From Naegleria gruberi (lineage: Eukaryota), in NCBI GenBank assembly GCA_000004985.1, contig GG738869.1: a stretch of DNA of 64,000 nucleotides. The stretch is one strand, 5' to 3'. This document shows positions 1-64,000 of this stretch, piece after piece. The position numbers were made by a program, and so were the translations under genes. Under the pieces are notes generated by a model, which was not told the origin of the DNA, did no database searches, and saw only the letters and a list, made by a program, of their open reading frames with translations. How positions within the stretch are numbered: position 1 is the stretch's first letter; the number at the start of each line of letters is the position of its first letter.

Positions 1-851
1 CCACTCATCAAGGACTTGATTGCTCCAAACTTTGTATTGGAAATGTTTTTGAACATTTCAATGTTGATGAGGAAACCATTAATTATTTGGGACATGTCGT
101 TGGAATGTATTCAGATGATTCATTTGTCAATGAGACTGCTTGTGAATTTATTGAAAAAGTTTCACTTTATGAGGAATCTCTTAATGAAAATGGGAAATCA
201 CCATTTCTTTATCCTAAATATGGATTGGGAGAGTTGACTCAAGTGTTGAATCGTTTTAGTGTATTGAATGAAGCTACTTGCATGTTGGATGCACCAGTTG
301 AGAAGATTCATTATGATGAGAATGGACATGTTTGTGGTGTTGAATCCGATGGGATAATTGCCAGATGTCAAATGATAATTGGTGATTCGAGTTACTTTAC
401 TGAGAGAGTTCAATGTGTTGGAAAGGTAATCCATGCAGTTTGCATTCTTTCTCATCATCCAATTCCCCAAGTATCAAATTCCTGTCAAATCATCTTCCCA
501 AAACCTCAAAATCACAAACATGACATTTACTGTCGTGTATTGAAACACAATCAGGAAATTGCTCCAAATGGAAAATTCCTAGTCTCCATCTCTACCATTG
601 CTGAAACACAAGATCCAGAATCAGAAATTAAGGATGTTCTTGCTTTATTGGAACCAATTGAGGAAAAGTTCATCTCCATTCGTATGGTTAATGAGCCAAC
701 TGAGAATTTGAATGATGGAGTATTCATTACCAAGTCATACGATGCCTCAATGCACTTGGAATCATGTGTAGAGGATGTTGAAGATTTATATGAGAAGATT
801 TGTGGAGAAAAGCTTGATTTTACCAAATTCCAATCTTCATTCTTATTGTAA
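1..851 (+). CDS. GDI: Rab GDP-dissociation inhibitor (GDI), 5'-partial. The window starts inside the gene; the frame is open from nt 3 and the stop is at 849-851.
   Basis: Translation carries GDI hallmarks: SPFLYPKYGLGELTQ (canonical LYPLYGLGELPQ), VCILSHHPIPQVSNSCQIIFP, LLEPIEEKF. The upstream frame (nt 3-86) continues with an INYLGHVVGMY-like segment. Confidence 0.85.
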   Translation, partial: THQGLDCSKLCIGNVFEHFNVDEETINYLGHVVGMYSDDSFVNETACEFIEKVSLYEESLNENGKSPFLYPKYGLGELTQVLNRFSVLNEATCMLDAPVEKIHYDENGHVCGVESDGIIARCQMIIGDSSYFTERVQCVGKVIHAVCILSHHPIPQVSNSCQIIFPKPQNHKHDIYCRVLKHNQEIAPNGKFLVSISTIAETQDPESEIKDVLALLEPIEEKFISIRMVNEPTENLNDGVFITKSYDASMHLESCVEDVEDLYEKICGEKLDFTKFQSSFLL

Positions 852-932
852 ATATTACATGCATGCACACCACCAGAGGTTCTTCTTACCTTTTTGTTGC
901 ATCTTCTCCATAACATGTCCATAAAACAACTT

Positions 933-2183
933 TTATTCCTTATAATTTATAACAGATTCAAGAGCTGGATTCAACTCGATGGCTTTCTTAAAATCGAGTT
1001 GTGCCTTCTCTGTTTCCTGCATGTTTTGATAGACATTACCTCTCAAATGATAGGCACTTGCATGGAGAGGAAGAAGCATTTCCATATGAGGACCAAGTGT
1101 TGGTACAATTTCAATAACTCGAGTGAAATCATCGAGTGCCTTACTATAGTCCTTTGTGAGCGTGAATGCAATTCCTCTATTAAAGTAACCACCTGGGAAA
1201 TTTGGATTCAATTCTATTGCTCTTGTCAAATCAACTATTGCCAAATCATAGTTACTAATCTTACAATAGGCATTTCCTCTATGCATCCAACTCATTGAAA
1301 AATCAGATTTGAGTTCAATAGACTTGGTAAAATCATCAATTGCCTTATCAATTGATTGATATCCAAAATGCAAGTTTCCTCTATTGTAATAACAGTCGAA
1401 TGATGGCTCCAATTCAATACACTTGGTATAGTCGCTCATGGCATTCTCATACTCACCAATGGCACAGTACGAATTTCCTCTATTATAATAAAAATCTGAA
1501 AAATTTGGATCCAAATCAATTGCCTTTGAGAAATCCTTGATTGCCAACTCTTCTTCTTCCATTCTAGTATATAAAAGTCCTCTATTATTGTATGCTGCAT
1601 GGAATGATGGATCCAGCTCAATAGCTCTGGAAAAATCATCCATTGCCTTTGAATTATCAGACATCTCCGAATAGGTAACACCTCTATTGTAATGAAGTTT
1701 ACTCAATACATTAGGTGCAGAAAGGAGTGAAATTGCCTTTGTAAAATCCTCAATAGCAAGATCACCCTGTCTGGTAATTTGATAAATTAATCCTCTCTGT
1801 GAATAGGCATCTCCAAGATTTGGTTCATTCTCAATGACCCTATTGAAATCATCCATTGCCTTTGAATAATCCTTGAAATAATTCATGAAAATCAATCCTC
1901 TCTGAAAGTACAATTCATTCTGAGGTGTTGGATTTTCTCTAATTAATTGATTCAACTCGGCAAACTTTTCCTCACTCTTATCCACTTGAATAATGAGTGG
2001 TGTTTCATCTTGTTGATTTTGTTTAATTTGATGATGAAAATTATGAACAATATTTATCTTTCCGAGTGTTGTTACTAATGATGATATTCCAACCCTCTTG
2101 AAAGAGGACAATTTTCTGGTATCTCCACCAACACTATTTACTATAAACTTTAAGCTAGGATTTGATAGTATTCTTCTAAACAT
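933..2183 (-). CDS. Tetratricopeptide (TPR) repeat protein, 416 aa, single ORF
   Basis: About 10 tandem 34-aa repeats with the pattern AxxDFxKAIELxPxxxxxYxNRGxxY. Convergent with the GDI gene. Confidence 0.7.
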   Translation of the reverse strand: MFRRILSNPSLKFIVNSVGGDTRKLSSFKRVGISSLVTTLGKINIVHNFHHQIKQNQQDETPLIIQVDKSEEKFAELNQLIRENPTPQNELYFQRGLIFMNYFKDYSKAMDDFNRVIENEPNLGDAYSQRGLIYQITRQGDLAIEDFTKAISLLSAPNVLSKLHYNRGVTYSEMSDNSKAMDDFSRAIELDPSFHAAYNNRGLLYTRMEEEELAIKDFSKAIDLDPNFSDFYYNRGNSYCAIGEYENAMSDYTKCIELEPSFDCYYNRGNLHFGYQSIDKAIDDFTKSIELKSDFSMSWMHRGNAYCKISNYDLAIVDLTRAIELNPNFPGGYFNRGIAFTLTKDYSKALDDFTRVIEIVPTLGPHMEMLLPLHASAYHLRGNVYQNMQETEKAQLDFKKAIELNPALESVINYKE

Positions 2184-2578
2184 TTTTTTGAATTGTTTAA
2201 TTGTTTAACTCCGATATTTGCTTTAATTTTCTAATCAATTATGTTATTGAGGAAGTGGTTTAACTTGGGGTTAATCATTACATGATTCCTTATTAATTAC
2301 AATCAGAGGATTCTAAATGAAAATAATCATCATCTTCTATTAATGGCTTGTCAGAGAGAAATCCAAAGCTCTTTTTATGTTCTTCTTCTCTAATGGGCAT
2401 GATGTTTGATAGCAAGAACACAATCATCTTTTGGTTCTTCGCTCCACCATAAACCTTTTCTGTGTTTTCAAAGCACTGAATGACTCAAGTCATCATACGA
2501 TCTTAGCTTGATAATTTAAATACCTGTGTGATGATGTGTTGTTGATCACTTAATCAATTTTTAATATTAGAAAAAAAA

Positions 2579-3151
2579 ATGTTCATCAACAAACGAGTTT
2601 TTATTGCCCTGATGGTGGCTTTCGTATTGGCTTTGAGTTTTGCTTGGGCTAAACCAGAAGATCAGATGGAAGGAGTAACAGAATTGACCGATGCTACCTT
2701 TGAAAGCTTTATCAAATCGAACAAATATGTTGTTGTAGAATTTTATGCTCCGGTAGGTGTTGTTTAATGTACTTTTTGATTTTAAATGTCGATCGTGATG
2801 ATTATAATGATGATTAATGATATGGTGATGATGAATATTCCATATGATAATAATATTATTGATTGGATAATTGTGTTGGAATTATAGTGGTGTGGACATT
2901 GTCAACAATTTGCTAAAAGTTTAGGAAGACTTGGAAAGTTAATTTCTGGATCAAAGAGAGTTGATATTAAGATTGCTAAAGTGGATGGTGACAAGTATGA
3001 ATCATTGGCTAACAAGGTCAACTTGGAAGGTTTCCCAACTCTTTATTTATTTAAGGATGGAAATGTTAAGAAACCAATCACACACGAAGGTTCAATGACA
3101 ACAAAGGGTGTCCTCGATTTTGTCTATGAAAATACCAAGAAAAAGAACTAA
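2579..3151 (+). CDS. Secreted/ER thioredoxin-domain protein (PDI family, CGHC active site). Two exons: 2579..2752 and 2888..3151; intron 2753..2887 with GTAGGT donor and TATAG acceptor.
   Basis: N-terminal signal peptide MFINKRVFIALMVAFVLALSFAWA. Exon 1 ends ...VVVEFYAP and exon 2 begins WCGHCQQFAK.... Splicing restores the thioredoxin active site APWCGHC, and the frame checks (174 + 264 nt). Confidence 0.8.
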
Positions 3152-3335
3152 ATTATTTATTAAAACATTGTAAATTATTATTTATTTAATTGGATGAAAT
3201 CAAATTTATTTAATTACTATAGTATAAGAATCGAATAAATTCAAAGCTTGAACTACATTCTGATTTGGTGAAATACTCTTTTTTAGAAATCAACAAAATA
3301 TTATAAATTAAATATTAAAGTTTTTAAGAAGAAAA

Positions 3336-4562
3336 ATGCAACATTTACAGTTCGTTCCTTCTCCTGAGGAGATTGGCTTTATCAAATCCATTCCTTCGAT
3401 AACATTTTGCAAAATGCACGGATTGGGAAATGATTATATTTACATTAATTGTTGTAATTTATTACATTCATCAGAAGCTAATGATTTCCGAATCTATCTA
3501 AATCATCAACATAATCTAATTGAATATTGTATTCAAAAGTTGTGTCATCGAACATTTGGTATTGGAGCTGATGGTGTAATTTTCATCACGAATCCAACAC
3601 CAGAATTATTGGAGAATGAAACAAATCATCATCAAATAATTCATTGTCAAATGGAAATGTACAATTCCGATGGATCGAGTGGAGAAATGTGTGGAAATGG
3701 ATTGAGATGTGTTGCTCAGTTTGCCTGTGATCGTTTGGTGGAGAGTGGTAAAATTAAAAAACAAACACTTGAGGGAGGACAACTTGGATATAGAATCAAT
3801 GTACAAAGTAATAGAGGAAAGAGATTGTATCAATGTATTTGTTATGAGGATAGGTCTACATTTTCCAAATCTTCACCTCTGATGGTTGAGATTGAGATGG
3901 GAAATTTACAAACAAAAAGTGTTAATTTCTCATTTGAAAATAATTCAAATTCTATTGAATATGTGGAACAGGAGGAGAATTCAATTAGGAAAATCATTTT
4001 CAAACAATATTTGGATTGTGAAATTCCTCTGTATTGTCTTTTGGTACCTAATCCACATGCCATTTGTTGGGTTAATGAAATTTCTTCACAGAATGAGATT
4101 GATAACACAATGAAAGCAGTCGATTCATTCCCACTTCATACAATTGGTCCAATCATTGAAAATTTGAAACAATTATTTCCAAATAGGACCAATGTAGAAT
4201 TCATTGAAACCATTTCAGCTCAGCATATTGAAACAAATGATTCACCTCTCATCAAATCATTAAAATCCAATTGCATTCTCTCTGCCCGTCAACGTACTTG
4301 GGAGAGAGGTAGTGGAGAAACCAATGCATGTGGGACTGGAGCTTTTGCTGTATCTCAAGTTCTCTACTTGAGAAATGCCATCACCAATTCAATTGGCAAT
4401 ATTCCAAATACTGCCACAGTCAGAATATCCCTCAATGGAGGTGATTTATGGTTCAGATATCACAAATCAAATCCAACTTCACTCGATCATATTCAAGTCA
4501 ACATGATTGGTTCTGTCAATTATTCTCACACAGGCTCCTTCAAATTATCAGATTATCAATAA
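3336..4562 (+). CDS. dapF: Diaminopimelate epimerase (DapF)-family protein, 408 aa, intronless, with host-like AT-rich composition
   Basis: All three DapF signature blocks are present: FCKMHGLGNDYIYIN (FxKMHGxGNDF), YNSDGSSGEMCGNGLRCVAQF (NADGSxxExCGNGxRC, Cys73 equivalent) and ERGSGETNACGTGAFAVSQ (ERGAGETxACGxG, Cys217 equivalent). Relative to the ~275-aa bacterial enzymes it has a 25-aa N-terminal extension and insertions. Confidence 0.75.
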   Translation: MQHLQFVPSPEEIGFIKSIPSITFCKMHGLGNDYIYINCCNLLHSSEANDFRIYLNHQHNLIEYCIQKLCHRTFGIGADGVIFITNPTPELLENETNHHQIIHCQMEMYNSDGSSGEMCGNGLRCVAQFACDRLVESGKIKKQTLEGGQLGYRINVQSNRGKRLYQCICYEDRSTFSKSSPLMVEIEMGNLQTKSVNFSFENNSNSIEYVEQEENSIRKIIFKQYLDCEIPLYCLLVPNPHAICWVNEISSQNEIDNTMKAVDSFPLHTIGPIIENLKQLFPNRTNVEFIETISAQHIETNDSPLIKSLKSNCILSARQRTWERGSGETNACGTGAFAVSQVLYLRNAITNSIGNIPNTATVRISLNGGDLWFRYHKSNPTSLDHIQVNMIGSVNYSHTGSFKLSDYQ

Positions 4563-4880
4563 TAAACAACCTTTAAGCTCCTTCCATACAATTCCAAAAA
4601 CACAAAAGAACATTAATGAAATAGCCTGAAACTTTCCATGTTTAATATTTTTCATTTATTTTCTCTTCAATCTTTTGCCAATTCTTTCGAAGTCTCGGAA
4701 AAAGGTGAAGCTTTAGAAAAAAATATCATCACCAAGTTTGCGGAAGCCTTTTTTCTCTCTTGTTGTGTTAGTACCACCTCTTCTCGACTCGTCGTGTTGC
4801 TATTTTTCTCTGATACGCTATAGAATCTTCTTCTTTGGACACCAATTTAAAAACAACTTGGAATATTTGGATAATAGGAA

Positions 4881-7340
4881 ATGAGCAAAAATTCCGAACA
4901 ACAACAACAGCAAGTGGATCCTCTTGCCGATCCTATTGTCGATACAATTACTAATGAACCTGCTACTGATGAAACTGGCTTTATTACTACACCATTTCTT
5001 GGTATGGAATTTCAAAGTATGCCTACTATGGGATCTTTGCAAGATAAGAGTAAGAAAGGAATCAACATTCATGTAGAAAGTGTTGAAGATGCCATTTCCG
5101 AAGTTAATGCATATGAATTGGACTTTTTAGTTATGGATATTTCTATTCATAAACAAACTCATCAACAACAAAAGAAGAATACGCCAAGTCAACCTACACT
5201 TTTGGATTTAAGACAAATTTGCCACAAGCACACAGTTTCTTCTAGACGTTATTTGTTTAGAACAACAGATTGGTCTCACTGTATGGTCGGAAAGGTAGAT
5301 GAATCTGCTTTCCAAGCTGCTTTTGGAATTTACAACAATAACAATAAGAAATTATTATCTTGTGAAAAGCCATACGAAGTTCCTGCAATTGATGAATATC
5401 TTTGCGGACAGCCATCCCCTGTTAAAAAGACAAAACAGAATAATACTCATGCCATTCCATCAACTGCTGGTACTCTTTCACAAGTTCATTTACAAGCTCA
5501 AGCTGCCAAGTTAATCATTCAACAAGAAATTCAATGGGCTTCTCACTTGTGTATTCCTGCTGTTCTTTTCCCAGAACCTCAAGGAAGAGAAATGACCATT
5601 GCTCTTGCTCAATTCATTAACAAGATTCTTCCAAGTATGGGAAGTACTGCTATTTGGGTTCGTTTCAGTGCTCAAAATTATCATTTGTGGAATTTGATGA
5701 GAACCATGTGCCAAAGCCATAGCTTACTTGTTCCAGTTTTGGATGTGAAAAATAGAGATATTGAAGAATTGGCTCAATCATGTAAGCCAACCCAAGTAGA
5801 AGGTGACAAGAAGAAGAAAAAGACAGCAAATACACCTGAAACTGCCCAACATTATCCACATGAAGCCTTTTGGAATCCTTTCGAAAAGCAAACATTCGGA
5901 TGCGAAAATCCACTTGTCACTGCCTTATCTGTATGGATTGCAGAAAATGTGAGAACAATAATTTTGAACTTGGACAATTTTGCTGCTCCACAAAACAATC
6001 AATCACACTTTTTGAATGAGGGATTGGAACAATTTATCAGAAAATCATTCAAATATGATATTCAATTTATTTTCAGTGCTGGAGCAGATGCCTCTCCAAA
6101 TATGAAGATTTACAAGAGATCAATCATGTCATTATTTGAAAATTGCCCAATCTTGTCTAAGGTTGAAGCATTCAGCAAGTCTTTCCGTGACTTTTTACAA
6201 AGACCATTACAACCACTCATTGATAACTTGGAAAGTCAAACTTATGAAGTTTTCGAACGTGATCCAATCAAATATCTTCTCTATGAACAAGCTGCTGAAA
6301 AGGCTCTTGTTGATTTGTATGAAGCTAAGAAGGCCAAACTTGCCAACGACCCAGAAGCCCTCAAGAATATGCGTGTCATTTCCATGGTTTTGGGTGCTGG
6401 TAGAGGTCCAATTGTTAAGGCAGTTTTAAGAGCTGCCAGAACAGTGAATGTTCCAGTGCTGGTTTATGCTGTAGAGAAGAATCCAAATGCTCTCAGTCAT
6501 TTACTCTACTATAGAAAGACTATTTGGAGTACATTTACTCATGTCAATGGTCGTGATAACTTGGATGTTCCAATAGTGGAAGTCATTCAAAAAGATATGC
6601 GTGTGTGGAATCCACCTGAAAAAGCAGATTTATTAGTTTCTGAATTGTTGGGATCTTTTGGTGATAATGAACTGAGTCCAGAATGTTTAGATGGTGCTCA
6701 ACGTCTCTTAAAGGACAATGGAGAAGGTATTTCAATTCCAGCCAAATACACCTCCTATGCAAGCCCATTGTGTAGTTATAAGGTCTGGACTGAGGTTAAG
6801 AACCTTTGTAAATCTACAACCTTTGAACATGCTGCTTTTGAAACTGGTTATGTATGTTTAGTCCATCGTGGTGTTCCACTAGATAAGCCACAAAGATGTT
6901 TCACTTTTGTCCACCCAAATCCTCAAGTCACAGAAGATCTTAAGGAAAAGGAAATACTTCGTGACCATGAAGATGATAGCTCGACTCTTCATGTTCCACT
7001 CATTAATAATGACAGATACGTCTCCCTTAAATTCAAATCACAACAAAATGCTGTTGTCCATGGTTTGATTGGTTACTTTGATTGCCAATTATATAAGGAT
7101 GTTTGGATGAGTATTCTGCCAGATACTTTCTCAACTGGTATGTTCAGTTGGTTCCCAATATTCTTCCCAATTGAAAACCCAGTTGCTGTCAAGAAGGGTG
7201 AAGAAATTGGTGTTCAAATCTGGAGAAATTGTGATATGGACATTGGCAGAAAAGTCTGGTATGAATGGTGTGTCACAACAAATGGCACATGTTCAAAGCT
7301 CCACAATAGTCAAGGCAAACACTATTACATTTCCCTCTAA
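4881..7340 (+). CDS. PRMT5: Protein arginine N-methyltransferase 5 (PRMT5/Skb1/Hsl7 family), 819 aa, single exon
   Basis: SAM-binding motif MVLGAGRGPIV, then LLVSELLGSFGDNELSPECLDGAQ and a C-terminal beta-barrel region. The N-terminal TIM-barrel-like part has a poly-Q at the start. Confidence 0.9.
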   Translation: MSKNSEQQQQQVDPLADPIVDTITNEPATDETGFITTPFLGMEFQSMPTMGSLQDKSKKGINIHVESVEDAISEVNAYELDFLVMDISIHKQTHQQQKKNTPSQPTLLDLRQICHKHTVSSRRYLFRTTDWSHCMVGKVDESAFQAAFGIYNNNNKKLLSCEKPYEVPAIDEYLCGQPSPVKKTKQNNTHAIPSTAGTLSQVHLQAQAAKLIIQQEIQWASHLCIPAVLFPEPQGREMTIALAQFINKILPSMGSTAIWVRFSAQNYHLWNLMRTMCQSHSLLVPVLDVKNRDIEELAQSCKPTQVEGDKKKKKTANTPETAQHYPHEAFWNPFEKQTFGCENPLVTALSVWIAENVRTIILNLDNFAAPQNNQSHFLNEGLEQFIRKSFKYDIQFIFSAGADASPNMKIYKRSIMSLFENCPILSKVEAFSKSFRDFLQRPLQPLIDNLESQTYEVFERDPIKYLLYEQAAEKALVDLYEAKKAKLANDPEALKNMRVISMVLGAGRGPIVKAVLRAARTVNVPVLVYAVEKNPNALSHLLYYRKTIWSTFTHVNGRDNLDVPIVEVIQKDMRVWNPPEKADLLVSELLGSFGDNELSPECLDGAQRLLKDNGEGISIPAKYTSYASPLCSYKVWTEVKNLCKSTTFEHAAFETGYVCLVHRGVPLDKPQRCFTFVHPNPQVTEDLKEKEILRDHEDDSSTLHVPLINNDRYVSLKFKSQQNAVVHGLIGYFDCQLYKDVWMSILPDTFSTGMFSWFPIFFPIENPVAVKKGEEIGVQIWRNCDMDIGRKVWYEWCVTTNGTCSKLHNSQGKHYYISL

Positions 7341-7631
7341 ATTATTAACTTCCTTCCCTCCTAAACAATCACACACTCCCCAAATTTTTCTTTCCCTTTT
7401 CTTCTCATTTCAATAAATCTAAAGAGTTTCATTTAATGTTTTCATTTTGATTAAGGATTCTTGAAAAGATAACACGAACTCAATTAAGCATTTTACCAAT
7501 TAAATTGAATCAGTTTAAAATCATATCTCTTGAATTTCTTCAAGCCAACACTTGATTCCGCCAACAACATCAAGTAAAACATTAAAAAAAATAATTTCAA
7601 AAATAAATTTTTAAAAAAAATACAACAAAAA

Positions 7632-8318
7632 ATGAGCGCTGTTGTCGAATATCTTAAAGCCCCAGTGCACGACCTCTTTGCCTGGGCTCGTATTAGTTCT
7701 ATGTGGCCTGTTACTTTTGGTTTGGCTTGTTGTGCTGTTGAAATGATGCACGTCGCCGCTGCTAGATATGACTTGGAACGTTACGGTATCTTCTTTAGAC
7801 CAACACCTCGTCAATCCGATGCCATGATTATTGCTGGTACCTTGACAAACAAAATGGCTCCTGCTCTTCGTAAAGTTTGGGATCAAATGGCTGAACCACG
7901 TTACTCTGTTTCTATGGGTTCTTGTGCCAATGGTGGTGGTTATTATCACTTTTCTTATCACGTTGTTAGAGGTGCCGATCAAATTATACCTGTGGACGTT
8001 TACGTTCCTGGATGGTAAGTAGTTTTTGTTGTTGTTATTAACTTGTTTTCACAGCCCTCCAACCGCTGTATGTATTATTGTTTTATTATTAGCAAAATAT
8101 TAATATTGTTTTTTGGATAATTTGGATATGTTAAATATAATGGAAATATATAGGAAGCTTTATTATATGGTGTTTATATGCTTCAAAAGAAGATTAAGAG
8201 AAATCCATACAGAAAGGAAATTATGGAACAAGATTTTAACCAACCTGGTAAATTATATAGAGCTGAAAAGGAATTGAGCGTTTCTGATAATTTGAAACTT
8301 TTGAAACAACAAGAATAA
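7632..8318 (+). CDS. NDUFS7: NADH:ubiquinone oxidoreductase 20-kDa subunit (NDUFS7/PSST/NuoB). Three exons: 7632..8014, 8055..8067 (13-nt microexon) and 8154..8318.
   Basis: Exon 1 reads ...[16 protein letters not shown]...[10 protein letters not shown]...IPVDVYVPG plus TG. The microexon C CCT CCA ACC GCT completes the invariant CPPTA. Exon 3 reads [17 protein letters not shown].... Donors are GTAAGT and GTATGT; acceptors are CACAG and ATATAG. The frame checks throughout. Confidence 0.85.
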
Positions 8319-8411
8319 TTTATATATAAATAGTAACGAAGCGAATGAAAAAACCTCAGTGAGTTTCGACAATAAAGAAAGGGTCACTGTTTAATCATTT
8401 TCTTTAGTATT

Positions 8412-9452
8412 TTACAAAATGTTAGCTCTGTGTAAATTACACAACAATTGATTATAGTTGAAAAGAGGTCCATATTGCATATCATGCCAATAATTGACTG
8501 CAACCACAACACCTTCCTCATTGTGGTCCTGAGCCACTTGATGAAGCCATAAAGATGGAAGATATAAAGCATCTCCAGGTCCAATCTCCACTTTGAATGG
8601 AGTGGCATGCTTATATCTTGGGTAAACTTGAATGATTTCCTCTCTAGTTTGTTTATCTGGATCAACATCAATCCAAGGGACTTGCGTATCTTCATCTACA
8701 ATCTTCCATTCATTATCTTCAAAATGATAGTGAGCTTCATTATAATTCTTATAAGGCACATTTACAACATCTGTTGGAGGATAAAGTGTAAAGATTTTCT
8801 TTCCAGCCAATACACAATAAATATTCTCATATGGATCCTTATGTAAACTAGAAGTAGATTGACCATCTCCAATCCACAAATTAACAGCATCTGGTAAATT
8901 ATTAAAAGCTCTCACAGCAAATCCCAATTGTTCTGGAACATCTTGCATGAGTTCTTGAAATTCCTTTGTTAAACTTGAATTTTGATGTTGAGCATAGAAG
9001 ATAGTATTCCATGAATTCATTCCATTAAATTCCTCTTCCTCCTTATCTGGTAAATTATTAAATCTCCTCTTATTAGTCATAAATTGCATAAATTGATTAA
9101 ATTTCATTTTCACTTCCATAGGTTTAATAAATTTTCCTTCATGCACAGCATCAGCCTTTCCATTTGGTGTACAAGCCACAGAAATTTCCTTATCGGAAAG
9201 AACTTGTTTCAAATATTCAACATTCCACTTTTCAGAGGCTGGCCATCCTTCCAAAGCATTCCTAAATATCACTGGTTTATTAGCACTAATATAATGATGA
9301 ACAAAATTTAAAACATCATCCTCATCTTCATAAACTGGAAATCCGTAAAGTTCATCAACTTGTCCTTCCTCTCCGTAGGTTTCCTTGGTTTGTTCCGAGA
9401 GGAGGTCTAATTGTTCGTGGAGCAGGGTTTTCAGTGTGTCGTTTGCGCTCAT
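8412..9452 (-). CDS. JMJD7: JmjC-domain protein, JMJD7 ortholog (2OG/Fe(II) hydroxylase/peptidase), 346 aa
   Basis: Collinear match to JMJD7: PVIFRNALEGWPASEKW, ISVACTPNGKADAV, PDAVNLWIGDGQSTSSLHKDPYENIYCVLAGKKIFTLYPP, VPWIDVDP, GDALYLPSLWLHQVAQ, VNYWHDMQYG. Confidence 0.9.
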   Translation of the reverse strand: MSANDTLKTLLHEQLDLLSEQTKETYGEEGQVDELYGFPVYEDEDDVLNFVHHYISANKPVIFRNALEGWPASEKWNVEYLKQVLSDKEISVACTPNGKADAVHEGKFIKPMEVKMKFNQFMQFMTNKRRFNNLPDKEEEEFNGMNSWNTIFYAQHQNSSLTKEFQELMQDVPEQLGFAVRAFNNLPDAVNLWIGDGQSTSSLHKDPYENIYCVLAGKKIFTLYPPTDVVNVPYKNYNEAHYHFEDNEWKIVDEDTQVPWIDVDPDKQTREEIIQVYPRYKHATPFKVEIGPGDALYLPSLWLHQVAQDHNEEGVVVAVNYWHDMQYGPLFNYNQLLCNLHRANIL

Positions 9453-9630
9453 TTTTTTTTAATTTGTTTTTTAATTTTTTATCTAAATATGGAAGATTTA
9501 AAAATTGCTTTATTTGGATGGTTGAGTGAAAAATGTTAAAGAATTCATAGAATTTTTGAGAATATTTTAAAGAAATAGTTGCAAAAATTCATCTTCTTTA
9601 TTGAAAATTTTAAAATATTTGTAATTTTAA

Positions 9631-11301
9631 TTAAATGAAAGGAAGATCACTTGTTGGAGATTGAGGAGAATTTGGAGAAGTAGTGTTCATATTCAAAGCA
9701 AGTGTTGATTTGAATTGAAAATGAGTTAGAGAAAGAATATCCGATATTTCCTTTTCGAGATTATCCAAAATTTTTGAATGGAGAATGTCCACAGTTTCGT
9801 ATGAGCCTTGTCTATTGTTATAGAGATCGATTTGGTGGATAATCCATTCCATACTACCAAGATAAACAGATTCTGATTGAATGGAATCATGAATTTCAAA
9901 AATGATTTCGTATTTGATTCGTTCTAGATGGGAAAGTTTCTTTTCAAGTTCATTCGAAACTTGCTGAATATAAATGTCTGCTCCTTTAGCCAAAGACTTT
10001 TCCGCTACAAACTCCTTTGTAATTTCATATAATTTGAGCTGACAATCTATTGAATCTTTACAAAATTCTTTAAAATATTGAATTCTTTCCAAAATTGAAA
10101 ATGGAATTCCAACCTTTGCCTTTTTACAAAATGTTTTAAATTCATCTCGCATTCCAATATCAGCCATCGTATCCTTCAATATATTAGTACTCTCAATCCT
10201 AACTTTCTTCTCATTTCGTATCAACTTTCGTCCCAACATTAAATAAACTAATATTCCAACAGGAATAACAATCACACAAGCCAGACACGACAAGACCAAC
10301 ACTGAAATTCCACTCGCTATGGTAAACTCATCAATTCTATTGCACAACAAGTAAATATCCTCCAATATCTCAAAAAACTTTGTTTCGAATAGTTCCATTT
10401 CATATTTAAATGTTCCATTATAATATTTGACATTGTAAACATTAAATTGTTGATAAAATTCATCCAATTTCGTATAATTTGAAGTATAATTACTCAGCTT
10501 ACAAAACAACCCAATCATTTCTGTCCAATTCTGATAAAGTGGCAGAAACACTTCCTCACCATTCGAATTTCCCATAAACGAATGTTCATAACTGTCAGGT
10601 ATTAAGGAAATCATTTTAAAAACCGATTGATTATAATCAAGCAGTGTATAATTAAGCATATCACAAAAATCTGAATAATTAATCGTTTCCAAACTATTAT
10701 TAAGAGCACTCAATTCTAACATGTCTCGTAAATAGACGAAAGAAGATTTAACTGAATATCGACTAATGAGTAGTTCCTTAATGGGAACAAATTCGGCTAT
10801 TCGTGATGGGACAATGATGGCGAGGGCAATGATGAGTAGAAACAAAATATTGATGAACATGGCCATGGTGGCAAGTAATGGAATTAATCCGAAACGTTTC
10901 GAACAACAATTGATTTGTTTTTTTGATAGTGAACGAGCCAAATCATCAACATGATTGGTTTCGTCCCGAATTTCCTCTATACCTGCTGGTAATTGATCTT
11001 CTATCCTTTCATCCTCAAATAGTATCCTCGGTTGACTTTCGAATACATTTTCATTCTCCACAAAAACACTTCCTTCATCATTTTCATAATTATTTGGTGA
11101 TTGAATTGAAGAATAACTTATTGCCCTCTTCAATTCAAAAGTAGACGGCTTGCTATATGATGGTGGATCATTTAAAAGCATTTTTATGATTCGTAAATAA
11201 GTTATTCGAAAGGAAAGAAGTAGAAATAGAGATAAAAACAACATAAAAAAAAGGCATTTCAGAGTACTTACGAGTAGTAACTTGAAACAAGAAAATGCCA
11301 A
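9631..11301 (-). CDS. Two-pass membrane receptor-like protein (TM1, then a ~180-aa N-glycosylation-rich ectodomain, then TM2, then a ~200-aa cytoplasmic region with an RGS-like segment). The true start is probably an internal Met (e.g. MLLNDPP...).
   Basis: Hydrophobic segments FGLIPLLATMAMFINILFLLIIALAIIV and ASGISVLVLSCLACVIVIPVGILVYLML flank a domain with 8 or more NxS/T sites. The cytoplasmic part has FKTFCKKAKVGIPFSILERIQYFKEF, resembling the RGS core (FxxFLxxEFSEENLxFWxAxEEFK). It is a paralog of the adjacent + strand gene. Confidence 0.45.
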   Translation of the reverse strand: MAFSCFKLLLVSTLKCLFFMLFLSLFLLLSFRITYLRIIKMLLNDPPSYSKPSTFELKRAISYSSIQSPNNYENDEGSVFVENENVFESQPRILFEDERIEDQLPAGIEEIRDETNHVDDLARSLSKKQINCCSKRFGLIPLLATMAMFINILFLLIIALAIIVPSRIAEFVPIKELLISRYSVKSSFVYLRDMLELSALNNSLETINYSDFCDMLNYTLLDYNQSVFKMISLIPDSYEHSFMGNSNGEEVFLPLYQNWTEMIGLFCKLSNYTSNYTKLDEFYQQFNVYNVKYYNGTFKYEMELFETKFFEILEDIYLLCNRIDEFTIASGISVLVLSCLACVIVIPVGILVYLMLGRKLIRNEKKVRIESTNILKDTMADIGMRDEFKTFCKKAKVGIPFSILERIQYFKEFCKDSIDCQLKLYEITKEFVAEKSLAKGADIYIQQVSNELEKKLSHLERIKYEIIFEIHDSIQSESVYLGSMEWIIHQIDLYNNRQGSYETVDILHSKILDNLEKEISDILSLTHFQFKSTLALNMNTTSPNSPQSPTSDLPFI

Positions 11302-12602
11302 TCAATGAAATACGTAAAAACGTCAAGGCCAATCAAGAGACTACTTTCACAACCAAGTCTTCATCTCTTGATTCGAATATGCCAACTAGGCGAAAGATTG
11401 TAAAGTATTTGAGACTAATCTTGTTGATAGGATTCATTATCAACTTTTTATCTTTCATTTCAATTGCTATTATTTCAATATTATCTTTTCAAAGTTCTAA
11501 TTTTTCATTATCAACTGCCATATACAAATATGGAAATGCATATTTGGGTTATGATGAAATGGAATTGGCAGAATTTTTAGTATTACTGACAAGAAAGGAG
11601 AAATTCATTCAAAGATATTATCATTCAAAGAATGAATTGAATAGTTCACTTTCGTATGCTTTTCAAATAATTTCGAATGAAAATTCTTCTTGGATTCCAA
11701 CTCACGAATGGTTCCAAATTGAAAATCACGTAATGGAACTAGTCAAGAGTGGAAACTATTCTCAAGCTTACTCAGTTTCAACTTCTCCAGAACACAAACT
11801 AGCAGATCTTCGATTTATCCAATTTTTAGATTCAGTTCTCGCTCAATTATTCCAAATCAGTGAAACAAAAGAAGCAGAATATATGAAATACACAACTATT
11901 GATCTGGTTGTGGTGATTCTCTGTTTAGGAATTGCCATTCCAATTGTTTTATTAATTTTCATTGGAGTTATTAAATTGGATCGAGATTCAAAGAAGAGAT
12001 TGGAGAAGGCAAGGGCAGTTTCGGTTATTCATTCGATTTCTGATCCGTTTCTGAGACCCAAGTTTAGAAAATGTGTTGAGAATGATGAGTTGGTGTGTTT
12101 TGAATTCTTGGAGAATGTTCAATTGTTTAAGGAGAAGAAGAGATCTATTCATTCGACTATTCAGTCGATTCTAGACGAAATGAAAAAAGAAATGATACCT
12201 AATGATGAAGAGGATGATGCTAGTTCATTGAATGGAATTAGCCCACTAACCCTTTCTCCTGATTTATTCTTACAAATCAAGTCAGAAGATGATCAAATTA
12301 AGGCAATTGACATTTACAATCGTTTTCTCAATCCTAAAGAAAATCAGAAACACATCAAATATAAGAATCATGAAAAGATTTTGGAGGAAATTAATCATCA
12401 GAGTAATCAAGACCTGTTGTCCACTGTATTCGATCAGGTACAAATTGAAATTGCTAAAAAGCTCATCAAATCTCATGAATTATTCTCCAAATCTCAATCT
12501 TTCTCCACTCAAGACATTGAAGACCAATTGCTTTCCTATAGATTTGAATATCTTTCAATATTCAAACCTGAAAAACGAAACAGTCTATTCACATCAAAGT
12601 AA
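11295..12602 (+). CDS. Paralogous two-pass membrane receptor-like protein with an RGS-like cytoplasmic segment, 435 aa. Divergently transcribed from the previous gene.
   Basis: Same architecture: TM1 LRLILLIGFIINFLSFISIAIISIL, an ectodomain with NxS/T sites, TM2 LVVVILCLGIAIPIVLLIFIGVI, then FRKCVENDELVCFEFLENVQLFKEKK (RGS-like). Confidence 0.45.
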   Translation: MPINEIRKNVKANQETTFTTKSSSLDSNMPTRRKIVKYLRLILLIGFIINFLSFISIAIISILSFQSSNFSLSTAIYKYGNAYLGYDEMELAEFLVLLTRKEKFIQRYYHSKNELNSSLSYAFQIISNENSSWIPTHEWFQIENHVMELVKSGNYSQAYSVSTSPEHKLADLRFIQFLDSVLAQLFQISETKEAEYMKYTTIDLVVVILCLGIAIPIVLLIFIGVIKLDRDSKKRLEKARAVSVIHSISDPFLRPKFRKCVENDELVCFEFLENVQLFKEKKRSIHSTIQSILDEMKKEMIPNDEEDDASSLNGISPLTLSPDLFLQIKSEDDQIKAIDIYNRFLNPKENQKHIKYKNHEKILEEINHQSNQDLLSTVFDQVQIEIAKKLIKSHELFSKSQSFSTQDIEDQLLSYRFEYLSIFKPEKRNSLFTSK

Positions 12603-12705
12603 AATCTACACAGAATTAATTTATTCTAAACTCCTCACAAATGCCTGAAGAACATCTGAAATTTAACATGATTACGTTACTAAATTGATTATTACTTATA
12701 TAGAT

Positions 12706-14118
12706 CTAATTACCAGTTGGTTGAGGTTCAAAAGGTAATTGACTCAATCTGTCCTTTAATTCCTCATTCTTCAAATTTGAGTATTTTGTGTTTGATCTTT
12801 TTCTTTTGATTAAGACTGCCAACACTACAATTCCAATTAACAATGCCACACAACCAACGATAGCAAGAATTGATGAAATGATGATAATCAATGTTGTGGT
12901 TGACATTGGTGAAGAATTGTTTTGATTTCCGTTAGTATTGCTGTTCATGATATATGATTTTTGAGGAGTAGGTCCAACATTCACACATTCTGTGAAATAT
13001 TTGTTATTTGTTTGACCTTGAGGACATGGTTGACAAGATGCTCCATTAATTATATAGTTATCATCGCAATATGGAGAGAGTACATTAATAACAGAGTTCT
13101 TATTCGAAACATATATTACTCCAAGATAACACTTCAAGTATGCTTCATTTTCATAGGTGTAAATGGTGTCAATGATACCATTAGTTACCTTTCTAATTCT
13201 CTTATTGAGAGAATCGTTGAAAATAATTGAACCTTGTGAAGCACATATTTGAGATGGATTATGAATTCTTGCTAATTTAGCTGAACCCTTATCACCGGTA
13301 AAACAATCAGAACATGGATCAAGATCAGGAAATGGTCTTCTATATTGTACACCGACTGGAGTTGAGAGAATGTTGTTTTTCATGTCCACCTTTCGGATAA
13401 GATTATTTCTCGTATCTGAAATGAAAATGTTACCCTCCTCATCCATTGCAATACCAGTAGGGTAGTACAATGGAATTGACCGAGGAGGACCATCAGTACC
13501 AATGAAATTATCTGTTCTTGGTATCACGCCTGCAATTGTTGAAATAGTTGTATGAATCGTCACCCTTCTGATAACATAATCAAATGACTGAGCAACGTAC
13601 AGATACGTTCCTGTGGGATCAATAATCAATCCAGATGGGGTGTTAATGTAAACATCTGTTGCAAACCCTCCCTCACCCAAGTTTGGATCGGAAGTTGTTG
13701 CTGCCTTTCCTGCAGTAATTACTATTCGATTTGAATTGAGATATAAAGATCTAACTAAATTATACTTTTCGTCTGTAAAATGAATGGTATCACCGTGGTA
13801 AACCATTTCTTTCACAGATGGCAAGTATGCAGCATTGGCTTGTTCATAAGATGATGACGGAAAGTAATTTTGTGGTGGTTGACCTGTCTGACCAGCTACA
13901 ACATTCAATTGACCATTAGAATACTTATTAATAGTGGCTCCATTGAAATAGAAAAACTCAGCCTTGGATTTGAATGTGAATGCTTGTGCTTTGATGTTAT
14001 CAACAAACTTGTCTGCTTTGAATTTGATTGGAATTTGGGAGTTAACATGTAACCACATGTGTTGATGGACACACAAAAACACCAACACTGTAACTTGAAG
14101 AAGAACAGGCAATTGCAT
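12706..14118 (-). CDS. Type I membrane protein with an NHL-repeat (beta-propeller) ectodomain and a Cys-rich stalk, 470 aa
   Basis: Signal peptide MQLPVLLQVTVLVFLC. Repeated NHL-like units (GGFATDVYINTPSGLIIDPTGTYLYVAQ..., YYPTGIAMDEEGNIFISDTRNNLIRKV, ...NDSLNKRIRKV). Cys-rich CDDNYIINGASCQPCPQGQ, then TM LIIIISSILAIVGCVALLIGIVVLAVLI and a short basic tail. Confidence 0.55.
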   Translation of the reverse strand: MQLPVLLQVTVLVFLCVHQHMWLHVNSQIPIKFKADKFVDNIKAQAFTFKSKAEFFYFNGATINKYSNGQLNVVAGQTGQPPQNYFPSSSYEQANAAYLPSVKEMVYHGDTIHFTDEKYNLVRSLYLNSNRIVITAGKAATTSDPNLGEGGFATDVYINTPSGLIIDPTGTYLYVAQSFDYVIRRVTIHTTISTIAGVIPRTDNFIGTDGPPRSIPLYYPTGIAMDEEGNIFISDTRNNLIRKVDMKNNILSTPVGVQYRRPFPDLDPCSDCFTGDKGSAKLARIHNPSQICASQGSIIFNDSLNKRIRKVTNGIIDTIYTYENEAYLKCYLGVIYVSNKNSVINVLSPYCDDNYIINGASCQPCPQGQTNNKYFTECVNVGPTPQKSYIMNSNTNGNQNNSSPMSTTTLIIIISSILAIVGCVALLIGIVVLAVLIKRKRSNTKYSNLKNEELKDRLSQLPFEPQPTGN

Positions 14119-14710
14119 AGGAGGTTTTTTTAATGTTGAATATTTTGTAAATTCGATATTGACAAAAGATGTCAGTCACCTGAAAGAGATGATATTGACA
14201 CCTTTACATAAATATATTAGGCACTTCTAAAAGCCCATTTAACAATCAATTTTGTAATGAACTCCTCAATTTCTTGACCTTTTGATTTCCTTTTCTTCAG
14301 AACCAATTTGACATGTGAATTAGCAGATGCAGCTCCCCATTCGGATGCTGTTGCAATTAATAATGAATTTTGGAAAGTAAACGAAAGATAGGGTAGATAA
14401 TTATCAAGAGAAAGCATTTAGCACAATGAAAATTTTCTTCAAGGTATTGGAAGTACTGGATGGCGGAGAATAATAAGCATAGTTTCCAACACATAACACC
14501 ATCAATACGCCTCTTCAATCTCCTTGATGATATTAGGAACCTGAGGCAAGTTTTCATTTCAATCCTTTATTGTTGTTTCGTTTATTTTAAAAACTAAGGA
14601 AAAAAATCTCAATCCCACCATGCAAGTCGACAACGTTCTTCCGAACAAGATTATAAGAAACGTAAATGTACGTTAACTTGACACAAATTGTTCATTTATC
14701 TAATTAATTT

Positions 14711-15298
14711 TTATATAGAGAGTATTTCATTAATCATACAGAAGTTGTTGAAATGATGAGAAATGTTGGTCTTGATGAGAATACTATTAAAGGTTTGGAC
14801 CAAATTCACAGGTGCTAGATGTTTCACCGTATCAATCCTTAAAGAAATCAGCAAAAGAGACCACGAGGAAGGATGGTGGAAAGAAGCACTGGATGAAATT
14901 CTTCCTTGCTGTAACAATAATAGGAAGGCTGTAGAGGAAATTATTTGGTTATTGATAAGATGATATGTGCCAAGAGAAAAAGATTTGGAGTGGGTTGAAG
15001 CTAAACTCTCTAAGGTTGATAGGAATGGTTTGTAGTAATTCCACATGTTGACCATTGTAGTAATTTCCTCATAATTATTTCTCACTACCAAGAAAGTAGA
15101 CTCCCCATTCATCAGATGATTGTGCAAATATTTCAAGATTACACCTACCAACAGTTCAATTACTGCTAACATTAGAAATCTCTGATGGAGTGCTGATATA
15201 GACTGTTCGATTTCATGTGAGCTTTGAGTTGTTTGCAAACAACCTGCAATATTCCAATCAAAATTTTTGAAAAGAGAGCTATGGTCAATTTGTAACAA
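14711..15298 (-). CDS. Hypothetical protein (195-aa ORF). It may be an exon of a larger minus-strand gene spanning roughly 14217..15298.
   Basis: Long ORF in an otherwise gene-dense region. No recognisable domain. The downstream minus-strand ORFs 14357..14557 and 14217..14417 could be additional exons. Confidence 0.25.
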   Translation of the reverse strand: MLQIDHSSLFKNFDWNIAGCLQTTQSSHEIEQSISALHQRFLMLAVIELLVGVILKYLHNHLMNGESTFLVVRNNYEEITTMVNMWNYYKPFLSTLESLASTHSKSFSLGTYHLINNQIISSTAFLLLLQQGRISSSASFHHPSSWSLLLISLRIDTVKHLAPVNLVQTFNSILIKTNISHHFNNFCMINEILSI

Positions 15299-15521
15299 TA
15301 ATTATCCATCTAATAAGAGCTATGGATAATTTGTATTTCGAAATATCTGCTACTATTTTCCAATTTAAAATTCTGCAAAGGAAAAAGTAAATATTCGGCA
15401 CTAACCAAACTTGGTATTACTAAAATGGAATCATTTCAAATTCGTCCAATATTTCATATAATTCAACAACTCAATAAATACTCAGCACTCCAAACATTCA
15501 AAGTTTTTCATATAAAAAAAG

Positions 15522-16817
15522 TTGAAAATGTCATCTCAAATCCAAAAAAACCTACAAGAAGAATGTCCAAACAAACCAATCAATGCTGCTACTGCTACCT
15601 CTGAGGAGGAGGGCACAGTTTTGAGATTTTATCCTCAGGATATTACCGTTACTCGAAACCAACCTCTCCTCGAAATGATAGAGAAATGTTACGTCCCCCA
15701 AGTCTTTAAAGATGGTCCTCAAGATGCTGAGATGAGTATTGTTGGTGGAAAGATTAAAATGTCTCAGATTGACAAGTTGATTCCACGTACTCCAGGATTT
15801 GATAAGTTACATACCTTCACAGCTGCCAAGTTGACTGCAAATATGTGGCGAGACACTGTTAAGGTGTTGAGAAAAACATTCCCTGACGATAAAAAGTTGA
15901 GTAAGGCAGCTGAATACTGGGATAAGATGCCAAGTGGAACTCTCCAAATTAGTCCATATGGTTTGGAAGACGAAAAGAATGCCTACTATTCACGTGGTAA
16001 TGGTAGTATTGAACTAAAGTTTGGTTATTTCACTGATGACAAAGGAGATACAATTTACACATGTCAATCATCTGACATTGTTGCTCATGAAACTGGACAT
16101 TATGTACTGGATCATTTGCGTCCAGAATTCAATGATTCTAGAAATGTGCAAACTGGTGGCCTTCACGAAGCATTTGGTGATATTTCTGCCTTAAGTTTCG
16201 TATTTGCTGATGATGCCATGGCTAGAGCATTAATTAATTTAACATTTGGTAACCTTCATGCTTCAGCAAACAACTTCGCTGCTAACTTGGCTGAGGAATT
16301 TGGTATTTCATTGGGAATGCCTGGTTATCTCCGTAGTGCTGATGATGATTACAAACTTTCTCAGGGTGAGGAAGAGGTCCACTTCGTATCAGAGGTGTTT
16401 ACTGGCGCTTATTATGATGCCCTTGCAAGTGCTTTTAAGGCAGCTACTCAAGAATTCACTGAATATAATTCAGTCACTTTGTTGCAGGCAGTGAGTGAAT
16501 ATGCTCGTAACCTCCTACTGCATGCCATTGTAACTGTTGGAGGAAAATCACCAGATTTTGTTGATATTGCCAATCGATTGTATGAGATTATTGACCTCCA
16601 TAGTCAGAATGCACCTGCAAAAGTAGCTTATTTGCAAAAGTTAAAGTGGAAAACTTACTTTGAAACTGAGTTTGAGCGTCGTGAGGTCAGTAAACCTGTT
16701 AATCAATTACGCTATGCTGCAAAAAAGAGGGATATGGTAGCTGAACAAGTAAGACAAGTAAGACCAGAGAAGGAAATCTTAACAATGGTTTGTGGTGCAC
16801 ACACTCTTCAAAATTAA
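15522..16817 (+). CDS. Thermolysin-like (gluzincin) zinc metallopeptidase, 431 aa, with no signal peptide
   Basis: HExxH motif VAHETGHYVLD, followed 19 aa later by GGLHEAFGDISAL. This matches the HExxH...GxxNEAxSD layout of the M4/M36-type third zinc ligand. Confidence 0.55.
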   Translation: MKMSSQIQKNLQEECPNKPINAATATSEEEGTVLRFYPQDITVTRNQPLLEMIEKCYVPQVFKDGPQDAEMSIVGGKIKMSQIDKLIPRTPGFDKLHTFTAAKLTANMWRDTVKVLRKTFPDDKKLSKAAEYWDKMPSGTLQISPYGLEDEKNAYYSRGNGSIELKFGYFTDDKGDTIYTCQSSDIVAHETGHYVLDHLRPEFNDSRNVQTGGLHEAFGDISALSFVFADDAMARALINLTFGNLHASANNFAANLAEEFGISLGMPGYLRSADDDYKLSQGEEEVHFVSEVFTGAYYDALASAFKAATQEFTEYNSVTLLQAVSEYARNLLLHAIVTVGGKSPDFVDIANRLYEIIDLHSQNAPAKVAYLQKLKWKTYFETEFERREVSKPVNQLRYAAKKRDMVAEQVRQVRPEKEILTMVCGAHTLQN

Positions 16818-17878
16818 TTATGTATATATATAAACAGCAATTAGTGAGTATTATTGGATGTGCACTTCTAAGATATTCTTCACATCACATTCTCTAATAG
16901 CTGATTGAATATGGCAAAATCCTCCACATCGATCTCTATTGATTAAAACTTTCATCGTCCCATGAGGTGCATATTCTGGATCAAAATCAAAGGCAATTTA
17001 AAATTGGACATTTGTGGCCATTTTCAAATTCACACTAATCAACATATTTCAATGCTTCATTGATTGTAATGAATTCCTAATAAACACCATGAACTGTCCA
17101 CTGTAACTTATATTCATAAAATGGCGCATTTTCAAACAGAGAGATTTCAGTAAACTATTTAAATTTATGCCAGGTTTTGAGATAATGGTGGGCTTAGAAT
17201 TTAACGAAAATGGTGTGCCTTCTTGTTTGCCCTCTTCGATGTGTTTTAAGCTATGGGAGTACACTTCAATTTCCTTTTTGCTTAAAATTTTTATCTCAAA
17301 ACGCGGCATTAATGGGAACAGGTGGAAATAATGAAATGGGATGAATCAGGAATGGTAGAATTAGTGGTTGACTAAATTAGAGAGGGAAATTCTTTGGGTT
17401 TATCTAGTAATTTCCTTAATATGTTCAATGCTATGTTTTACATTTACTTGGACTATTGTTTGAGAAAACAGTGGATTACAGCTTCTGAAGTCAAAACTGG
17501 AGAGGAGTTTTATTTCGAATATGATATTCACAATTATGAGCATATCAACAATTTTCCATCTGCTAGTACTGCACATGATACTTGCATTGACTGACAAAGA
17601 TGGTGAAATTGTTTTTATTAGGTTTTGTTTGAAATGTTTAACCGGAGAAGAAAAGCAGATGAATATGTTGATGAGAACCATATGAAGAAAATTGATAATT
17701 TCCAAAAATTGTTGGATACTTTGCATTGGTGGGGAAAGTAAAGAGCTGATTTTCTGAAATTATACCTAAACAGGACACTTTCAGTCATTCTCCACCCAGA
17801 GCTTGAATCTAGAAAAGATAGAACTAATAAAAAAGAAGAAATAGTTGAAATTTTCAATTTACTTACAATGGAAGTTCA

Positions 17879-19213
17879 GTGTTCAAAGAAATTAAAAAGA
17901 ACAATCTTAAAAAAAAAATGGGCAATCAATACTCACTTCCACCACACACAAAAGAAGATTTGAAACAAATCCCCAAGAACGATTTGCTCAAATTAAAATT
18001 CGATATGACAATTAAACAGAAATTGGCCGAGTCCATGATCGGATCAAACTCTTCATCATCGTCGTCGGTTGTCAATTTAATTTTCGATACGGATATTGGA
18101 AGTGATATTGATGATGCGTTGGCTTTGGTTTCAGTGTTGAATTTACCGAGAGAAGCCGTGAATGTGTTGGGTGTGACAACTGTCTATGGTTATGTTGAAG
18201 TGAGAAGTCAGGTAGCTTCGAGGATTGTTCAAGCATATGCAGAGGATGAATTTGCATCGAGTGGAAGAGTGGTGGATATTCCTGTATTGACTGGATCTCA
18301 CTATTCAATTGATGATCCAATTGTTTTGGATCCATGTTGGCATGCAAATACGGAAGGAATTGGTTTATTCAAAGATGAGGAAATTGAAAAGATGAAACAA
18401 TATCAAAATTGTTATTTGGATAGAAATGAATTAATGAAACAACACTCAAAGAAGGCAGCTGAATTTATTGTACAAAAAGCTAAGGAATTGAATGGAAATT
18501 TGGTGATTGTATCATTGGGTGGATTGACCAATGTTGCAATGGCCTATCAAATGGATAACAATTTGACAAAATTAGTGAAACGAGTTGTTTTTATGGGAGG
18601 TGGAGTAGTTCCAGTTGGAGGTACCATTCCAGATAATTTTGAAAGAGGCGTCGAATATCATTGCCACTCAAATCACAATATTAGACAAGATCAATTTGCT
18701 GCCAATGTAGTTTTTTCAGCTGGATTTGACGTTTATTGTGTTGGACATACTGTTACTCATTCAGTTTGGTTTGAAGGAAAAACAGTTGACTTTTTGAGAA
18801 CACTCTCATTTCACAAAGGACAAAATCCATACGAAAATGATAATATTATAGAATCTTATGATCCACAATATCCTAAAATGGCTCATATTCTTGGTACATT
18901 ATTGGATGTGTGGCTCAAACATCGAAGCGTTGTTTTTAGTAAGACAATCAAGGGAACTTGTCCACATGATGCCTTAACAACCTATGAAGCAATTTTCAAT
19001 CAACAATTTATCAAATACGTACGAGGACACTTTATTGTAAATGAAACTGATGGCAAAGTTTGTTTCATCTATGATCCAGATTATGGTAAGGTCAATGTGG
19101 CCATTGGTTTTCAAAACGATCAAATGCCAGCTCAAATGCTCTCCCTCCTTTCTGAATCTCTATTGAAAGCTATTCCAAAAGATGATTTACATCTCTATGG
19201 ACTCCATTTGTAA
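17879..19213 (+). CDS. Inosine-uridine-preferring nucleoside hydrolase family protein, 444 aa
   Basis: Signature N-terminal aspartate cluster NLIFDTDIGSDIDDALAL (DxDxxxDDxxAL), then GVTTVYGY and the C-terminal HD...T region. Confidence 0.8.
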   Translation: MFKEIKKNNLKKKMGNQYSLPPHTKEDLKQIPKNDLLKLKFDMTIKQKLAESMIGSNSSSSSSVVNLIFDTDIGSDIDDALALVSVLNLPREAVNVLGVTTVYGYVEVRSQVASRIVQAYAEDEFASSGRVVDIPVLTGSHYSIDDPIVLDPCWHANTEGIGLFKDEEIEKMKQYQNCYLDRNELMKQHSKKAAEFIVQKAKELNGNLVIVSLGGLTNVAMAYQMDNNLTKLVKRVVFMGGGVVPVGGTIPDNFERGVEYHCHSNHNIRQDQFAANVVFSAGFDVYCVGHTVTHSVWFEGKTVDFLRTLSFHKGQNPYENDNIIESYDPQYPKMAHILGTLLDVWLKHRSVVFSKTIKGTCPHDALTTYEAIFNQQFIKYVRGHFIVNETDGKVCFIYDPDYGKVNVAIGFQNDQMPAQMLSLLSESLLKAIPKDDLHLYGLHL

Positions 19214-19508
19214 ATTCATTGAAGTGACCCCATCCAGAGAGAAGGAACATTTATGAAAAAAGAGATGGAAATTGTTGAATAATCTTGTGAATTTAATTTG
19301 TTAATAATTGAATATTTTTTTCATTCAATTAACTGGTTTATCTAGCAATAGCTCATTACCAATTTAATCCAATAATATCATCTCTTAATGTTTTTTGAAA
19401 ATTCAAACCTTCTTCTTGGAAGAGAATCCTGTAAATTGAGCTTTGCATCATAAATAACAAAGGTCCATTGTGTAAAGCGTTATTTTCCTCTTTAGAACTC
19501 TAAAAAAA

Positions 19509-21791
19509 ATGCATCAGCAAGTTGGAATAGCAAGTAGCTACCAAACGTCATCCTCATCGACGCCCAGCATTTTGCTAAATACTACTTCATCTTCGGCATC
19601 TTTGAATCATCATCAGCAGCAGCAGCAACAGTATCATTCTCAAGGTGGGGGATATCAACAACAAATCAATATGATGAATAATTATAGTAATAATAATAGT
19701 ACATCATTGGGAACCAATAATAATAATAATTTGGATACTATGAGTGGTGTTAGTTATGAAAGGCTTGGAGGAACGGAGAATAATCCGTATCCTTCGTTTC
19801 CTCTTAATTTGAGAAGAAATCAGAATAATCAAGTAATTGCTCCTTCACCCTCATCTACAACAACAATTAATTCAATCAATAATAATAATAGTAATAATAA
19901 TAATAATAATAATACTAACAAAACAGGATGTTGTGGTGGATCGAATAAGAATAATCAACAAGCAAACACCACCAGTAATAATAACGTTTCTCCCAATAAT
20001 CCACCTCAAGGAATGCACTATTGTGCTTGTAAAAACTCATATCAACCTGGAGCCTCTGATTGTGAGTTCCAACAATTCATTACCAAATTTGCCAACGTTC
20101 CGAATACTACTCCATCACCCAACTCTGGATCGACTTCACCTCCTTCTAGTGTCACACCAGAGGATAACTTATCAATGCACACTTCAACTGTTGAGAAAGC
20201 TCTTCCGAAAGCCAATACATCCTGTTTATTGTGTAAATTAAGACATAGAAAGTGTGACTATAGTCATCCTTCCTGCACACATTGTATGAAAGAAAATAGA
20301 CAGTTTTGTCTCTACATTAGTAATGTAAAGAGAGGACCAAAAAAGCAAAAGGATGATGTGGATAGTATGGACCTGGATACAATCACCAAAGATAATATCG
20401 ACACTATTTACAAGACTATATATCAAAATATTTCTAATATCAAAGCTGATAATGAAGTGGTATCAAAGTTGTCATTCCAATTATTCAGTAAAATTGTTGA
20501 CAAGCTTCTTCCACGTTCGGCAAAAGAAGATATCTATGAATTAATGAGGGTAGCCTTACATCCAACGAATGAGGTTTTTTCTGGTGATATGGATCATTTC
20601 TACAAGTATTTTTACAAGATTGGAGAAAAGGAAATTGCTCTCGTTTCTATTTTGCAAGCCATAGCCCTTCAAAGATTAAATTACAAACAACTGGCAGCTA
20701 GACTCTATGAGAAGGCAAGATCAAAGATGTCTGTCATATTTGATCATGTATCGGATTTTAAACTCATTGCTGTTTATGTATTTGTGGCAATCTACTTGTT
20801 GGGAGATGGTGACAGACCAAGAGCTGAATACTTTCTCAATCATGTTAAATTCTATGTTAAAGAATTTCAACCAACAATGCACGAAGCACAATTTCTACTC
20901 AGAACTGTACTTTTATCAGAATCAATTTTGCAAGATAACTACGACCAACTTCTCAAACACTACGAAAATATTCTCCTCTTCTTTACACCTCAACAACACG
21001 ATCCTGAAAATTTACCTCAATCTGCCATCAATAGTATTTCCAGTTATATTGTAAATTCAAATGAGAAAATGTTCAAACCTGGAAGATGTAGAATTGGAGA
21101 TGCTGATTCTAATGGAGAATTGAAAAGGCAACTGATTCATTTGAGAGAAATTATTGATAAGAGTAATCAGGAATATCCAATTGGTTATCAACATTTATTG
21201 GACTCACTACTTAATTCTAATGATGATATTAACAATTTGTGTATTAATTTCAAACCTGAGAGCTCTGAACCTTTAGAACAGAAAATTGAACAAATTAATA
21301 TGGCCATCGAGAATATAAGAAAACAATACGGAAGCTGGGATTTTCTTGGAAACACTTTCATATCCATGCTATACAGCATTGTAATTTTACACAAGCACAA
21401 ATCATTCAACACTGATGAAATTTCAGTGGATGCTGTCAAATGTGCTGACATGATTACCAAATCAACAGAGTACGATGATTTTTCACTTTCTTCATTCCCT
21501 GCCTCCATTCCTCTCTCAATTGCCTGTAAAATTCACATGAGCTCTATGAGAAATATCCTTCGATCATCCACCCTCATCATTCACGAATACTCAGAACAAT
21601 TGAGAAACTATTTACAAAATGATTGTGATGCTCTCCAAATGCTCACTGCTAAATTCCCCCTTGTTGAGAAGAGATTCTCAACCTTGGTAAAAGATGCTCA
21701 ACAAGCATTAGGAAAATATGCAGAAATGAGAATGACTCAACCTCAAAGATTTGTTTCCCTTGACTCTATTTCCAAACATTTCCACATGTAA
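19509..21791 (+). CDS. Zn(II)2Cys6 (Gal4-type) zinc-cluster transcription factor with a poly-Q/poly-N N-terminus, 760 aa
   Basis: CLLCKLRHRKCDYSHPSCTHCMKENRQFC fits C-x2-C-x6-C-x6-C-x2-C-x7-C. The N-terminus has HHQQQQQQYHSQ and a (AAT)n-encoded poly-Asn tract. Confidence 0.75.
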   Translation: MHQQVGIASSYQTSSSSTPSILLNTTSSSASLNHHQQQQQQYHSQGGGYQQQINMMNNYSNNNSTSLGTNNNNNLDTMSGVSYERLGGTENNPYPSFPLNLRRNQNNQVIAPSPSSTTTINSINNNNSNNNNNNNTNKTGCCGGSNKNNQQANTTSNNNVSPNNPPQGMHYCACKNSYQPGASDCEFQQFITKFANVPNTTPSPNSGSTSPPSSVTPEDNLSMHTSTVEKALPKANTSCLLCKLRHRKCDYSHPSCTHCMKENRQFCLYISNVKRGPKKQKDDVDSMDLDTITKDNIDTIYKTIYQNISNIKADNEVVSKLSFQLFSKIVDKLLPRSAKEDIYELMRVALHPTNEVFSGDMDHFYKYFYKIGEKEIALVSILQAIALQRLNYKQLAARLYEKARSKMSVIFDHVSDFKLIAVYVFVAIYLLGDGDRPRAEYFLNHVKFYVKEFQPTMHEAQFLLRTVLLSESILQDNYDQLLKHYENILLFFTPQQHDPENLPQSAINSISSYIVNSNEKMFKPGRCRIGDADSNGELKRQLIHLREIIDKSNQEYPIGYQHLLDSLLNSNDDINNLCINFKPESSEPLEQKIEQINMAIENIRKQYGSWDFLGNTFISMLYSIVILHKHKSFNTDEISVDAVKCADMITKSTEYDDFSLSSFPASIPLSIACKIHMSSMRNILRSSTLIIHEYSEQLRNYLQNDCDALQMLTAKFPLVEKRFSTLVKDAQQALGKYAEMRMTQPQRFVSLDSISKHFHM
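19878..19916 (+). repeat. (AAT)n microsatellite encoding poly-Asn inside the Zn2Cys6 gene
   Basis: aataataataatagtaataataataataataataat is directly visible. Confidence 0.9.
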
Positions 21792-21856
21792 ATTTCCTTT
21801 GAGTCATATTCTCATAAATGCTCGGAAAGATCTAACGAATAAAACTTTCAGTTACA

Positions 21857-22894
21857 TTGTACTGGATATTCCCGCTCAAAACTACAGTTTTTATTTTTGA
21901 AAAAAACAATTTAAAAAAAGAGTTACCGCTCTCTTCTTCATCAGCTATTCTTCTCTTCTTGAGTACTAGTAAAAGCAGCAGAATGCCTCAAAAGTTTAGT
22001 ATCTATGAAACATCGTACAACTCGAGTCATCATGGAGCTCAACTAAATGATAACCTTAAAAATCCAATCCACAAGAAGGCACCACTTTCCGACAAGATGA
22101 CCTACACAGCTGACCACAAAGAACACCACTTGGCAAGTACTGTTGCCGATTATGCAATTGAAATGAATGAAGATACTGGAACCTACACCCTCATTCATCC
22201 ACCCTCAAAATATCACTCCGAAGCCAAATCATCATTCTCCAACAGACCTCTTGCTCCAAATAATGACCAAGTACATCAAGAAAATAAGGAACACATCAAA
22301 AATCTGGAACAAGACATGAAAGTCACAATGGCCATGCCAAAGGATGATCCAGAATCTGTAGAAATGTTGGGTATTTACAAATCAACAACTCATGCTCACT
22401 ACGACAAGACCAAAGTGTTCGATACAACCCAACCACAAACCATTATTTATAGAGATCAACAACAGAGAGGAAAAGTCAAGACAGGATTTAAATCGTTTAC
22501 TCATACTGATGATATGAGTGCACCTAGTTCGAAATTCCTTGTGGAAAATTTGGATATTCAAGCAAAGGCTTATCCTCAATCATTTGCTGCAACAACTAAC
22601 CTTGGAATGATACCAACAACTAAGGAAGAGTACAATCATATGGATGAAAAATTTGAGCAACAAGCCACACTTAAAAATCGTATGATGAAATCAACTTTGG
22701 AAAAGCAAAATCAGCCAATTAATGAGCACTATATTTCTGAGCAAAAATCTCAATATGCTGCCAAAGATCCTGAACATTACCAAGTTGATAAGAGTTTTGT
22801 AAAACCTCAAGTATTTAGTTATCGTATTGACACTGTAAATGGAACGCCGTGTGTCAAGGCAAGTTATACTCAACCGATTGTACCATCAAATTAA
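21857..22894 (+). CDS. Hypothetical protein. The likely start is an internal Met (MPQKFSIYE... near 21983).
   Basis: 345-aa ORF, hydrophilic, with no recognisable domain. Confidence 0.35.
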   Translation: MYWIFPLKTTVFIFEKNNLKKELPLSSSSAILLFLSTSKSSRMPQKFSIYETSYNSSHHGAQLNDNLKNPIHKKAPLSDKMTYTADHKEHHLASTVADYAIEMNEDTGTYTLIHPPSKYHSEAKSSFSNRPLAPNNDQVHQENKEHIKNLEQDMKVTMAMPKDDPESVEMLGIYKSTTHAHYDKTKVFDTTQPQTIIYRDQQQRGKVKTGFKSFTHTDDMSAPSSKFLVENLDIQAKAYPQSFAATTNLGMIPTTKEEYNHMDEKFEQQATLKNRMMKSTLEKQNQPINEHYISEQKSQYAAKDPEHYQVDKSFVKPQVFSYRIDTVNGTPCVKASYTQPIVPSN

Positions 22895-22924
22895 GTTTTG
22901 AATACCAATAAAGACGTGTGTAAT

Positions 22925-24088
22925 TTAGAGCAATTTCAAAAAGTCACTTGCTGAAGTGGTTTCCTTCTTATTCTTTTTCTTTTTTGAAGAATTATTCTTA
23001 CTGGCATTATTCGATGAGTTTGAGTCATCTCTCTTTCTCTTCTTGTCATCTTCTTTTGGAGCTGCTTGTGGTTTTTCCTTCTTTTGTGAATCAGTTGATT
23101 GATTCAATTCACTTCCTGAATTGTTTTGTTTCTTATTTTTCTTCTCGTGTGGATTATTGGATGGAATAGTCGATTTTTCCTCTTGTTTTGAATGGGGTTG
23201 TTGTTTTGGATGTTTGGATTCTTCCCTTTGATTTTGGGTTTCACTCTTTTGTTCTGTTTTTTGTGTTGTTGGAACAATTTGACTTGCAATGGTCTTATCA
23301 AATGGAATTATTAAATATTTCTGGCATTGTTTACATTTGAAAGTGAGTACATTATTATTGGCATCCTTTTGAGAACAAAGACAATAGACAATATGAGACC
23401 ATTTCATCTTTTCATTCTTTGTAGTGAAAAATTGTTTCAAATTGAGTGAACACAACTTGTCTCCCTTTGTAACATCCTTAATAACAATCTTTGTTGAATT
23501 TTGTTTTGCCAACTGATATCCAGTATTTCTATCCAGAAATGAATGTCCACAAAATTGACAAGATTTTACATAATTACTAGAATGTCTACTAACACTATCC
23601 GAACAAGCACTTTCCAAATGAAACCTCCTCATATAAAATTCAGCCAACTCGGAATCCTTTTCTTGCATAGCTTCAGCTAATTTAATTAATTGATTTTGCA
23701 AATTAATATTTAAATCATTTTCCGTAGCAATAAGGTTATTATCTAATGATGAAGAGTTTGATTTTTCTATTGTTGTAGCAGAATTCAATGATGATGTTGT
23801 TGCTGCTGCCGATGAAGAAGATGAAGAAGATGAAGGCTTTGAATTTTTCTTCTTGGTTGCTGCCTTGGAACCTTTCGGAGCCTCCGTCAAATCAAGTTGA
23901 TGAATTTGTTGAATCTTGTTCTTATTTTCAATAATTGTTTGTGATTGTTTGACGAGTTGCTTCTTCTTGATATTGGACAAATCATCCAACATTTTCTTCT
24001 GCTTGATGAATGAAAACATTTTTTTATTTGTGTGTTTTTTAAAATTGTAAATGGTTGCAATTTCTTCTTGAAACAGAGAGCAACACAA
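22925..24088 (-). CDS. Lys/Ser-rich probable nuclear protein with a putative zinc-ribbon (two CxxC pairs). The likely start is MFSFIKQKK.
   Basis: SCQFCGHSF ... FKCKQCQKY about 55 aa apart. A long basic/Ser-rich C-terminus (KKRKRDD...KKKKNKK) suggests a nuclear localisation signal. Confidence 0.4.
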   Translation of the reverse strand: MCCSLFQEEIATIYNFKKHTNKKMFSFIKQKKMLDDLSNIKKKQLVKQSQTIIENKNKIQQIHQLDLTEAPKGSKAATKKKNSKPSSSSSSSSAAATTSSLNSATTIEKSNSSSLDNNLIATENDLNINLQNQLIKLAEAMQEKDSELAEFYMRRFHLESACSDSVSRHSSNYVKSCQFCGHSFLDRNTGYQLAKQNSTKIVIKDVTKGDKLCSLNLKQFFTTKNEKMKWSHIVYCLCSQKDANNNVLTFKCKQCQKYLIIPFDKTIASQIVPTTQKTEQKSETQNQREESKHPKQQPHSKQEEKSTIPSNNPHEKKNKKQNNSGSELNQSTDSQKKEKPQAAPKEDDKKRKRDDSNSSNNASKNNSSKKKKNKKETTSASDFLKLL

Positions 24089-24152
24089 GATTTTACAAAA
24101 TTAGTAGTATATTATTATTACTTTGTTACAAACTCTCTAAAAATACATAAAC

Positions 24153-25535
24153 TCATTTGTGTTCATTTTGTTGCATCATTGAGTTAAACCAAGTTGAAAC
24201 ATTGTGAGAAACGACTGTGAATTGATCTCCAAGATAGTTGGAAACTTCCTTGGTCTTGGAAGCAACATCTTTGGCTTGTTCTCCAAGATACCAAGCAATG
24301 TCTGAACCTGACATGTTTGTAATGTCTCCAGATGTAAATGGATTCTTTCTTGAATTACTACTGGCAGCTGAACCAATACCTCTATATCTGTCAGCATTGT
24401 TATTGGATGATGATGTGTATGATTCTCCGTATGGGGAATTGTTACCATAACTACTGCTGCCATTGTTATTATTATTATTTGAATATCCACTGCCAATTCC
24501 ACTATATCTGTCGCTATTATTATTGTGAGATGAATTTGATGTTGTTGATGCGGATTTCTTCATAGTTGGTGTAGTAACCCTATGGTCATCATCCTTATCC
24601 CAATCATTGTTGAAAAAGTCATCATCATTAATATTTTCTTGTTTTTCCACAACCACTTCCTTTGTTCCGAAAATATCATCATCCAAGTTTGAACTACTAT
24701 TCTTTTTGGATGAATTCTTTGCCTTGCCGAATGAATCTTGAGAGAAGATATCCTTGCTGCTTGATGAATTGGATATTGTTCTTCCTGGTTTGATTTTGAA
24801 ATTATTATTCGATGAACTGCTTGTCAGCACTTTATACTTTGGTTCAGAGGCAGTTGGAGATGGAGTAGATGTCTCCTTCAACATTTCATCCTCAAAACTC
24901 CAATCATGATTGTTAGAAGTATTGGAAGGTGGTGCTGATTTGACTTTTTCCTCGCTATCAGTTATTATATCAGTGTTAACTGTGAGTGTTGGCTTTTTAT
25001 CTGAAGTTCCACTGTTGTAATGTTGTATTAATTCAATGATAATAATAATTGTATAATTATTTGATAGAATCAATCCATACAATATTGATAGATGATGATG
25101 ACACGATAACATTATATTAAATAATTATTATGGATAGATAACATTAAATTTGATGAAAATTAATACTACTACAAACCTCTTTTGTTGTACTTGTTGTTTT
25201 AAGAGAGCAGCATATTCCTTTGCAGCCTTTGAATTATACTTTTGAGCAATAGGCATCCTATCAATTCCCTTGCTGGTAAAATATTCTCTTGCCTTCTTAT
25301 TTCCTCCGTTTACCATTGCTTGTGTATGTTCATCAGACCACTTGTCCAATGTGGCTGATTTGACAAAACTAACATCAACTCCCAAACTTCTGTGCACTCC
25401 CGAACATGACAAACAGAAGAAAACACCAAATGTAATTGAACACCAATCAGGATTTTTGGTTGTACAATCAATACAAACTTTGTTCTCTGGCTTTTCACGG
25501 AGCTTCTTCAAAATACGTTGATTCTCTTCAGACAT
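24153..25535 (-). CDS. ArfGAP-domain protein with an S/N-rich C-terminus containing an NPF motif (AGFG/Hrb-like). Two exons on the minus strand: 25535..25177 and 25011..24153; intron 25012..25176 with GTTTGT donor and ACAG acceptor.
   Basis: Exon 1 reads CIDCTTKNPDWCSITFGVFFCLSCSGVHRSLGVDVSFVKSATLDKW (C4 ArfGAP finger). The splice joins ...QQVQQK to SGTSDKKPTL... in frame (359 + 859 nt). The C-terminus has SRKNPFTSGD (an EH-domain binding NPF). Confidence 0.7.
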
Positions 25536-25812
25536 TCCAAAATTGTTATTTTAAATATAAAAAATCAAATTTAAAATTGTTATTGTTGCGGTGATGAAGT
25601 TTGAGAGTTTTTTTTCTTTTGGATTTTTTTTAGAATTTTTTCTGAATGAGGTGAAGGGGTTTGCTGACGTAGACAGGTAAAGTGATTTTCAGCAGCTATT
25701 AAGATGTTCATTGGAAAGTAAATTGTTAGGTAATGTATTGTGCATTGTGGAGGGATTTTTTGGATAATGATTGGTGGTTAGTATTTTAAAGTAGATTTTC
25801 TGATTCAGGGAT

Positions 25813-27255
25813 TTAATTTTGATCAAGTTGTTCATTTCTCAAATCATACTTGTCTTCAGTTATTCGGATGAGTTTTGGAAATCGTTCCTTAGTTAATATT
25901 TTAAGGTTGATATTGTCCATGGATTGAACTTCGAGGTATTCAAGTTTTGGGAAGTGACTCTCAGAGGTGAACAATTTTGTGGCTAACTTATTTCCATAAA
26001 GAAATAGATTTTGTAAATGTTTTAGATTGTTGAGACCTTTTAAACTAGTCAATTTGTTGTGAGAAAAGTTCAATTCCCTTAAATCCACCAATTTGGAAAC
26101 ATCGGCTGATGATATTCTATTGACATAGATACCTAATTTTTGAAGTTTAGTCAAATTCTCTGTTATTAATTCGATGGAAGTTATCTTATTATTTCCCAAA
26201 TCTAGGTCTGTTAAATTTGTCATTTGGGAGATGTGCAACAACCCTTCGTTAGAAATTTCATTCCCTGTCAAGAAAAGTTTTGTTATTGAGGGTAATGCTG
26301 ATACGAATAGACATCCTTCATTCCCCAATCTATTATCCATCAATTTTAAAGATCGAATCTCTTTCATTCCATTAATAAATGATAACTGATCAATAATATT
26401 ATCGCTCATATCAAGCTTAGTGAGTTTTTTCAAGCTATTTAAATGATAGCATGCTTCACTACTCAAATTGCACGACTGAATTTTCAAACTTTTCAAATAT
26501 TTCAAATTGGAAAAAAATTTGAAACATTCATCAGTCACTTCACTCATTTGAGTCAAAGTCAACGATTCCAAATTCTGAAACTCTGACATTTCATCATATT
26601 CTAATTTTGTAAATGTACATTTTCCAATTTTCAAAACTTTTAAACTCTTTTTGATATTACACACCAATACTTTCCATGAATTAAATCCCATTTTCACATT
26701 AAATATTACAAATTCTTCCAATGGAGAAACAATATTCTCCCAAAACTCATTATTCTTCAAGTATCTAATTTCTATTCGTTTCAAACTCTTGCAATTTCTC
26801 ATCAATTTTGCATTCACCACTTGACTTCCCTTAAACACAATTTCCTTCAAATTATCCAATCCTTCCAAACATTGACATTGTAGAATAGTAGCATTTGGTT
26901 CCAATCTCTTTACAACATGAATACTCTCCAAATTCCTCATGTATTTTCCCAAATATTTGATACACAATTTCGGAGTGGAAAGATGTGCAACATTATGAAA
27001 AATTCCCTTCTTCATGACCTTTTCAAAGGAATCAATCTGTTTCGTATCACTGATAATAACATGAACATTCCTCACTTGCAAAACCATATAATTCCAACAT
27101 CTAGAAACTTGTCTACATTTGAACAATTCTTGAAACGATAAATGGACGAATATTTGATGAATGTACAAATCCCGATCAAAATGAAGGCATTGATTCGATA
27201 GAAATTCTTGTTCGTGGAGAACATGACAGTTAGCGGGATGATTAGTATTGCCCAT
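25813..27255 (-). CDS. F-box / leucine-rich-repeat protein, 480 aa
   Basis: N-terminal F-box-like IHQIFVHLSFQELFKCRQVSRCWNYMV, followed by more than 12 LRRs (LxxLxLxxNxIxxxG pattern). Confidence 0.65.
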   Translation of the reverse strand: MGNTNHPANCHVLHEQEFLSNQCLHFDRDLYIHQIFVHLSFQELFKCRQVSRCWNYMVLQVRNVHVIISDTKQIDSFEKVMKKGIFHNVAHLSTPKLCIKYLGKYMRNLESIHVVKRLEPNATILQCQCLEGLDNLKEIVFKGSQVVNAKLMRNCKSLKRIEIRYLKNNEFWENIVSPLEEFVIFNVKMGFNSWKVLVCNIKKSLKVLKIGKCTFTKLEYDEMSEFQNLESLTLTQMSEVTDECFKFFSNLKYLKSLKIQSCNLSSEACYHLNSLKKLTKLDMSDNIIDQLSFINGMKEIRSLKLMDNRLGNEGCLFVSALPSITKLFLTGNEISNEGLLHISQMTNLTDLDLGNNKITSIELITENLTKLQKLGIYVNRISSADVSKLVDLRELNFSHNKLTSLKGLNNLKHLQNLFLYGNKLATKLFTSESHFPKLEYLEVQSMDNINLKILTKERFPKLIRITEDKYDLRNEQLDQN

Positions 27256-27567
27256 TTTTTTACTGTTGTTTTATTTCGAATCTTCAAAGATAGGTCTTTA
27301 ATTTGTTATATTTATTGTGCATTTCTATAAAAGAAAGGTGGCAATAATAATACTGAAATCAGCTGCTGAGTAACATACATGTCAACTACTTGTTAAGGAA
27401 AGTTGATTGTTGGCCACACCATTTTCAATATACTTTACAATTATATTCCAACATTGTAAACACCATTGTTACAATAATACAACTTTTTTAAAGACCCTTT
27501 TCACTATTCCACAAATCCATTCAATACATCCTTTTTCATCCATTAAACCCAAAACAAACACATTACA

Positions 27568-30496
27568 ATGATCATCATTTCCACCTTGCTAAGCACTCAC
27601 CCATCACCAAAACACACATTTTCCCACCAAAAAAAAATGTTTGCCAACAATTCCACTACAACCACCACCACAACATCAGCAATAACAACAAACTCTTCTG
27701 TTGGTGGTGGAGGTGGTAGTACTGCTTCTAATGTTGCTGTTCATGGAGGAGGAGGTACTAGTGGTTATTCTTCTCAGCAGCAGCAAGAGGGAGGTAACAA
27801 CAATAACAATAATAATACATCATCGATGAATAATAGAAGTAGCAATGCATCACTTGGAATGATTTCGAGTACGACCTCATATTTTGATCTGGATTCGAAT
27901 GTGGAAAAGACAATTCCTACAAAGACGATGGCACCCTATGTGTTGCAGGGAAAGGAGTTGGCAGAGGCTGGAGTTGAAGATACGAATTGTTTGATAAGTG
28001 TTCCATTCTCAATTCCGTATATGGAGGTTTTTATTGATAAGTGTCAAGATTTACCAACAAAATTGAACAGTAGTGGATTATGTGAGTAAGTAGTTAATAG
28101 AGTGATCGGTTGTTTATTGATCATGATGATTTTTCACATTCGTCTGGTTTCGAATAATATTTTCAAATTAATTATAATCATAATTATGAATATATTACAG
28201 TCCGTACATTGTACTCTCAGTGATTCAATTGGGAGATTCCGAGTTGAGAGACTTTTCTCAACTTCCAACGAATGAAGAGTTTTGCAAATCTTCCAAAATC
28301 AAAAAAAACAATAATCCAACATGGAACGGTAAAGAAAGATTTCTAATGGCTGTTCCTCCTCAAGTATTTTCCACAACTTCTTCAAGTTTAGGGGCAATGA
28401 CCATGTCAGGAGCATCCATTCAAACCTCTTCAAGTCAATCGTTTACTATTGGATCTAAAAAGACTGGAATTTCATTTAAGGACAAAAAGAGCAAATCCAA
28501 TGATAATATATCTCCTTCAAAGAGCTCAGATAATATTGGTTTTAAAAATCAATATTTATTGATTCAAGTGTACAGTTATGATCGTTTAAAGAAGGACAGT
28601 TTTATTGGATCTGCAAGAATTGGTCCTCTCTCAAAGTTACCTTATGGTGTCATGTTGAGCAAGACAGTGCCACTTCACGAGTCTGGCTCTGGAGCAACTT
28701 GTAGCCTGAGATTTATTGCGCACAATTTTGGATTATCTTGGGAAGAGTTTGAAGAAATGGATTCTGCTGACAATGACTTTTTGACATTTAAACCTGTTTG
28801 TGCTGATGTAAGTTGTTAACTTGATTTGTGTTAACACATTATGTGAAAATAGCCTGTGAAAGCAGTTTTGGACAAAATTTCAGGTTCTCGCTATGCAGGG
28901 CAATTTCCAAATCCAAAGGATGAAGTGAGATTTGCCACCATGCTTGCAAATAAGAAACACATATTGGAAACCTATCTTAATAAGGATTGGGTAGAAGTGG
29001 TCCCAACACAAAAGAGATCTATTCCAAAACAACGGGATTTATCAGACAAGGATAAAAAGACACCAACCTCCTTCTCACCTTCTAATGAAATGATTCCTTC
29101 AAATTCAGTAACAACATCTCCTTCTCCAACTCATTCGAGTGTAGTTGCTGTAGATTCACCAAGACTTTTCAATGTCAATCCAACACCTCCTCAACAACAT
29201 GAAAATCAATTGAGTACAGCCGCTGAATCTCCAAATATGAAAGAAAGTCAGTCAGAGGATTCTCTCAATAATCAAAATACTAACAATCAAATTGAAGATA
29301 CCAACACAAACAATTCAAGTAATTCTTCAGACCACGAAGAAGAAGAGGACGAAGACGAGGCAGTTACTGAAGAAACAGTCTCAGACGAAGAAGAGGATGA
29401 TGAAGAAGAGGAAGCAGAAATGGACAGCAAGGAAATGAAAGAGTTCATTCAAGAGCAAGAAAAACAACTTCTCAAAGGAAAGGTTGACATTAAATTGATC
29501 ATTGTAGATCAGGAGAGAGACCAGAAATTCAAAAGTTCTGCCAGAAAATTACTCTCACCCATTCTTTCCAAGTTTGGTTCAACCAAAAATCTCTCAAGTT
29601 TTGGAATGTTTCATAGTTCTCTACTGATAGGTAATTGGATTTTGGAATGGAATGATAGTGCTCTGTGTGTACCAAGAAGAACTTTATCTAAAGCTGCCCT
29701 ATTTTGTGCAGATTTGGAACCAATCACAACATTGGAAGATTTGAACCAAGTTGTTGACAAAATTGCTGATGTAATTGTTGAGTGGAACACTACCAAAAAG
29801 TACAAACCAATGGGAGGAAACAGATGTGTCTATGGTAATTGCCAAGATTTTGTAGAGGCTGTCCTTTCTCGGTTAGGTATCAAATGGCAGATTGAAAATC
29901 CGTACATTAGATACTTCTTTGAACAATTGAAAAAGAAAGGATCTACAGATCTAAAACTCTTCTTTAAAAAGGAAGACGCTGACCAAGAAAATTCCTTCGT
30001 ACAAAAGTTTAAACTTCTCAGCCAATCTGGGTCAACAGCAGGACAGGGAACCTATTCTATCAAATTTGCAACTCATGAACAATTGGATCAATTTGTATTG
30101 AGATGTCTGAGGATAGATCCAATGATGAAAACAAACTATCCTGAAGTGTGGGGAATACTCAAAGGTTTTGATAGAGCTTTCTGGCTGAGACATTTGGCCT
30201 GGGAAGAAATGAAAGAAAGAAAACGAAGAGAACTTGTCTCTATTGAAAGAAATCTGTTCAAAATTAGTCAATTAAGAAGGGCTAACAAATTGACAGAAGA
30301 AGACAAGTCCAAAGAGAATAAGCTTTTCGAAAGAGCTTCAGAAGTTCAAAAAGAAGTTGAACGAATTGAAAAAGAAGGTAAACCAGTCAAACCATTTATG
30401 GGTAAACAATTGGATGAACGAAAGGAATTGGTAGAAGTTGATCTTTGTCCCTTCTCCAATCCTCTCACAACCTATTCCATAAGATTATACAATTAA
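27568..30496 (+). CDS. C2-domain protein with an acidic coiled-coil region and a C-terminal PPPDE-like (permuted papain fold) domain, about 922 aa. Three exons: 27568..28085, 28201..28807 and 28853..30496.
   Basis: Exon 1 ends ...KLNSSGLC plus GA. Exon 2 starts T CCG TAC..., giving GLCDPYIVLSVIQLGDSELRDF...KIKKNNNPTWNGKERF (C2 with DPY and NPxWN motifs). Donors are GTAAGT and GTAAGT; acceptors are TTACAG and AAATAG. The third exon contains GMFHSSLLIGNWILEW ... GGNRCVYGNCQDFVEAVLSRLGI, resembling the PPPDE His/Cys blocks. Confidence 0.6.
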
Positions 30497-30636
30497 TATC
30501 TCCATAATATTACTTCAAAACAACCCCATTTCAATAACAAACTGTTTCTAACATGTTTATTTCAATACTATCTTAGATGATTTGGTGCAATTTCAAATAT
30601 CACCCGAAAAGATTCTCAATAACAAGTTAAAAAAAA

Positions 30637-31497
30637 ATGTCGCAACAAGCATCTTCGTCATCATCATCCGACGAGACATTCCAACTTCCTGCACACCTGA
30701 CAAATAGTTACTTCTCAACAAATCCTCACATTAAAACCATTCCGGGTTTATATGTATTTGCCAATTACATTACCAATGAAGAGGCACGTCAAATTATCAA
30801 TACTCTCGATTCACAGGAGTGGTGTCATGAAATTTGTCGTCGTCAACAACATTATGGCTACTTGTACTATCATACAAGACAAAATATTCCCAATTTACAA
30901 CCAACAGAACAAGAGGTTTCACCTCTGAAAAGTTTGGAATTTGACAAGTTTTGGACAGAATTATTTTGGGAAAAGATGGTCAAGAGAGATGGATTGTTTA
31001 ATATTGATGTTGCACACAAGTGGTGGGTGAATAAGGAAAATAAGAGTGAACCTCAATGTTTAGTGAATGAATACATGTCAAGTCAGGGAATTGCTTCTCA
31101 TGTGGATAATGTGAATGCTTTTGGAGATGTCATTGTTGGAATTTCACTGTTAAAACCTGTTTATATGACATTTAGAAAGGATAAATTGGAAACTAGAATT
31201 CTTTTACCACCTAATAGTTGTTATGTTTTGACAGGAGAGTCGAGATTTGAGTGGAGACATGGAATTACACATATGAAACAAATTCATGTTCCTTCACAAT
31301 ATATCGTTCCTGAATTGAATGAAAATGAAAAGGATTTTACAGTTCCACGAGATGAGGATGATGAGGATAATGATGGAAGTAAATTGTACATTCGTGAGGA
31401 GGGTTACAGAAGAATTTCACTCACTTTCAGATTTATCAAATTGGAAGGAACAAAGAGAGTTGATGAAACTGCTCCAGAAACTGATGCCTTATGGTAA
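30637..31497 (+). CDS. AlkB-family 2OG/Fe(II) dioxygenase (ALKBH4/6-like), 286 aa
   Basis: QCLVNEYMSSQGIASHVDNVNAFGDVIVGISLLKPVYMTF (HxD iron ligands) ... SRFEWRHGI (distal His/Arg), similar to ALKBH6 [21 protein letters not shown]...ISLG. Confidence 0.7.
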   Translation: MSQQASSSSSSDETFQLPAHLTNSYFSTNPHIKTIPGLYVFANYITNEEARQIINTLDSQEWCHEICRRQQHYGYLYYHTRQNIPNLQPTEQEVSPLKSLEFDKFWTELFWEKMVKRDGLFNIDVAHKWWVNKENKSEPQCLVNEYMSSQGIASHVDNVNAFGDVIVGISLLKPVYMTFRKDKLETRILLPPNSCYVLTGESRFEWRHGITHMKQIHVPSQYIVPELNENEKDFTVPRDEDDEDNDGSKLYIREEGYRRISLTFRFIKLEGTKRVDETAPETDALW

Positions 31498-31564
31498 CTC
31501 TTGAAATATTCGACAACAATACTCCAACTCTTTTCACAATGTGAATAAATATACTTGAAAATTC

Positions 31565-33037
31565 TTATTTGATGAATACACAAGATGCGTGGGCAGTAAA
31601 TCTCCAAGGTGGATGATGTGTTAACATGTTGAGAAATTGGGTTCTTTTGAAATTTACATTGTCGTTACTGAGTGAAATTTTGTTCAGTTTTGTGAGTGTT
31701 CTGCTTTCAAAAAGAGTTTCAATATCTGTTTGTTCAAGTGCATTGCATGAGTTGAAAGATAAACTCTGTAATAAGGGAGCATTGGCTTTGGATAAGAGAC
31801 TGATGGACTGGCTTCCGAGAGGATTGTTAGATAGGTCCAATCTCTCCAGATTAGAAAGAATACTACCTTTTGCTAAATTTGAAAATACTTCACAATCAAG
31901 TTTACAAAACGTAAGTTTCAAATATGAAAGTGAAAATGAATTTGCTCCTCCCAATGTTTTTGCCATTTGTGAATCGAAATAAATTTCTGAAAGATTCAAA
32001 ATTTTGAGGGTATTCTTGAATAGTTCACTTTCGCATAATTTCATGATTGTTTGAGATTTGATAGGATTTTTTGAAAGATCTAGCTCTGTAAGCTTTTTAC
32101 AACCACTGAACATATCTCCAACATCAGAGCAACTGATATAATTATCCCTCAACTTAAGAACCATTAAATTTGAAAAGGTTGGATTTTTACAAAGAATTTC
32201 CAACGAATTCTTTACACAATTTCCTTCATTGTAATTTTGCATTACACTTGTAAAATCCAAATATGTTAAATTGGTCAAAGTTTGCGAATTTGCAAAGAAA
32301 GAAACCATTTCATTTGTTAACCTATTCAATGAAATTGTCAATTTCTTTAACTTTTTCAAATGAGGACTTTTTGCCAATGCTTGAATTCCCAATAATTGAA
32401 ATTTAGTAGCTGTTAAATTCAACTCTGATAAATTTTTACAAATTACTGCACTATTTACAAGTGAAATAACACCCTTATCTCCCAAATTATTCTCATTCAA
32501 TTTCAAAAATTCCAATTTTGGGAAATTCTTATTTCTAGTAAATGGAATAATATTCACTGAATCCAATATATTGAAAGGAATATCCAAAATCCTCAAATTT
32601 CTCAAAGTTTTACAAGATCCTAGAATGGAAGGTAAATTTTCATTTCGATCCCAAATTTCCAAATGATAAACTCCATTCAAATATTTGCATTTCAATATAT
32701 TTTCAATATTCTTACTGCCAGATAATTTGATTGGTAGGGAACTACCTATTCTCAACCACTGACGACCCACCAGTACGAAACTTTTGAATAATTCAATGAA
32801 ACTTTCGTCCGTGATGATATAACTAAAAATCTCTAAAAGGATATCATCAGCAAAAACTTGATGTTCATATAATTGATAATCTGTACGTGGTGATGTTGGT
32901 GATGATGGCGATTCGCTGACATTTATTGCATTCTCTTCTGCATCTTCTTTAGTTTCATGTAAGTTAGAAATTTCGTCTACTTTCTTTTTTTCGGAAACAA
33001 CATTTCTATCATTAATTTTGCCTTTTGCATTTCCCAT
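31565..33037 (-). CDS. F-box-like / leucine-rich-repeat protein, 490 aa
   Basis: N-terminal DDILLEIFSYIITDESFIELFKSFVLVGRQW, then repeated LxxLxLxxN LRR units. A paralog in type of the gene at 25813..27255. Confidence 0.6.
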   Translation of the reverse strand: MGNAKGKINDRNVVSEKKKVDEISNLHETKEDAEENAINVSESPSSPTSPRTDYQLYEHQVFADDILLEIFSYIITDESFIELFKSFVLVGRQWLRIGSSLPIKLSGSKNIENILKCKYLNGVYHLEIWDRNENLPSILGSCKTLRNLRILDIPFNILDSVNIIPFTRNKNFPKLEFLKLNENNLGDKGVISLVNSAVICKNLSELNLTATKFQLLGIQALAKSPHLKKLKKLTISLNRLTNEMVSFFANSQTLTNLTYLDFTSVMQNYNEGNCVKNSLEILCKNPTFSNLMVLKLRDNYISCSDVGDMFSGCKKLTELDLSKNPIKSQTIMKLCESELFKNTLKILNLSEIYFDSQMAKTLGGANSFSLSYLKLTFCKLDCEVFSNLAKGSILSNLERLDLSNNPLGSQSISLLSKANAPLLQSLSFNSCNALEQTDIETLFESRTLTKLNKISLSNDNVNFKRTQFLNMLTHHPPWRFTAHASCVFIK

Positions 33038-33348
33038 TTTTTTTTCAGTATTCTACAAATATTATACCCTTCAATACTACCAACTAAAATCATCATCACA
33101 GCTCATCAAATAAATTTAAAATCATCATCACGAATATTCAATTTTCTGTGATGATGAACATCTACAGCGCTAAAAAATGAGCCGTTAAAACCAGAAAAAA
33201 GTTGAAATAAAAAAAATGGTAATGCACCACGGGTTGTAGAGAAGAGAACAATTTTCATATTTAAAACTTTAAAAACACAGCCGAGTCGAGTCTCTCTACC
33301 AAATATTTTGTACTTTACGGAATATAAGTTGTTTGTGCAAGTCATTCA

Positions 33349-34953
33349 ATGCCGCCACCACCACATCGTGAATCATCAACATCAACATCATTAATTAGAA
33401 ATACCTTACCTATTTGTATTAGTACTCATAATAATTTTAATAGCCGGAAACCTGAAATAACAATCATGGGTATTGGTTCATCTTCACCTACTCCACCTCC
33501 TTCAACCAACATCCCCATCAATAAGAAGAATTATTCAAAATCAACACCATCCACTTCATCACAGGTGTTATTATCAGTGAAAGAAAAAACAATTTCATTG
33601 CCACCACAGAAAACTAGTTTTACTTCGACGACAACAACAACATTTAAACCACAAAATGCAAAATTCAAGGAAATACCAATGAAACCTTTGAGTGAGTTGA
33701 AGAATATGCTTTCTTATTATGATGATTTCGGAAGTCTTTATTTCAACTCTAATTTAATCAAAGACTATGCAAAGGAAATAACAATTTTATTGACATATTC
33801 CATACATAATGAATACATTTCTAATATCAAAGATAACCTTGATAAGGCACTTATCAAGTTCTTATCGATGGATGGACATGCAAAAAACAATAACGATATA
33901 GAAGAGTTTTTGGATGATTTCAAGTCACTTCATTTACAATGTTTCAAAATTCAAAAAGCTACCGAGGAGAAACAATCTGCAAATTATCTGCATTTATTCA
34001 CACAAACAGTTGCTAAAAACCACGACATGTCAATATCGGATTTAATTGGTTGTGTAAAGAAATTTGCGGACGAATTACCAAAATATACTGAGCTGCATGC
34101 AAGATCTAAGAAAAAGAGGAAAATAGATGTAGTGTCGGATGAAAAAACAGAATGTATAACGAGGATGAATGAATCCCTGACGAGGGCTGAAAAGTATATG
34201 AAAAAGTCCAAGACTGAAATTACCGATTATGCATCACATTTACTGGATGTTGCTCCTTCACCTACTGTTCAATTTCATACCCATTCCACGGAAGAGTGTG
34301 ACAAGTTTTTATTTCCATTCAGAGGGGATGTATTGGAATTGGATAAATATCAGTATCCAACACTATTTGAATGGTCTCAAGAAACTAAATTACATATGCA
34401 ACAAGATCTGAGTGGAAAAATCTCCTCTTTTGGAGTACCTTCAATAGAGAAGGGCATGGAATTTTGTGTGAGATTTACATGTGAACAACTTTCTCCAAAA
34501 GTAACTGGAAAACCTCTCCCTGTACATTTACAAAAACTATTGAATTATTTTGATGAAATTGATTCTCTATCTAATACAATAACAGACAATGAAACTTCTA
34601 AGAATACAAGACACATTGCTGACGTTTCTGATTTAATTCTGCACGATCCTGTGGAAAATAAGATGAAATTAATGCACCCCTACTACCAATATTACTACTA
34701 TCACTACTATCTTTCACTTTACAACTCATTTGAGAATGAAAAACCAGAATCAGAAGAGAATCCATTCCTGAGTATGGCTCCTCCTAAAACAAAACCTCTC
34801 AATCGTCCACTATTTGGAAAGAGAGTAAGAAATATGAGAAATGCTCATCCTGACGAAACTCCCACACTCGAATCTTTTCCCTCTTTTGAATTTGGATTTC
34901 CCTATAATTTATCTAGGAATAATTTACAAACAGATCAAGGACATACTCACTAA
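33349..34953 (+). CDS. Hypothetical protein (534 aa; S/T/P-rich N-terminus)
   Basis: Long ORF with no recognisable domain. Confidence 0.35.
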   Translation: MPPPPHRESSTSTSLIRNTLPICISTHNNFNSRKPEITIMGIGSSSPTPPPSTNIPINKKNYSKSTPSTSSQVLLSVKEKTISLPPQKTSFTSTTTTTFKPQNAKFKEIPMKPLSELKNMLSYYDDFGSLYFNSNLIKDYAKEITILLTYSIHNEYISNIKDNLDKALIKFLSMDGHAKNNNDIEEFLDDFKSLHLQCFKIQKATEEKQSANYLHLFTQTVAKNHDMSISDLIGCVKKFADELPKYTELHARSKKKRKIDVVSDEKTECITRMNESLTRAEKYMKKSKTEITDYASHLLDVAPSPTVQFHTHSTEECDKFLFPFRGDVLELDKYQYPTLFEWSQETKLHMQQDLSGKISSFGVPSIEKGMEFCVRFTCEQLSPKVTGKPLPVHLQKLLNYFDEIDSLSNTITDNETSKNTRHIADVSDLILHDPVENKMKLMHPYYQYYYYHYYLSLYNSFENEKPESEENPFLSMAPPKTKPLNRPLFGKRVRNMRNAHPDETPTLESFPSFEFGFPYNLSRNNLQTDQGHTH

Positions 34954-35194
34954 ATTATTATAAACATATTTGTAAATATTATTTTTCATGAGTTGTGAAT
35001 CTGTTTCATTTAAAACATAAAATTTTGCTTTTAAATTTGGCGCCAAAGCATTTCTTGCTAACACAAGAATTTAAAAAAATACTCAACACAACTTCCACTA
35101 AAAACCATCATCACACTTTCAGAGTTTTACTTTGATAAACATTTTTATTCCGAACAAGTCAACACTCTTTGAAGAACTCACACTTAAATAATTA

Positions 35195-38100
35195 GTGGAT
35201 AATTATTTCGAGATGAGCTCCCACATAGTAACATTGAATACTCAAGAGGTTAGAGAAAGAAACAAGAATCGGAATGATAAACCAAAAGAAATTGAACAAA
35301 GAAATCCGTTTTACGACCAAGGACAAAGTTTGATCAGGTCCAGTCTAATGAAACTTCAACAGGAAGAAATTAATACTTATGAATTCAAGTATTTTTCGAA
35401 CAAACCAAAGAAGGTTTTCAGTACATCGTTTAGTATATCTTTGAGAAATGATATTTTACGGTTTTCAGGAGAGGACACTCTTTTTACACCAACATTTTTA
35501 GGAAAAAGAATGACTGAGGATGAATCATCAGATGAATCATCTGAGGAAGGTACAAAGATAATTATTGAAGTAGGCAGTAGTAGTGACGAAGAAGAGGAAT
35601 TTGCATTTAATGAAACAGAAGTTGATGGTCGACCAATTATGGAAGCAATGGATTATAGCAGTACTAGTGGATCAGATGAAGAGGAAAGCGAAGAAGAAGG
35701 AACAAGTGAAAGTGATGAAGAAACAATATCTAGGACTAGTAGGAAACGCACTCTTGATGAAAGAGTAACCTATCCAACCTATGATAGAGACTCATTCAAA
35801 TTCACTCCTATTCAGACTAGTGAGGAATTGTATCAGGAACTTACCTTAAAGGATTACCAATTGGAAGCCATCAACTTTTTATTCAATAATTACTGTGAAA
35901 ATAGGCCATCCTGTCTTGCCCATGAAATGGGTTTAGGAAAAACAATTATATCACTTTCAACACTAAACATAATGTACAAGAAATTAGGAGTATTTGGACC
36001 ATTTTTGATAGTTGTACCTTTAATTACTTTGCCTAACTGGGAAAGAGAGGCAAAGAAATGGTTGCCTCAATTTAAATGTCATACAGCTTGGGGAACTGCT
36101 GTAAATGGCACCAAAGCTAAAGCTCTTGAAGACACATCTAAATTATATTCTGAATCAGTATCTGAACAGACCCCTTTACTTGTATTGACGACATACGAAT
36201 TTTTGAAAGAAACTACTGTGACCAGAAAAAAATGGGCTTGTGTTATTTTCGATGAAGCTCACAAACTCAAATCTCAAAAAACTCAAGCAAGAAAAAACGC
36301 TGAGAAATTGAAGAAGGAATATTTTTTTCTTTTAACTGGTACTCCAATGCAGAATTCTCCAGAAGAGCTATGGAGCTTGTTGAATTTACTGGATCCCCGA
36401 GCGTTTCCTAGCTATAAGTTATTTGAGGAAAAATATGGAGAGTTGGAGACCGAAACTGCTATTACAAACCTTAAAACAGCAATTGCACCTTACTTGATAA
36501 GAAAGACGAAAGCACAAGTTTTGCATGCAGAAATGCCACCAAAAGAAGAAATCCTTATTGAAATTGAATTGAGTTCAATTCAAAAGTCTGTATATAGAGC
36601 TATTGTTGAGAGAAAAGTGAACTTTTTTAGAAAACAGTTTGCCTCTAAACAAGATTTAACATACATTGTAAATAGTCTGAGATATTGTTGCAATCACCCT
36701 TGTCTCATATCTGGAATGGAAGAATATCTGAGAGATGAACAAAAACGTGATGATAAGGGTATTCTCATTTATAGCTCTTCTAAAATGGTTGTGGTTCACA
36801 AACTTCTTAAGAAATTTAGGGATGCCAATGAAAAGACATTGATACTCTCTCAATTTTTGGAAATGTTGGATGTTTTGGAAAGTTATTTACAATCAGAACA
36901 AATATCATATGTTAGAATAGATGGATCTTGCCCTTCAGAGGAACGACAACGTTACATTGACAAATTTCAAACAGATTCTGAATGTAGAGTTTTTCTACTC
37001 TCTACCAAAATAAGTCAAGGTATTAATTTAACAGCTGCAAATCATGTGATTATTTATGACTCTGATTTTAATCCTTTCAACGATTCACAAGCAGCAGCAA
37101 GAGCTCATAGAATAGGTCAAACAAAGAAAGTATTTGTTTACAGATTGGTAACAAAGGATTCCTATGAAAAATATATTATTTCTAGGGCTAGTAAAAAGTT
37201 AGGAAGAGAAAAATTAGTTTTGGCAGAATCAGATAAATCAGATGAAGATATTACTGCAGAAGAAATGCAGAGAATGATAAAATATGGAGTCTACTCACTG
37301 TTTTTGAATAAGGAACAAAATATCAATAAGGACAATGAATTGATGAACACAGATATTGATAAGATTCTGGAAAGATCCAGTAAAATTGGAGTTGAAGGAG
37401 AAGAGGATGGTTCCTTAGTAGATGTTATTAATCGAGTTACTGGTAATGATAAATCAATAGAAAAACAAACATCGAACGAGGTTATTAAGAGTGTATACTT
37501 TGTTCCCGTAGAGGAGGTTAGTGATGTTGCATTAGATGATCCAAACTTTTGGGATAAGACATTTCCTGATTACTGTGACATTTATACACTGGAATCCAGA
37601 TTAGAAAATGTTAAACCATTTGAAGCTCATGAATTTGAGAGCTATTTCAAAAAATTGGTCCATGTTGCGACCGAATCTATCAATAGAAGACAAAAGGTTT
37701 CTGAAGAGACAGAGAAGCTCTCTCGAGTTGTTGAAGAAGACAAAAGAGGCTTGCCAACAAAAAATCAATTACATACTTTTTTACTCAAACTTAACTCTCA
37801 AAGATACAATCACCACTATCACAGTCTACAAAAAGATCACCTAGACCAAGTTCAGAAATGGATAGATCAACTAGAAACAAAAACTCTTAGAAATAAGAAA
37901 GTGTGGGCTTCTAGTTCAGATAACATTAAGAAGCAGGAAAAAAGATCTTCATCCAATGTTAATGATCATTTAGATTCTGATGCTGAGTTTGATGGATCAG
38001 ATAGTGATGATGGAGATAATACTGATGACGAATTTGAGTGTGACCAGAATGAATTGGTGAGAGAATCTGAAAGTTTACATAACATTAATATCAAGACTGC

Positions 38101-38383
38101 ACCTCCCAAAAAGAAACAGAAAACAACCCGTAGTAATAGAGGTATTCGAGAGAAGTCTTCTGAAAATGAATCAGAAAGACCACACAAAAAACCAACAACT
38201 CATAAGAAAGAACTCAAGTTTGAAAAAAGTCAAGTTTCAAATCATTTACCTCCACCAACAACAAGACAGGACACAATGAAACAGCAACCAACAACAGGTT
38301 TTTGGCCCAGCCATATGCAGAACACTCCTCTTCAATTGTTTCATCCAGTGGAAGCTCCTCTACAAATCCTTGTTCAGCACTAA
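35195..38383 (+). CDS. SNF2-family chromatin-remodelling ATPase, 1062 aa, with an acidic N-terminus
   Basis: Helicase motifs DYQLEAINFL...LAHEMGLGKT (I), DEAHKLKS (II), LLTGTPMQNSPEELWSLLNLL (III), and helicase-C LSTKISQGINLTAANHVIIYDSDFNPFNDSQAAARAHRIGQTKKVFVYRLVT. Confidence 0.85.
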   Translation: MDNYFEMSSHIVTLNTQEVRERNKNRNDKPKEIEQRNPFYDQGQSLIRSSLMKLQQEEINTYEFKYFSNKPKKVFSTSFSISLRNDILRFSGEDTLFTPTFLGKRMTEDESSDESSEEGTKIIIEVGSSSDEEEEFAFNETEVDGRPIMEAMDYSSTSGSDEEESEEEGTSESDEETISRTSRKRTLDERVTYPTYDRDSFKFTPIQTSEELYQELTLKDYQLEAINFLFNNYCENRPSCLAHEMGLGKTIISLSTLNIMYKKLGVFGPFLIVVPLITLPNWEREAKKWLPQFKCHTAWGTAVNGTKAKALEDTSKLYSESVSEQTPLLVLTTYEFLKETTVTRKKWACVIFDEAHKLKSQKTQARKNAEKLKKEYFFLLTGTPMQNSPEELWSLLNLLDPRAFPSYKLFEEKYGELETETAITNLKTAIAPYLIRKTKAQVLHAEMPPKEEILIEIELSSIQKSVYRAIVERKVNFFRKQFASKQDLTYIVNSLRYCCNHPCLISGMEEYLRDEQKRDDKGILIYSSSKMVVVHKLLKKFRDANEKTLILSQFLEMLDVLESYLQSEQISYVRIDGSCPSEERQRYIDKFQTDSECRVFLLSTKISQGINLTAANHVIIYDSDFNPFNDSQAAARAHRIGQTKKVFVYRLVTKDSYEKYIISRASKKLGREKLVLAESDKSDEDITAEEMQRMIKYGVYSLFLNKEQNINKDNELMNTDIDKILERSSKIGVEGEEDGSLVDVINRVTGNDKSIEKQTSNEVIKSVYFVPVEEVSDVALDDPNFWDKTFPDYCDIYTLESRLENVKPFEAHEFESYFKKLVHVATESINRRQKVSEETEKLSRVVEEDKRGLPTKNQLHTFLLKLNSQRYNHHYHSLQKDHLDQVQKWIDQLETKTLRNKKVWASSSDNIKKQEKRSSSNVNDHLDSDAEFDGSDSDDGDNTDDEFECDQNELVRESESLHNINIKTAPPKKKQKTTRSNRGIREKSSENESERPHKKPTTHKKELKFEKSQVSNHLPPPTTRQDTMKQQPTTGFWPSHMQNTPLQLFHPVEAPLQILVQH

Positions 38384-39897
38384 GTGCTAATAATCAACAA
38401 CCAGCTCAAATAGTAAATGCTCAAAGCCCAGCCACGAACCAAACAAATAGACAAAGGAGAACAAACAAGAAACCAACACAAACTCAACCAGTTCCACAAC
38501 AAGCAAGCTCTTCGAACACACCAACAAACCAAACACATGGTTACCCCTTACTGCCACCAACAAGTAATCAACCTTCAATAATGTTTGGTCATCCAAATTA
38601 TAGGGAACAACCACCAAGTCAACCATTGGTCTCACTAACAACTCTTTCACCTGAAATACTTAGTCGTCTATCTCAAGCACTACAAACTGTTCCGAAGCCT
38701 ATTCTACAACCACAATCAACCAATAGTTACCAAAAACTTGTAGCTCAACAACAACAGCCAACTTACCTAAAATCCACAACACCAAATCCTCCAAAAAATG
38801 TTCCAACACTTGGTCAGCAACAAATGGGCATACCACAACCAACAACAACAAAATTAATGGATCATTTAGCACATACTCAAATGCCTCCAACTCAAAAACC
38901 TCCCCAACCAGTGGCAAGCTCCTCTACAATCAGAGCTAATAATCAACAACCAGCCCAAACAGCACGTCTATCAAGTGTGTCATCCTCATTTAATCACCAT
39001 AGTACCACCCAATCACAAAATCAAATACATAATCCAACACCACAACCATTTTCGACCGATTTCGATTTGGGTGATCGTAGAACAAATCAGCCAACACATG
39101 GTCGTCCAGTACCATTCAATTATCAACCACCAATGAATCAGAATGCTAGTTATCCAACAACAGAACAATCTACAAATTTGTTCCGTGACGTTAGACAGAA
39201 TCCTGCTTCATTCCAACAAATGGTACAAACAATGAATTTGAACACTATTAAGGCATTAGGTGTACAATATTTAAGATACCTTTCAGCCTTAAAAAGTAAC
39301 TATTGGGGTAATGACAAGCAACAACTGGTTTCGAATTGTATCAATCTGTTGACCATCATCAAGACGCAATGCAACAAGATTGTTTCACAACAGCAGCAGC
39401 AACAGCAACAACAAAACAATCCATACAATAATCCTTTCCATACAAATCCATTTCCTCCTCAAAATGTCAACAATATTCCAACAACTACAAATACTTCTAC
39501 CTATCAAGCATATTACACACAAAGTACGCAAAGGGACGGCACAAGAACAATGACCTCTACCACTACTACAACCTTCCAAAATACACCCCTCCATAATCTA
39601 TCAATGATACCTAACAATCCAAATACTGCACTTCAAACACAACACCAACAGCACGGCCGTGTAGGCATTGAATACTATAGGTCAATAATTTCACAAGCCA
39701 ATAATCAAACTGCTCAATCTTCAACAATGACCCGAGTTCAAACCACCTCTTCACCAATCAACAATAACACAACAACACTCCAACTACCTCCCCAACCAAC
39801 AACGTCGACATCTTCCTCTACAGTAGTACAACCGTCCTTGGTTGACTTAAATGATAATACAGACTATATCAATAACTGGTTCAACTTTGAACATTAA
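38302..39897 (+). CDS. Gln/Pro/Thr/Asn-rich low-complexity ORF (531 aa). It overlaps the 3' end of the SNF2 ORF in another frame. It is either a separate gene or a frameshifted C-terminal tail.
   Basis: Open frame with the repeated motif ANNQQPAQ and a poly-Q (CAG/CAA)n tract. It has no independent ATG near the overlap (the track start is a TTG). Confidence 0.35.
   Translation: MAQPYAEHSSSIVSSSGSSSTNPCSALSANNQQPAQIVNAQSPATNQTNRQRRTNKKPTQTQPVPQQASSSNTPTNQTHGYPLLPPTSNQPSIMFGHPNYREQPPSQPLVSLTTLSPEILSRLSQALQTVPKPILQPQSTNSYQKLVAQQQQPTYLKSTTPNPPKNVPTLGQQQMGIPQPTTTKLMDHLAHTQMPPTQKPPQPVASSSTIRANNQQPAQTARLSSVSSSFNHHSTTQSQNQIHNPTPQPFSTDFDLGDRRTNQPTHGRPVPFNYQPPMNQNASYPTTEQSTNLFRDVRQNPASFQQMVQTMNLNTIKALGVQYLRYLSALKSNYWGNDKQQLVSNCINLLTIIKTQCNKIVSQQQQQQQQQNNPYNNPFHTNPFPPQNVNNIPTTTNTSTYQAYYTQSTQRDGTRTMTSTTTTTFQNTPLHNLSMIPNNPNTALQTQHQQHGRVGIEYYRSIISQANNQTAQSSTMTRVQTTSSPINNNTTTLQLPPQPTTSTSSSTVVQPSLVDLNDNTDYINNWFNFEH
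39388..39417 (+). repeat. (CAG/CAA)n tract encoding poly-Gln
   Basis: caacagcagcagcaacagcaacaacaa is directly visible inside the Q/P-rich ORF. Confidence 0.9.
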
Positions 39898-40566
39898 TAC
39901 TGGGATAAAGAATATTTTGAGTATTGTTTATAATATGTAATATAATCGTTATTTGCTCATTGGTAAGTTTGGGAATAGTACTTTCATCTGAAGAGATATC
40001 ACTTGCTTTCTTCAATTCATGCTTTACTATGATGTTCTCCTTCCTGTGTGTTTTATATAAAGGATTCTTTATCTTAGTAAATAAGCACAACTAAATATTA
40101 TGCAGAAGTTGAAAAACAAGCCGAGAATTTGAAAGTGCTCAATTATCAAGTCACAATATTTTTCTTCAACACTATACGAATGTTTCCCGTAATGGACATT
40201 TGCAAGCCATTGATAGTACTTTTTCCAAGAACATTTCTACATCGAATGAAACATATCTTACTCAGTAACGGCCCTTAGTTGACTTTTCAAATGATAACAC
40301 AAAATCAACTTGAACAGTATTTGTGTGAAATAGGTACTCATGGCTTCTAATTCAACTCCTTGGTTCTGTCCGTAAATAAGGAATTCAAAGATGAACAATT
40401 AGATTGTCTACTCTTGACACATAACGTATAATTAGAACTTGAATTAGAACCTGATCAACAATATTATTAAAAAAATTCCTAGAGTAAATCTTCTCCGTGA
40501 TAGCAAATACATCATCAAAAAACAACAACACGTGTTCTTTACTCTCTGAAACAAACTGTACATAAA

Positions 40567-43197
40567 ATGTCTTACTTCAAGCCTTTGGAAATTAAGAGTA
40601 TTTTGACTAAAAAGACTGACCAATTGGATCTTGTCAGACCATTAACAAAATTTATTTCGATACAATATGGAGAACATATTTTGAAAGATTATGAAACTCC
40701 AATCTCTGCCCTTCAACAACGTAGAAATGAAATGAGAAATTTACAAGAGAAGAGTGAAGGATCAAGGGATTTATGTATTAGGTAAGGTTATTGTTCCGAT
40801 GACAATATTTATTAATATTATTATTATTTCGTGATTAGATATGCTGTTGATATGATGCAAGTTGCTAGCCATTTCCCAATTGATACAGGTGTTCAACGTA
40901 TACAAGTACAATTCTCTTGGTATGACAGTCTTAGTCGTGCTAGAACAACACAAGGAAATTCAAATTTTGAAATTGCAAACGTTTTATTTAATAGTGCTGT
41001 TTTATCTCATCAACTTGGTACATCACAAAATAGAAATTCCGAAGAGGGTTGTTTGGAAGCAGCCAAACACTTCCAAAGTGCTGCCGGAATGTTTACCTAT
41101 ATTCAAAAGAAGGTGTGTCCAAATATTGTAGAAAAACTTAATCAAGATTTAACAAACGAAGCTTTGGAAGCATTAGTTTTAATTTGCTTAGCCAATGCTC
41201 AACAATGTATTTGCGAAAAAGCTCACAAGAAGAATATGAAAGGAGCAATTTTATCAAAGTTATATATGGGTGCTAGTCATAGTTACAAGCTTGCTGCTGA
41301 AGTTATTGATGCCTCCAACACTACAAAGAATCTCTTTGACAAGACATGGAAGTCCTATCTCAGATTTTGTCAACACTACTTTGAAGCTTTGGCATCCTAT
41401 CTTATTGCTTTAGATCTTCATGAGGAAATGTGCATTGGCAAGGAAATTACAAGAATTATCCATGCTCAAAATTGTCTTGTTGATTGTTCCGAGCAAAGAG
41501 TGACTGGTAATTTAAAGCTTGTTATGGATGAATTGGATCAAGTACTCAACAATTTGTTAAAGACTGCTCAACATGAAAATTCAAAGATTTATCACGATCG
41601 TGTTCCTGAATTGAAGGATTTGGAACTTGTTGAAGCCAAGACAATGTCAAAGATTCAAGAAGTTAATGAAATTTCCGATTTATTGAAGGAAAAGATTGCT
41701 GATCCATTCTTTAACCTCTTCCCTATTCCAGTTATGGAAGCCAAGCAAAAGTATGAAGAAAATATCAAGAAGAGAATGAATGAAGTTTTTGTTCAAGCTC
41801 GTCAACATCGTGAATATATTAGAAATGAACTTTCAAAGATGGGACTCCCTGGATCAATTTTGATGGTTGACCAAAAGTCAGGATTCCCAGATGAGGTTCA
41901 CCACAAGATCTCCAAGATCAACTTGGAAGGAGGTATCAATAGATTATTTGAATTGAAGCAAACATTGGATGAAATGTCTGGTGAAACCAAGAATCAACTC
42001 GATTCCATCACTAAAAAGCTCGATGAAGAACAAAAGGAAGATGATGAATGTCGTATGCAATACGGAGCTAACAGATGGCCAAGATTGGAAAGCGCCAAGC
42101 TTACTAGCAATTTGAGAAAGCAAATAACTGACTATCAACAAAAGCTGAAGATTGCCATCAACTCTGATAGTTTGATTGATAAGAAGATTTCTGAAAACTC
42201 TGAAGGATTCAAATGGTTCTCTCTCGATAGTAAGACTTTGAATGACAAGATGCCACAAAGTCTCTCTCAAATCATGGAACCAAGCTCACAATTTGGCAAG
42301 TCATATTCTGACCTCAAGTTATATTTGGCACAACTTGACGATATTCTTGAACAAGAACTTGCCATTGAGTCCAACATTTCCAATTCATTCAAATTACAAG
42401 ATAAGGAGATTGAACTCAAACTTTTAGCTTCTCAAAGTAATTTGGAATCTTCTGTACAACAATTATTACAAGAACAAGAAGCCAAGTTTAAGGAACTTTT
42501 GGTTGATTTCCCACAAAAAGAAAATACCTATCTCCAATCCATTCAAGAAGCAAACAGAACTTTTGAACAACACAAGTCTCAAAATTCTATTCAAAGTCAA
42601 AGAGAACAAATTTTACAATTCATTTACAATGCTATCAACAAGTATAATGAAATTAGTGCCAATTTGCAAGAAGGTATCAATTTTTATACAACAATGCAAG
42701 AAATTACCAAGAAACTTGCTAATCGTATTGATGACTTTGTTTTTGCCAGAAGAACAGAAAAACAAGATATTATGGTCAATATTCAACAACAAATTAGTGG
42801 TGTTACAATTGATCCACAATATAATTATTCCTCTTCACAACAACCAAAACCAGTCCATGGTTCAAACACTCCTGTATATTCATCATCCACTATAACTTCT
42901 CAACCAACAACCACCAATACAACCAGCTCATCGCAATACCAACCTCAATATCAATACCAACCAAACGCTTATCAACAACCACCACAACAATATCAACCAC
43001 AAGTTGCCTACCAACAACAACCTCAATACCAACAAGCACAACCATATATGCAAGGAAGTGGTAGCTTTACTCAACCTCAATTCCAATACGTACAACAACA
43101 ACAACAACAACAACCTTACTACAATCCAAACGCTCAATACCAACAACAACAACAACCTTCGTATCAGAATCCTAATCAACCCCAATACAGAAGATAA
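40567..43197 (+). CDS. BRO1-domain protein (ALIX/Bro1 homolog) with a YQ/P-rich C-terminus. Two exons: 40567..40781 and 40839..43197; intron 40782..40838 with GTAAGG donor and GATTAG acceptor.
   Basis: The splice joins ...SRDLCI(R) to YAVDMMQVASHFPID.... BRO1 features: FSWYDSL, NVLFNSAVLSHQLG, coiled-coil V-domain-like middle. C-terminal QYQPQYQYQPNAYQQPPQQYQ repeats. Confidence 0.8.
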
Positions 43198-43316
43198 ATA
43201 AGCTCGTACCATATTAATATCAATTAAACCCATTAAACCGCACCAGTGTAGTCTCAATTAGCTCAATATTTTAATATCGTAATACATAATTACTAGCAAG
43301 AGAGAATAAATATTTT

Positions 43317-44444
43317 GTGGGTGCCGTGACCATTCCAAGACACGATACAATATCATCTCCTTTTTTCAGATTTCTGTCTCCTTCCAAAAAAGTCTTTGTT
43401 ATTGCACTTGAAGTACCAAGCTACTTTTTTCTAGCTAATTGCTTTTCCATTTACATCACAACAAAAAAACAACATAACATTCTCTTTATGATTGTGCCAA
43501 CCTCACCTCGTTCGCAACCATCATTGATTCTTGGTAAAAGAGGAGAATCCCTCCTCTCCTCCAACTCTGTGCACCAAAACACTGATCACCAAACAAATAA
43601 TGCCTTCAAACAATCCCTTCTTGATAAGAAACATCATTACCTACCACCACAACAACAAGTGTTTTTATGTTATGAGAGAATGCCTTCATCACTGCCTGTT
43701 TTTCAACAATTAGATCAAAATTCAACTTGGCCTACAATAGAAAACAATTCTTGTAATTGTCCTTCACCACCAGCTATTATACCTCCTCCTAAGAATACAT
43801 ATTATAATAACAACCCTAATAGAAACTCATCGATACCAACCACTACAAATAATCATCACCACTCAATAACCAATTGTTATGCTGCCCAGCAAATCCCCTC
43901 TTTTGGTAATATGGTTCACCATATTGTAGAAAAGGGATTTCACCACCACAACCCAAATAACAAACGAACAAGGGATGATAATCAAGATGATGCCAATAGC
44001 ACAGATGATAACCGACAATACCAATCAGATATTGTGCCAATGACCAATACTCAAAAGAGAAAGATTGATAATTCCTCCTCGACACTTAAATCTGAACCAA
44101 CAGGATATCAACCTTTGGAAGATTCTACTCTTCTCTTTTTGATGGATCTTGTATGTAAAGTCGTTGAAAAGAAGGAACCTGTACATTCACCCAATTTCAA
44201 TTTGTCCTCGGATCTGATATCGTGTAGTGTAAGCAGTAATAATAGTCATTGCTCAAGTCCACAAACAACACGATCAGTTAAATCCTCTCCAATACCTATT
44301 GCCAATGATGAGTATTCAAATCATGCTAGTAACAATGATGCTGTATCTCATCAGTCATCATCTTTATCATCTTTACAAGAACAGAACAGAAGCAAAAAGC
44401 CACACCGAACAAGTGTCTTGACAATAAAAGAGTTGTTGAACTAA
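43317..44444 (+). CDS. Hypothetical S/N/P-rich protein
   Basis: 375-aa ORF of low complexity. Possible internal start MIVPTSPRS. Confidence 0.3.
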   Translation: MGAVTIPRHDTISSPFFRFLSPSKKVFVIALEVPSYFFLANCFSIYITTKKQHNILFMIVPTSPRSQPSLILGKRGESLLSSNSVHQNTDHQTNNAFKQSLLDKKHHYLPPQQQVFLCYERMPSSLPVFQQLDQNSTWPTIENNSCNCPSPPAIIPPPKNTYYNNNPNRNSSIPTTTNNHHHSITNCYAAQQIPSFGNMVHHIVEKGFHHHNPNNKRTRDDNQDDANSTDDNRQYQSDIVPMTNTQKRKIDNSSSTLKSEPTGYQPLEDSTLLFLMDLVCKVVEKKEPVHSPNFNLSSDLISCSVSSNNSHCSSPQTTRSVKSSPIPIANDEYSNHASNNDAVSHQSSSLSSLQEQNRSKKPHRTSVLTIKELLN

Positions 44445-44675
44445 GATTCTTAAAACCTTTCTGATAATCTCTTCCATACTCATGTGGTGATGTTTGATAA
44501 CTTTTTCCTAATACTCATAAGAGATTTGTCTCTTTCCAATGTGCTTTAGAACTATTCTTGATTGAGGCTTTTGAATTTTTCCACTGAAAGAAAGAGATTA
44601 TACCTTTGCACTGCACCTTTTTAATATCTCAACTCAATTCATCATCATTTAAAAGAATAAAACAGTAAAATAAAG

Positions 44676-45332
44676 ATGCAACAGCCAGTGATTCTTGAAT
44701 CATTCATGATTTTGAATAGAAAAAAAACCTTCAACTCAATCATGAACGTGAACAATCAACATACTGCAACGACAGCTTCAACTGATGTTGAGCATGACCA
44801 TGAAGAAAGTGAGACAATTTCAGTGATTTCAGTCATTATGCCAAATATCCACGAAGATAACAGTAAAAGAGAATTGGATTACTCGAATACCAAGCACCAA
44901 TATAAGCAATGTGATATGTTTGGAAGAAAACATGACTTTCAGTGTGGGAAGAATGTTGAGCCGAAGTTGCGAAAGTACGAGGTTGAACCTTTTTTTAGTA
45001 CACACAATGATTCGAAATATCAGAAATCATTAAAAAGAATGTCACCAAAGCAAACAACTGGCAAAATCAAGAAGGAGAAACATAGAATGCGCACAAGCAA
45101 AATCACTACGATAGCTTTGAGTCCTGTTGTGGAAAAAGAAGAGAAAGAAAACGAAACATTGAATCAAGAGGATACTCCTCAACCAGAACAAACTAATCTC
45201 AATTCAGTTAACAAGGAGAATGAAAAGATGGTAATTGATTCCACCACAAGTTTTGATGTTTTCATGATCATGTTTCTAGTTGGATTATATACAAGCAGAA
45301 AATATGGACAAAAACACAACTCTAATTCATAA
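44676..45332 (+). CDS. Hypothetical protein with a hydrophobic C-terminal segment (possible tail anchor)
   Basis: 218-aa ORF; C-terminal FDVFMIMFLVGLYTS. Confidence 0.3.
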   Translation: MQQPVILESFMILNRKKTFNSIMNVNNQHTATTASTDVEHDHEESETISVISVIMPNIHEDNSKRELDYSNTKHQYKQCDMFGRKHDFQCGKNVEPKLRKYEVEPFFSTHNDSKYQKSLKRMSPKQTTGKIKKEKHRMRTSKITTIALSPVVEKEEKENETLNQEDTPQPEQTNLNSVNKENEKMVIDSTTSFDVFMIMFLVGLYTSRKYGQKHNSNS

Positions 45333-45420
45333 CAACTTGCAATAATAAACAACACACTGATTAATAGATTAGTATAATATTTCTTTTTATTTCGAAGAAA
45401 TGGAATTATTGGAATCTGGG

Positions 45421-46723
45421 CTAAAGGTTAAAATCGAATTGTTCCTTATTGCATTCATTGCAAGTTGGAGTTTCAGGAACACCTTTCAAATTCGAAACAA
45501 AATGACTAATCAAAGCTGCATACCACATTACTGCACGATTATTAACCTGTTGAAGACAACTCAATGCAATATAAGGACAATACTTTTTACGTGGAAAGAT
45601 AATATGCTTGGGTTGTACCTTTATATTGTCGGTTTGATCTAGTTTCATTCCAACAATAATCACTTCACATTCAGGTTCCACTCGTTTGATAGCTCTGAAC
45701 CAATTTGGCGTATTTTTATAAGTGATTCTACTCGTAAGATCAAAGCTAATGATACACGCTGAAGCATTTACATAATAGGCATCTCTGAGTGCACCAAATT
45801 TTTCAGGACCAGCTGTTTGGAGTTAAATCTTCTCATTTCAAATCGAATGAAAACTTACCTGTATCCCATAAATTGAGATTTGTTTCCAAATTGCCAATTT
45901 TCAATTGGTACGAATTGACTTCACATCCCATAGTTACTAGATATCGTTTATCAAACTGAAAATCATCATTCATTGATCTGCAAAATGTAGTTTTTCCAAC
46001 TAGAAATTATTAGATTGTGAAATATTTCACAAATTACAACTTACCTCCACCATCTCCAATAATCAAAATCTTTTTCGTTTCAGTATTGTTGTTTAAAGTT
46101 GATGAAGAGTCAACCAATTGATCCTTATGTTGAAATAAGGAAGAAACTATGGAAATTTGCTTGTTAGTTGATTCACTTGCATTCACACTTGGTAATTTCC
46201 TATAGAAATGTGAAAAGTAAAAGTTGAACAGTTCCAATCTCGATTGAAATAATTCCATTAAACGTTGATTCTCAATTGTGGAACCCTCATTCATTGATTT
46301 AGTATCATCAACAACTATATTTTCCTGATTATTGGAATTTCTTGATACTTGATTCTTCTTTAAAATTCCCTCTCTTGTCAATGAATTTTCATACTTTACA
46401 ATAAATTTCAATAATTCATCTCTAATAATATATCGAACTTGTCTAATTGAAAAATTATCAATCAAATGGACTTGTTTAATTTCCTCCCCTTGATCATCAT
46501 CCATTTTCTTCACCTCTCCGAATCTTCTTTTCAAATATTCATTCGCCAATTCATATCGAAAAACCTTACAAACTCTTCCCACTGAAAAAATCATATCAAG
46601 AACATCAAAATATTCGCAGATTTGATAGAGCCAAATCTCTTTCGGAAGATTGATTGCCACTGTGGCAAGAATGTTTGATTCTTCTTCTTCTTGTTGTTCC
46701 ATTTTATTTTGTTTTGAGATCAA
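45421..46723 (-). CDS. F-box-like domain fused to a divergent Ran-like small GTPase, about 403 aa. Three minus-strand exons: 46723..46045, 45999..45859 and 45812..45421; introns 46000..46044 (45 nt) and 45813..45858 (46 nt), both with GTAAGT donors and YAG acceptors.
   Basis: N-terminal LPKEIWLYQICEYFDVLDMIFSVGRVCKVFRYEL (F-box-like). The GTPase is reconstructed across the introns: KILIIGDGGVGKTTFCRSMNDDFQFDKRYLVTMGCEVNSYQLKIGNLETNLNLWDTAGPEKFGALRDAYYVNASACIISFDLTSRITYKNTPNWFRAIKRV...IIVGMKLDQ. This is collinear with Ran (GDGGTGKTT...WDTAGQEKFGGLRDGYYI...DVTSRVTYKNVPNWHRDL...CGNKVD), but with G3 Q to P and G4 NKxD to MKLD. Confidence 0.7.
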
Positions 46724-47015
46724 AGAGTTTTTGAAGAAAATGGAATTTTAATGGAAAGATTAGAAATTCCCGCCAAGAGAATTCAAACGATGAAGGATCG
46801 TGGGTTCGAGACCCATTGGTGGTATCAAATTTTTAGTAACTAATAATTAATTATATCAAAATTAATGAAACAATTTGCAATACTTATTCCAATATTGGAA
46901 TCAATGTATTGAATATATTTCAATATCTTTTTACAAAGACCTATGAGGTCAGTTGAATATTATCTTTCGAATGTCTCTCTCAATGATTATGATAACTAAA
47001 ATTCATCCAAAAAAA

Positions 47016-47918
47016 ATGTCAAAAGTCATCTTCTTGATTTTACTCTTGTGTTTCATCGGTGTCATTAACGCTTCTGGTTCTATTTTCAACCCAACCGATG
47101 CAGAAATTGATCAAATTATCGAAATGTCAGACTCTGAATTTTCTTCTGGCACCAAATTCGCATCCCTCACAACTTTAAATGTTCGTGAAGGTCCTTGCAC
47201 TGATAAGAAAATTGTTACCACACTCGGATCTGATGTTGTTGTTACCTATACTGGTAAATCCATCACTGCCTGTGGTCATACTTGGTTCTCAGTTTCTGGA
47301 ACTTTTGGACAAGGTTATGCCTCATCAACCTATTTGAGACAAGTTGTTAATCCTGGAGCTGGATCTGCTTTTAGAAATTCTGCTGCTCAATGGGCTGCTT
47401 CAAAGGCTGGAAGTTGTTATTCACAAGCCAATAGATATGGAAATCCATGTTATGATTGTTCTAGTTTGGTAGGTTGTTGTGGAGGTTGAATGGTGATTGG
47501 TGGAATAATCTAATTTTTTTATTGATTGATTGATATATTTGAATGTTTCTTGCGCCTATATTAGGTTCATCTTGCTTATAAACAATCTGGTAAGCCTAAT
47601 GTTCCACTCACTACCAGATTGTATCCTAATAGTGCTGTTAAGGAAATTAGTAAGAATGAAATTGCTGCTGGTGATATTTTGTGGAGAGAAGTAAGTAGTA
47701 AGAGTGAAAACAATTGTTCTGAACTCTAGCTCAATTATTATTAATATTAATATTTATATATTTATATTGAATGAAAATTGAAATTTTTGATTAATTAGGG
47801 ACATGTTGGCATGTATCTTGGCAATGGACAAGTGGTTAATGCTGAAAATGAAAAGAATGGTGTTAAAATCAGAACTTTTGCCAATTTCAGATATACCAAG
47901 ATTTATAGAGTTCTTTAA
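47016..47918 (+). CDS. Secreted bacterial-type cell-wall hydrolase: signal peptide + SH3b-like domain + NlpC/P60 cysteine peptidase. Three exons: 47016..47468, 47565..47690 and 47799..47918; introns 96 and 108 nt with GTAGGT/GTAAGT donors and TATTAG/AATTAG acceptors.
   Basis: Signal peptide MSKVIFLILLLCFIGVINASG. SH3b-like TLNVREGPCTDKKIVTTLGSDVVVTYTG...WFSVS. NlpC/P60 blocks AAQWAASKAGSCYSQANRYGNPCYDCSSLVHLAYKQSG (catalytic Cys in DCSxLV), GDILWREGHVGMYLGNGQVVNA (catalytic His). All splice junctions are in frame. Confidence 0.8.
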
Positions 47919-48030
47919 ATAAAAACTCAATTTATCTACCAAAAGAGAGAACTAAATTCTTATTCTCGGCCTGTTTGAAAAGCTGATGATAATGAGGCTG
48001 TTATACAGCAAAATTTTACTTATATGTGAA

Positions 48031-48111
48031 GCAGGGGTTCCCGAGTGGTCAAAGGGGGTAGACTCAAGTTCTACTGCGCAAGCTTCGTGGGTTCAAATCC
48101 CACCTTCTGCA
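48031..48111 (+). tRNA. tRNA-Leu (anticodon CAA), class II with a long variable arm
   Basis: Acceptor stem GCAGGGG/CTTCTGC (two G-U pairs) plus discriminator A. D-region CCCGAGTGGTCAAAGGGGG. Anticodon stem GTAGA/TCTAC with loop CTCAAGT. Long variable arm. T-arm GTGGG-TTCAAAT-CCCAC. Confidence 0.85.
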
Positions 48112-49324
48112 AATTTTGTATTTTTCTCCTTCAACTTTTTGCCCTCATCTCCTTTTAATATATCACTATCTTCAATATCATGTATAGTATCTACTCTGAA
48201 AATATTGTCTAATGATATAAAGTAGTCACCAAGAAATTCAACAATGATTACAAGCACCTCAAAATCCGTTCAATTAATGCAAATGAAACTTTACAACGAT
48301 TGTAAAACATTCACAATTAGGAATGATAAAATCCAAAACTAATTCAACTGTTCGTTCAATAATTATTTCACCCTTTTGGAATTCGACAAACTGTTTGAGT
48401 TCATTGTATTTCCAATACTTTATACAATCGACAACTTTCTATCGGAATCTCACAACACATGAATGTATACAACATTAGTGAATTATCCAATTCCAAGCCC
48501 ATTCACAAAATGAGAAAGAAAATTCAAATTAGCATTTAGAAGATTCACTTTTTTTAATTAATTGCTCTGAAAAGTCTTTTGGAAACTATTCGAAATTCCA
48601 AAATGTCGTATCAAGTTCAATAATTTGTCATCAAACAAGGATCCAAAATTAACACTTCAGGAATAAAACGAGTCTCTTCCGGAATATCAATGATATTCAT
48701 CCCAGATTTCTATTCGAAAGGCTCTTTAATAACTCGTTACAAAATAGTATCTGAAAAATATTCATGTGTTAACAGAACACCATAAAAAGAGATGATCCAT
48801 GAAATACAAAACATAATGAAAGCACTCTAATGTTGAATTATTGTTGAATTGTACACCTTTCGAATAGTATCAAACCTTTCGTCTACCATCTTGTTCACTT
48901 TTAAAAACACAGTAGACGAAACATGGATTACAACAATATAAGGATTCTGTTCAAAACATGGGTTTAGCATACTTTAATGGATTAAAAAACTCAACACCTT
49001 CCATCATTCCAACACTTTCCATTCAAATTAGTCAAGAATCCACTTTATTTATTCTAATCTTCCAATTTCAAGTAACATGTAACCATTCATTCCTTAAAAT
49101 TCAACACTTTCCAACTTCCTAATCCAGATTCATCTTTCCAAACCGAGTCACCGAGCGAATTGGTAATATGAACGGTTCTTGGGATTTGATTGTCAATTTA
49201 AATTAAAGAATACAAAAACAATCAGAGGTTTCTAAATGAAAATATGCAAAACGTTTGTTGCTAGCAAGAAGTATTTAATCGGATATCAGATTGTTGTTTT
49301 CACTTTCAAAAAAAAAATAACAAA

Positions 49325-50007
49325 ATGACAAGTGGCATGTTAATGACTATTAGTTCGAGTGTAGCTTCTCCAAAGAGGACAAGTGAAAGAAGATTACCGA
49401 ATGGATCTTTGAAGAAAAGTGAAGAACTTTCTCTTGATTCATCTTCAAGTAATTCGAATAGCTCCAATTCGAAAGGAATTTCAAAGAAGAGAAAGACTAG
49501 ATGTTGCAGAACTTTAGATAAAGAAGAAATAATCAAATACTTTTCAGTGAAAGAAGAAGAAGCAGCACAATTATTGAACGTTTCCAAGTCAAAACTCAAA
49601 AGAATTAAAAAAGGTAAGTTGATTTAATTTTTACAAATATAGAAAGTAACTATTATCATTCTGCAGAGATGGGTATTTCACGATGGCCATACAGAAGACT
49701 TGAAGCTCTCAAACAAGAACTCCACGACATTGAAGAAAGAATCAAAAATGTCAACATTCAATCCATCAAACCAACTTATTCGACATCTACTCAATTTTCC
49801 TCCTCCCCAATTTCATCATCTCAGCAACACCAACACCAACACCAACATCAGCAACTTTCCTTACAATTAGAAGAATCGATATTGAAGGGTTCTATCGAAC
49901 TCATTCATCACATCCCAAATATTATTGTAAAACATAGCAATGAACATATTAAGGAAATTGCTAGAAAAACCCAAAGAATTTCCCTCTCTAATTTGCTCAA
50001 CCTGTAA
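49325..50007 (+). CDS. RWP-RK domain transcription factor, about 209 aa. Two exons: 49325..49613 and 49667..50007; intron 53 nt with GTAAGT donor and CTGCAG acceptor.
   Basis: The splice creates ...EEIIKYFSVKEEEAAQLLNVSKSKLKRIKKG-EMGISRWPYRRLEALKQEL. The RWPxRR core spans the exon junction. Downstream is a His/Gln repeat (QQHQHQHQHQQ). Confidence 0.7.
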
Positions 50008-50968
50008 TTCTACCATTCCTCTGATTCATCCCATTTCATTATTTCTACCCATTCCCATATTAATAAATTTAAATAGTTCGAGTTTACTGAAAATCTCTCT
50101 GAAAATGCGCCAATTTTGCGATCTACATAATTTACAGTGGACAGTTCATGGTTTTTATTAGGAAGTCAAGATTCTGATTGGGTGAAGAGTTTCCTAATTC
50201 TTTCTATTCAGAGTTCTAGATAAAAACCTTATAAACATTCAGAAACCTTATTATTCAGTATGTATCGAATTAAACTTGTTGAATTTACACTGTCTATGAG
50301 GCAATGATTCTACTCTTCCTCGTACTCTGTGAAAGGTTTGTCCACGTGTCTACTGCTGGATATTCAACTTGTTTCATTACAATCAATGAAGTATTGAAAC
50401 GTGTTGATTAGTGTGGAATTGAAAATGGCCACAAATGTCCAATTTTGAATTGGCTTTTGATTTTGATAAAAAACTCTTTAGAATTGGAAAGTAATCGACA
50501 ATAGAAGACCTGAATTGACTTCTATTGATAGAAAATCCACAAAGACTAGATCTTCCCATATATGAAAACGTGCACGATTGCGTGTTATCTAAAATTGTTG
50601 AGTAAACCGAAGTAAGATTCGAAGAACGTCGTAACATTGGAAACTGTAGTTTTACAATGAAATCATTAAAAATCATTTGCACCATTTTGATCTACAGTAA
50701 AGAGTTAATTTAATTTGTTGAATTGTTCAAAAAACTGATGGACATGACAATTGAAACAAGAAAATAGTCCAGTAGCAAAAAATGTCATCCATTCATCACA
50801 AAGACACACCCACATTCTCTCAAGCAACTAGCCAATCAACCACCTCATCAAGTTGGCGAGAAGGAAATTGCAGCCCATCAAAATTCCATTAGCAAGGAAC
50901 GTCAAATTATCAAGGAAAGTATACGAAATTACAACAGTGGCAATGATCGAGATGACAAGAGATTACCA

Positions 50969-52048
50969 ATGGCCAATTGGTTCGATCAAGATTTAATAGT
51001 GGCCAATGTTTTTCTGAATTTAAATCCAATGGAAGTTTTTCATCCACACAGTGGTTGTTTGATGGTTTGTAAGGATTGGAATCAGATTATTTGCAGTGCA
51101 GAATTTGCAAAATATTACTTTGAAACTTCTTTTTGTGTTTCGACTCCTTTTTTCAATGATGAAAATTGTCAAGAATTTGATAATCTTGACTCCCCAATTG
51201 AGCATAATTTAGAGGAAGCAATTGAGAGGTACATTCTTGGCTTGGAACACAAAATTGATGATGAATATGAGGAAGAAGTCAATGATGATGAACAAACAGT
51301 TGATGCATTGGATTGTGTGAAATTGTTTGAAAATGAGCTTGGAACCAAAACTAAATTAATGTGGAAAAACAATTTTTATAGAAAGTTTCTGACACTTGTT
51401 TCAATAATGGAAAGAGGTGATTATCCTCCACTCTGTAATTCAGATTCAGTCTCAGATACAACTCCCCTCCACGAACAGATTGGAAAATTATTGAAACCTT
51501 TAAATCAAAATCAAATCGACAAATTGAATATTATTTTGAAGAAATTGCAATTTTCCAAATTGTTGACCAACTCTATCAAAACAAGATCAGGAAAAGTTGT
51601 AATATTCCATGACTCGGGTTTGCCCTATATTCTATCATCTTTTTACGCAAATGTTTGTCTTGGCAGTATTGTTGTGTTAAATGTCGAAAGGCAATTTAAA
51701 AGTCAACTGTCTATTTTCCTTCCCCCATGCAGTGCAGAGGAGGAGACAACATTTAGAGATGTTCTCTGTGGACTATTATCTCCAATATTGAATATTATTA
51801 AGGAACGGAAATCCAATATCAGAAGACCTCTCAATACATACATGCTATTTTCTCAACAAAAAGTGAATGAGATAAAACTAAAAAATCCAACATTGAAAAT
51901 AATAGAGCTAGCAAGGATAATTGTCAACTGTTGGGAAAATTTGAATGAAAATGAACAACAACTATTTGTTGAAGAGGAAAACAAACTGAAAATGGAATAT
52001 CAGAGACAGTTGGAAAATTTCCAGTACATTATTTCAGGTTTAAACTAA
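50969..52048 (+). CDS. HMG-box DNA-binding protein (359 aa; HMG box near the C-terminus)
   Basis: RPLNTYMLFSQQKVNEIKLKNPTLKIIELARIIVNCWENLNENEQQLFVEEENKLKMEYQRQLENFQ fits the HMG-box consensus (RPxNAFxLF...W..L....K..Y...A...K..Y). Confidence 0.65.
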   Translation: MANWFDQDLIVANVFLNLNPMEVFHPHSGCLMVCKDWNQIICSAEFAKYYFETSFCVSTPFFNDENCQEFDNLDSPIEHNLEEAIERYILGLEHKIDDEYEEEVNDDEQTVDALDCVKLFENELGTKTKLMWKNNFYRKFLTLVSIMERGDYPPLCNSDSVSDTTPLHEQIGKLLKPLNQNQIDKLNIILKKLQFSKLLTNSIKTRSGKVVIFHDSGLPYILSSFYANVCLGSIVVLNVERQFKSQLSIFLPPCSAEEETTFRDVLCGLLSPILNIIKERKSNIRRPLNTYMLFSQQKVNEIKLKNPTLKIIELARIIVNCWENLNENEQQLFVEEENKLKMEYQRQLENFQYIISGLN

Positions 52049-53618
52049 TCATTTAGAATAAATAACTAATAAATAGTATGCACATTGTTCTTAAAATGAT
52101 GATACTAATTGGAAACTATGTGAAACTCCCCTCCAATATTAATTTCTTTCCATGTATAAATTTAAGAACATGTGCTCATTAGAATCAATTCAAAGTTAGT
52201 CATTTAGAACATTTTAGAAATGTTCATATAATCAGATAAATTCCCAACAAAGAAATACTTTTGGAATCGATTTGAAAACTTTGAAATTAGAAAGTTTACA
52301 AAATATTTGAATCGAGCATATTTCCCAATTCAATGCTTAATCCATAAATGTTTTAAATTCTTCCAAATCCACTATTTGATGATTATGAAAATTCGCTAAA
52401 ATTCATCCAAAGACCAAATCTGGAGACTAATCATTTTAATACTTCTCCAAAACAAGTATCTTACAAATCCAAACTCATTGCCCATTTTACAAATATCGAA
52501 GTGTTTAGCCAATATAACTGATTTTTAGTCATACTTTCCCTCAATAATCAACAGTAAACATTCCAATTATCATATTTACCCATTAAGCCATAGCAACATT
52601 GGTTTTTTCGTTGAATTAATGCACTCCTCTTATTATTCTCCTATTTTCACAGTTTTTGGTGAGGCATTTACTTTTGTGAATGGATCGTAATGGCTTCCCA
52701 ATTATGACCAACAAACAACATTTTGACTGGCCACAACAATAGAGAGGTTCATTTCACTTACAATAAAATTATAGTTACTACAGTAATGTGATGATGGTAC
52801 TATTTGCATTGCATACATTACAATAGACACTTCATTGAAGAAGGTTCTTATCTCTCGGAAAGTTTTTTCTCTCTTATCTTCCGAAAATAAATTTGTCCAT
52901 CAAATAAATTAATATTGGTGATGATTAATAATTGTATTGGTGATGATAAAGTACTAGTGTTAGAAAGAAGAAGGTTGTTGGTCAATTTGTTTGTCAGGAT
53001 GAAGAGTTTAGTTCATCATTCATCTTGAAATTTTTTATTCTTGCAGGAGTTTCGTTTGTTGTGAAAAAGTTGTGTGGAATTTCATGATGATTAGAAAGCA
53101 AGCCAAAACATTTGTTCTCTTTAATATACGAAACAAGCCTAACTCCACCAACAGATTGAACAGTTTTTTGAAATTGCCAATGCACATTCCAAATATCCCA
53201 ACATTGCATGCACCTCCACAATGCCACTATCATTCAATGATGTGCTTTCTTTTCCATCAAATATTACATAATATTCAACATTTTGAAGTAGTTGTATCAT
53301 CATAGACGGCGACATGAAACTCTTTAAATTTTGTGTGTTGTGATGATAGTTAGTTGAAACATCAAGTCTACAATGCAAGAATCCTCATATGGTCTTTGCA
53401 TACTTCATAAGCCTTCTCACTCTCTGGACGTGTTGCAAGCCTGCTTATGACTTGTTATTGTAAATACATTCCGAACAAGTCAACCATATTTCAAGCCAAC
53501 CGCAAAGCACGATTTTGCCGTTGTAATTTTCATCGCTTGCTTTAAAAATGCTTTCGTCAGCGTTCTTTAATAATTTTCGTTTCGAAAAAAACAAGCATCA
53601 TACCAACTAACAATCAAA

Positions 53619-54950
53619 ATGGGTAAGGAAAAGTCACACATTAACGTTGTCGTCATTGGTCACGTCGACGCTGGTAAGTCAACTACTACTGGTCACTTGA
53701 TCTACAAGTGTGGTGGTATTGATAAGAGAGTCATTGAAAAGTTCGAAAAGGAAGCTGCTGAAATGGGTAAATCCTCATTCAAGTATGCTTGGGTTTTGGA
53801 CAAGTTGAAGGCTGAAAGAGAAAGAGGTATCACTATTGATATTGCTCTCTGGAAGTTCGAATCTAAGAAGTACGTCTTCACCATCATTGATGCTCCAGGT
53901 CACAGAGATTTCATTAAGAACATGATTACTGGTACCTCCCAAGCTGACGTTGCTATCTTGGTTGTTGACTCAACTAACGGTGGTTTCGAAGCTGGTTTCT
54001 CCAAGGATGGTCAAACTAGAGAACACGCTTTGCTCGCCTACACTTTGGGTATTAAGCAAATGATTGTCTGTATGAACAAGTTCGATGATGAATCTGTCAA
54101 ATACTCTGATAAGAGATATGAAGAAATCAAGTCTGAAGTTGGTAGATACTTGAAGTCTTTGGGTTTCCAAACTGAAGAAGGTAAGCCAAACTGTGTCCAA
54201 TTCGTCCCAATTTCTGGTTGGACTGGTGACAACATGATTGAAAAGTCTGACAAGATGCCATGGTACAAGGGACCATGTCTTTTGGATGCTTTGGATAACT
54301 TGGTTGAACCTGTTAGACCAACTGATAAGCCATTGAGATTGCCACTCCAAGATGTTTACAAGATTGGTGGTATTGGTACTGTCCCAGTCGGTAGAGTTGA
54401 AACTGGTAAATTGAAGCCAGGTATGGTTGTTCACTTTGCTCCAGGTCAAGCTGCTGATACTGAAGTTAAGTCTGTCGAAATGCATCACACTTCTGTCCCA
54501 GAAGCTGGTCCAGGTGACAATGTTGGTTTCAACGTTAAGGGTTTGTCCACCACTGATATTAAGAGAGGTTATGTTGCTTCTGATGCTAAGAATGATCCAT
54601 CCAGAGAAGCTGTTTCTTTCAATGCTCAAGTTATTATCATGAATCACCCTGGTGAAATCAGAAACGGTTACACTCCAGTTTTGGATTGTCACACCTCCCA
54701 CATTGCTTGCAAGTTCGAAACTATCATTGAAAAGATTGATAGAAGATCTGGTAAGACTCAAGAAGCTAACCCAGAAAAGATCAAGAAGGGTGACTCTGCT
54801 ATCGTCAAGATTGTTCCAACCAAGCCAATGTGTGTTGAAGGTTTCGTTGAATATCCACCTTTGGGTAGATTCGCTGTCAGAGACATGAAGCAAACTGTCG
54901 CTGTCGGTGTTATTAAGTCTGTTGAAAAGAAGGAACCTTCCAAGAAGTAA
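53619..54950 (+). CDS. EEF1A: Translation elongation factor 1-alpha, 443 aa, intronless, with strongly biased (highly expressed type) codon usage
   Basis: [76 protein letters not shown], and domains II/III are conserved. Codons are GGT/AAG/TTC/AGA-rich. Confidence 0.95.
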
Positions 54951-55083
54951 ATTTTTTGAACGGCTTACTAATAAAATCCAAATAGTGATAAAAAAATTTC
55001 TAAAAAACAATAGTTCAATTTCTTTTGTAAAATATCAGAAAACTAAATAATTCTCAAAATTATCATAATAAGAGGTCTGGGAT

Positions 55084-55091
55084 TATAAAAG
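55084..55091 (+). promoter_or_regulatory. Candidate TATA box (TATAAAAG) about 75 nt upstream of the purple acid phosphatase ATG
   Basis: TATAAAAG in the short EF1a-PAP intergenic region. Assigned by position only. Confidence 0.3.
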
Positions 55092-55162
55092 GGTGAATGA
55101 TTCGTGTTGGTGCACATGTGTGGGGTGGTTGGATTTGATATCATCTTTTAAAAAATACCACA

Positions 55163-57150
55163 ATGACTATCAAGCGAGGAATAATATCTTCAAACATGAT
55201 TTTGCAAAAACTGATAATGATGATCATTATAATTGGATTATTCATAAATTCCGAGATGATCAATGCCAATAGAGTTAACGTTCAGGAAATTAGGGAGGCA
55301 AGAAGTGGAATTAAACTTGCTCCTCTTCCGAATAGTAATTCTATGGAGGAATTAAAAGCCTTCAGAGAGGAAAATTATAAATTACTCAAGATTTGGAATC
55401 AAAAGAGAAAATTGAGAAATTCAAAGAGAGGATTTTATTCATCAGATGATTTTCAAATTAGACATGTTCATTTGGCATATACTCAACAACCAAATGAATT
55501 AGTAGTTCAATTTCATACATTTTCCTATCATGATAAATTGGGAAAACCACTGGTGAGGATTGGAAAGTCAGTCAATCAATTAAATGCTGTCTATCATGTT
55601 GGTGCTGTCACAACTGGATACGGAGATACCAATCATACAGGATTTGATCATGCAATTTTGATGAATAATTTGGAATTTGATACTACCTATCATTATCAAG
55701 TTGGGTTGGGAGTTGTGTCACCAAATGGTGTTCCACTCTTTACTGTCCAATCACCAGTCTATAATTTTACTACAAGAAGTGAAGATCCAGATGAAATTAC
55801 TCTTCTCTCCTTTGCTGATATGGGTGTTGTTTTTTCACCGCTCAATGTTAAGAGAATTCAGCAAAGAGTTAGAGAACATGCTGGTAATGGAAACTTTTTC
55901 ATTTGGCATGCAGGTGATATTTCTTATGCTGATTTTTACTTTGGGTTCATGTACCAATTTATTTGGAATTTATGGTTTGAGTACATGGAAGAAATCATGC
56001 CTTATGTTCCTTACATGGTTTCAGTTGGTAGGTTTTCATTTTAGAATAATAACTGATAATTTATGCATTACATTCAAATATGCAACATTGTTGTAACATT
56101 ACATTCAAATGAATACAGGTAATCATGAATATCAACCACGTCATCCTGATGTAGGTCAAGAGTACGAGGTGAGTATAATCTCTCAACGAATTTATCTGTA
56201 ATTTATCAATCATGTTAATAGTTTAATTTTGCCGCATTTAATCACAAGTTTTGGATGCCTTTGCGTAATGATTCTAGTTATGGACACAATATGTGGTATC
56301 ATTTTGATTTTGGTCCAGTAAGATTTGTCTCTCTCGATACAGAAACCAATTTTAAACATGCGCCATTTCCTCCAGTTTTCAATGGAGATCACGTCTCTTA
56401 TATAACCAATTCCTTAAAATCTACTAATAAGGACCAGACACCTTTTGTAATGGTAATTGGTCATAGACCTATTTATTCTGCTGTTCACGACTTTAGTGAT
56501 GCAAGTGGAAATGTTATTGGTCAATCAAAGGTTTATCAAAAGTTGTGGGAAGAATTGTTCCGTGAGACAACCGACTTGTTTATGGCTGGTCACGTACATG
56601 CTTACGGTAAGTAGAAGCAGTTGAGAGGTGCAGACATGACTTAGCACGACCTTAATAATTTTTTAAATTGGATTACACTCACTTCCTTATTCGTATTATT
56701 GGATTTCCAAAGAGAGACAATATCCAGTCTTTAATCAGACAATATATCCCATGCCTGATCCTCAACATTTAGTCTCACCTAATGTTACCATTCACATTAT
56801 TAATGGAAGTGGTGGATGCTTGGAAGGTTTGGAAGAGACTCAGTAAGTTTAAATTTTCACACTCTTTGTAATCTTTGTGTTCCATCGACCTGTTCCATGA
56901 TTCAACTCATGAATCTTGACTAATTTAATCTTTTTTGAAACCAATTTAATGGATTAATGCGACTACATTGTCTAGATGGTACAATAAGAATATTCCTTGG
57001 AATTACAAAATGTTTAATGGTGATGAAGGATATGCAATCTTAAAAGTCCAGAGAAATAGACAAACCAGGCAAGTCACAGCAGAGTGGAAATTTCACACAG
57101 CCACTGAACAACAGGTGATTGATTCGTTTACTTTGGTCAAAAAATATTAA
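55163..57150 (+). CDS. Purple acid phosphatase (calcineurin-like metallophosphoesterase). Five exons: 55163..56027, 56119..56168, 56222..56606, 56713..56842 and 56976..57150.
   Basis: The motifs are distributed across exons: GDISYADFY (GDxxY) in exon 1; GNHEYQPR (GNHE) in exon 2; VMVIGHRPIYS and MAGHVHAY in exon 3; ER completing GHVHAYER in exon 4. Donors are GTAGGT/GTGAGT/GTAAGT/GTAAGT and all junctions are in frame. The N-terminus is a signal-anchor. Confidence 0.8.
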
Positions 57151-57951
57151 ACCATTTTTGAAATTTTGTATTACCAGACTCTCAATACCACATTTATTTT
57201 CAAGAATATAGGCTCTAATTAATATTATTGAATAATAGATTGAATCAGTGAAATTTTATCTTGATCACTTGAATATTGAATCGTTCAATAAAATCACTGA
57301 ATGGAAATGAATATTATTCAGTAAATATCCTAACAAGGATGAGCGTACAATCAATAGGAACTTTTGTTTTACTCCTTATATGAATTTTGAATACTGTAAT
57401 TCTAAATAAGTTCGGCATCATGGCTCCAGTCCAAAATCGAGAAAGCACGCCAAACTTGGCTTACCCAGCAAATTTGTTTCTCAACCTCAACAAACGCTGG
57501 TAATCTTTGCGACTCAAAAAGACGCACACACAAGAAGGAAGTGAAGAGGTGCATCTCTGCCTCTCACGCACTTGTACCTTCATACTCTCAACCTCAAGTG
57601 CAGAATTAAGGCGGCAATTTTGAATACAACTCGAAAAAAAAGACAACAAACAACACACAACCCTCTCAAACATTGTACCTCCTTAGCAAGAGTTCCATCA
57701 CTGAACAAGCAAGAGGGCATTATCTGAATAGACATAATCACTAACACCTTAATCACATCAACAACAAGTGTTTGAAGCACTTCACCCTACTCTGAATACA
57801 TCCGTTCGTGTTAATTATATACCAAGTTAACACTTCAATATTCACTCAAACTATTATTAGCCAATCAGTTTGATATCATTATTGCACCTCCACTACTCGA
57901 TTTCACAAGTGAAAAAAAGTGCAATAGACACCCAACACTGAATCTGGTTTT

Positions 57952-58893
57952 ATGTTTGTGAAGAAAGTTCCCAATCTATCCTACATCGAAAAGATACGAG
58001 TAGTAAATCAATTACAAACTCAATCCTCTAGCAATACAAGCCTATCTGCTATACAACCAACCAATACTACTATAACAAGTACTAGTAACAACAATACCTC
58101 TAAACAGTCTAGTAATAAGCCTACAAGCTCTCTCTCAAATATGCTTTTAACACGCACCTACAACAATACTACTAATAACTATCACTACGGACACTATATG
58201 CCTCACAAAACAACATCAAACAAGACATCCAATGTGCAATTAATGGACCATCCAAACATTCCTCCATACTTGTTGGCAATGGCCAAGAACAGCCAAATTG
58301 TTCAACACGAGAAGGAATCTGAAAGAGTCAATGCATTCCAAAAGCTTACTATTCAAACTCCAACAACAACCCTCCAAACCAACTACTCAAGCTCCTCTCT
58401 CAATGTACTTGCTCAATCACCATGTAGTCCTTCCTCAATGCTTGACTCATCTCCAACACCAAACACCAAGAGTGATTCCAAATCTGTCAAGCGTTTCATT
58501 GCTCACTCTCAAACTCACAACTTGATCCAAAGGAATGATCTCGTCTTTATCAATATTGATGAAGAGTTGTCAATTCTTAATATGATTGATCCACTCTTCC
58601 ACGGAAAGATTGGTATCATTTCTGAGATTAGAGAAGACGATTGTGTCATTGAAGTAGTTGAGAATAATCAAAAGAATAATGATGACAATATGTGCTTTAT
58701 GAACATGACAGTCAATCAACCAATTTCACACAGCTTCCAACCTCAATCAATGTTAAGAAAGGAATTGAACAAGTCTTCTCGTCCTAGTGTGAGACCTTTG
58801 AAGAGAAAGATTGTTGTTCCAATCTTCTGTTTGTGCTTGGAAGATGCTGTTCTCAAGGAAAGACTCGCCAATAACAATGGATATCAAAGGTAA
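57952..58893 (+). CDS. Hypothetical protein (313 aa; S/T/N-rich N-terminal half). A 3' intron is possible (the ORF ends at AG|GTAACC).
   Basis: Long ORF preceded by an unusually CA-rich, less AT-rich leader (57460..57950). No recognisable domain. Confidence 0.35.
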   Translation: MFVKKVPNLSYIEKIRVVNQLQTQSSSNTSLSAIQPTNTTITSTSNNNTSKQSSNKPTSSLSNMLLTRTYNNTTNNYHYGHYMPHKTTSNKTSNVQLMDHPNIPPYLLAMAKNSQIVQHEKESERVNAFQKLTIQTPTTTLQTNYSSSSLNVLAQSPCSPSSMLDSSPTPNTKSDSKSVKRFIAHSQTHNLIQRNDLVFINIDEELSILNMIDPLFHGKIGIISEIREDDCVIEVVENNQKNNDDNMCFMNMTVNQPISHSFQPQSMLRKELNKSSRPSVRPLKRKIVVPIFCLCLEDAVLKERLANNNGYQR

Positions 58894-59568
58894 CCCTCAA
58901 CACAGTCTGTTTCAACTAGATTGTTGAACTGTAATTTGGTGTTAAAATACGGTGGATGGATCATGTTGAGTTCTCACTCTTGAGATTGAAAATCAGCAAT
59001 ATTCGCATGACCAAAGAAAACCAATAGATAAAGTAAGAAATAAAGTCCTCTTATCAAAATATAGAAATCAATTGTTCAAATCAAAGATGAGGGAGCACAA
59101 AGGAGTTTTACACGAACTCTAAATATTTGTGCATGTTACAGGTTCATCAACTTATTGAGGTTGAAGAATCCTCTATCAATTTTGAGAAGCTGTCGCAGAT
59201 TGTGTCCTGTAAGGTTCAATATTTCATGGTGGATACTTGAGTACAGGTTCAGGTCCATAACACCACCCCGACTCTTAATGGACGAGTATCCAATTATATC
59301 CTTTTCCTTTTGTAATGAAAAATAAGAAACAAAAGAATCGTGCTTAAGGCTAACTGGAATAAGAATCCTAAATAAACTGTTATCCAGTACGGATTCTTAG
59401 TGATTCATTGTATAAATTTTGATACAACGTATACTGCAATGAAAATATTCAAAATCTTAATATTCATTTCTAATTTCACTTATTAGAAACCTCTCTTACA
59501 ACTCACGTTTCACATTACATTGAAAATTGCAATATTTAATTTTTTAAAATTAAATAATTAATATAAAA

Positions 59569-61011
59569 ATGTCCAAACCGCCTTCATCACGTTATTGTCT
59601 CATTCAATATCGTGAAATTCCCAGTGAAATTTGGTATTGGATCATTTCATATTCGGATCATGATGAATTATGTAATTTGGAGAAGACTTGTAAATATTTT
59701 CGGAATGAATTGTTATCCAATGAAGGCTACATTCGTCTCATTGTCAATAATTTAATTTTAAATGATGAACAAGAGGATGATACAAAGTCTAAACGAAAAA
59801 CCTCTTCAATTTTGGATGATATTGATTCACCACTTTCTTCACCATCATCATACAATTTTAATAATAATTTTAATAAGGAAAGGATGCAAAATCAATTTAA
59901 AGAAGCCTCCGAAAGGATTATTCATGAAATTATGGCAGGACACTCGACACGATCCAAACAAATATTGAAGGAATATATTTTCGATAGAATTATGAAGGAA
60001 AATGTTTCGGAGAAGAGGAGGGAAGAGTTGATTAATTATTTGGTGGTTGATGAATTCAAGTTTCAATCGGTGAGGGATTTGTATATTGCATGTCATTTGT
60101 ATAATATTAATCCTTTCATTTCGTGGAAACAAACAATTCCATCAACAAGTAATGATGATACCTATAATAGAGCTCTTGTGAATAATTATGAGAGAATTAA
60201 GAGTGGGGATTTGTGTGTTCATTGGAAAGGAGTGGTCATACAGAATAGTCAAAATCTTCTCACTTGTTATTTGATTGATGATGATTTGTTCAATGTGGAA
60301 TTTTCATGTTTACCAATTGTAACATTGACCAATGTTAGGAATATTCAGAATTTTAATTATTTGGAAACCATAGAGTTTATTGGCAGAATTGATTCAATTC
60401 CCTACACGAATAGAACCAATAATAAGGTCATTGGATATATTCAGGGAGTTCACTCACTGGTAGATCAATTCAGTGGGTTAGTTTCTTACTATGTGCCAGC
60501 CTATTCTACAGTGGATCAATCATTCAAAAACAAACTTTATACACTGCTCACAATTCAAGGAAGTGGAACTCTCATAAGAAAGGTTTTATCCAACAGAATT
60601 GAGAATAGAAATCTGTCAATTTCAAAGTACAAACTATCATCGAAACACTATCTAGGAAATGTTATCAAGTGGAATAGTCAAATATTATGGAAGGTCGTTT
60701 TCAATTCTCACAAATACATGTTGGTGAGATCATTTGATAGAAATGACTCTCTGTTGCATATTGTTCATTGTGGAGGTAGTAGTGAAACTCTTCCAACACC
60801 TGGTCAGATAGTTTCACTCAAAGCTACAGCTGTCAATGATCGATTTTTCATTTTAAAAAGTATTGAACAGCTATCAGAAGAAGAGAATGATCAAGCCAAT
60901 GAAAATTTAAGATTCTCCCCAATTGTTAAAATAATTCTAGGATTATTTTGGCTATTTTATGTTTGCATTGCATGGATTGTTTCTCTAATAAGTGGATGGA
61001 AATTATTTTAA
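59569..61011 (+). CDS. F-box-like protein with a C-terminal transmembrane anchor, 480 aa
   Basis: N-terminal IPSEIWYWIISYSDHDELCNLEKTCKYFRNEL (F-box-like). C-terminal IILGLFWLFYVCIAWIVSLISGW hydrophobic tail. Confidence 0.45.
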   Translation: MSKPPSSRYCLIQYREIPSEIWYWIISYSDHDELCNLEKTCKYFRNELLSNEGYIRLIVNNLILNDEQEDDTKSKRKTSSILDDIDSPLSSPSSYNFNNNFNKERMQNQFKEASERIIHEIMAGHSTRSKQILKEYIFDRIMKENVSEKRREELINYLVVDEFKFQSVRDLYIACHLYNINPFISWKQTIPSTSNDDTYNRALVNNYERIKSGDLCVHWKGVVIQNSQNLLTCYLIDDDLFNVEFSCLPIVTLTNVRNIQNFNYLETIEFIGRIDSIPYTNRTNNKVIGYIQGVHSLVDQFSGLVSYYVPAYSTVDQSFKNKLYTLLTIQGSGTLIRKVLSNRIENRNLSISKYKLSSKHYLGNVIKWNSQILWKVVFNSHKYMLVRSFDRNDSLLHIVHCGGSSETLPTPGQIVSLKATAVNDRFFILKSIEQLSEEENDQANENLRFSPIVKIILGLFWLFYVCIAWIVSLISGWKLF

Positions 61012-61188
61012 ATAAACCATTGTCATAGATTACAATTTCCAATTTATTGCAACAAAACATTAGTTTAAATCAAAGAAAAAAATGCAAATCTCACAAAATC
61101 TTCCTTCTGCTGAATCGTATCACAAATTAATCTCTTCAATATTGGTAAACTTGATGAGGCCGTATCCATCTTCTCCGAAGGTATTTCA

Positions 61189-62079
61189 TTGCATCCACAA
61201 GAACCAGAATTATATTGCAATAGAGCTAATTGTTTCCTCCGATTAGGAGATGTTCAAAATGCTCTCCAAGATTACAATCACAGTTTAAAAATCAAACCAG
61301 ACTATGCAGAAGGTTTCGGCAATAGAGGAATGCTCTATTATCGAATGAAAGAATTCAATGGGGCATTTGATGATTTCACACGAGCTATTCAACTCAATCC
61401 AAATGATCCTATTCACTATTACAATAGGGGGAATATTTCAAGAAGGAGAGGCAATTATTCAGAGGCACTTAAGGATTATGATCGAGCATTGGAATTGAAT
61501 GCCAATTTTTCACAAGTACTAACAATGAGAGGTGCCACTTACTTTGAAATTGAAGAGTTTGAGAAGGCCATTGCTGATTGTGAGAGGAGTATTGCTTTGG
61601 ATCCAAGTGATAATTGTAATTTGTTGGTGAGGGGAAAGTCGTATTTCAAGAGTGGAAATTTAATTGCTGCCTTTGCTGATTTGATGGATTATTTGAAAAC
61701 TGAGCAGAATAATTCTGATGCTTTAAGTTATTTGGTCAAGCTCTACAAGATTATGAAGCAATTTGATACGGCCTATGAGTTTTTGCTTCATATTGGAGAG
61801 ATTGAGGGATTGAGCTTTGAGAATGTTTATGAGAGAGCTGAATGCTTGGAGGAAATGAAGAATTATCCTCTTGCTATCAAACATTGGACTGCAATCATGG
61901 ATAATGAGCCTCAAAATCCACGAATTATGGAAATCCTTTTGAGAAGAGGACAATGCTACATGGAAAATAAGGAATTTTCTAATGCTATTAAGGATTTCCA
62001 ATCAGTAATTGAGTCAACAAGTTCAGAAAATGAATTGAAGGAAAGTGCTAAACAGCTCATCCAAGCTTGTGAACAATAA
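61189..62079 (+). CDS. TPR-repeat protein (at least 296 aa). The 5' end is unresolved: the TPR frame is open from 61114 without an ATG, and the ATG at 61082 is in the +1 frame.
   Basis: Repeated AxxDYxxALxLxPxxxxxxxNRG units (e.g. GDVQNALQDYNHSLKIKPDYAEGFGNRGMLYY). See the frameshift finding. Confidence 0.6.
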   Translation: MHPQEPELYCNRANCFLRLGDVQNALQDYNHSLKIKPDYAEGFGNRGMLYYRMKEFNGAFDDFTRAIQLNPNDPIHYYNRGNISRRRGNYSEALKDYDRALELNANFSQVLTMRGATYFEIEEFEKAIADCERSIALDPSDNCNLLVRGKSYFKSGNLIAAFADLMDYLKTEQNNSDALSYLVKLYKIMKQFDTAYEFLLHIGEIEGLSFENVYERAECLEEMKNYPLAIKHWTAIMDNEPQNPRIMEILLRRGQCYMENKEFSNAIKDFQSVIESTSSENELKESAKQLIQACEQ

Positions 62080-62163
62080 TTCAAATATTTTCCACTTTGG
62101 TTGTAATTATAATTCCACAATTGTTTCTACATTCAATAAATTAATTTATTCTCATATTACTAT

Positions 62164-62540
62164 TTACATTACAATACACCATCCACTTTCCTTTTCTTCT
62201 TCCTTTTCCTCCTTCTTTTCAGCCTTCTTTTCAGCTGTTTTAATTCCAAATGTTCCTTTCACTATTTAATTATTTTCATATTAATTAATATTTAAAATAT
62301 TGTAATAAATAATATTTAAATATTAATATATTAACTTCATCATGATCAAAACCTACCAAAATTCATAGTTTTATGATAAGGACACTTGCTCACATCGGAA
62401 GCTCCTGCTGCTTTATGTAATTTTTGTAATTTTGTTTCATCCTTTGAATTATTTGCCACTAATTGAGCCAAATCATTCTTTTTCTGCGAAGAAGCACTCG
62501 ATGATGATGAAGAAACGGTTGCAACGTTCGTTGAAGACAT
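62164..62540 (-). CDS. Small (~93 aa) protein with a Ser-rich N-terminus, a Lys/Glu-rich tail and a C-terminal CaaX box (CIVM). Two minus-strand exons: 62540..62357 and 62261..62164; intron 95 nt with GTAGGT donor and AAATAG acceptor.
   Basis: Exon 1 reads MSSTNVATVSSSSSSASSQKK...SKCPYHKTMNF plus G. Exon 2, in frame, reads (V)KGTFGIKTAEKKAEKKEEKEEEKESGWCIVM-stop. The CT-rich plus-strand tract at 62180..62245 is its coding sequence. Confidence 0.45.
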
Positions 62541-63451
62541 TGTTTTTTTTGATTGAATTGTTTCCCGCCAAGCACACCAGTAAATTTTTCAATTTTAAAA
62601 AAAAAACAAAAAACACAACTTCAGTCCGTTTATTGAGGACAAATAGAATTGAATGCGATCATTACCTCATAATGATGATTTAATGATGAAGAATTGGGAA
62701 AGAAATTGTGAGAAGGAAAATATTAAGGAAATAATGTAATTTGATTGGATAATTAATATTTTATGCAATTAATTTGGGATAATGGGCTCAAGCGGAAGGA
62801 GAAGAATGGAATTGGTTCTTTTCTTACTTGTTATTACTTTAATTTATAATCAATTAATTTTAATTATTTATTATATATTTTGTTTGGAGAGTTTGGCTAG
62901 TGTTTGGACTACAGTGAAGAATTTGCAAAATGATATTAGAAATTGAATACACTTTGTGAAATTATGTATCCTAATGTGATGTAATGGAATAAATGACTGA
63001 AATCGCTAAATATGAATTAAATAAGAAGAACTAGCTTCATGGTTTGATGGAATTGTCACCACTTTCCAATAATCTCTCTTGAAATTTATCCTAAACTCAG
63101 ATGCAAATAGAAACAAAGATTCCAAAACCAACAATCGGCGAATATTGTACTACTCTCTTAACACTATTGTATTAAATTACAATGGAGACATTACAATTTT
63201 TGGAACTAGGATTATTCCTTCTTCAGGATTCGCTTTCGTTCTTGCTTCCATTTTTACGATTCACTTTCCAATAAAAATTAAAGAGTTCGGGCCTGCTACC
63301 AAATTTCACCATTAATATCACAATTGTAAAGACATGTCAAATCGATTCCCCACATCTATTTCTCACTTTCCATCTTGGCAATTAATTAGGTGCCAAGAGT
63401 CAAGTTTTTTCGCGGCCAAACAGGTTTCGATAATAAACAATTATTAAAAAA

Positions 63452-63886
63452 ATGGGTCAAACAATAACTGCACCATTATGTTCTCTAACACTATTCCTCA
63501 TCCTTCTTTCTCATTGTTTCGTATTGTCATCAGAAATTGCCTCCTTTCAGTCAGTTTCGTTTCCAGTTCTCAATGCAAACATTTTCAAACCAGTTCAAGT
63601 TAAGAATTTCGTTTTCATTCCACCTTACGATTCTCCAAGCTTGGATTTCTGTGCACCATTCGATGAGAAACAAAATTCCTCAGTAAAATTACTTGTAAGC
63701 AAAGTTTCTCGATCCAAGTTTCCAACACAAAACATGATTGAACGAAACTGTTTCAGATATTTTTGCACTCTATCTAACGAAACATCATATGAGCATTATA
63801 ATGCAACTCAGAGAATGTCAAAGAATGAATTATATAGAAGTGAAGTATGTTTTTTAAGAAATAGTCTCATTTCTCACACAGTTTAG
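63452..63886 (+). CDS. Hypothetical small secreted/membrane protein (144 aa)
   Basis: N-terminal hydrophobic LCSLTLFLILLSHCFVLSS after MGQTIT, and several Cys. Confidence 0.3.
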   Translation: MGQTITAPLCSLTLFLILLSHCFVLSSEIASFQSVSFPVLNANIFKPVQVKNFVFIPPYDSPSLDFCAPFDEKQNSSVKLLVSKVSRSKFPTQNMIERNCFRYFCTLSNETSYEHYNATQRMSKNELYRSEVCFLRNSLISHTV

Positions 63887-64000
63887 TTTGCTTTCCTTTT
63901 TAATTATTGTTTCTTATGCAATAGTTCAGAGGCAAGAACCTTCAGAGAGGCCATTTCCACTACAGAAAGGCCTACGTGTAGAGAGTTTCCCTCCACACAT

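Follow-up and report, generated by a model that had tools for sequence, protein, structure and literature searches.

A nuclear gene for diaminopimelate epimerase in Naegleria gruberi and its possible place in the salvage of bacterial diaminopimelate

An intact gene for diaminopimelate (DAP) epimerase (DapF) between eukaryotic genes raises the questions of whether it belongs to the genome in which it was found, where it came from, and what its product might do there. The preliminary description of this locus had spoken of an intact DapF homolog in an "amoeba or fungus." The host, Naegleria gruberi, is a heterolobosean amoeboflagellate and neither an amoebozoan nor a fungus, but the gene was indeed found intact. 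In the window, as we call the whole 64-kb stretch of DNA analyzed, positions 3336..4562 of the plus strand hold an uninterrupted ATG-to-stop open reading frame (ORF) of 408 codons; in-frame stops lie directly 5′ of it, and its start is the first ATG after those stops. The 408-aa protein is 100% identical to N. gruberi XP_002676907.1/EFC44163.1 (NAEGRDRAFT_67790, UniProt D2VFY6), which carries the UniRef name diaminopimelate epimerase; the gene was thus annotated in NCBI and UniProt beforehand. A literature search found no paper explicitly treating DapF in Naegleria or Heterolobosea; Opperdoes 2011, which was outside the coverage of that search, might describe the salvage route considered below. 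The gene and its neighbors are as follows:

933..2183, minus strand: TPR protein
2579..3150, plus strand: thioredoxin (PDI-like), secreted or ER, with a signal peptide and a GT..AG intron at about 2755-2887 (sequence read directly)
3336..4562, plus strand: DapF (diaminopimelate epimerase) gene, single exon, 408 aa (ORF, identical database entry, TIGR00652, PF01678, AlphaFold2/Foldseek)
4881..7340, plus strand: PRMT5 arginine methyltransferase (Pfam PF05185, PF17286, PF17285)
8412..9452, minus strand: JmjC/cupin protein

Genes for an SNF2 helicase, ALIX/BRO1, an HMG-box protein, and eEF1A lie farther away in the window.

Family assignment and active site

The protein scored 148.4 bits against the NCBIfam equivalog model for DapF, TIGR00652 (curated cut-off, 114.65), and 115.8 bits against Pfam PF01678, DAP_epimerase (cut-off, 34.7), the latter in two stretches that represent the two homologous domains. 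All 16 of the best PDB sequence matches were diaminopimelate epimerases, including those of B. anthracis (2OTN; 4.5e-22, 82 bits) and Arabidopsis (3EJX; 4e-20, 75 bits); the cyanobacterial enzyme 9MRO scored 72 bits. The O-ureidoserine racemase DcsC was next, at 2.9e-08, and trailed DapF by 14 orders of magnitude. An AlphaFold2 model of the protein (pLDDT, 86.6; pTM, 0.88) was confident in the core, and a Foldseek search of the PDB with it gave DapF for the top 26 chains (E values of 6e-23 to 1e-16), with the homolog DcsC interleaved at rank 7; the target-normalized TM scores of the matches to DapF structures were 0.67 to 0.80. Proline racemase and PhzF came in some 10 orders of magnitude below DapF, with E values of about 1e-12 to 1e-13, and an identity as either of these was rejected. 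The preliminary description had proposed PF01678 and a sequence search as checks and had named a best match to PhzF or proline racemase, with misaligned catalytic residues, as the finding that would speak against DapF; the searches came out for DapF, and the catalytic residues align.

The DapF motifs are GLGNDY (29-34), NSDGSSGEMCGNGLRC (with Cys119), NPH (239-241), RTNVEF (284-289), and WERGSGETNACGTGA (with Cys332), so that the signature blocks and both catalytic cysteines claimed from the first reading are borne out, with C119-G-N-G and C332-G-T-G aligned to their bacterial counterparts. Within the gene, three stretches can be assigned from the alignments:

3336..3398, plus strand: N-terminal extension of about 21 aa (MQHLQFVPSPEEIGFIKSIPS) (from comparison with the heterolobosean orthologs and the E. 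coli enzyme)
3690..3698, plus strand: codons for Cys119-Gly120-Asn121, first catalytic cysteine motif (E. coli C73-G74-N75); invariant in the 11- and 76-sequence alignments
4329..4337, plus strand: codons for Cys332-Gly333-Thr334, second catalytic cysteine motif (E. coli C217-G218-S219); invariant or nearly invariant in the alignments

Alignment with E. coli DapF gave the following equivalents of the DAP-binding residues:

E. coli N11: N. gruberi N32
E. coli N64: N. gruberi N110
E. coli N157: N. gruberi N239
E. coli N190: N. gruberi N286
E. coli E208-R209: N. gruberi E323-R324

The roles given to these residues are taken from structures of the H. influenzae enzyme with aziridino-DAP (2GKE and 2GKJ). 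The DAP-binding residues (N11, N64, N157, N190, E208, and R209 in E. coli), among them those that hold the distal L-center, are conserved throughout in N. gruberi, and the catalytic and DAP-binding positions are invariant or nearly so in the 76-sequence alignment. E. coli Q44 is replaced by Gly, as in most nongammaproteobacterial DapFs. By family, predicted fold, and active-site residues, the product of 3336..4562 is to be regarded as a true DapF, with a similarity well above any chance level.

Compared with the bacterial and plant enzymes (EC 5.1.1.7; e.g., E. coli 4IJZ, H. influenzae 2GKE, 2OTN, and 3EJX), the Naegleria protein has the same two-domain pseudosymmetric fold in its model, the same two catalytic cysteines at helix N termini, and the same DAP-binding Asn, Glu, and Arg residues. 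It differs in being about 134 aa longer and only about 30 to 33% identical (BLASTP local alignment), in having Pro for the Gly that precedes the NPH motif, and in being encoded by a nuclear gene outside any operon and without a plastid transit peptide. The Gly-to-Pro exchange is a property of the heterolobosean clade, which has VPNPH where MGNPH is almost universal. The extra 134 residues relative to E. coli DapF are made up of the 21-aa N-terminal tail and 10 insertions of 5 to 19 aa; the internal insertions of at least 5 aa (n = 10) together come to about 111 aa, and the low-pLDDT segments of the model fall on them. Thus, the insertions noted earlier were found, but the N-terminal extension, put at 25 aa before, is about 21 aa long relative to E. 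coli DapF. This extension contains a single Lys, two Glu, and no Arg, lacks a hydrophobic core, and is for this reason unlike either a mitochondrial presequence or a signal peptide; it has a pLDDT of 65 to 70 and differs among the orthologs. Judged by composition and nonconservation only, it is probably not a targeting signal, and we rejected a targeting-peptide reading of the N terminus on these two grounds. A plant or algal plastid DapF, of cyanobacterial origin and inherited vertically since the plastid, was rejected as well; 3EJX and 9MRO score no higher than the B. anthracis enzyme, and the short N-terminal tail, which is acidic and not basic and varies among the orthologs, is not transit peptide-like.

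Genomic residency and origin

The gene lies on a 747-kb contig with eukaryotic genes on both sides, and its composition (GC, 0.341; GC3, 0.259) is indistinguishable from that of neighboring genes. The correlation of its relative synonymous codon usage (RSCU) with that of three neighbors was 0.83, equal to the value among those neighbors themselves. The flanks are as first described, with an intron-containing thioredoxin gene upstream and PRMT5 downstream. The intron of the thioredoxin gene sits just 5′ of the WCGHC motif, and the N. fowleri ortholog of this gene has a Pfam Thioredoxin match. Both neighbors are synteny anchors and are outside the function of DapF. The order thioredoxin-DapF-PRMT5 is kept in N. 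fowleri and N. lovaniensis, and the DapF-PRMT5 adjacency is also present on a metagenomic Naegleria-like contig; the ortholog of Willaertia magna lies between ALIX and ATG7, also in eukaryotic surroundings. Linkage of dapF with lysA or dapL was seen in none of N. gruberi, N. fowleri, N. lovaniensis, Willaertia, and the metagenomic contig.

The dapF orthologs of N. fowleri and N. lovaniensis are interrupted by a canonical GTAAGT..TAG intron of 113 and 96 nt, respectively, at one common site (RQRT|WERGSGET), at which the N. gruberi gene has no intron. Their comparison gave a dN/dS of 0.26, and comparisons with N. gruberi gave 0.13 to 0.21 at a dS near saturation; 104 alignment columns are invariant among the five heterolobosean orthologs. 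The DapF gene is a resident nuclear gene under purifying selection. Codon usage, synteny, and the intron of the sister species agree with the earlier statement that the composition is host-like and the gene no contamination. As judged from the orthologs, it has been inherited vertically since at least the common ancestor of Naegleria and Willaertia.

Relatives were sought among 5.8 billion proteins with both the single sequence and a profile, and the 120 best were listed. Among the matches listed, five belong to the subfamily, namely, those of N. gruberi, N. lovaniensis, N. fowleri, the metagenomic contig, and W. magna. Beyond these five heterolobosean members, the score falls from 491 to 173 bits, and the proteins that follow are bacterial DapFs of 270 to 320 aa from mixed phyla with about 30 to 33% identity. 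The best bacterial matches came from Planctomycetota, Lachnospiraceae, Leptospira, Brachyspira, Fibrobacteria, and others, with similar scores, and the best match outside the heteroloboseans comes from a contig of typical bacterial character, where an aminotransferase gene adjoins it. In a neighbor-joining (NJ) distance tree, the five heterolobosean DapFs formed a clade (100/100 bootstrap) on a long branch; its sister was one lone sequence and not a meaningful bacterial group. There was no kinetoplastid DapF among the 120 best relatives, and the PDB sequence search did not single out plant or cyanobacterial DapF as especially close. Since the orthologs listed come from Naegleria and Willaertia alone and are followed by bacterial proteins with about 30 to 33% identity, an old transfer from a bacterium to a heterolobosean is the likely and simplest origin, with the direction and the age being those that we infer from this distribution. 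The ancient horizontal gene transfer (HGT) suggested at first sight is thus upheld as the most economical explanation, given the narrow distribution, the bacterial relatives that follow, and the 100/100 clade. The naming of a bacterial donor was given up, with the best matches scattered over phyla and a single sequence as the NJ sister.

Pathway context and competing explanations

If DapF is active in Naegleria, which other enzymes of DAP metabolism are there? One orthogroup named "Diaminopimelate decarboxylase" (OG0004922) is present as a single copy in all 14 of 14 Naegleria genomes, including that of N. gruberi (PMC9928731 Table S7; annotation table). The same table, whose metabolic genes are taken from Fritz-Laylin 2010, Opperdoes 2011, and Herman 2021, also has an anhydro-N-acetylmuramic acid kinase, lysozymes, and an alanine racemase (PMC9928731 Table S7). 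Enzymes of dihydrodipicolinate or tetrahydrodipicolinate metabolism were not present in the searchable, incomplete supplements for the Naegleria pangenome and the Willaertia annotation, and a scan of 24 large ORFs in the 64-kb window turned up no further DAP pathway gene. The supplements for Acrasis kona contained no DAP term, the table of Butenko 2020 does not cover Naegleria, and Richter 2018 yielded nothing informative on this genus.

DapF had been called unusual for eukaryotes outside plants and algae; this was overstated, since DapF and/or LysA are documented in kinetoplastids and choanoflagellates (PMC7052976, PMC4810370, PMC3846528, PMC4046809, PMC7971027). The kinetoplastids concerned (Crithidia fasciculata, Leptomonas pyrrhocoris, Herpetomonas, Neobodo designis, and the prokinetoplastinan PhF-6) are, like Naegleria, nonphotosynthetic, bacterium-associated members of the Discoba. 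They likewise have a bacterial-type DapF and a reported LysA, and upstream DAP enzymes are not known from them; in Leptomonas, Crithidia, Neobodo, and PhF-6, the pair was read as a means of making lysine from bacterial cell wall DAP (PMC7052976 supplement; PMC4810370; PMC3846528). The DapF of Herpetomonas groups with Bacteroidetes with 99% bootstrap support (PMC3846528), whereas the heterolobosean clade is without an identifiable donor, and the heterolobosean acquisition appears, from the sequences compared, to be independent of the kinetoplastid one. The choanoflagellates Monosiga brevicollis and Salpingoeca rosetta are also phagotrophic heterotrophs with a dapF of prokaryotic or algal origin, and their DAP genes are HGT derived (PMC4046809; PMC7971027). 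There, however, the whole DAP branch, for de novo lysine synthesis, is reported, whereas the support for Naegleria covers the last two steps only. The arrangement proposed for Naegleria is a close parallel to kinetoplastid salvage with DapF and LysA and a loose parallel to the DAP genes of choanoflagellates.

Because DapF plus the reported LysA, with no upstream step in the lists searched, matches the kinetoplastid pattern, we favor, as reasonably probable, a two-step terminal salvage in which these two enzymes would convert bacterial DAP to lysine in Naegleria. The use of DAP released from peptidoglycan had already been put forward in the preliminary description, and the reported LysA and the kinetoplastid precedent make it the favored reading. 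DAP would be supplied by digested bacteria, both as peptidoglycan stem peptides and from free pools. DapF, predicted to be catalytically competent, would interconvert LL-DAP and meso-DAP by a PLP-independent, two-cysteine mechanism, and LysA, as known from the annotation table, would convert meso-DAP to L-lysine and CO2; the two would presumably act together in the cytosol. Since LysA uses meso-DAP directly, it is LL-DAP that DapF would specifically open, and its particular gain may lie in LL-DAP that comes from intermediates of the bacterial pathway and from the LL-DAP-type peptidoglycan of many actinobacteria in soil. What DapF is worth to the amoeba under selection would hinge on these putative LL-DAP sources, because most Gram-negative prey give meso-DAP.

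Three other explanations have to be weighed against salvage. DapF could catalyze the second-to-last reaction of a full DAP pathway for de novo lysine synthesis that makes Naegleria a lysine prototroph like plants, oomycetes, and Monosiga. Such a role would be in line with the complete, HGT-built DAP pathways of choanoflagellates (PMC4046809), with an aspartate kinase in the Willaertia annotation list, and with the LysA of Naegleria itself (annotation table, PMC9928731). It is opposed by the lack of dipicolinate enzymes in the searchable, incomplete Naegleria and Willaertia supplements and by the 0 of 24 scanned large ORFs of the window that fall into the pathway. Moreover, the minimal defined medium that Fulton and colleagues are said to have devised in 1984 for N. 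gruberi NEG-M, the sequenced strain, reportedly contains lysine as a requirement and would therefore imply that there is no de novo synthesis of lysine. We regard a complete pathway as unlikely. At the other end, the gene might be a bacterial contaminant, an assembly artifact, or a decaying relic of HGT, as one could suspect from its nearest nonheterolobosean relatives, which are bacterial. Against this stand the 747-kb contig and the eukaryotic neighbors, the host-like codon usage of the gene, the synteny kept in three other assemblies, the spliceosomal intron in the sister species, the intact ORF with invariant catalytic residues, and a dN/dS of 0.13 to 0.26. Contamination or a pseudogene is effectively refuted by codon usage, synteny, intron, and dN/dS, and we give this whole group of explanations hardly any credence.

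The protein could also be a DapF fold racemase neofunctionalized for another substrate, for example, another D-amino acid of the bacterial wall, as in DcsC or the chlamydial DapF/glutamate racemase. The strong divergence (about 30 to 33% identity to any bacterial DapF, on a long branch), the 10 insertions and the lineage-specific VPNPH motif, the appearance of DcsC at rank 7 of the Foldseek search, and the presence of alanine and serine racemases in Naegleria would all be compatible with such a change. DcsC (7VDY), proline racemase, and PhzF do share their fold with Naegleria DapF, as well as an acid/base chemistry with two cysteines (or a related one), but the latter keeps the distal-site residues for DAP, and its similarity to these proteins is much weaker than that to DapF. 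Indeed, the residues for both ends of DAP are retained, including N110, N239, N286, and R324 of the distal site, the score exceeds the cut-off of the DapF equivalog TIGR00652, and in the sequence search DcsC lies 14 orders of magnitude behind DapF. With NF038284, which models the bifunctional DapF/glutamate racemase of chlamydiae, the protein reached 46 bits with a cut-off of 350 bits, and an identity as that enzyme was rejected. A changed substrate is unlikely given the intact DAP site, and we judge neofunctionalization as a whole to be quite improbable.

Meaning for Naegleria and other bacterivorous protists

Salvage of bacterial DAP by DapF and LysA would leave the current understanding unchanged, in that the annotation of the gene was in place beforehand and the mechanism is clearly precedented. 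A more far-reaching version, which we regard as doubtful and put forward only tentatively, is that Naegleria and Willaertia gained a bacterial DapF in an event separate from those in kinetoplastids and choanoflagellates, remodeled it heavily with loop insertions and a Pro in the NPH motif, and use it to harvest LL-DAP specifically from actinobacterial prey. If this were true, the lysine nutrition of these amoebae in soil would be tied to the cell wall chemotype of their prey, and DapF would be a metabolic marker or target in N. fowleri that is absent from humans. Because humans lack DapF whereas N. fowleri has kept it, its use as a target or marker in this species is possible, but it is probably nonessential.

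DapF bears on the contrast between the reported lysine need of Naegleria in axenic culture and its good growth on bacteria. With this gene, the Heterolobosea would join the phagotrophic protist lineages with terminal enzymes of the DAP pathway captured from bacteria, and Naegleria DapF supports the view that bacterivores have repeatedly gained genes for recycling metabolites of their prey, such as DAP, MurNAc, and D-amino acids.

Gene order around DapF

In Willaertia magna, the DapF gene is directly adjoined by an ALIX gene. A BRO1/ALIX gene is also encoded in the window, at a distance of about 36 kb from DapF:

Window 40831-43197, + strand: BRO1/ALIX gene of N. gruberi
W. magna locus (L002) 2527-4875: ALIX gene

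The linkage of ALIX and DapF may be a leftover of an older gene order that has since been split in Naegleria. Two further features lie downstream of PRMT5, the neighbor of DapF:

Window 7632-8018, + strand: ORF with a CCAVEM motif, resembling the complex I subunit NuoB/PSST (NDUFS7)
N. fowleri locus (L001) 15357-17420, − strand: amino acid transporter gene (Pfam Aa_trans)

Judged by its CCAVEM motif, the ORF looks like a candidate for NuoB/PSST, the C terminus of which is probably carried by a further exon, and the corresponding place downstream of PRMT5 is occupied in both N. fowleri and N. lovaniensis by genes matching Pfam Oxidored_q6. The transporter gene of N. fowleri directly follows PRMT5 and is two genes away from DapF; neither N. 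gruberi nor N. lovaniensis has a counterpart at this place.

Remaining contents of the window

Two genes of the window have no connection to the DapF finding:

17879-19213, + strand: inosine-uridine-preferring nucleoside hydrolase (purine/pyrimidine salvage)
30637-31497, + strand: AlkB-like 2OG-Fe(II) oxygenase

Eleven ORFs of 318 to 760 amino acids (within 9631-12602, 15522-16817, 19509-25112, 28856-30496, 33349-34953, 38302-39897, and 43317-44444) had no Pfam match at an E value of ≤1e-5. Most likely, these represent either proteins specific to the Naegleria lineage or exon-containing ORFs, and part of them may be spurious. A 346-amino-acid ORF (53970-55010, − strand) is antisense to the eEF1A gene (53619-54950, + strand) and almost certainly a shadow ORF rather than a real gene. 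The sole tRNA gene across the 64 kb encodes tRNA-Leu(CAA) (48031-48111, + strand).

VPNPH motif and intron of DapF

All five heterolobosean DapF proteins share the motif VPNPH (residues 237 to 241 in N. gruberi), in which a Pro adjoins the DAP-binding Asn; at least 90% of the 76 sequences in the alignment carry Gly at this position (MGNPH). Within the genus, two DapF genes are interrupted by an intron:

N. fowleri locus (L001) 11204-11316: 113 nt, canonical GTAAGT..TAG
N. lovaniensis locus (L007), gene offset 1131-1227: 96 nt, canonical GTAAGT..TAG

The intron site is identical in both species and lies within the conserved motif RQRT|WERGSGET, but N. gruberi DapF has no intron at the corresponding site (window positions 4296 to 4300, approximately). 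This distribution implies gain or loss of an intron inside the genus, in a gene that is probably HGT-derived.

Follow-up and report, generated by a model that had tools for sequence, protein, structure and literature searches.

A bacterial-type diaminopimelate epimerase gene and an NlpC/P60 gene 42.5 kb apart in the Naegleria gruberi genome

A 64,000-nucleotide stretch of the Naegleria gruberi genome (the window) contains two genes of bacterial type, one for diaminopimelate epimerase (DapF) and one for an NlpC/P60 protein. Both enzymes are predicted to work on substrates that contain diaminopimelate (DAP). Do the two genes belong to one route that turns the cell walls of bacterial prey into lysine? 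A sequence-only reading of the window had proposed such a connection. Our best explanation, which we consider probable, is that the two genes are independent, that each has its canonical job, and that their spacing is coincidental.

The first gene is intronless and was identified from Pfam and NCBIfam profiles, an alignment, and an AF2 model:

3336-4562, + strand: DapF gene, 408 amino acids

The open reading frame begins at 3336, as the sequence-only reading had it. Its product matches DAP_epimerase (Pfam PF01678) with 115.8 bits in two stretches or repeats (cut-off 34.7) and, across the whole protein, the NCBIfam equivalog for DapF (TIGR00652) with 148.4 bits (cut-off 114.65). UniRef has an N. 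gruberi protein, labelled diaminopimelate epimerase, with 100% identity to it, and the best matches from a sequence search of the PDB were all DapF. In alignments with 2OTN and 3EJX, Cys119 (in the motif MCGNG) and Cys332 (NACGTG) match the catalytic motifs. The catalytic cysteines, one per domain, are Cys73 and Cys217 in the numbering of H. influenzae DapF. In an alignment of 11 heterolobosean and bacterial sequences, both cysteines are invariant, and so are the ligand-site residues N32, G120/N121/G122, N239/P240/H241, N286/V287/E288/F289, E323/R324, and G333/T334. Orthologs are present in N. fowleri, N. lovaniensis, and Willaertia (the N. fowleri gene has a gap of ~113 nt, which we interpreted as an intron), and all of the catalytic and ligand-binding residues are kept across four heterolobosean species.

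The AF2 model (pTM 0.81) has the pseudo-symmetric, two-domain fold of DapF. When we compared it to the PDB with Foldseek, the top 26 matches were DapF or the DapF-like O-ureidoserine racemase, with target-normalised TM scores of 0.61-0.78. The two-domain fold, the catalytic cysteines, and the ligand residues are common to the Naegleria protein and to bacterial and plant DapF (B. anthracis 2OTN, Arabidopsis 3EJX, and H. influenzae 1BWZ), but identity over the structural alignments is only 22-27%, and the Naegleria protein is ~130 amino acids longer than bacterial DapF, with lineage-specific loop insertions that are low-pLDDT segments in the model. The N-terminus has no recognisable targeting signal. 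By its scores, both of its catalytic cysteines, and its modelled fold, the product is an intact DapF, and it is predicted to have epimerase activity.

The second gene ends at 47918, which agrees with the sequence-only reading, and is interrupted by two introns:

47016-47468, + strand: exon 1, with the signal peptide, the SH3 domain (amino acids 53-107), and the first part of the catalytic domain with Cys148
47469-47564, + strand: intron 1, 96 nt, GT..AG, GC 0.31 (the open reading frame otherwise meets a stop at 47489)
47565-47690, + strand: exon 2, the central part of the catalytic domain
47691-47798, + strand: intron 2, 108 nt, GT..AG, GC 0.19
47799-47918, + strand: exon 3, with His195 (GHVGMY), Asn207 (VNAEN), and the stop codon (47916-47918)

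Splicing rebuilds DCSSLV/HLAYKQ at the first junction and DILWRE/GHVGMY at the second, and both are contiguous in the ortholog from Willaertia, which is intronless. The spliced product of 232 amino acids matches NLPC_P60 (PF00877; MEROPS C40) with 46.2 bits (cut-off 23) and SH3_3 with 30.3 bits (cut-off 27); a weaker match to Amidase_5 (32.8 bits) overlaps NLPC_P60. The full-length product was not found in the protein database. By inspection, the hydrophobic N-terminus is a signal peptide, MSKVIFLILLLCFIGVINA, which ends before SGS. In-frame ATGs at 46974-46989 might extend exon 1 at its N-terminal end; in the Willaertia ortholog, the signal peptide lies right at the start. A signal peptide followed by an SH3b domain and a C-terminal NlpC/P60 domain is the common architecture of the proteins from Willaertia and from uncultured relatives. 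Scans for bacterial promoters and terminators around the gene gave nothing above shuffled sequences, as expected for a eukaryotic gene.

Among relatives, Cys148 (in the DCSS motif) is invariant and His195 is nearly invariant. Asn207 occupies the third position of the triad, where relatives have His or another polar residue. The AF2 model has a pLDDT of 83 overall and above 88 across the catalytic domain, and its top Foldseek matches are NlpC_A1 and NlpC_A2 from Trichomonas vaginalis (6bim and 6biq, E ~5e-11); bacterial NlpC/P60 peptidoglycan hydrolases come next. Single-domain NlpC/P60 structures match the papain-like alpha+beta fold with target-normalised TM scores of 0.6-0.8 and rmsd of 2.2-3.6 A. 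Profile scores, catalytic residues, and folds bear out the identities that the sequence-only reading gave to both proteins, and neither gene is a spurious hit. As for specificity, members of the NlpC/P60 superfamily also work as amidases and as LD- or DD-peptidases, and the nearest sequence relatives of the Naegleria protein also match the Amidase_5 and ELLD models. Judging only by its structural neighbors, the enzyme most likely cuts the gamma-D-Glu-diamino acid bond.

The introns, the host-like GC and GC3, the conserved gene order thioredoxin-DapF-PRMT5-NuoB, and the orthologs in Willaertia show that both genes, although of bacterial type, have long resided in the nuclear genome of N. gruberi as eukaryotic genes. 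Because the DapF and NlpC/P60 families are overwhelmingly bacterial, one might explain one or both genes by contamination with bacteria, or by recent co-transfer on one fragment. We consider the probability of this to be negligible: the NlpC/P60 gene has two spliceosomal introns, both genes have the same GC and GC3 as neighboring host genes, eukaryotic genes surround them on one contig, and syntenic orthologs are present in N. fowleri (which keeps the order thioredoxin-DapF-PRMT5-NuoB) and in Willaertia. Furthermore, among the matches listed, the two proteins are only 29-42% identical to any prokaryotic protein. Introns, composition, synteny, and low prokaryotic identity together rule out both contamination and co-transfer on a single fragment, and the claim that bacterial-type genes reside in a eukaryotic genome stands.

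The nearest prokaryotic relatives of the two genes differ, which is not what a common donor or a co-transfer would give. For DapF, the best bacterial matches listed are 29-34% identical and taxonomically scattered, and the prokaryotic relatives are chromosomal housekeeping genes from scattered phyla. The NlpC/P60 gene is related to prokaryotic lysins from conjugative elements or phage tails: these relatives have TraG-like or Phage_lysozyme2 genes as neighbors, and the best PHROG matches are phage tail lysins. The sequence-only reading had named unrelated phylogenetic origins as grounds for giving up the connection, and housekeeping genes on one side and mobile-element or phage lysins on the other are what we found.

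How close are the two genes? We measured 42.5 kb between them (about 43 kb had been claimed), and ~25 unrelated eukaryotic open reading frames lie in between, including GDI, PRMT5, NuoB, JmjC, NHL, nucleoside hydrolase, F-box/LRR, C2, AlkB-like, SNF2, and ALIX. There is no NlpC/P60 gene within 10 kb of DapF in N. fowleri. In Willaertia magna, DapF is subtelomeric (~5 kb from the telomere) and adjoins ALIX, and the NlpC/P60 gene is on another contig. More precisely, contig 149 carries DapF and ALIX 2.5-6 kb from its start, and contig 143 carries NlpC/P60 144 bp from its start. We considered that these contigs might abut, which would place NlpC/P60, ALIX, and DapF within ~7 kb and one inversion away from the arrangement in N. 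gruberi; this was rejected because contig 149 begins at a telomere, with ~360 nt of the repeat (CCCAAA)n. In an uncultured relative (locus L006), the NlpC/P60 gene is beside HECT, adaptin, and COQ7, and DapF is not found there.

In Willaertia, ALIX adjoins DapF, and in N. gruberi it is 3.8 kb upstream of NlpC/P60, so DapF, ALIX, and NlpC/P60 may once have been in a common neighborhood. A homology search with ALIX found it in Willaertia, Acrasis, and Naegleria-like contigs; N. fowleri was not among the matches listed. One Naegleria-like contig of 7 kb ends 0.7 kb after ALIX, and neither DapF nor NlpC/P60 is within 10 kb of ALIX in Acrasis.

Overall, DapF and NlpC/P60 are neither closely spaced without unrelated genes between them nor kept together in relatives, and the step from a shared window to a functional connection is unsupported, given the ~25 intervening open reading frames, the different relatives, and the separate locations in Willaertia. 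Their proximity looks like coincidence, because each window has ~35 genes and hundreds of windows were screened for any pair that could be related, and because the linkage is not kept in Willaertia. For a given pair of single-copy genes, the prior chance of lying within 45 kb is ~0.2%, if we take the genome to be ~41 Mb, so the argument for coincidence lies in how broad the screen was, and it is no proof.

Does the chemistry require both enzymes? The DAP of peptidoglycan is already in the meso form, which is the isomer that LysA acts on, and DapF is needed only for LL-DAP. LysA alone would therefore convert wall DAP, without DapF. Also, a DL-endopeptidase yields DAP-D-Ala(-D-Ala) peptides and no free DAP; the steps from these to usable DAP also call for an LD-carboxypeptidase and a lysosomal exporter. 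These points weigh against a single salvage route in which NlpC/P60 frees DAP peptides, DapF and a putative LysA turn them into lysine, and the shared window reflects the coupling. Such a route would make sense of the DAP-containing substrates predicted for both enzymes, and the secreted architecture of the NlpC/P60 protein suits the digestion of prey. Kinetoplastids are documented or proposed to use bacterial DAP via DapF and LysA, the alpha-aminoadipate enzymes discussed below make a non-biosynthetic role for DapF plausible, and ALIX connects the neighborhoods of the two genes across species. Given the intervening open reading frames, the different prokaryotic relatives, the linkage that is not conserved, and the extra steps, we nevertheless consider the single route to be quite unlikely. 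A further argument is that N. fowleri and N. lovaniensis have DapF and that no NlpC/P60 gene from either was among the best 120 homology matches listed; it is a weak one, because the database also lacks the N. gruberi gene. (No N. gruberi paralog of NlpC/P60 was among these 120 matches either.) As for the proposed harvest of lysine from bacterial DAP, it remains plausible for Naegleria by analogy with a sister lineage, the Euglenozoa; the roles assigned to the two enzymes fare worse, as the endopeptidase would yield no free DAP and meso-DAP would not need the epimerase.

If DapF does not act on wall DAP, it might make lysine from scratch. The de novo DAP pathway for lysine is found in plants, algae, and oomycetes, and DapF is required exactly where LL-DAP is an intermediate, so the need for an epimerase fits de novo synthesis no less well than it fits salvage. 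A complete pathway of this kind would be unrelated to the walls of prey, and NlpC/P60 would be a separate digestive enzyme. For N. gruberi, Fulton et al. 1984 reportedly gave a minimal defined medium with 11 amino acids but no lysine, and a cell that grows on it must have some de novo route to lysine. The conservation of the catalytic and ligand-binding residues in four heterolobosean species also fits this explanation, as does the acquisition of the whole DAP pathway by horizontal gene transfer (HGT) in another phagotroph, Monosiga (PMC4046809).

However, Naegleria appears to have an alternative, the alpha-aminoadipate route. Homoaconitase and homoisocitrate dehydrogenase are listed for N. 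fowleri, and an ortholog of homoaconitase is given for N. gruberi (PMC8296547 supplement; homoaconitase scores 615 bits against fungal LYS4). These enzymes argue against a need for DapF in de novo lysine synthesis and leave a salvage role plausible, and the alpha-aminoadipate route would itself account for growth without lysine. In addition, the related kinetoplastids retain only DapF and LysA. Our search of the literature found no link between Naegleria and the dihydrodipicolinate enzymes, and nothing specific to Naegleria on the DAP pathway, lysA, lysine biosynthesis, or NlpC/P60. We consider it unlikely that DapF belongs to a complete de novo pathway with NlpC/P60 as an unrelated enzyme. 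If we ask only about DapF, we favor a short branch from DAP to lysine, as in kinetoplastids, because of the apparent alpha-aminoadipate route: we give this branch a little less than an even chance, and a full de novo DAP pathway appears somewhat unlikely. A more elaborate proposal is that Naegleria combines alpha-aminoadipate lysine synthesis with a dedicated path from stem peptides to lysine (the secreted SH3b-NlpC/P60 protein would open prey walls, and cytosolic DapF would make LL-DAP usable alongside meso-DAP via a putative LysA) and that the proximities to ALIX are remnants of an ancestral DapF-ALIX-NlpC/P60 cluster; this we find very doubtful.

We return to the explanation that we prefer, two independent genes with canonical jobs. 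The data show the gene structures, domains, catalytic residues, folds, orthologs, and synteny, and that linkage is not conserved; for Naegleria, we infer where the proteins are located, which bond is cut, that a LysA exists, and that prey-wall material flows into lysine at all. The signal peptide would export the NlpC/P60 protein into the phagolysosome or the medium, where its SH3b domain would dock onto peptidoglycan and its papain-like Cys148-His195-Asn207 triad would cut the stem peptide, with the gamma-D-Glu-diamino acid bond as the most likely target. By analogy with the T. vaginalis enzymes, this cutting would aid in killing and digesting bacterial prey. DapF would be a cytosolic two-cysteine epimerase (Cys119/Cys332) that interconverts LL-DAP and meso-DAP, and the only sensible sink for its product would be lysine, via LysA. 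Any contact that both enzymes share with prey-derived DAP would be a matter of general bacterivory and not of a co-located or co-inherited module.

DapF and NlpC/P60 are each an ordinary example of the borrowed bacterial genes that are known from bacteria-eating protists, and the value of the finding is modest. Lysine via DapF and LysA in kinetoplastids and the NlpC/P60 hydrolases that Trichomonas and Trepomonas direct at prey walls were already described. The analysis contributes a corrected NlpC/P60 gene model, for which the protein database has no full product, the definition of a small eukaryote-only clade of SH3b-NlpC/P60 proteins, and the question of what DapF does in an organism with enzymes of the alpha-aminoadipate pathway. 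If the two genes were coupled, then Naegleria would be a tractable free-living model for how a phagotroph converts wall peptides to an essential amino acid, and would test why several lineages of Discoba retain DapF without peptidoglycan synthesis. To our knowledge, humans lack the enzymes of DAP metabolism, so a functional DapF in the lineage of N. fowleri might have minor appeal as a selective target, but only if it is essential. This is unlikely, given growth without added lysine or DAP.

Among known systems, the best structural matches to the Naegleria NlpC/P60 protein are NlpC_A1 and NlpC_A2 from T. vaginalis (6BIM and 6BIQ), which are DL-endopeptidases that are induced by bacteria (Pinheiro et al. 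2018, PMC6299479); the demonstrated role against bacteria is theirs. The common features are lateral acquisition, a signal peptide, SH3 domain(s), a C-terminal NlpC/P60 domain, and a papain-like triad. However, the proteins are only ~24% identical, and our sequence search of the PDB missed the T. vaginalis entries. Also, the Naegleria protein has one SH3b domain instead of two, and Asn takes the place of His as the third residue of its triad. Its nearest prokaryotic relatives, mobile-element or phage-type lysins, point to a separate acquisition. Trepomonas sp. PC1, a free-living diplomonad, has ~18 NlpC/P60 genes for the degradation of prey walls (PMC4967989). It too is a bacterivorous protist whose bacterial NlpC/P60 genes are read as serving prey-wall digestion, but no paralog from N. 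gruberi was among the matches listed, and the lineages and acquisitions differ.

Anaerobic ciliates have laterally acquired NamZ, MurQ, AnmK, and LysA for peptidoglycan catabolism (PMC13198582). Here, too, a bacterivorous protist gained bacterial genes for wall breakdown, and lysA is in the set. But the ciliate set acts on the amino-sugar part of the wall, includes neither DapF nor NlpC/P60, and is from another lineage.

The closest parallel to the Naegleria DapF is salvage by DapF and LysA in kinetoplastids (Herpetomonas, Leptomonas, Neobodo, and Crithidia; PMC3846528; PMC7052976 supplement): in both cases, a protist from Discoba that does not make peptidoglycan has a bacterial-type DapF, and for kinetoplastids, the proposed source of the DAP is the bacterial wall. 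In Crithidia, DAP substitutes for lysine in growth media, and the trypanosomatid DapF and LysA derive from HGT (PMC3846528). Similarly, some euglenozoans are described as deriving lysine from the DAP of bacterial cell walls (PMC7052976 supplement). The DapF of H. muscarum groups with Bacteroidetes (PMC3846528), whereas the matches listed for Naegleria DapF do not resolve a donor. And kinetoplastids are auxotrophic for lysine, whereas Naegleria appears to have the enzymes of the alpha-aminoadipate route.

Two genes of bacterial type, a diaminopimelate epimerase (DapF) and an NlpC/P60 peptidase, had been recognized by the sequence-only reading, and we confirmed both of them in the window (GC 0.34; AT-rich, eukaryotic sequence):

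3336-4562, + strand: DapF open reading frame of 408 amino acids (Pfam, NCBIfam, and PDB matches)
46953-47918, + strand: SH3b-NlpC/P60 gene with three exons (splice reconstruction and domain matches)

The DapF ORF is 100% identical over 408 amino acids to NCBI's "predicted protein [Naegleria gruberi]", which UniRef names diaminopimelate epimerase. Pfam DAP_epimerase matches it in two stretches (115.8 bits), and it exceeds the cut-off of the NCBIfam equivalog TIGR00652 (148.4 bits; cut-off 114.65). In a PDB sequence search, the significant matches were all DapF, plus one DapF-like racemase. We aligned the protein with the orthologs from four relatives (N. lovaniensis, 50% identity; N. fowleri, 46%; an uncultured relative, 44%; Willaertia magna, 42%) and with six other DapF proteins, four of which are named as bacterial. 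The catalytic cysteines Cys119 (MCGNG) and Cys332 (ACGTG) and the ligand-binding motifs (N32, GNG, NPH, NVEF, ER, and GT) are invariant throughout. The AlphaFold model recovers the two-domain fold (pTM 0.81), and in the PDB its 26 top-ranking matches are either DapF or O-ureidoserine racemase; the roughly 130 extra residues are loop insertions modeled with low confidence. Inspection of the N-terminus found no obvious targeting signal, so the enzyme is probably cytosolic. The N. fowleri protein is longer (496 amino acids, with extra low-complexity insertions); its gene (10001-11832 of that locus) contains an apparent intron, a gap of about 113 nt with no equivalent in the N. gruberi gene, and is directly followed by a tRNA-Pro(TGG) gene.

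For NlpC/P60, the open reading frame that begins near 46953 ends in a stop at 47489, shortly 3' of the DCSSLV motif. When two GT..AG introns (47469-47564 and 47691-47798) are spliced out, the product has 232 amino acids and ends at 47918, with a predicted hydrophobic signal peptide, a bacterial SH3 domain (30.3 bits), and an NlpC/P60 domain (46.2 bits). The motifs at the splice junctions are contiguous in the intronless Willaertia ortholog, which confirms the splice sites. Among the matches listed, the only identical database product comes from a Logan assembly (P0121) and is a 168-amino-acid exon 1 read-through, so that database's N. gruberi protein set apparently lacks the full-length protein. 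This corrected gene model is one of the two most useful by-products of our analysis, the other being the question of DapF's role. Of the catalytic triad, Cys148 never varies in the alignment, His195 almost never does, and Asn207 sits at the position of the third residue. The AlphaFold model (pLDDT 83) most resembles T. vaginalis NlpC_A1/A2, followed by bacterial peptidoglycan hydrolases including YkfC, MepS, RipA/B, LytE, and SagA; bond specificity is predicted solely from these structural neighbors. A tRNA-Leu(CAA) gene lies 113 nt 3' of the stop codon (48031-48111), and upstream of the gene is a fragment resembling a tRNA T-arm and 3' end (46800-46825; GTGGGTTCGAGACCCATTGGTGGTA), which neither ARAGORN nor Rfam called.

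Both are resident eukaryotic genes. Bacterial contamination is ruled out by the introns of the NlpC/P60 gene, by the putative intron of the N. fowleri DapF gene, by GC and GC3 values of both genes that agree with those of adjacent host genes, and by the synteny of the thioredoxin-DapF-PRMT5-NuoB block between N. gruberi and N. fowleri. In N. fowleri, PRMT5 and NuoB flank an amino-acid transporter gene (Aa_trans; 15357-17420 of the DapF locus) that would not fit into the corresponding N. gruberi interval (7340-7632).

The sequence-only reading took the shared window to imply a functional connection, which we found to be unsupported: four lines of evidence speak against a physical or evolutionary link between the two genes. 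First, about 25 ORFs of at least 150 amino acids separate them (including PRMT5, complex I NuoB, JmjC/cupin, NHL, nucleoside hydrolase, Zn-cluster, F-box/LRR, and C2 proteins, an AlkB-like oxygenase, an SNF2 helicase, and ALIX), and we saw none related to the cell wall or lysine. Second, their prokaryotic relatives differ, contrary to a common origin. Among the matches listed, bacterial DapF proteins are 29-34% identical and scattered across phyla, versus 31-42% identity over the catalytic half for the nearest NlpC/P60 relatives, which adjoin TraG-like or Phage_lysozyme2 genes; in PHROG, the best-matching families are phage tail lysins. Third, the linkage is not conserved. N. fowleri has no NlpC/P60 gene within 10 kb of DapF, DapF was not found near NlpC/P60 in the locus of an uncultured relative, and in Willaertia, a telomere repeat lies 5 kb from DapF, which is head-to-head with ALIX; NlpC/P60 is on a separate contig. 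Fourth, DapF is present in both N. fowleri and N. lovaniensis, although no NlpC/P60 from either is among the matches listed; this last counts for little, since the N. gruberi gene also lacks annotation.

The N. gruberi ALIX/BRO1 gene (40573-43197) lies 36 kb from DapF and precedes NlpC/P60 by 3.8 kb, while in Willaertia it is the immediate head-to-head neighbor of DapF (2527-6180 of contig JBEGDK010000149.1). One inversion within an old linkage block could account for both arrangements. An inversion predicts that the ends of the two Willaertia contigs abut, which we rejected because one end is telomeric: JBEGDK010000149.1 starts (1-370) with a (CCCAAA)n telomere repeat of about 360 nt and continues into extremely AT-rich sequence for about 2 kb, which makes ALIX and DapF subtelomeric in Willaertia. 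An M20-family peptidase gene (1032-3014) lies just upstream of ALIX in a Naegleria-like Logan contig (SRR29240419); the N. gruberi window has no counterpart at that position. DapE, ArgE, and dipeptidases belong to the M20 family. Within 38000-44000 of the window, two stretches (38-40 kb and 42-44 kb) combine a strongly negative GC skew (-0.32 to -0.35) with a positive AT skew. They coincide with glutamine/asparagine-rich low-complexity coding sequence, namely the C-terminal tail of ALIX and the ORFs at 38302-39897 and 43317-44444.

The motifs of the N. gruberi NlpC/P60 protein (CYSQ..R.GNPCYDCSSLV ... GDILW..GHVGMY.GN.QVVNAEN ... YR) are shared by a small eukaryote-only clade, whose contigs carry eukaryotic neighbors (HECT, adaptin, COQ7, MBOAT, and WD40 genes). 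The NlpC/P60 gene of an uncultured relative (254-975 of its locus; 58% identity) aligns to the N. gruberi protein in two blocks; a gap of about 60 nt, which we read as an intron, divides the SH3b region from the catalytic domain. Its position is unlike that of either N. gruberi intron, and the Willaertia gene has none, which suggests that introns were gained independently after the gene was acquired. A 3.2-kb contig (GCA_016850925.1) holds two tandem SH3b-NlpC/P60 genes (374-1799) of this clade that encode alanine-rich products. In a JGI metagenome contig with eukaryotic neighbors, the product encoded at 5569-6774 (apparently mis-annotated as "ribosomal protein S16") has an N-terminal array of ~30-amino-acid repeats (KKIKIDDIFNWVGKGKQVYD...) instead of SH3b, fused to the same NlpC/P60 catalytic domain.

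The biochemical link between the two genes is only a loose one. By established pathway chemistry, LysA decarboxylates meso-DAP, which is the form in Gram-negative and Bacillus-type walls, so that DAP can be salvaged without DapF. DapF comes into play only for LL-DAP, either as a de novo intermediate or from walls of the LL-DAP type. The product of a DL-endopeptidase is DAP-D-Ala(-D-Ala) rather than free DAP, and salvage from there would also need an LD-carboxypeptidase and lysosomal export. The chemistry does not need both genes.

For N. fowleri, published tables include a mitochondrial homoaconitase (615 bits to fungal LYS4), for which an N. gruberi ortholog is given, and a homoisocitrate dehydrogenase (PMC8296547 supplementary tables). 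Together, these enzymes point to an alpha-aminoadipate route to lysine in Naegleria, which raises the question of what DapF does in such an organism. A minimal medium for N. gruberi from Fulton et al. in 1984 is said to lack lysine. Given these enzymes, this medium, and the known precedents, DapF seems somewhat more likely to belong to a short salvage branch than to a complete de novo DAP pathway. As for the proposed salvage of bacterial walls, it is plausible, and not without precedent, that the genes take part in handling wall material; the argument from co-location does not hold.

Both belong to already known kinds of gene. Kinetoplastids are described as making lysine from bacterial DAP with horizontally acquired DapF and LysA, and in Crithidia DAP can replace lysine (PMC3846528; PMC7052976 supplement). 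Laterally acquired NlpC/P60 enzymes have been demonstrated to attack bacteria in Trichomonas (PMC6299479) and are inferred to do so in Trepomonas (PMC4967989), and anaerobic ciliates are reported to have laterally transferred sets of peptidoglycan-catabolic genes, lysA among them (PMC13198582).

What the first reader, a model, noticed from the sequence alone, without database searches (positions are those of the whole stretch)
9631..12602. Head-to-head paralog pair of 2-TM receptor-like proteins with an RGS-like cytoplasmic domain
Two divergently transcribed ORFs share essentially one short promoter region; the ORFs overlap by 7 nt, though the real starts are probably internal Met codons. They have the same unusual topology: short N-tail, TM1, a heavily N-glycosylation-motif-rich ~180-aa ectodomain, TM2, and a ~200-aa cytoplasmic tail. 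Both tails contain a segment resembling the RGS-box core (FEFLENVQLFKEKK and FKTFCKKAKVGIPFSILERIQYFKEF). A sensor ectodomain coupled to an RGS domain would be a receptor-GAP for G-alpha signalling, analogous to 7TM-RGS proteins but built on a 2-TM scaffold. This is possibly an undescribed family.
Basis: partly seen in the sequence, partly recalled or inferred. Interest (0 to 1): 0.6.

Follow-up and report, generated by a model that had tools for sequence, protein, structure and literature searches.

The report
Paired 2-TM sensor proteins with degenerate RGS domains
Two back-to-back Naegleria gruberi genes encode membrane proteins with a bacterial-chemoreceptor-like four-helix sensor outside the cell and an RGS-type domain inside; both have lost the residues RGS proteins use to switch off G proteins, and this kind of gene pair recurs at other loci and in other species.

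Summary
The window is Naegleria gruberi. Gene A (9631-11181, minus strand, 516 aa) and gene B (11295-12602, plus strand, 435 aa) are divergent and 113 bp apart. The 7-nt overlap comes from a bacterial-style TTG start. Both have the layout N-in, TM1, 144-169-aa sequon-rich loop, TM2, ~200-aa tail.

Neither protein hits Pfam RGS on its own. An exhaustive search found 43 cluster representatives, all named ones from Naegleria or Willaertia, with the same layout. Thirty of 44 members scanned (30/44) hit PF00615. A profile built without A and B scores A at 123 bits and B at 234 bits. A profile-profile comparison of the A/B-type tails with canonical tails gives 99.6% probability. The RGS guess is therefore correct as homology.

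- **Lost contacts.** A and B keep 0 of 6 G-alpha contact residues, including Asn88, Asn128 and Asp163. Twenty canonical members keep 5-6. Canonical GAP activity is unlikely.
- **Conserved pairing.** A and B belong to two distant clades. At all seven B-like loci examined, an A-like gene is the immediate neighbour.

Proposed function, inferred only: a heteromeric sensor with non-GAP RGS-homology outputs.

The parts
9631..11181 (-). Gene A: A-type 2TM / four-helix-bundle / RGS-homology protein, 516 aa, stop codon at 9631-9633
   Evidence: ORF. 100% identical to an NCBI N. gruberi predicted protein. The leave-out family HMM gives 123 bits and E 1e-30 over residues 75-499. The A-type clade has 98% bootstrap support.
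10867..11181 (-). A cytoplasmic N-tail, residues 1-105, ending in the juxtamembrane Cys-Cys motif INCCSKR
   Evidence: Translation. The family consensus just before TM1 is TCCG..EL.
10810..10866 (-). A TM1, residues 106-124
   Evidence: Kyte-Doolittle 19-mer mean 3.04.
10303..10809 (-). A extracellular loop, residues 125-293, with 8 N-X-S/T sequons; aligned with the family's four-helix-bundle ectodomain
   Evidence: The fold is inferred from the model of B and the family alignment.
10246..10302 (-). A TM2, residues 294-312, containing the family-invariant Pro
9694..10188 (-). A RGS-homology domain, residues 332-496, split by an insert; 0 of 6 G-alpha contact residues kept
   Evidence: Closest relatives P0013, P0028 and P0037 pass the Pfam RGS gathering score.
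11182..11294 (.). 113-bp spacer between the two start codons; it must hold both 5' UTRs and any shared promoter
   Evidence: No motif is shared with the spacers of the other head-to-head pairs beyond 7-mers.
11295..12602 (+). Gene B: B-type 2TM / four-helix-bundle / RGS-homology protein, 435 aa
   Evidence: ORF. 100% identical to an NCBI N. gruberi predicted protein. Leave-out HMM 234 bits. B core clade 92% bootstrap.
11418..11474 (+). B TM1, residues 42-60
   Evidence: Helix 31-99 in the AF2 model runs through it.
11475..11906 (+). B extracellular four-helix bundle, residues 61-204, with 4 sequons and the conserved G-N-x3-A-x3-L-x-S-x2-Y motif
11907..11963 (+). B TM2, residues 205-223, part of one continuous predicted helix 165-249 linking ectodomain helix 4 to the first helix of the RGS-homology domain
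12006..12506 (+). B RGS-homology domain, residues 238-404; 0 of 6 G-alpha contact residues kept
   Evidence: hhalign 99.6%, E 1e-23 against canonical tails. Residue table. No direct Pfam hit.
12195..12257 (+). Acidic, Ser-rich, low-confidence insert (residues 301-321) that splits the RGS-homology domain
   Evidence: pLDDT 53-60 with no secondary structure. The family-wide variable insert is visible.

Best explanation
Shown. A and B belong to a family of type-III-like (N-in, C-in) 2-TM membrane proteins. All named members come from vahlkampfiid amoebae (Naegleria, Willaertia). The extracellular loop is predicted to be an up-down four-helix bundle whose first and last helices continue into TM1 and TM2. 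The cytoplasmic tail is an RGS-homology domain. Most family members keep the canonical G-alpha-binding residues. A and B represent two distant subfamilies, A-type and B-type, in which all of these residues are replaced while the hydrophobic core positions are kept. A-type and B-type genes are immediate neighbours at every B-like locus examined.

Inferred. The proteins sit in the plasma membrane with a glycosylated sensor bundle outside. Ligand binding or another surface cue would be transmitted as a helix displacement through TM2, which forms one continuous helix into the RGS-homology domain, as in bacterial 4HB chemoreceptors and sensor kinases. Both partners lack the catalytic-interface residues, so the output is probably not canonical GAP activity. 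A regulated binding or scaffolding surface is more likely, comparable to the non-GAP RGS-homology domains of GRKs, Axin and sorting nexins. The conserved adjacency of one A-type with one B-type gene, mostly head to head, suggests that they are co-expressed and act together, most simply as an A/B heteromer.
For: - **Family and architecture.** 43 cluster representatives match at E<1e-3. Nearly all have 2 TM helices and a 133-189-aa Cys-poor loop.
- **RGS homology.** 30/44 members hit PF00615, best E 2e-9. P0013, P0028 and P0037 score 33-35 bits against a gathering score of 23.9, over the whole Pfam model. In a family-profile search of PDB sequences, 22 of 24 hits are RGS, Axin or SNX13 RGS domains. 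The leave-out HMM scores A at 123 bits and B at 234 bits. hhalign gives 99.6% probability and E 1e-23.
- **Topology.** Sequon enrichment and the positive-inside pattern both fit N-in, C-in.
- **Degenerate interface.** A-type genes keep 0/6 contact residues in 4 of 4 cases. B-like genes keep 0-1/6 in 9 of 9 cases. Twenty canonical members keep 5-6/6. Asn128, Asn88 and Asp163 are described as the three critical contacts (PMC8252600). The E87A/N88A double mutant of RGS4 loses GAP activity (PMC10794492).
- **Clades.** A-type 98% bootstrap, B core 92%, wider B-like 99.5%.
- **Pairing.** Head-to-head in the window, L001, L004, L007 and L008; convergent in N. fowleri L002 and N. lovaniensis L003. The partner of P0008 (L007) and the partner of P0017 (L008) are orthologs, as P0008 and P0017 are themselves. 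This indicates that pairs were duplicated or inherited as units.
Against: - A and B have no direct Pfam RGS hit.
- The RGS fold of the tail could not be confirmed by fold search, because four-helix-bundle hits fill the lists and the model cannot be cropped.
- Loss of canonical contacts does not prove loss of G-alpha binding. Naegleria has many divergent G-alpha subunits, and some RGS-like domains bind G-alpha through other surfaces.
- No expression, localisation or interaction data were available.
- Adjacency can persist without functional coupling, and canonical members also occur as tandem duplicates (L005).
- The convergent orientation in N. fowleri and N. lovaniensis shows that a shared bidirectional promoter is not the conserved element.
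- The partners in L001, L007 and L008 are cut by contig ends, so their A-type assignment rests on N-terminal and ectodomain similarity only.
Confidence: 0.6

Rival explanations
1. One reading: A and B are active receptor-GAPs. A sensor ectodomain controls a catalytically competent RGS domain that accelerates GTP hydrolysis on a G-alpha subunit.
For: The tails are true RGS homologs. Canonical family members keep the complete contact set. Naegleria RGS domains on 7TM scaffolds are proven GAPs, and its G-alpha subunits are self-activating, which makes GAPs the natural control point (PMC9283941). G-alpha subunits are diversified in Naegleria (PMC3971589), so an unusual interface might match an unusual G-alpha.
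Against: All six contact positions are replaced in both proteins: B has E/V/C/H/K/L and A has V/I/P/gap/L/Q. These include the Glu-Asn dyad, whose mutation abolishes RGS4 GAP activity, and all three 'critical contacts'. The same loss is fixed throughout both clades, so it is not a sporadic substitution.
Confidence: 0.15
2. The adjacency is historical only. An ancient inverted tandem duplication produced an A/B pair that was later copied as a block, and each protein works alone, for example as a homodimer, with no functional coupling or shared regulation.
For: Family genes are prone to tandem duplication (L005: two same-strand neighbours 55% identical). Orientation differs between species, head-to-head against convergent. 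No motif is shared among the spacers. Bacterial 4HB sensors are typically homodimers (established knowledge).
Against: A-like and B-like genes are adjacent at 7 of 7 loci although the two clades are only ~15-25% identical. Adjacency is kept across N. gruberi, N. fowleri, N. lovaniensis and a higher-GC environmental relative, and it survives an inversion. Both clades have lost the G-alpha contact residues in parallel.
Confidence: 0.25
3. A and B are decaying, functionless copies (pseudogenes in the making) of the canonical 2TM-RGS family.
For: They lack all functional RGS residues and score poorly against Pfam. The N. lovaniensis A-type partner is broken into several ORFs.
Against: Both ORFs are intact over 435 and 516 codons. 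Both clades persist across species with conserved TM helices, bundle motif and RGS core positions F76, L92 and F168. The AF2 model is confident. The breaks in L003 may be introns.
Confidence: 0.04

Closest known systems
7TM-RGS proteins (Arabidopsis AtRGS1; the 28 N. fowleri 7TM-RGS proteins)
   Same: A membrane-embedded receptor-like N-terminal part is fused to a C-terminal cytoplasmic RGS domain. Both occur in the same organism group, and both belong to a lineage-specific RGS expansion (PMC9283941; PMC3971589).
   Different: A and B have 2 TM helices, not 7. Their sensor is a four-helix bundle between the TM helices rather than a 7TM core or N-terminal EGF/lectin modules. A and B lack the G-alpha contact residues, whereas the tested Nf 7TM-RGS domains are active GAPs.
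Bacterial 4HB sensor modules of chemoreceptors and histidine kinases (Tar/Tsr, PcaY, McpN, NarX/NarQ, TorS, QseE, HK9)
   Different: There is no significant sequence or profile similarity. A and B are eukaryotic, their loops carry enriched N-glycosylation sequons, and the output is an RGS-homology domain rather than HAMP plus a kinase or methyl-accepting domain. Homology against convergence is unresolved.
Non-GAP RGS-homology domains (GRK2 RH domain, Axin, SNX13/14/25, D-AKAP2)
   Same: The RGS fold and core residues are retained while canonical G-alpha contact residues are lost. The literature notes that some RGS domains lost GAP activity and became scaffolds, and that GRKs carry an inactive RGS domain (PMC3971589). 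Axin and SNX13 appear among the profile hits.
   Different: There is no specific relationship to any of these subfamilies. A and B derive from a Naegleria/Willaertia-specific clade whose other members look catalytically intact. Their binding partners are unknown.

Membership tests
RGS domain superfamily (Pfam PF00615) | Significant sequence-profile match of the protein itself to the RGS model | tested here: not met
   A and B have no PF00615 hit even at E<=1. phmmer of B against PDB sequences finds nothing.
RGS domain superfamily (Pfam PF00615) | Homology to bona fide RGS domains established through intermediate sequences or profiles | tested here: met
   30/44 family members hit PF00615, and three exceed the gathering score over the full model. 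In the family-profile search of PDB sequences, 22 of 24 hits are RGS-type domains. The leave-out HMM scores A at 123 bits and B at 234 bits. hhalign of A/B-type tails against canonical tails gives 99.6% and E 1e-23 over 160 columns.
RGS domain superfamily (Pfam PF00615) | Nine-helix RGS fold | tested here: inconclusive
Catalytically active RGS (G-alpha GAP) | Conserved G-alpha switch-contact residues (RGS4 Ser85, Glu87, Asn88, Asn128, Asp163, Arg167) | tested here: not met
   A and B each keep 0/6; canonical family members keep 5-6/6. The roles of these residues are given in PMC8252600 and PMC10794492.
Catalytically active RGS (G-alpha GAP) | Measured acceleration of GTP hydrolysis on a G-alpha subunit | not testable with these tools
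   This needs recombinant tails and Naegleria G-alpha subunits, for example the BODIPY-GTP assay of PMC9283941.
7TM-RGS receptors (AtRGS1 type) | Seven transmembrane helices N-terminal to the RGS domain | tested here: not met
   A and B each have exactly two hydrophobic segments, as do 38 of the 39 members in the main family alignment (from the scan).
Bacterial-type 4HB sensor domain (Pfam 4HB_MCP_1 PF12729 / TarH PF02203) | Antiparallel four-helix bundle inserted between TM1 and TM2 | tested here: met
Bacterial-type 4HB sensor domain (Pfam 4HB_MCP_1 PF12729 / TarH PF02203) | Sequence-profile membership | tested here: not met
   Only 2 of 34 ectodomains touch PF12729 (best E 0.03) and 1 touches CHASE3 (E 0.08), all far below the cut-offs. 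The ectodomain profile search of PDB sequences returns unrelated helical proteins.
Vahlkampfiid 2TM-4HB-RGS family (defined here) | Full-length match (TM1, loop, TM2, tail) to a family profile built without the query | tested here: met
   B matches profile positions 51-473 and A positions 53-463. Shuffled controls score at most 5.5 bits.
A-type/B-type paired subfamilies (defined here) | Clade membership plus an adjacent partner of the other type | tested here: met
   Clade support is 98% for A-type and 92% / 99.5% for B-type. An A-like neighbour is present at 7 of 7 B-like loci. The partners in L001, L007 and L008 are truncated by contig ends.

The most novel reading that the evidence does not exclude
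A-type and B-type proteins form an obligate heteromeric surface receptor. It would be a eukaryotic counterpart, by descent or by convergence, of the bacterial TM1-4HB-TM2 chemoreceptor input module. Its piston or scissor signal through TM2 would control a pair of catalytically dead RGS-homology domains. These would act as a ligand-gated docking site or sequestering trap for G-alpha subunits or another partner, rather than as a GAP. This would be a transmembrane signalling mode not described in eukaryotes. The canonical members of the same family would be the corresponding 2-TM receptor-GAPs.
Probability: 0.2. Interest if true: 0.75.

Novelty: new variant of a known kind. Interest (0 to 1): 0.55.

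Why it matters
Naegleria controls self-activating G-alpha subunits mainly through membrane-anchored RGS proteins, and only the 7TM-RGS class has been studied (PMC9283941). This locus exposes a second receptor-like RGS class built on a different input module, a chemoreceptor-like four-helix bundle between two TM helices. Several dozen members are detected across Naegleria and Willaertia.

The family contains canonical and interface-dead subfamilies side by side. That offers a natural experiment on how RGS domains lose GAP function and are repurposed.

The conserved A-type/B-type gene pairs give a concrete, testable case of possible heteromeric receptor assembly and bidirectional co-regulation in a protist with few genetic landmarks.

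If the ectodomain proves homologous to bacterial 4HB sensors, it would also be an example of a prokaryotic sensory module wired into heterotrimeric G-protein signalling. [quoted passage not shown] That may interest those looking for parasite-specific surface proteins.

Tried and rejected
- **Direct Pfam scans of A and B.** No RGS hit; only sub-threshold DUF6584 and HSR hits, treated as noise.
- **phmmer of B against PDB sequences.** Nothing found.
- **Three word-indexed homolog searches** (A, B, and the family alignment). Only the queries themselves came back. The exhaustive representative search was needed.
- **Single-sequence AF2 of B.** Unusable, pLDDT 48. The alignment-based run was good.
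- **Foldseek against PDB.** No hit at E<1e-3.
- **afdb50 fold library.** Not installed, so structural relatives in other eukaryotes could not be surveyed.
- **Further paralogs in the 64-kb window.** None found.
- **Functional clustering with neighbours.** Rejected. The flanking genes are unrelated: JmjC/Cupin_8, an NHL-repeat TM protein, PRMT5, DAP epimerase, TPR, LRR and a nucleoside hydrolase.
- **Shared promoter motif among the four head-to-head spacers examined** (window, L001, L004, L007; L008 not included). Nothing beyond a few 7-mers.
- **Ectodomain profile against PDB sequences, and ectodomains against Pfam.** Only noise and sub-threshold 4HB_MCP_1/CHASE3 hints.
- **Literature.** Anantharaman et al. 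2011 (PMC3396428) and Kimple et al. 2011 (PMC3141876) are not held.
- **Encoding-contig index.** It lacks the N. gruberi reference genome, so the neighbours of B itself, P0006, P0013 and P0016 could not be retrieved there.
- **First NJ attempts.** One timed out and one failed on saturated distances. Distances were then capped at p=0.84, so deep branch lengths are not reliable, although the bipartition supports are still informative.
Full report
**1. What is in the sequence**

The window is Naegleria gruberi. Both ORFs are 100% identical to NCBI 'predicted protein [Naegleria gruberi]' entries on a 747-kb scaffold. Composition is ~31-38% GC, with densely packed and apparently mostly intron-free ORFs.

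The mechanical ORF list gives 9631-11301 (-) from a TTG and 11295-12602 (+). That TTG start is the only source of the '7-nt overlap'. The annotated proteins start at ATG codons:
- A is 516 aa, 9631-11181 (-).
- B is 435 aa, 11295-12602 (+).
- The spacer between them is 113 bp and 27% GC. This is the shortest divergent spacing among the large ORFs of the window.

Hydropathy finds exactly two TM segments in each protein: A 106-124 and 294-312, B 42-60 and 205-223.

The loops are 169 and 144 aa. They carry 8 and 4 N-X-S/T sequons, against 2.05 and 1.47 expected from shuffling the loop. No shuffle out of 5000 reaches 8 for A, and P=0.04 for B. Lys+Arg counts follow the positive-inside rule. One correction applies: A's N-tail is 105 aa, not short.

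**2. Are they paralogs, and of what?**

Directly, the two proteins are barely similar. BLASTP gives E 0.005 at 25% identity over 250 aa, spanning TM2 and the first RGS-like helices. phmmer sees nothing. Word-indexed searches found only the proteins themselves.

An exhaustive phmmer search of 1.8 billion cluster representatives with B found 43 proteins at E<1e-3, 14 of them at E<1e-10. They are mostly 400-600 aa, and almost all have two TM helices and a 133-189-aa, nearly Cys-free loop with 1-8 sequons.

Every named member comes from N. gruberi, N. fowleri, N. lovaniensis or Willaertia magna. The rest come from unnamed environmental or run assemblies.

A profile built from 37 members with A and B excluded scores B at 234 bits and A at 123 bits (E 1e-30 at the size of the whole library). 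The match runs from TM1 to the end of the tail. Four hundred shuffled controls score at most 5.5 bits. Both are therefore true members of one family. They are not each other's closest relatives.

**3. The RGS question**

Pfam does not detect RGS in A or B. The family evidence is as follows:
- 30/44 members scanned hit PF00615, best E 2e-9.
- A's nearest relatives P0013, P0028 and P0037 exceed the gathering score over the whole model. B's nearest paralog P0003 reaches 21.5 bits, against a cut-off of 23.9.
- When the family profile is searched against all PDB sequences, 22 of 24 hits are RGS4, 2, 8, 10, 1, 3, 5, 7 or 9, GAIP, Axin, SNX13 or EhRGS-RhoGEF. The matches come as two collinear pieces separated by a family-specific insert.
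- hhalign of the A-type and B-type tails against the canonical tails gives 99.6% probability and E 1e-23 over 160 columns, covering B residues 238-404.

Homology to RGS is therefore established through intermediates.

**4. A and B lack the GAP interface**

I aligned the tails with RGS4. I then scored six G-alpha-contact positions: Ser85, Glu87, Asn88, Asn128, Asp163 and Arg167. Results:
- Twenty canonical members keep 5-6 of 6.
- A keeps 0 (V, I, P, gap, L, Q).
- B keeps 0 (E, V, C, H, K, L).
- All four A-type and all nine B-like sequences keep 0-1.
- Structural core positions are kept: F76, F91, W92 replaced by Leu family-wide, and F168.

Asn128, Asn88 and Asp163 are described as the three critical contacts of the RGS4-G-alpha-i1 transition-state complex (PMC8252600). 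The E87A/N88A double mutant loses GAP activity (PMC10794492, citing Srinivasa 1998). Canonical GAP function is therefore unlikely for these two genes. The canonical relatives remain good candidates for 2-TM receptor-GAPs. That some RGS domains lost GAP activity and became scaffolds is already recognised (PMC3971589).

**5. The ectodomain**

AF2 with the 39-sequence family alignment gave a confident model, with mean pLDDT 82.9 and 89-97 over most of the loop. The single-sequence run was useless.

The loop is an antiparallel four-helix bundle. Helix 31-99 runs from the cytoplasm through TM1 into the bundle. Helix 165-249 runs from the bundle through TM2 into the first helix of the RGS-homology domain.

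A conserved G-(N/D)-x3-A-x3-L-x-S-x2-Y motif marks helix 3 and the following turn.

**6. A conserved A-type/B-type gene pair**

I fetched the genomic context of other members. A second family gene lies next to every B-like gene examined, and it is always most similar to A or to other such partners:

| Locus | Source | B-like gene | A-like partner | Orientation |
|---|---|---|---|---|
| window | N. gruberi | B | A | head-to-head, 113 bp |
| L001 | N. gruberi-like contig | P0003 (B's closest paralog) | best hit A, E 6e-15 | head-to-head |
| L004 | environmental, higher GC | P0010 | 566-aa ORF, best hit A, E 2e-36 | head-to-head |
| L007 | environmental | P0008 | truncated partner | head-to-head |
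| L008 | N. gruberi-like contig | P0053, 99.5% identical to P0017 | truncated partner | head-to-head |
| L002 | N. fowleri | P0005 | 754-aa ORF, best hit A, E 1e-37 | convergent |
| L003 | N. lovaniensis | P0007 | syntenic with L002 | convergent |

The L007 and L008 partners are 34% identical to each other over 371 aa, and their next-best hits are the A-type partners.

An NJ tree with 200 bootstraps supports an A-type clade (98%), a B core clade (92%) and a wider B-like clade (99.5%). All are separate from the canonical RGS-retaining members.

Two canonical control loci behave differently. L005 has a same-strand, 55%-identical tandem duplicate, and L006 is solitary.

The window's head-to-head pair is thus one instance of an old, repeatedly inherited and duplicated two-gene unit. 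It is made of two distant subfamilies, both of which have lost the GAP interface. The change of orientation in N. fowleri and N. lovaniensis shows that linkage, not a particular promoter arrangement, is what is conserved. No shared spacer motif was found.

**7. Mechanism**

*Shown:* architecture, topology, homology, loss of contact residues, and conserved adjacency.

*Inferred:*
- The proteins are located at the surface with a glycosylated bundle outside.
- The signal is transmitted through the continuous helix 4-TM2-RGS helix, by analogy with bacterial 4HB receptors.
- The output is binding or scaffolding rather than GAP activity.
- A and B act jointly, most simply as a heteromer, and their co-expression would be favoured by the 113-bp divergent spacer.

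*Rivals:*
- Active receptor-GAPs with an unorthodox interface: 0.15.
- Historical adjacency without functional coupling: 0.25.
- Decaying copies: 0.04.

**8. Comparison and novelty**

The closest known systems are:
- 7TM-RGS proteins, which share the receptor-plus-RGS logic on a different scaffold and have proven GAP activity (PMC9283941).
- Bacterial 4HB sensors, which share the input-module geometry with no sequence link.
- Non-GAP RGS-homology domains, which show the same kind of degeneration.

N. gruberi is known to have ~229 RGS genes, and RGS-TM fusions are reported in most lineages (PMC3971589). UniProt already tags many members of this family as 'RGS domain-containing'. I found no description of the 2TM four-helix-bundle architecture or of the paired degenerate subfamilies. 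However, the key survey, Anantharaman et al. 2011, could not be read.

Verdict: a new variant of a known kind, of moderate interest (0.55).

Noticed in passing
window 10888-10905 (A residues ~90-98, INCCSKRFG); family alignment A3 just before TM1: Most family members carry a conserved juxtamembrane T-C-C-G..E-L motif on the cytoplasmic side of TM1. A has CC and B has none. A di-cysteine next to a TM helix is a typical S-palmitoylation site.
   Followed up: no
family alignment; B residues 301-321 = window 12195-12257: The RGS domain of the whole family is split between its two halves by a variable Ser/Asn/Lys/Asp-rich insert of ~20-60 aa that is predicted to be disordered. This insert is one reason single-sequence Pfam scores are low.
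   Followed up: partly
P0019 (Willaertia magna KAL9656166.1, 1302 aa): This family hit has four hydrophobic segments (57-75, 238-256, 539-557, 877-895) and is more than twice the usual length. It may be a fused gene model of two adjacent family genes, or a true tandem fusion.
   Followed up: no
L003 10223-12064 (-) (N. lovaniensis PYSW02000036.1): The A-type partner of P0007 is split into three overlapping-frame ORFs and two short gene models (288 and 170 aa). The cause could be introns, assembly errors or pseudogenisation.
   Followed up: no
window 12706-14118 (-): Convergent with B, 103 bp from its stop, lies a 470-aa protein with an N-terminal signal-like segment, teneurin-type NHL repeats (PF25021, E 1e-13) and one C-terminal TM helix. 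It is another surface receptor-like gene, unrelated to the family.
   Followed up: partly
window 3336-4562 (+): This ORF has two diaminopimelate epimerase domains (PF01678, E 2e-33). It is a bacterial-type lysine-pathway enzyme in a eukaryotic genome, and its origin was not examined.
   Followed up: no
window 8412-9452 (-): A JmjC/Cupin_8 protein (E 3e-68) whose start codon is 178 bp downstream of A's stop, on the same strand. This illustrates the very tight gene packing around the pair.
   Followed up: partly
L005 5524-7491 and 8001-9722 (+) (N. lovaniensis PYSW02000030.1): Two canonical family members, 55% identical and both with Pfam RGS hits, lie in same-strand tandem. The family therefore also grows by recent tandem duplication.
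   Followed up: partly
L004 and L007 (ENA sample ERZ27315067): These environmental contigs carry A-like/B-like pairs and have 42-43% GC spacers, against 27-31% in N. gruberi. They come from an unidentified relative, so the family is probably more widely distributed among heteroloboseans than the named genomes show.
   Followed up: no

What the first reader, a model, noticed from the sequence alone, without database searches (positions are those of the whole stretch)
45421..46723. F-box-like domain fused to a Ran-like GTPase with substituted catalytic motifs
Splicing across two tiny introns (45 and 46 nt) reconstructs a complete Ran-type G domain: GDGGVGKTT P-loop, switch-I Thr, and the Ran-specific DxTSRxTYKNxPNW block. 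The catalytic glutamine of G3 is replaced by proline (WDTAGPE), and the G4 NKxD is MKLD. Both changes are expected to impair GTP hydrolysis and/or guanine specificity. The about 225-aa N-terminal extension carries an F-box-like motif (LPKEIWLYQICEYFDVLDMIFSVGRVCKVFRYEL). An F-box-Ran-like architecture is not one I recognise. It could be a GTP-locked substrate adaptor for an SCF ligase, or a Ran-pathway decoy.
Basis: partly seen in the sequence, partly recalled or inferred. Interest (0 to 1): 0.7.

Follow-up and report, generated by a model that had tools for sequence, protein, structure and literature searches.

The report
Known Naegleria F-box–Ran-like GTPase gene
This is a real three-exon gene of the amoeba Naegleria gruberi that joins an F-box (a ubiquitin-ligase docking motif) to a divergent Ran-type GTPase domain; this gene model and its F-box–Ran architecture were already listed in a 2021 genome paper, and its function has not been tested.

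Summary
On the minus strand, exons 46702-46045, 45999-45859 and 45812-45421 are joined across GT..AG introns of 45 and 46 nt and encode 396 aa. The protein has an N-terminal F-box-like motif, a roughly 150-aa helical linker and a Ran-type G domain. Ran/Gsp1 score 134 bits against about 74 bits for Rabs. G3 reads DTAGPE, G4 reads MKLD, G5 reads SCL, and the acidic Ran tail is absent.

The fusion is not a splicing artefact. In N. lovaniensis and in an intronless metagenomic relative, the N-terminal module and the P-loop lie in one uninterrupted exon.

It is also not new. The identical 396-aa sequence is printed in Herman et al. 2021 (BMC Biol 19:142, Table S8) as the corrected model XP_002677020.1, family Ran, extra domain F-box. 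That paper reports F-box fusions to Rab, Rho, Ran and Galpha domains across Naegleria.

The window protein alone falls below Pfam's F-box cut-off. Relatives that pass the cut-off and a profile-profile match (95.5%) support the assignment. Related orthologues show dN/dS of about 0.19, so the family is not decaying.

"GTP-locked" remains an inference. Rac1 uses TKLD normally, and HRAS Q61P is non-transforming.

My most likely reading is a Skp1/SCF-linked protein whose Ran-derived domain is the partner-binding module. This is untested.

The parts
46045..46702 (-). Exon 1: ATG start, F-box-like motif, helical linker and the first half of the P-loop (aa 1-219 plus 1 nt)
   Evidence: The translation is identical to the published corrected model.
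46000..46044 (-). Intron 1, 45 nt, GTAAGT...TAG, phase 1, inside the P-loop (GDGG|VGKTT)
   Evidence: It contains an in-frame TAA. This intron is absent in the N. lovaniensis homologue, where the N-terminal module and the P-loop form one exon.
45859..45999 (-). Exon 2: rest of the P-loop, switch I (Thr242), up to WDT
45813..45858 (-). Intron 2, 46 nt, GTAAGT...CAG, phase 1, between WDT and AGPE
   Evidence: An intron sits at the same codon and phase in N. lovaniensis (77 nt) and in Logan contig L002 (70 nt).
45421..45812 (-). Exon 3: switch II (AGPEKFGALRD), Ran-specific block, G4 MKLD, G5 SCL, short non-acidic C-terminus, TAG stop
46523..46651 (-). F-box-like motif (aa 18-60)
   Evidence: Pfam F-box-like scores E 0.017-0.047, below the cut-off. 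Homologues P0122 and P0123 pass Pfam's F-box cut-off. hhalign against canonical F-boxes gives probability 95.5%.
46190..46222 (-). Second conserved block of the N-terminal module, FYFSHFYRKLP (aa 161-171), function unknown
   Evidence: F161, Y162, S164, H165, F166 and P171 are invariant in all six family members aligned.
45805..45807 (-). Pro269 codon at the position of the catalytic Gln (Ran Q69)
   Evidence: Gln occurs in 55/55 Ran homologues. Pro occurs in the window, N. lovaniensis, L002 and P0122. Gln occurs in paralogue P0001.
45637..45648 (-). G4 motif MKLD (Ran NKVD)
   Evidence: Asn occurs in 55/55 Ran homologues, Thr in the other family members, and Met only here. Lys and Asp are retained.
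45700..45741 (-). Ran-specific block DLTSRITYKNTPNW
   Evidence: Alignment to human Ran (DVTSRVTYKNVPNW) and to Gsp1.

Best explanation
Shown:
- The locus is the Naegleria gruberi gene catalogued as XP_002677020.1 (corrected model).
- It is one of two N. gruberi paralogues of a Naegleria-lineage protein built as N-terminal F-box, then a roughly 150-aa helical linker carrying a conserved FYFSHF...P block, then a Ran-derived G domain.
- The gene is intact. The architecture is conserved across species. Its relatives evolve under purifying selection.
- The G domain keeps every residue needed to bind Mg-GTP: the P-loop GxxxxGKT, switch-I Thr, DxxG, and Lys and Asp of G4.
- It also keeps a nearly Ran-identical switch II and helix-3 block.
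- It has lost the catalytic Gln (Pro), the G4 Asn (Met), the SAK of G5, and the whole C-terminal switch helix with its acidic tail.

Inferred mechanism:
- The F-box docks the protein onto Skp1 and hence a cullin-1 (SCF) ligase.
- The slow-hydrolysing Ran-like domain, which lacks the Ran-specific C-terminal autoinhibition, is the module that recognises partners. The SCF would then ubiquitinate those partners.
- In short, it would be a GTPase-domain substrate receptor, analogous to RhoBTB on Cul3.
- Candidate partners are proteins that read Ran's switch II and helix-3 surface, but none is identified.
For: Identity and prior description:
- The spliced translation is identical over all 396 aa to the sequence printed in Herman et al. 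2021, Table S8, annotated Ran with extra domain F-box and not flagged as a pseudogene.

Ran origin:
- Ran/Gsp1 score 134 bits against about 74 bits for the best Rab.
- The AlphaFold model of the paralogue's G domain (pLDDT 80-92) best matches Ran-GTP structures.

Real fusion:
- The N. lovaniensis homologue P0002 has the N-terminal module and the P-loop in one exon.
- The metagenomic relative P0122 is intronless with the same layout.
- The intron 2 position is conserved.

F-box:
- The N-terminal profile finds P0122 (E 1.8e-8) and P0123 (E 3.4e-4) among 1.84 billion proteins, matching over their F-box regions.
- Both pass Pfam's F-box cut-off, at 29.2 and 24.0 bits against 20.5.
- hhalign against canonical F-boxes gives probability 95.5%, E 1.5e-8.
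- The top two PDB hits are the F-boxes of cyclin F and FBXW7.

Selection:
- dN/dS is 0.185 between N. lovaniensis and the L002 species. The N-terminal part gives 0.23 and the G domain 0.14.

Link to ubiquitin:
- Herman et al. note F-box and BTB fusions on many Naegleria GTPases, and a sister divergent Ran carrying a ZnF-UBP domain.
Against: - No Skp1 binding, nucleotide binding, hydrolysis, expression or partner data exist for this protein or any relative.
- The window protein's own Pfam F-box score (13.9-15.3 bits) is below the 24.3-bit cut-off. It has two one-residue insertions relative to the canonical motif.
- The Leu-Pro dipeptide is Leu-Ser in two family members.
- AlphaFold gave no confident N-terminal structure (pLDDT 41, and below 50-70 in the full-length paralogue). 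The three-helix F-box fold is therefore not confirmed structurally.
- The sister paralogue retains Gln at G3, so loss of hydrolysis is not a fixed feature of the family.
- dN/dS was measured on related orthologues, not on this gene itself, and dS is near saturation (about 1.3).
Confidence: 0.5

Rival explanations
1. The F-box serves to control the GTPase itself rather than to recruit substrates. Through Skp1/SCF, the divergent Ran-like protein would be kept short-lived or be processed. The G domain would be the regulated cargo with its own signalling role, unrelated to transport.
For: - This is the interpretation offered for the only studied F-box GTPase, TbFRP. [quoted passage not shown]
- F-box proteins are commonly auto-ubiquitinated (general knowledge).
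Against: - There are no data on stability here.
- The conserved roughly 150-aa linker with the invariant FYFSHF...P block suggests a structured scaffold rather than a simple degron.
- The two readings are not mutually exclusive.
Confidence: 0.2
2. The N-terminal motif is F-box-derived or merely F-box-like and no longer binds Skp1. The protein would then be a lineage-specific divergent Ran paralogue whose helical N-terminal domain does something else, such as localisation or dimerisation.
For: - Pfam scores for the window protein and its Naegleria homologues are below the cut-off. N. lovaniensis P0002 gives no F-box hit at E<1.
- There are insertions relative to the canonical motif.
- The AlphaFold model has low confidence.
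- Herman et al. list no F-box for the N. fowleri divergent Rans.
Against: - The L-P-x-E-I...D...V-C-K-x-[WF]-R pattern is conserved across the family. L19, D36, F39, G42, C45, K46 and R49 are invariant.
- The profile-profile probability is 95.5%.
- Homologues in the same family pass Pfam's cut-off.
Confidence: 0.2
3. The region is a decaying pseudogene of canonical Ran that happens to lie downstream of an unrelated ORF.
For: - Catalytic and base-contact residues are substituted (Q69P, N122M, SAK to SCL) and the C-terminal tail is lost.
- Herman et al. report pseudogenes among Naegleria GTPase expansions, including one Ran in N. fowleri.
Against: - The 396-codon reading frame is intact, with canonical splice sites.
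- The same architecture has intact ORFs in at least four further genomes or contigs.
- All Mg- and phosphate-binding residues are invariant.
- dN/dS is 0.14-0.23 in related orthologues.
- The gene is not flagged as a pseudogene in the curated table.
Confidence: 0.03
4. The F-box exon and the GTPase exons belong to two different genes that were wrongly joined.
For: - In this window the junction lies inside an intron.
- The original automated NCBI model needed manual correction (asterisk in Table S8).
Against: - The P-loop is split by intron 1, so exon 1 already encodes ...KKILIIGDGG. Neither half makes sense alone.
- N. lovaniensis, L002 and P0122 encode the N-terminal module and the P-loop in one continuous exon.
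Confidence: 0.02

Closest known systems
Naegleria gruberi XP_002677020.1 (corrected model) and paralogue XP_002672613.1, listed as 'Ran + F-box' in Herman et al. 2021, BMC Biol 19:142, Additional file 10 (Table S8)
   Same: The window protein is identical (396/396 aa) to the first entry. It is 66-69% identical and fully colinear with the second, P0001.
   Different: Nothing differs for the first entry, because it is the same gene. The paralogue has GNGGVGKT, DTVGQE (Gln retained), TKLD, and Asn instead of the switch-I Tyr.
Canonical Ran/Gsp1
   Same: - Best match in the whole Ras superfamily (134 bits).
- Shares the P-loop GDGGxGKTT, switch-I Tyr and Thr, and switch II DTAGxEKFGxLRD.
- Shares the Ran-specific FDxTSRxTYKNxPNW block and the RKK basic patch.
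- No lipid-modification motif.
   Different: - A roughly 208-aa N-terminal extension.
- Q69 is Pro, N122 is Met, and SAK is SCL.
- No C-terminal switch helix or DEDDDL tail.
- Only about 38-42% identity over the G domain.
- Listed as having no orthologue outside Heterolobosea.
Other Naegleria F-box GTPases (Rab-like, Rho, Galpha) and the metagenomic F-box–Rab-like proteins P0122 and P0123
   Same: - N-terminal F-box followed by a Ras-superfamily G domain.
- P0122 is colinear over aa 18-373 (BLASTP 1e-22).
- P0122 shares the FYFSHF...P block, the GPE at G3, TKxD at G4 and the C-terminal WY.A motif.
   Different: Their G domains are Rab-like, with Rab8/Rab1 as best matches at about 100 bits. The G domain here is Ran-like.
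TbFRP (Trypanosoma brucei FYVE–F-box–Ras-like GTPase; PMC3593210)
   Same: An F-box lies upstream of a small-GTPase domain in a member of Discoba. The function of the F-box is unknown, and a link to ubiquitin and turnover has been proposed.
   Different: [quoted passage not shown]
- Its authors found no N. gruberi orthologue.
- No FYVE match was found here.
- The two are independent fusions.
RhoBTB (atypical Rho GTPase fused to BTB domains; Cul3 adaptor)
   Same: It is an analogue in logic. A hydrolysis-impaired small-GTPase domain is fused to a cullin-ligase docking domain. Herman et al. mention RhoBTB alongside the F-box fusions. The Cul3-adaptor role is from my own knowledge.
   Different: - BTB/Cul3 rather than F-box/Skp1/Cul1.
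- A Rho rather than a Ran G domain.
- The GTPase is N-terminal rather than C-terminal.

Membership tests
Ran family (Ras superfamily) | The G domain is more similar to Ran than to any other Ras-superfamily branch | tested here: met
   The first 44 PDB rows listed are Ran/Gsp1 chains at 126-134 bits, and the best Rab (Sec4) scores 74.6 bits. The Ran-specific block DLTSRITYKNTPNW is present.
Ran family (Ras superfamily) | Catalytic Gln in G3 (DTAGQE) | tested here: not met
   The window has DTAGPE. Gln occurs in 55/55 aligned Ran homologues.
Ran family (Ras superfamily) | G4 NKxD and G5 SAK guanine-binding motifs | tested here: not met
   The window has MKLD and SCL. Asn, Ala and Lys are invariant or nearly invariant in Ran homologues. 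Lys and Asp of G4 and Ser of G5 are retained.
Ran family (Ras superfamily) | C-terminal switch helix and acidic DEDDDL tail | tested here: not met
   The alignment with human Ran ends at about Ran residue 180. The tail here is ...CNECNKEQFDFNL.
Ran family (Ras superfamily) | Function in the RCC1/RanGAP/karyopherin cycle | not testable with these tools
   This needs binding and exchange assays.
F-box proteins | Match to Pfam F-box (PF00646) or F-box-like (PF12937) above the gathering score | tested here: not met
   - The window protein scores 13.9-15.3 bits against 24.3.
- The criterion is met by family members P0122 (29.2 against 20.5, and 25.7 against 24.3) and P0123 (24.0 against 20.5).
F-box proteins | Profile-level homology of the family's N-terminal block to canonical Skp1-binding F-boxes | tested here: met
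   - hhalign of A6 against A5 gives probability 95.5%, E 1.5e-8 over 39 columns.
The cyclin F and FBXW7 entries were corroborated by the PDB alignments.
- The N-terminal profile hits the F-box regions of P0122 and P0123.
F-box proteins | Three-helix F-box fold | tested here: inconclusive
   The AlphaFold models show three helices over the motif (H17-27, H30-35, H42-55 in the paralogue), but pLDDT is below 50.
F-box proteins | Binding to Skp1 | not testable with these tools
   This needs an interaction assay.
TbFRP family (FYVE–F-box–GTPase of Euglenozoa) | N-terminal FYVE domain and a Rab18-like G domain | tested here: not met
   There is no FYVE hit in Pfam at E<=1, and the G domain is Ran-like. 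The TbFRP authors found no Naegleria orthologue.

The most novel reading that the evidence does not exclude
The Ran-derived domain has Pro in place of the catalytic Gln and lacks the C-terminal autoinhibitory tail. It may sit constitutively in a Ran-GTP-like state and act as the substrate-recognition module of an SCF ligase. In that case it would deliver Ran-GTP-binding proteins, such as karyopherins or other readers of switch II, for ubiquitination. That would make it a GTPase-fold ubiquitin-ligase receptor tied to the nuclear-transport system. It would also be part of a broader Naegleria strategy of GTPase-gated ubiquitination that has never been studied experimentally.
Probability: 0.15. 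Interest if true: 0.6.

Novelty: already known. Interest (0 to 1): 0.25.

Why it matters
As a discovery it adds little. Both the gene and its F-box–Ran architecture are in the literature, although only in a supplementary table and text.

It still marks an untested idea. Naegleria has repeatedly fused cullin-ligase docking domains (F-box, BTB) and a ubiquitin-binding zinc finger to small-GTPase domains. This suggests nucleotide-state-dependent ubiquitination as a regulatory mode.

Four points found here go beyond the published note:
- The N-terminal module is shared with Rab-like F-box GTPases of uncultured relatives, and it carries a second invariant block (FYFSHF...P).
- Pro at the catalytic Gln position is the common state of the family. 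The Gln in the N. gruberi sister paralogue is the exception.
- The N. lovaniensis homologue and a related Naegleria contig (L002) carry the same module, and Herman et al.'s N. fowleri table lists no F-box for that species' divergent Rans.
- The family is under purifying selection.

Tried and rejected
- AlphaFold2 of the N-terminal 201 aa with a 4-sequence alignment gave pLDDT 41, unusable for fold search.
I therefore modelled the paralogue P0001. Only its G domain was confident. The fold search returned only Ran-GTP structures, which is partly circular because the alignment was dominated by Ran.
- hmmsearch of the whole N-terminal profile against PDB sequences gave only a chance-level COI1 hit outside its F-box.
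- Two further word-indexed homologue searches with N-terminal profiles found no members beyond P0001, P0121, P0122 and P0123. The exhaustive profile search found only four proteins in 1.84 billion. The module is therefore rare in public data.
- The DNA of paralogue P0001 is not on record, so dN/dS for the window gene itself could not be computed.
- tblastn found no second Ran-like gene in the window.
- A tRNA-like T-arm that I thought I saw at about 46790-46830 is not supported by ARAGORN or Rfam.
- Literature searches found no functional study of any Naegleria F-box GTPase.

Full report
**What is there.**
The window is AT-rich (about 34% GC) eukaryotic DNA. On the minus strand, 46702-45421 holds a three-exon gene.

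- Exon 1 (46702-46045) starts at an ATG and ends in ...KKILIIGDGG.
- A 45-nt GTAAGT...TAG intron follows (46044-46000).
- Exon 2 (45999-45859) continues VGKTTFC... to ...LWDT.
- A 46-nt GTAAGT...CAG intron follows (45858-45813).
- Exon 3 (45812-45421) runs AGPEKFGALRD... to a TAG stop.

Both introns carry in-frame stops, so the G domain is produced only after splicing. The product is 396 aa.

**It is Ran-derived.**
- Pfam Ras matches at E 3.7e-31.
- Against all PDB sequences, the first 44 rows listed are Ran/Gsp1 chains at 126-134 bits (E down to 5e-38). The best Rab, Sec4, reaches 74.6 bits.
- Alignment with human Ran and with 55 Ran homologues shows what is retained:
  - the P-loop
  - the switch-I Tyr and Thr
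  - DxxG
  - 13 of 16 switch-II residues
  - the FDxTSRxTYKNxPNW block
  - the RKK basic patch
- The same alignments show the losses:
  - The catalytic Gln is Pro. Gln occurs in 55/55 Ran homologues.
  - The G4 Asn is Met. Asn occurs in 55/55.
  - G5 SAK is SCL.
  - The C-terminal switch helix and DEDDDL tail are absent.

**Which organism, and is it known?**
The best database hit was 'ran family small GTPase [Naegleria gruberi]' (P0001 = XP_002672613.1), 66% identical and colinear. An N. lovaniensis protein came next.

A literature search led to Herman et al. 2021 (BMC Biol 19:142, PMC8296547).

- Additional file 10 (Table S8, N. gruberi sheet) prints a 'corrected' protein for XP_002677020.1. 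It is annotated Ran with additional domain F-box and is not marked as a pseudogene.
- That sequence is identical, 396/396, to my spliced translation. The window is therefore N. gruberi, and this very gene model and domain architecture are published.
- It also says the F-box is the most frequent additional domain and is found with Rab, Rho, Ran and Galpha GTPase domains. [quoted passage not shown]
- XP_002672613.1 is listed as the second Ran + F-box gene.
- An independent F-box + GTPase precedent is TbFRP of Euglenozoa, which is FYVE–F-box–Rab-like (PMC3593210).
- I found no functional study of any Naegleria F-box GTPase.

**Is the fusion real?**
Yes, on four grounds:
- The P-loop itself is split by intron 1, so neither half is a sensible gene alone.
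- In N. lovaniensis (L001 6001-7304), the whole N-terminal module and the G domain up to WDT are one uninterrupted exon. Its only intron lies at the same codon and phase as intron 2 here.
- A Naegleria contig from a Logan assembly (L002) has the same layout.
- A metagenomic relative, P0122, is intronless and colinear from the F-box to the C-terminus (BLASTP 1e-22 over aa 18-373).

**Is it an F-box?**
On its own the window protein is sub-threshold. PF12937 gives 13.9-15.3 bits against a gathering score of 24.3. The family-level evidence is good:
- A profile of four N-terminal regions, searched exhaustively against 1.84 billion representatives, found only four proteins.
- Two of these were new: P0122 (E 1.8e-8) and P0123 (E 3.4e-4). 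Both matched over their F-box regions.
- Both pass Pfam's F-box cut-off, at 29.2 and 24.0 bits against 20.5. P0122 also passes F-box-like.
- hhalign of the six-member F-box block against eight canonical F-boxes gave probability 95.5%, E 1.5e-8.
- The two best PDB hits of that block are the F-boxes of cyclin F and FBXW7, but only at E about 0.07.
- Structure prediction did not help, because pLDDT over the motif was below 50.
- The module has a second block, FYFSHF...P (aa 161-171), invariant in all six members and of unknown function.

**Is it decaying?**
- There are intact ORFs in five or more genomes or contigs.
- The Mg- and phosphate-binding residues are invariant.
- dN/dS is 0.185 between the N. 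lovaniensis and L002 orthologues. The N-terminal part gives 0.23 and the G domain 0.14. dS is about 1.3, so this is approximate.
- These results argue for function.

**What the substitutions mean.**
- Pro at the Gln position is the common state of the family. It occurs in the window, N. lovaniensis, L002 and the Rab-like P0122.
- The N. gruberi sister paralogue and L004 have Gln.
- G4 is TKxD in all other members. Fully functional Rac1 has GTKLD, and the Lys and Asp that specify guanine are retained.
- Loss of the catalytic Gln should slow hydrolysis. This is established for Ras-family GTPases and is inference here.
- Even so, HRAS Q61P is the codon-61 substitution that does not transform cells (review PMC6813200). 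'GTP-locked and active' therefore cannot be assumed.

**Most likely mechanism.**
The following steps are inferred, not shown:
- The F-box docks onto Skp1 and SCF.
- The Ran-derived domain binds nucleotide, hydrolyses slowly and is free of Ran's C-terminal autoinhibition.
- That domain is the partner-binding module, analogous to RhoBTB on Cul3.

The rivals are:
- The F-box controls the protein's own turnover, as proposed for TbFRP.
- The F-box is degenerate and no longer binds Skp1.
- The pseudogene and mis-joined-gene readings are effectively excluded.

**Verdict.**
Interest is low to moderate, because the biology is unexplored and the finding itself is not new.

Noticed in passing
window 46953-47489 (+), probably continuing to about 47900: The divergently oriented neighbour encodes a signal-peptide-like N-terminus followed by a bacterial-type SH3 domain (Pfam SH3_3, 27.9 bits). 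Its ORF ends in ...CYDCSSLVGCCGG, which by eye resembles an NlpC/P60 catalytic Cys motif. It may be a bacterial-type cell-wall hydrolase in an amoeba and possibly of horizontal origin. The ORF seems to be interrupted by an intron.
   Followed up: partly
L003 2130-3212 (P0122) and L004 101-1300 (P0123 plus the next ORF): Uncultured eukaryotes in metagenomes carry F-box–linker–Rab-like GTPases. Their N-terminal module, including the FYFSHF...P block, is homologous to that of the Naegleria F-box–Ran proteins. The same module is thus attached to G domains of two different families. P0122 also has GPE at G3, whereas L004 has the canonical Q and NKxD.
   Followed up: partly
L001 6001-7304 (N. lovaniensis) and L002 (Naegleria sp., Logan SRR29240419): These homologues have the same N-terminal module. 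Herman et al.'s N. fowleri table lists the divergent Rans (Ran2, Ran4) without any extra domain, and P0002 gives no Pfam F-box hit at E<1. The F-box in the N. fowleri/N. lovaniensis lineage therefore seems to have been missed. Their linker carries a roughly 30-aa Ser-rich insertion.
   Followed up: partly
L001 4678-5611 (-): In N. lovaniensis the F-box–Ran-like gene has a divergently transcribed neighbour encoding another small GTPase (281 aa, Ras/Roc). The N. gruberi window has no second small GTPase next to its copy, so the two loci do not look syntenic.
   Followed up: no
P0001 (XP_002672613.1), the N. gruberi paralogue: The sister paralogue has Gln at G3, whereas more distant relatives have Pro. 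This suggests a Pro-to-Gln reversal after duplication. It also has other unusual changes: P-loop GNGG, DTVGQE, and Asn in place of the switch-I Tyr.
   Followed up: no
window 43317-44444 (+) and 44676-45332 (+): The two ORFs downstream of the gene are rich in Asn, His, Ser and Thr low-complexity sequence and have no Pfam match. I did not establish whether they are exons of one gene.
   Followed up: no
window 48031-48111 (+); 40831-43197 (+); 35195-38383 (+); 50969-52048 (+); 53619-54950 (+): The surrounding genes are ordinary. They are tRNA-Leu(CAA), an ALIX/BRO1-domain protein, a SNF2-family helicase, an HMG-box protein and an EF-1alpha-type GTPase.
   Followed up: partly
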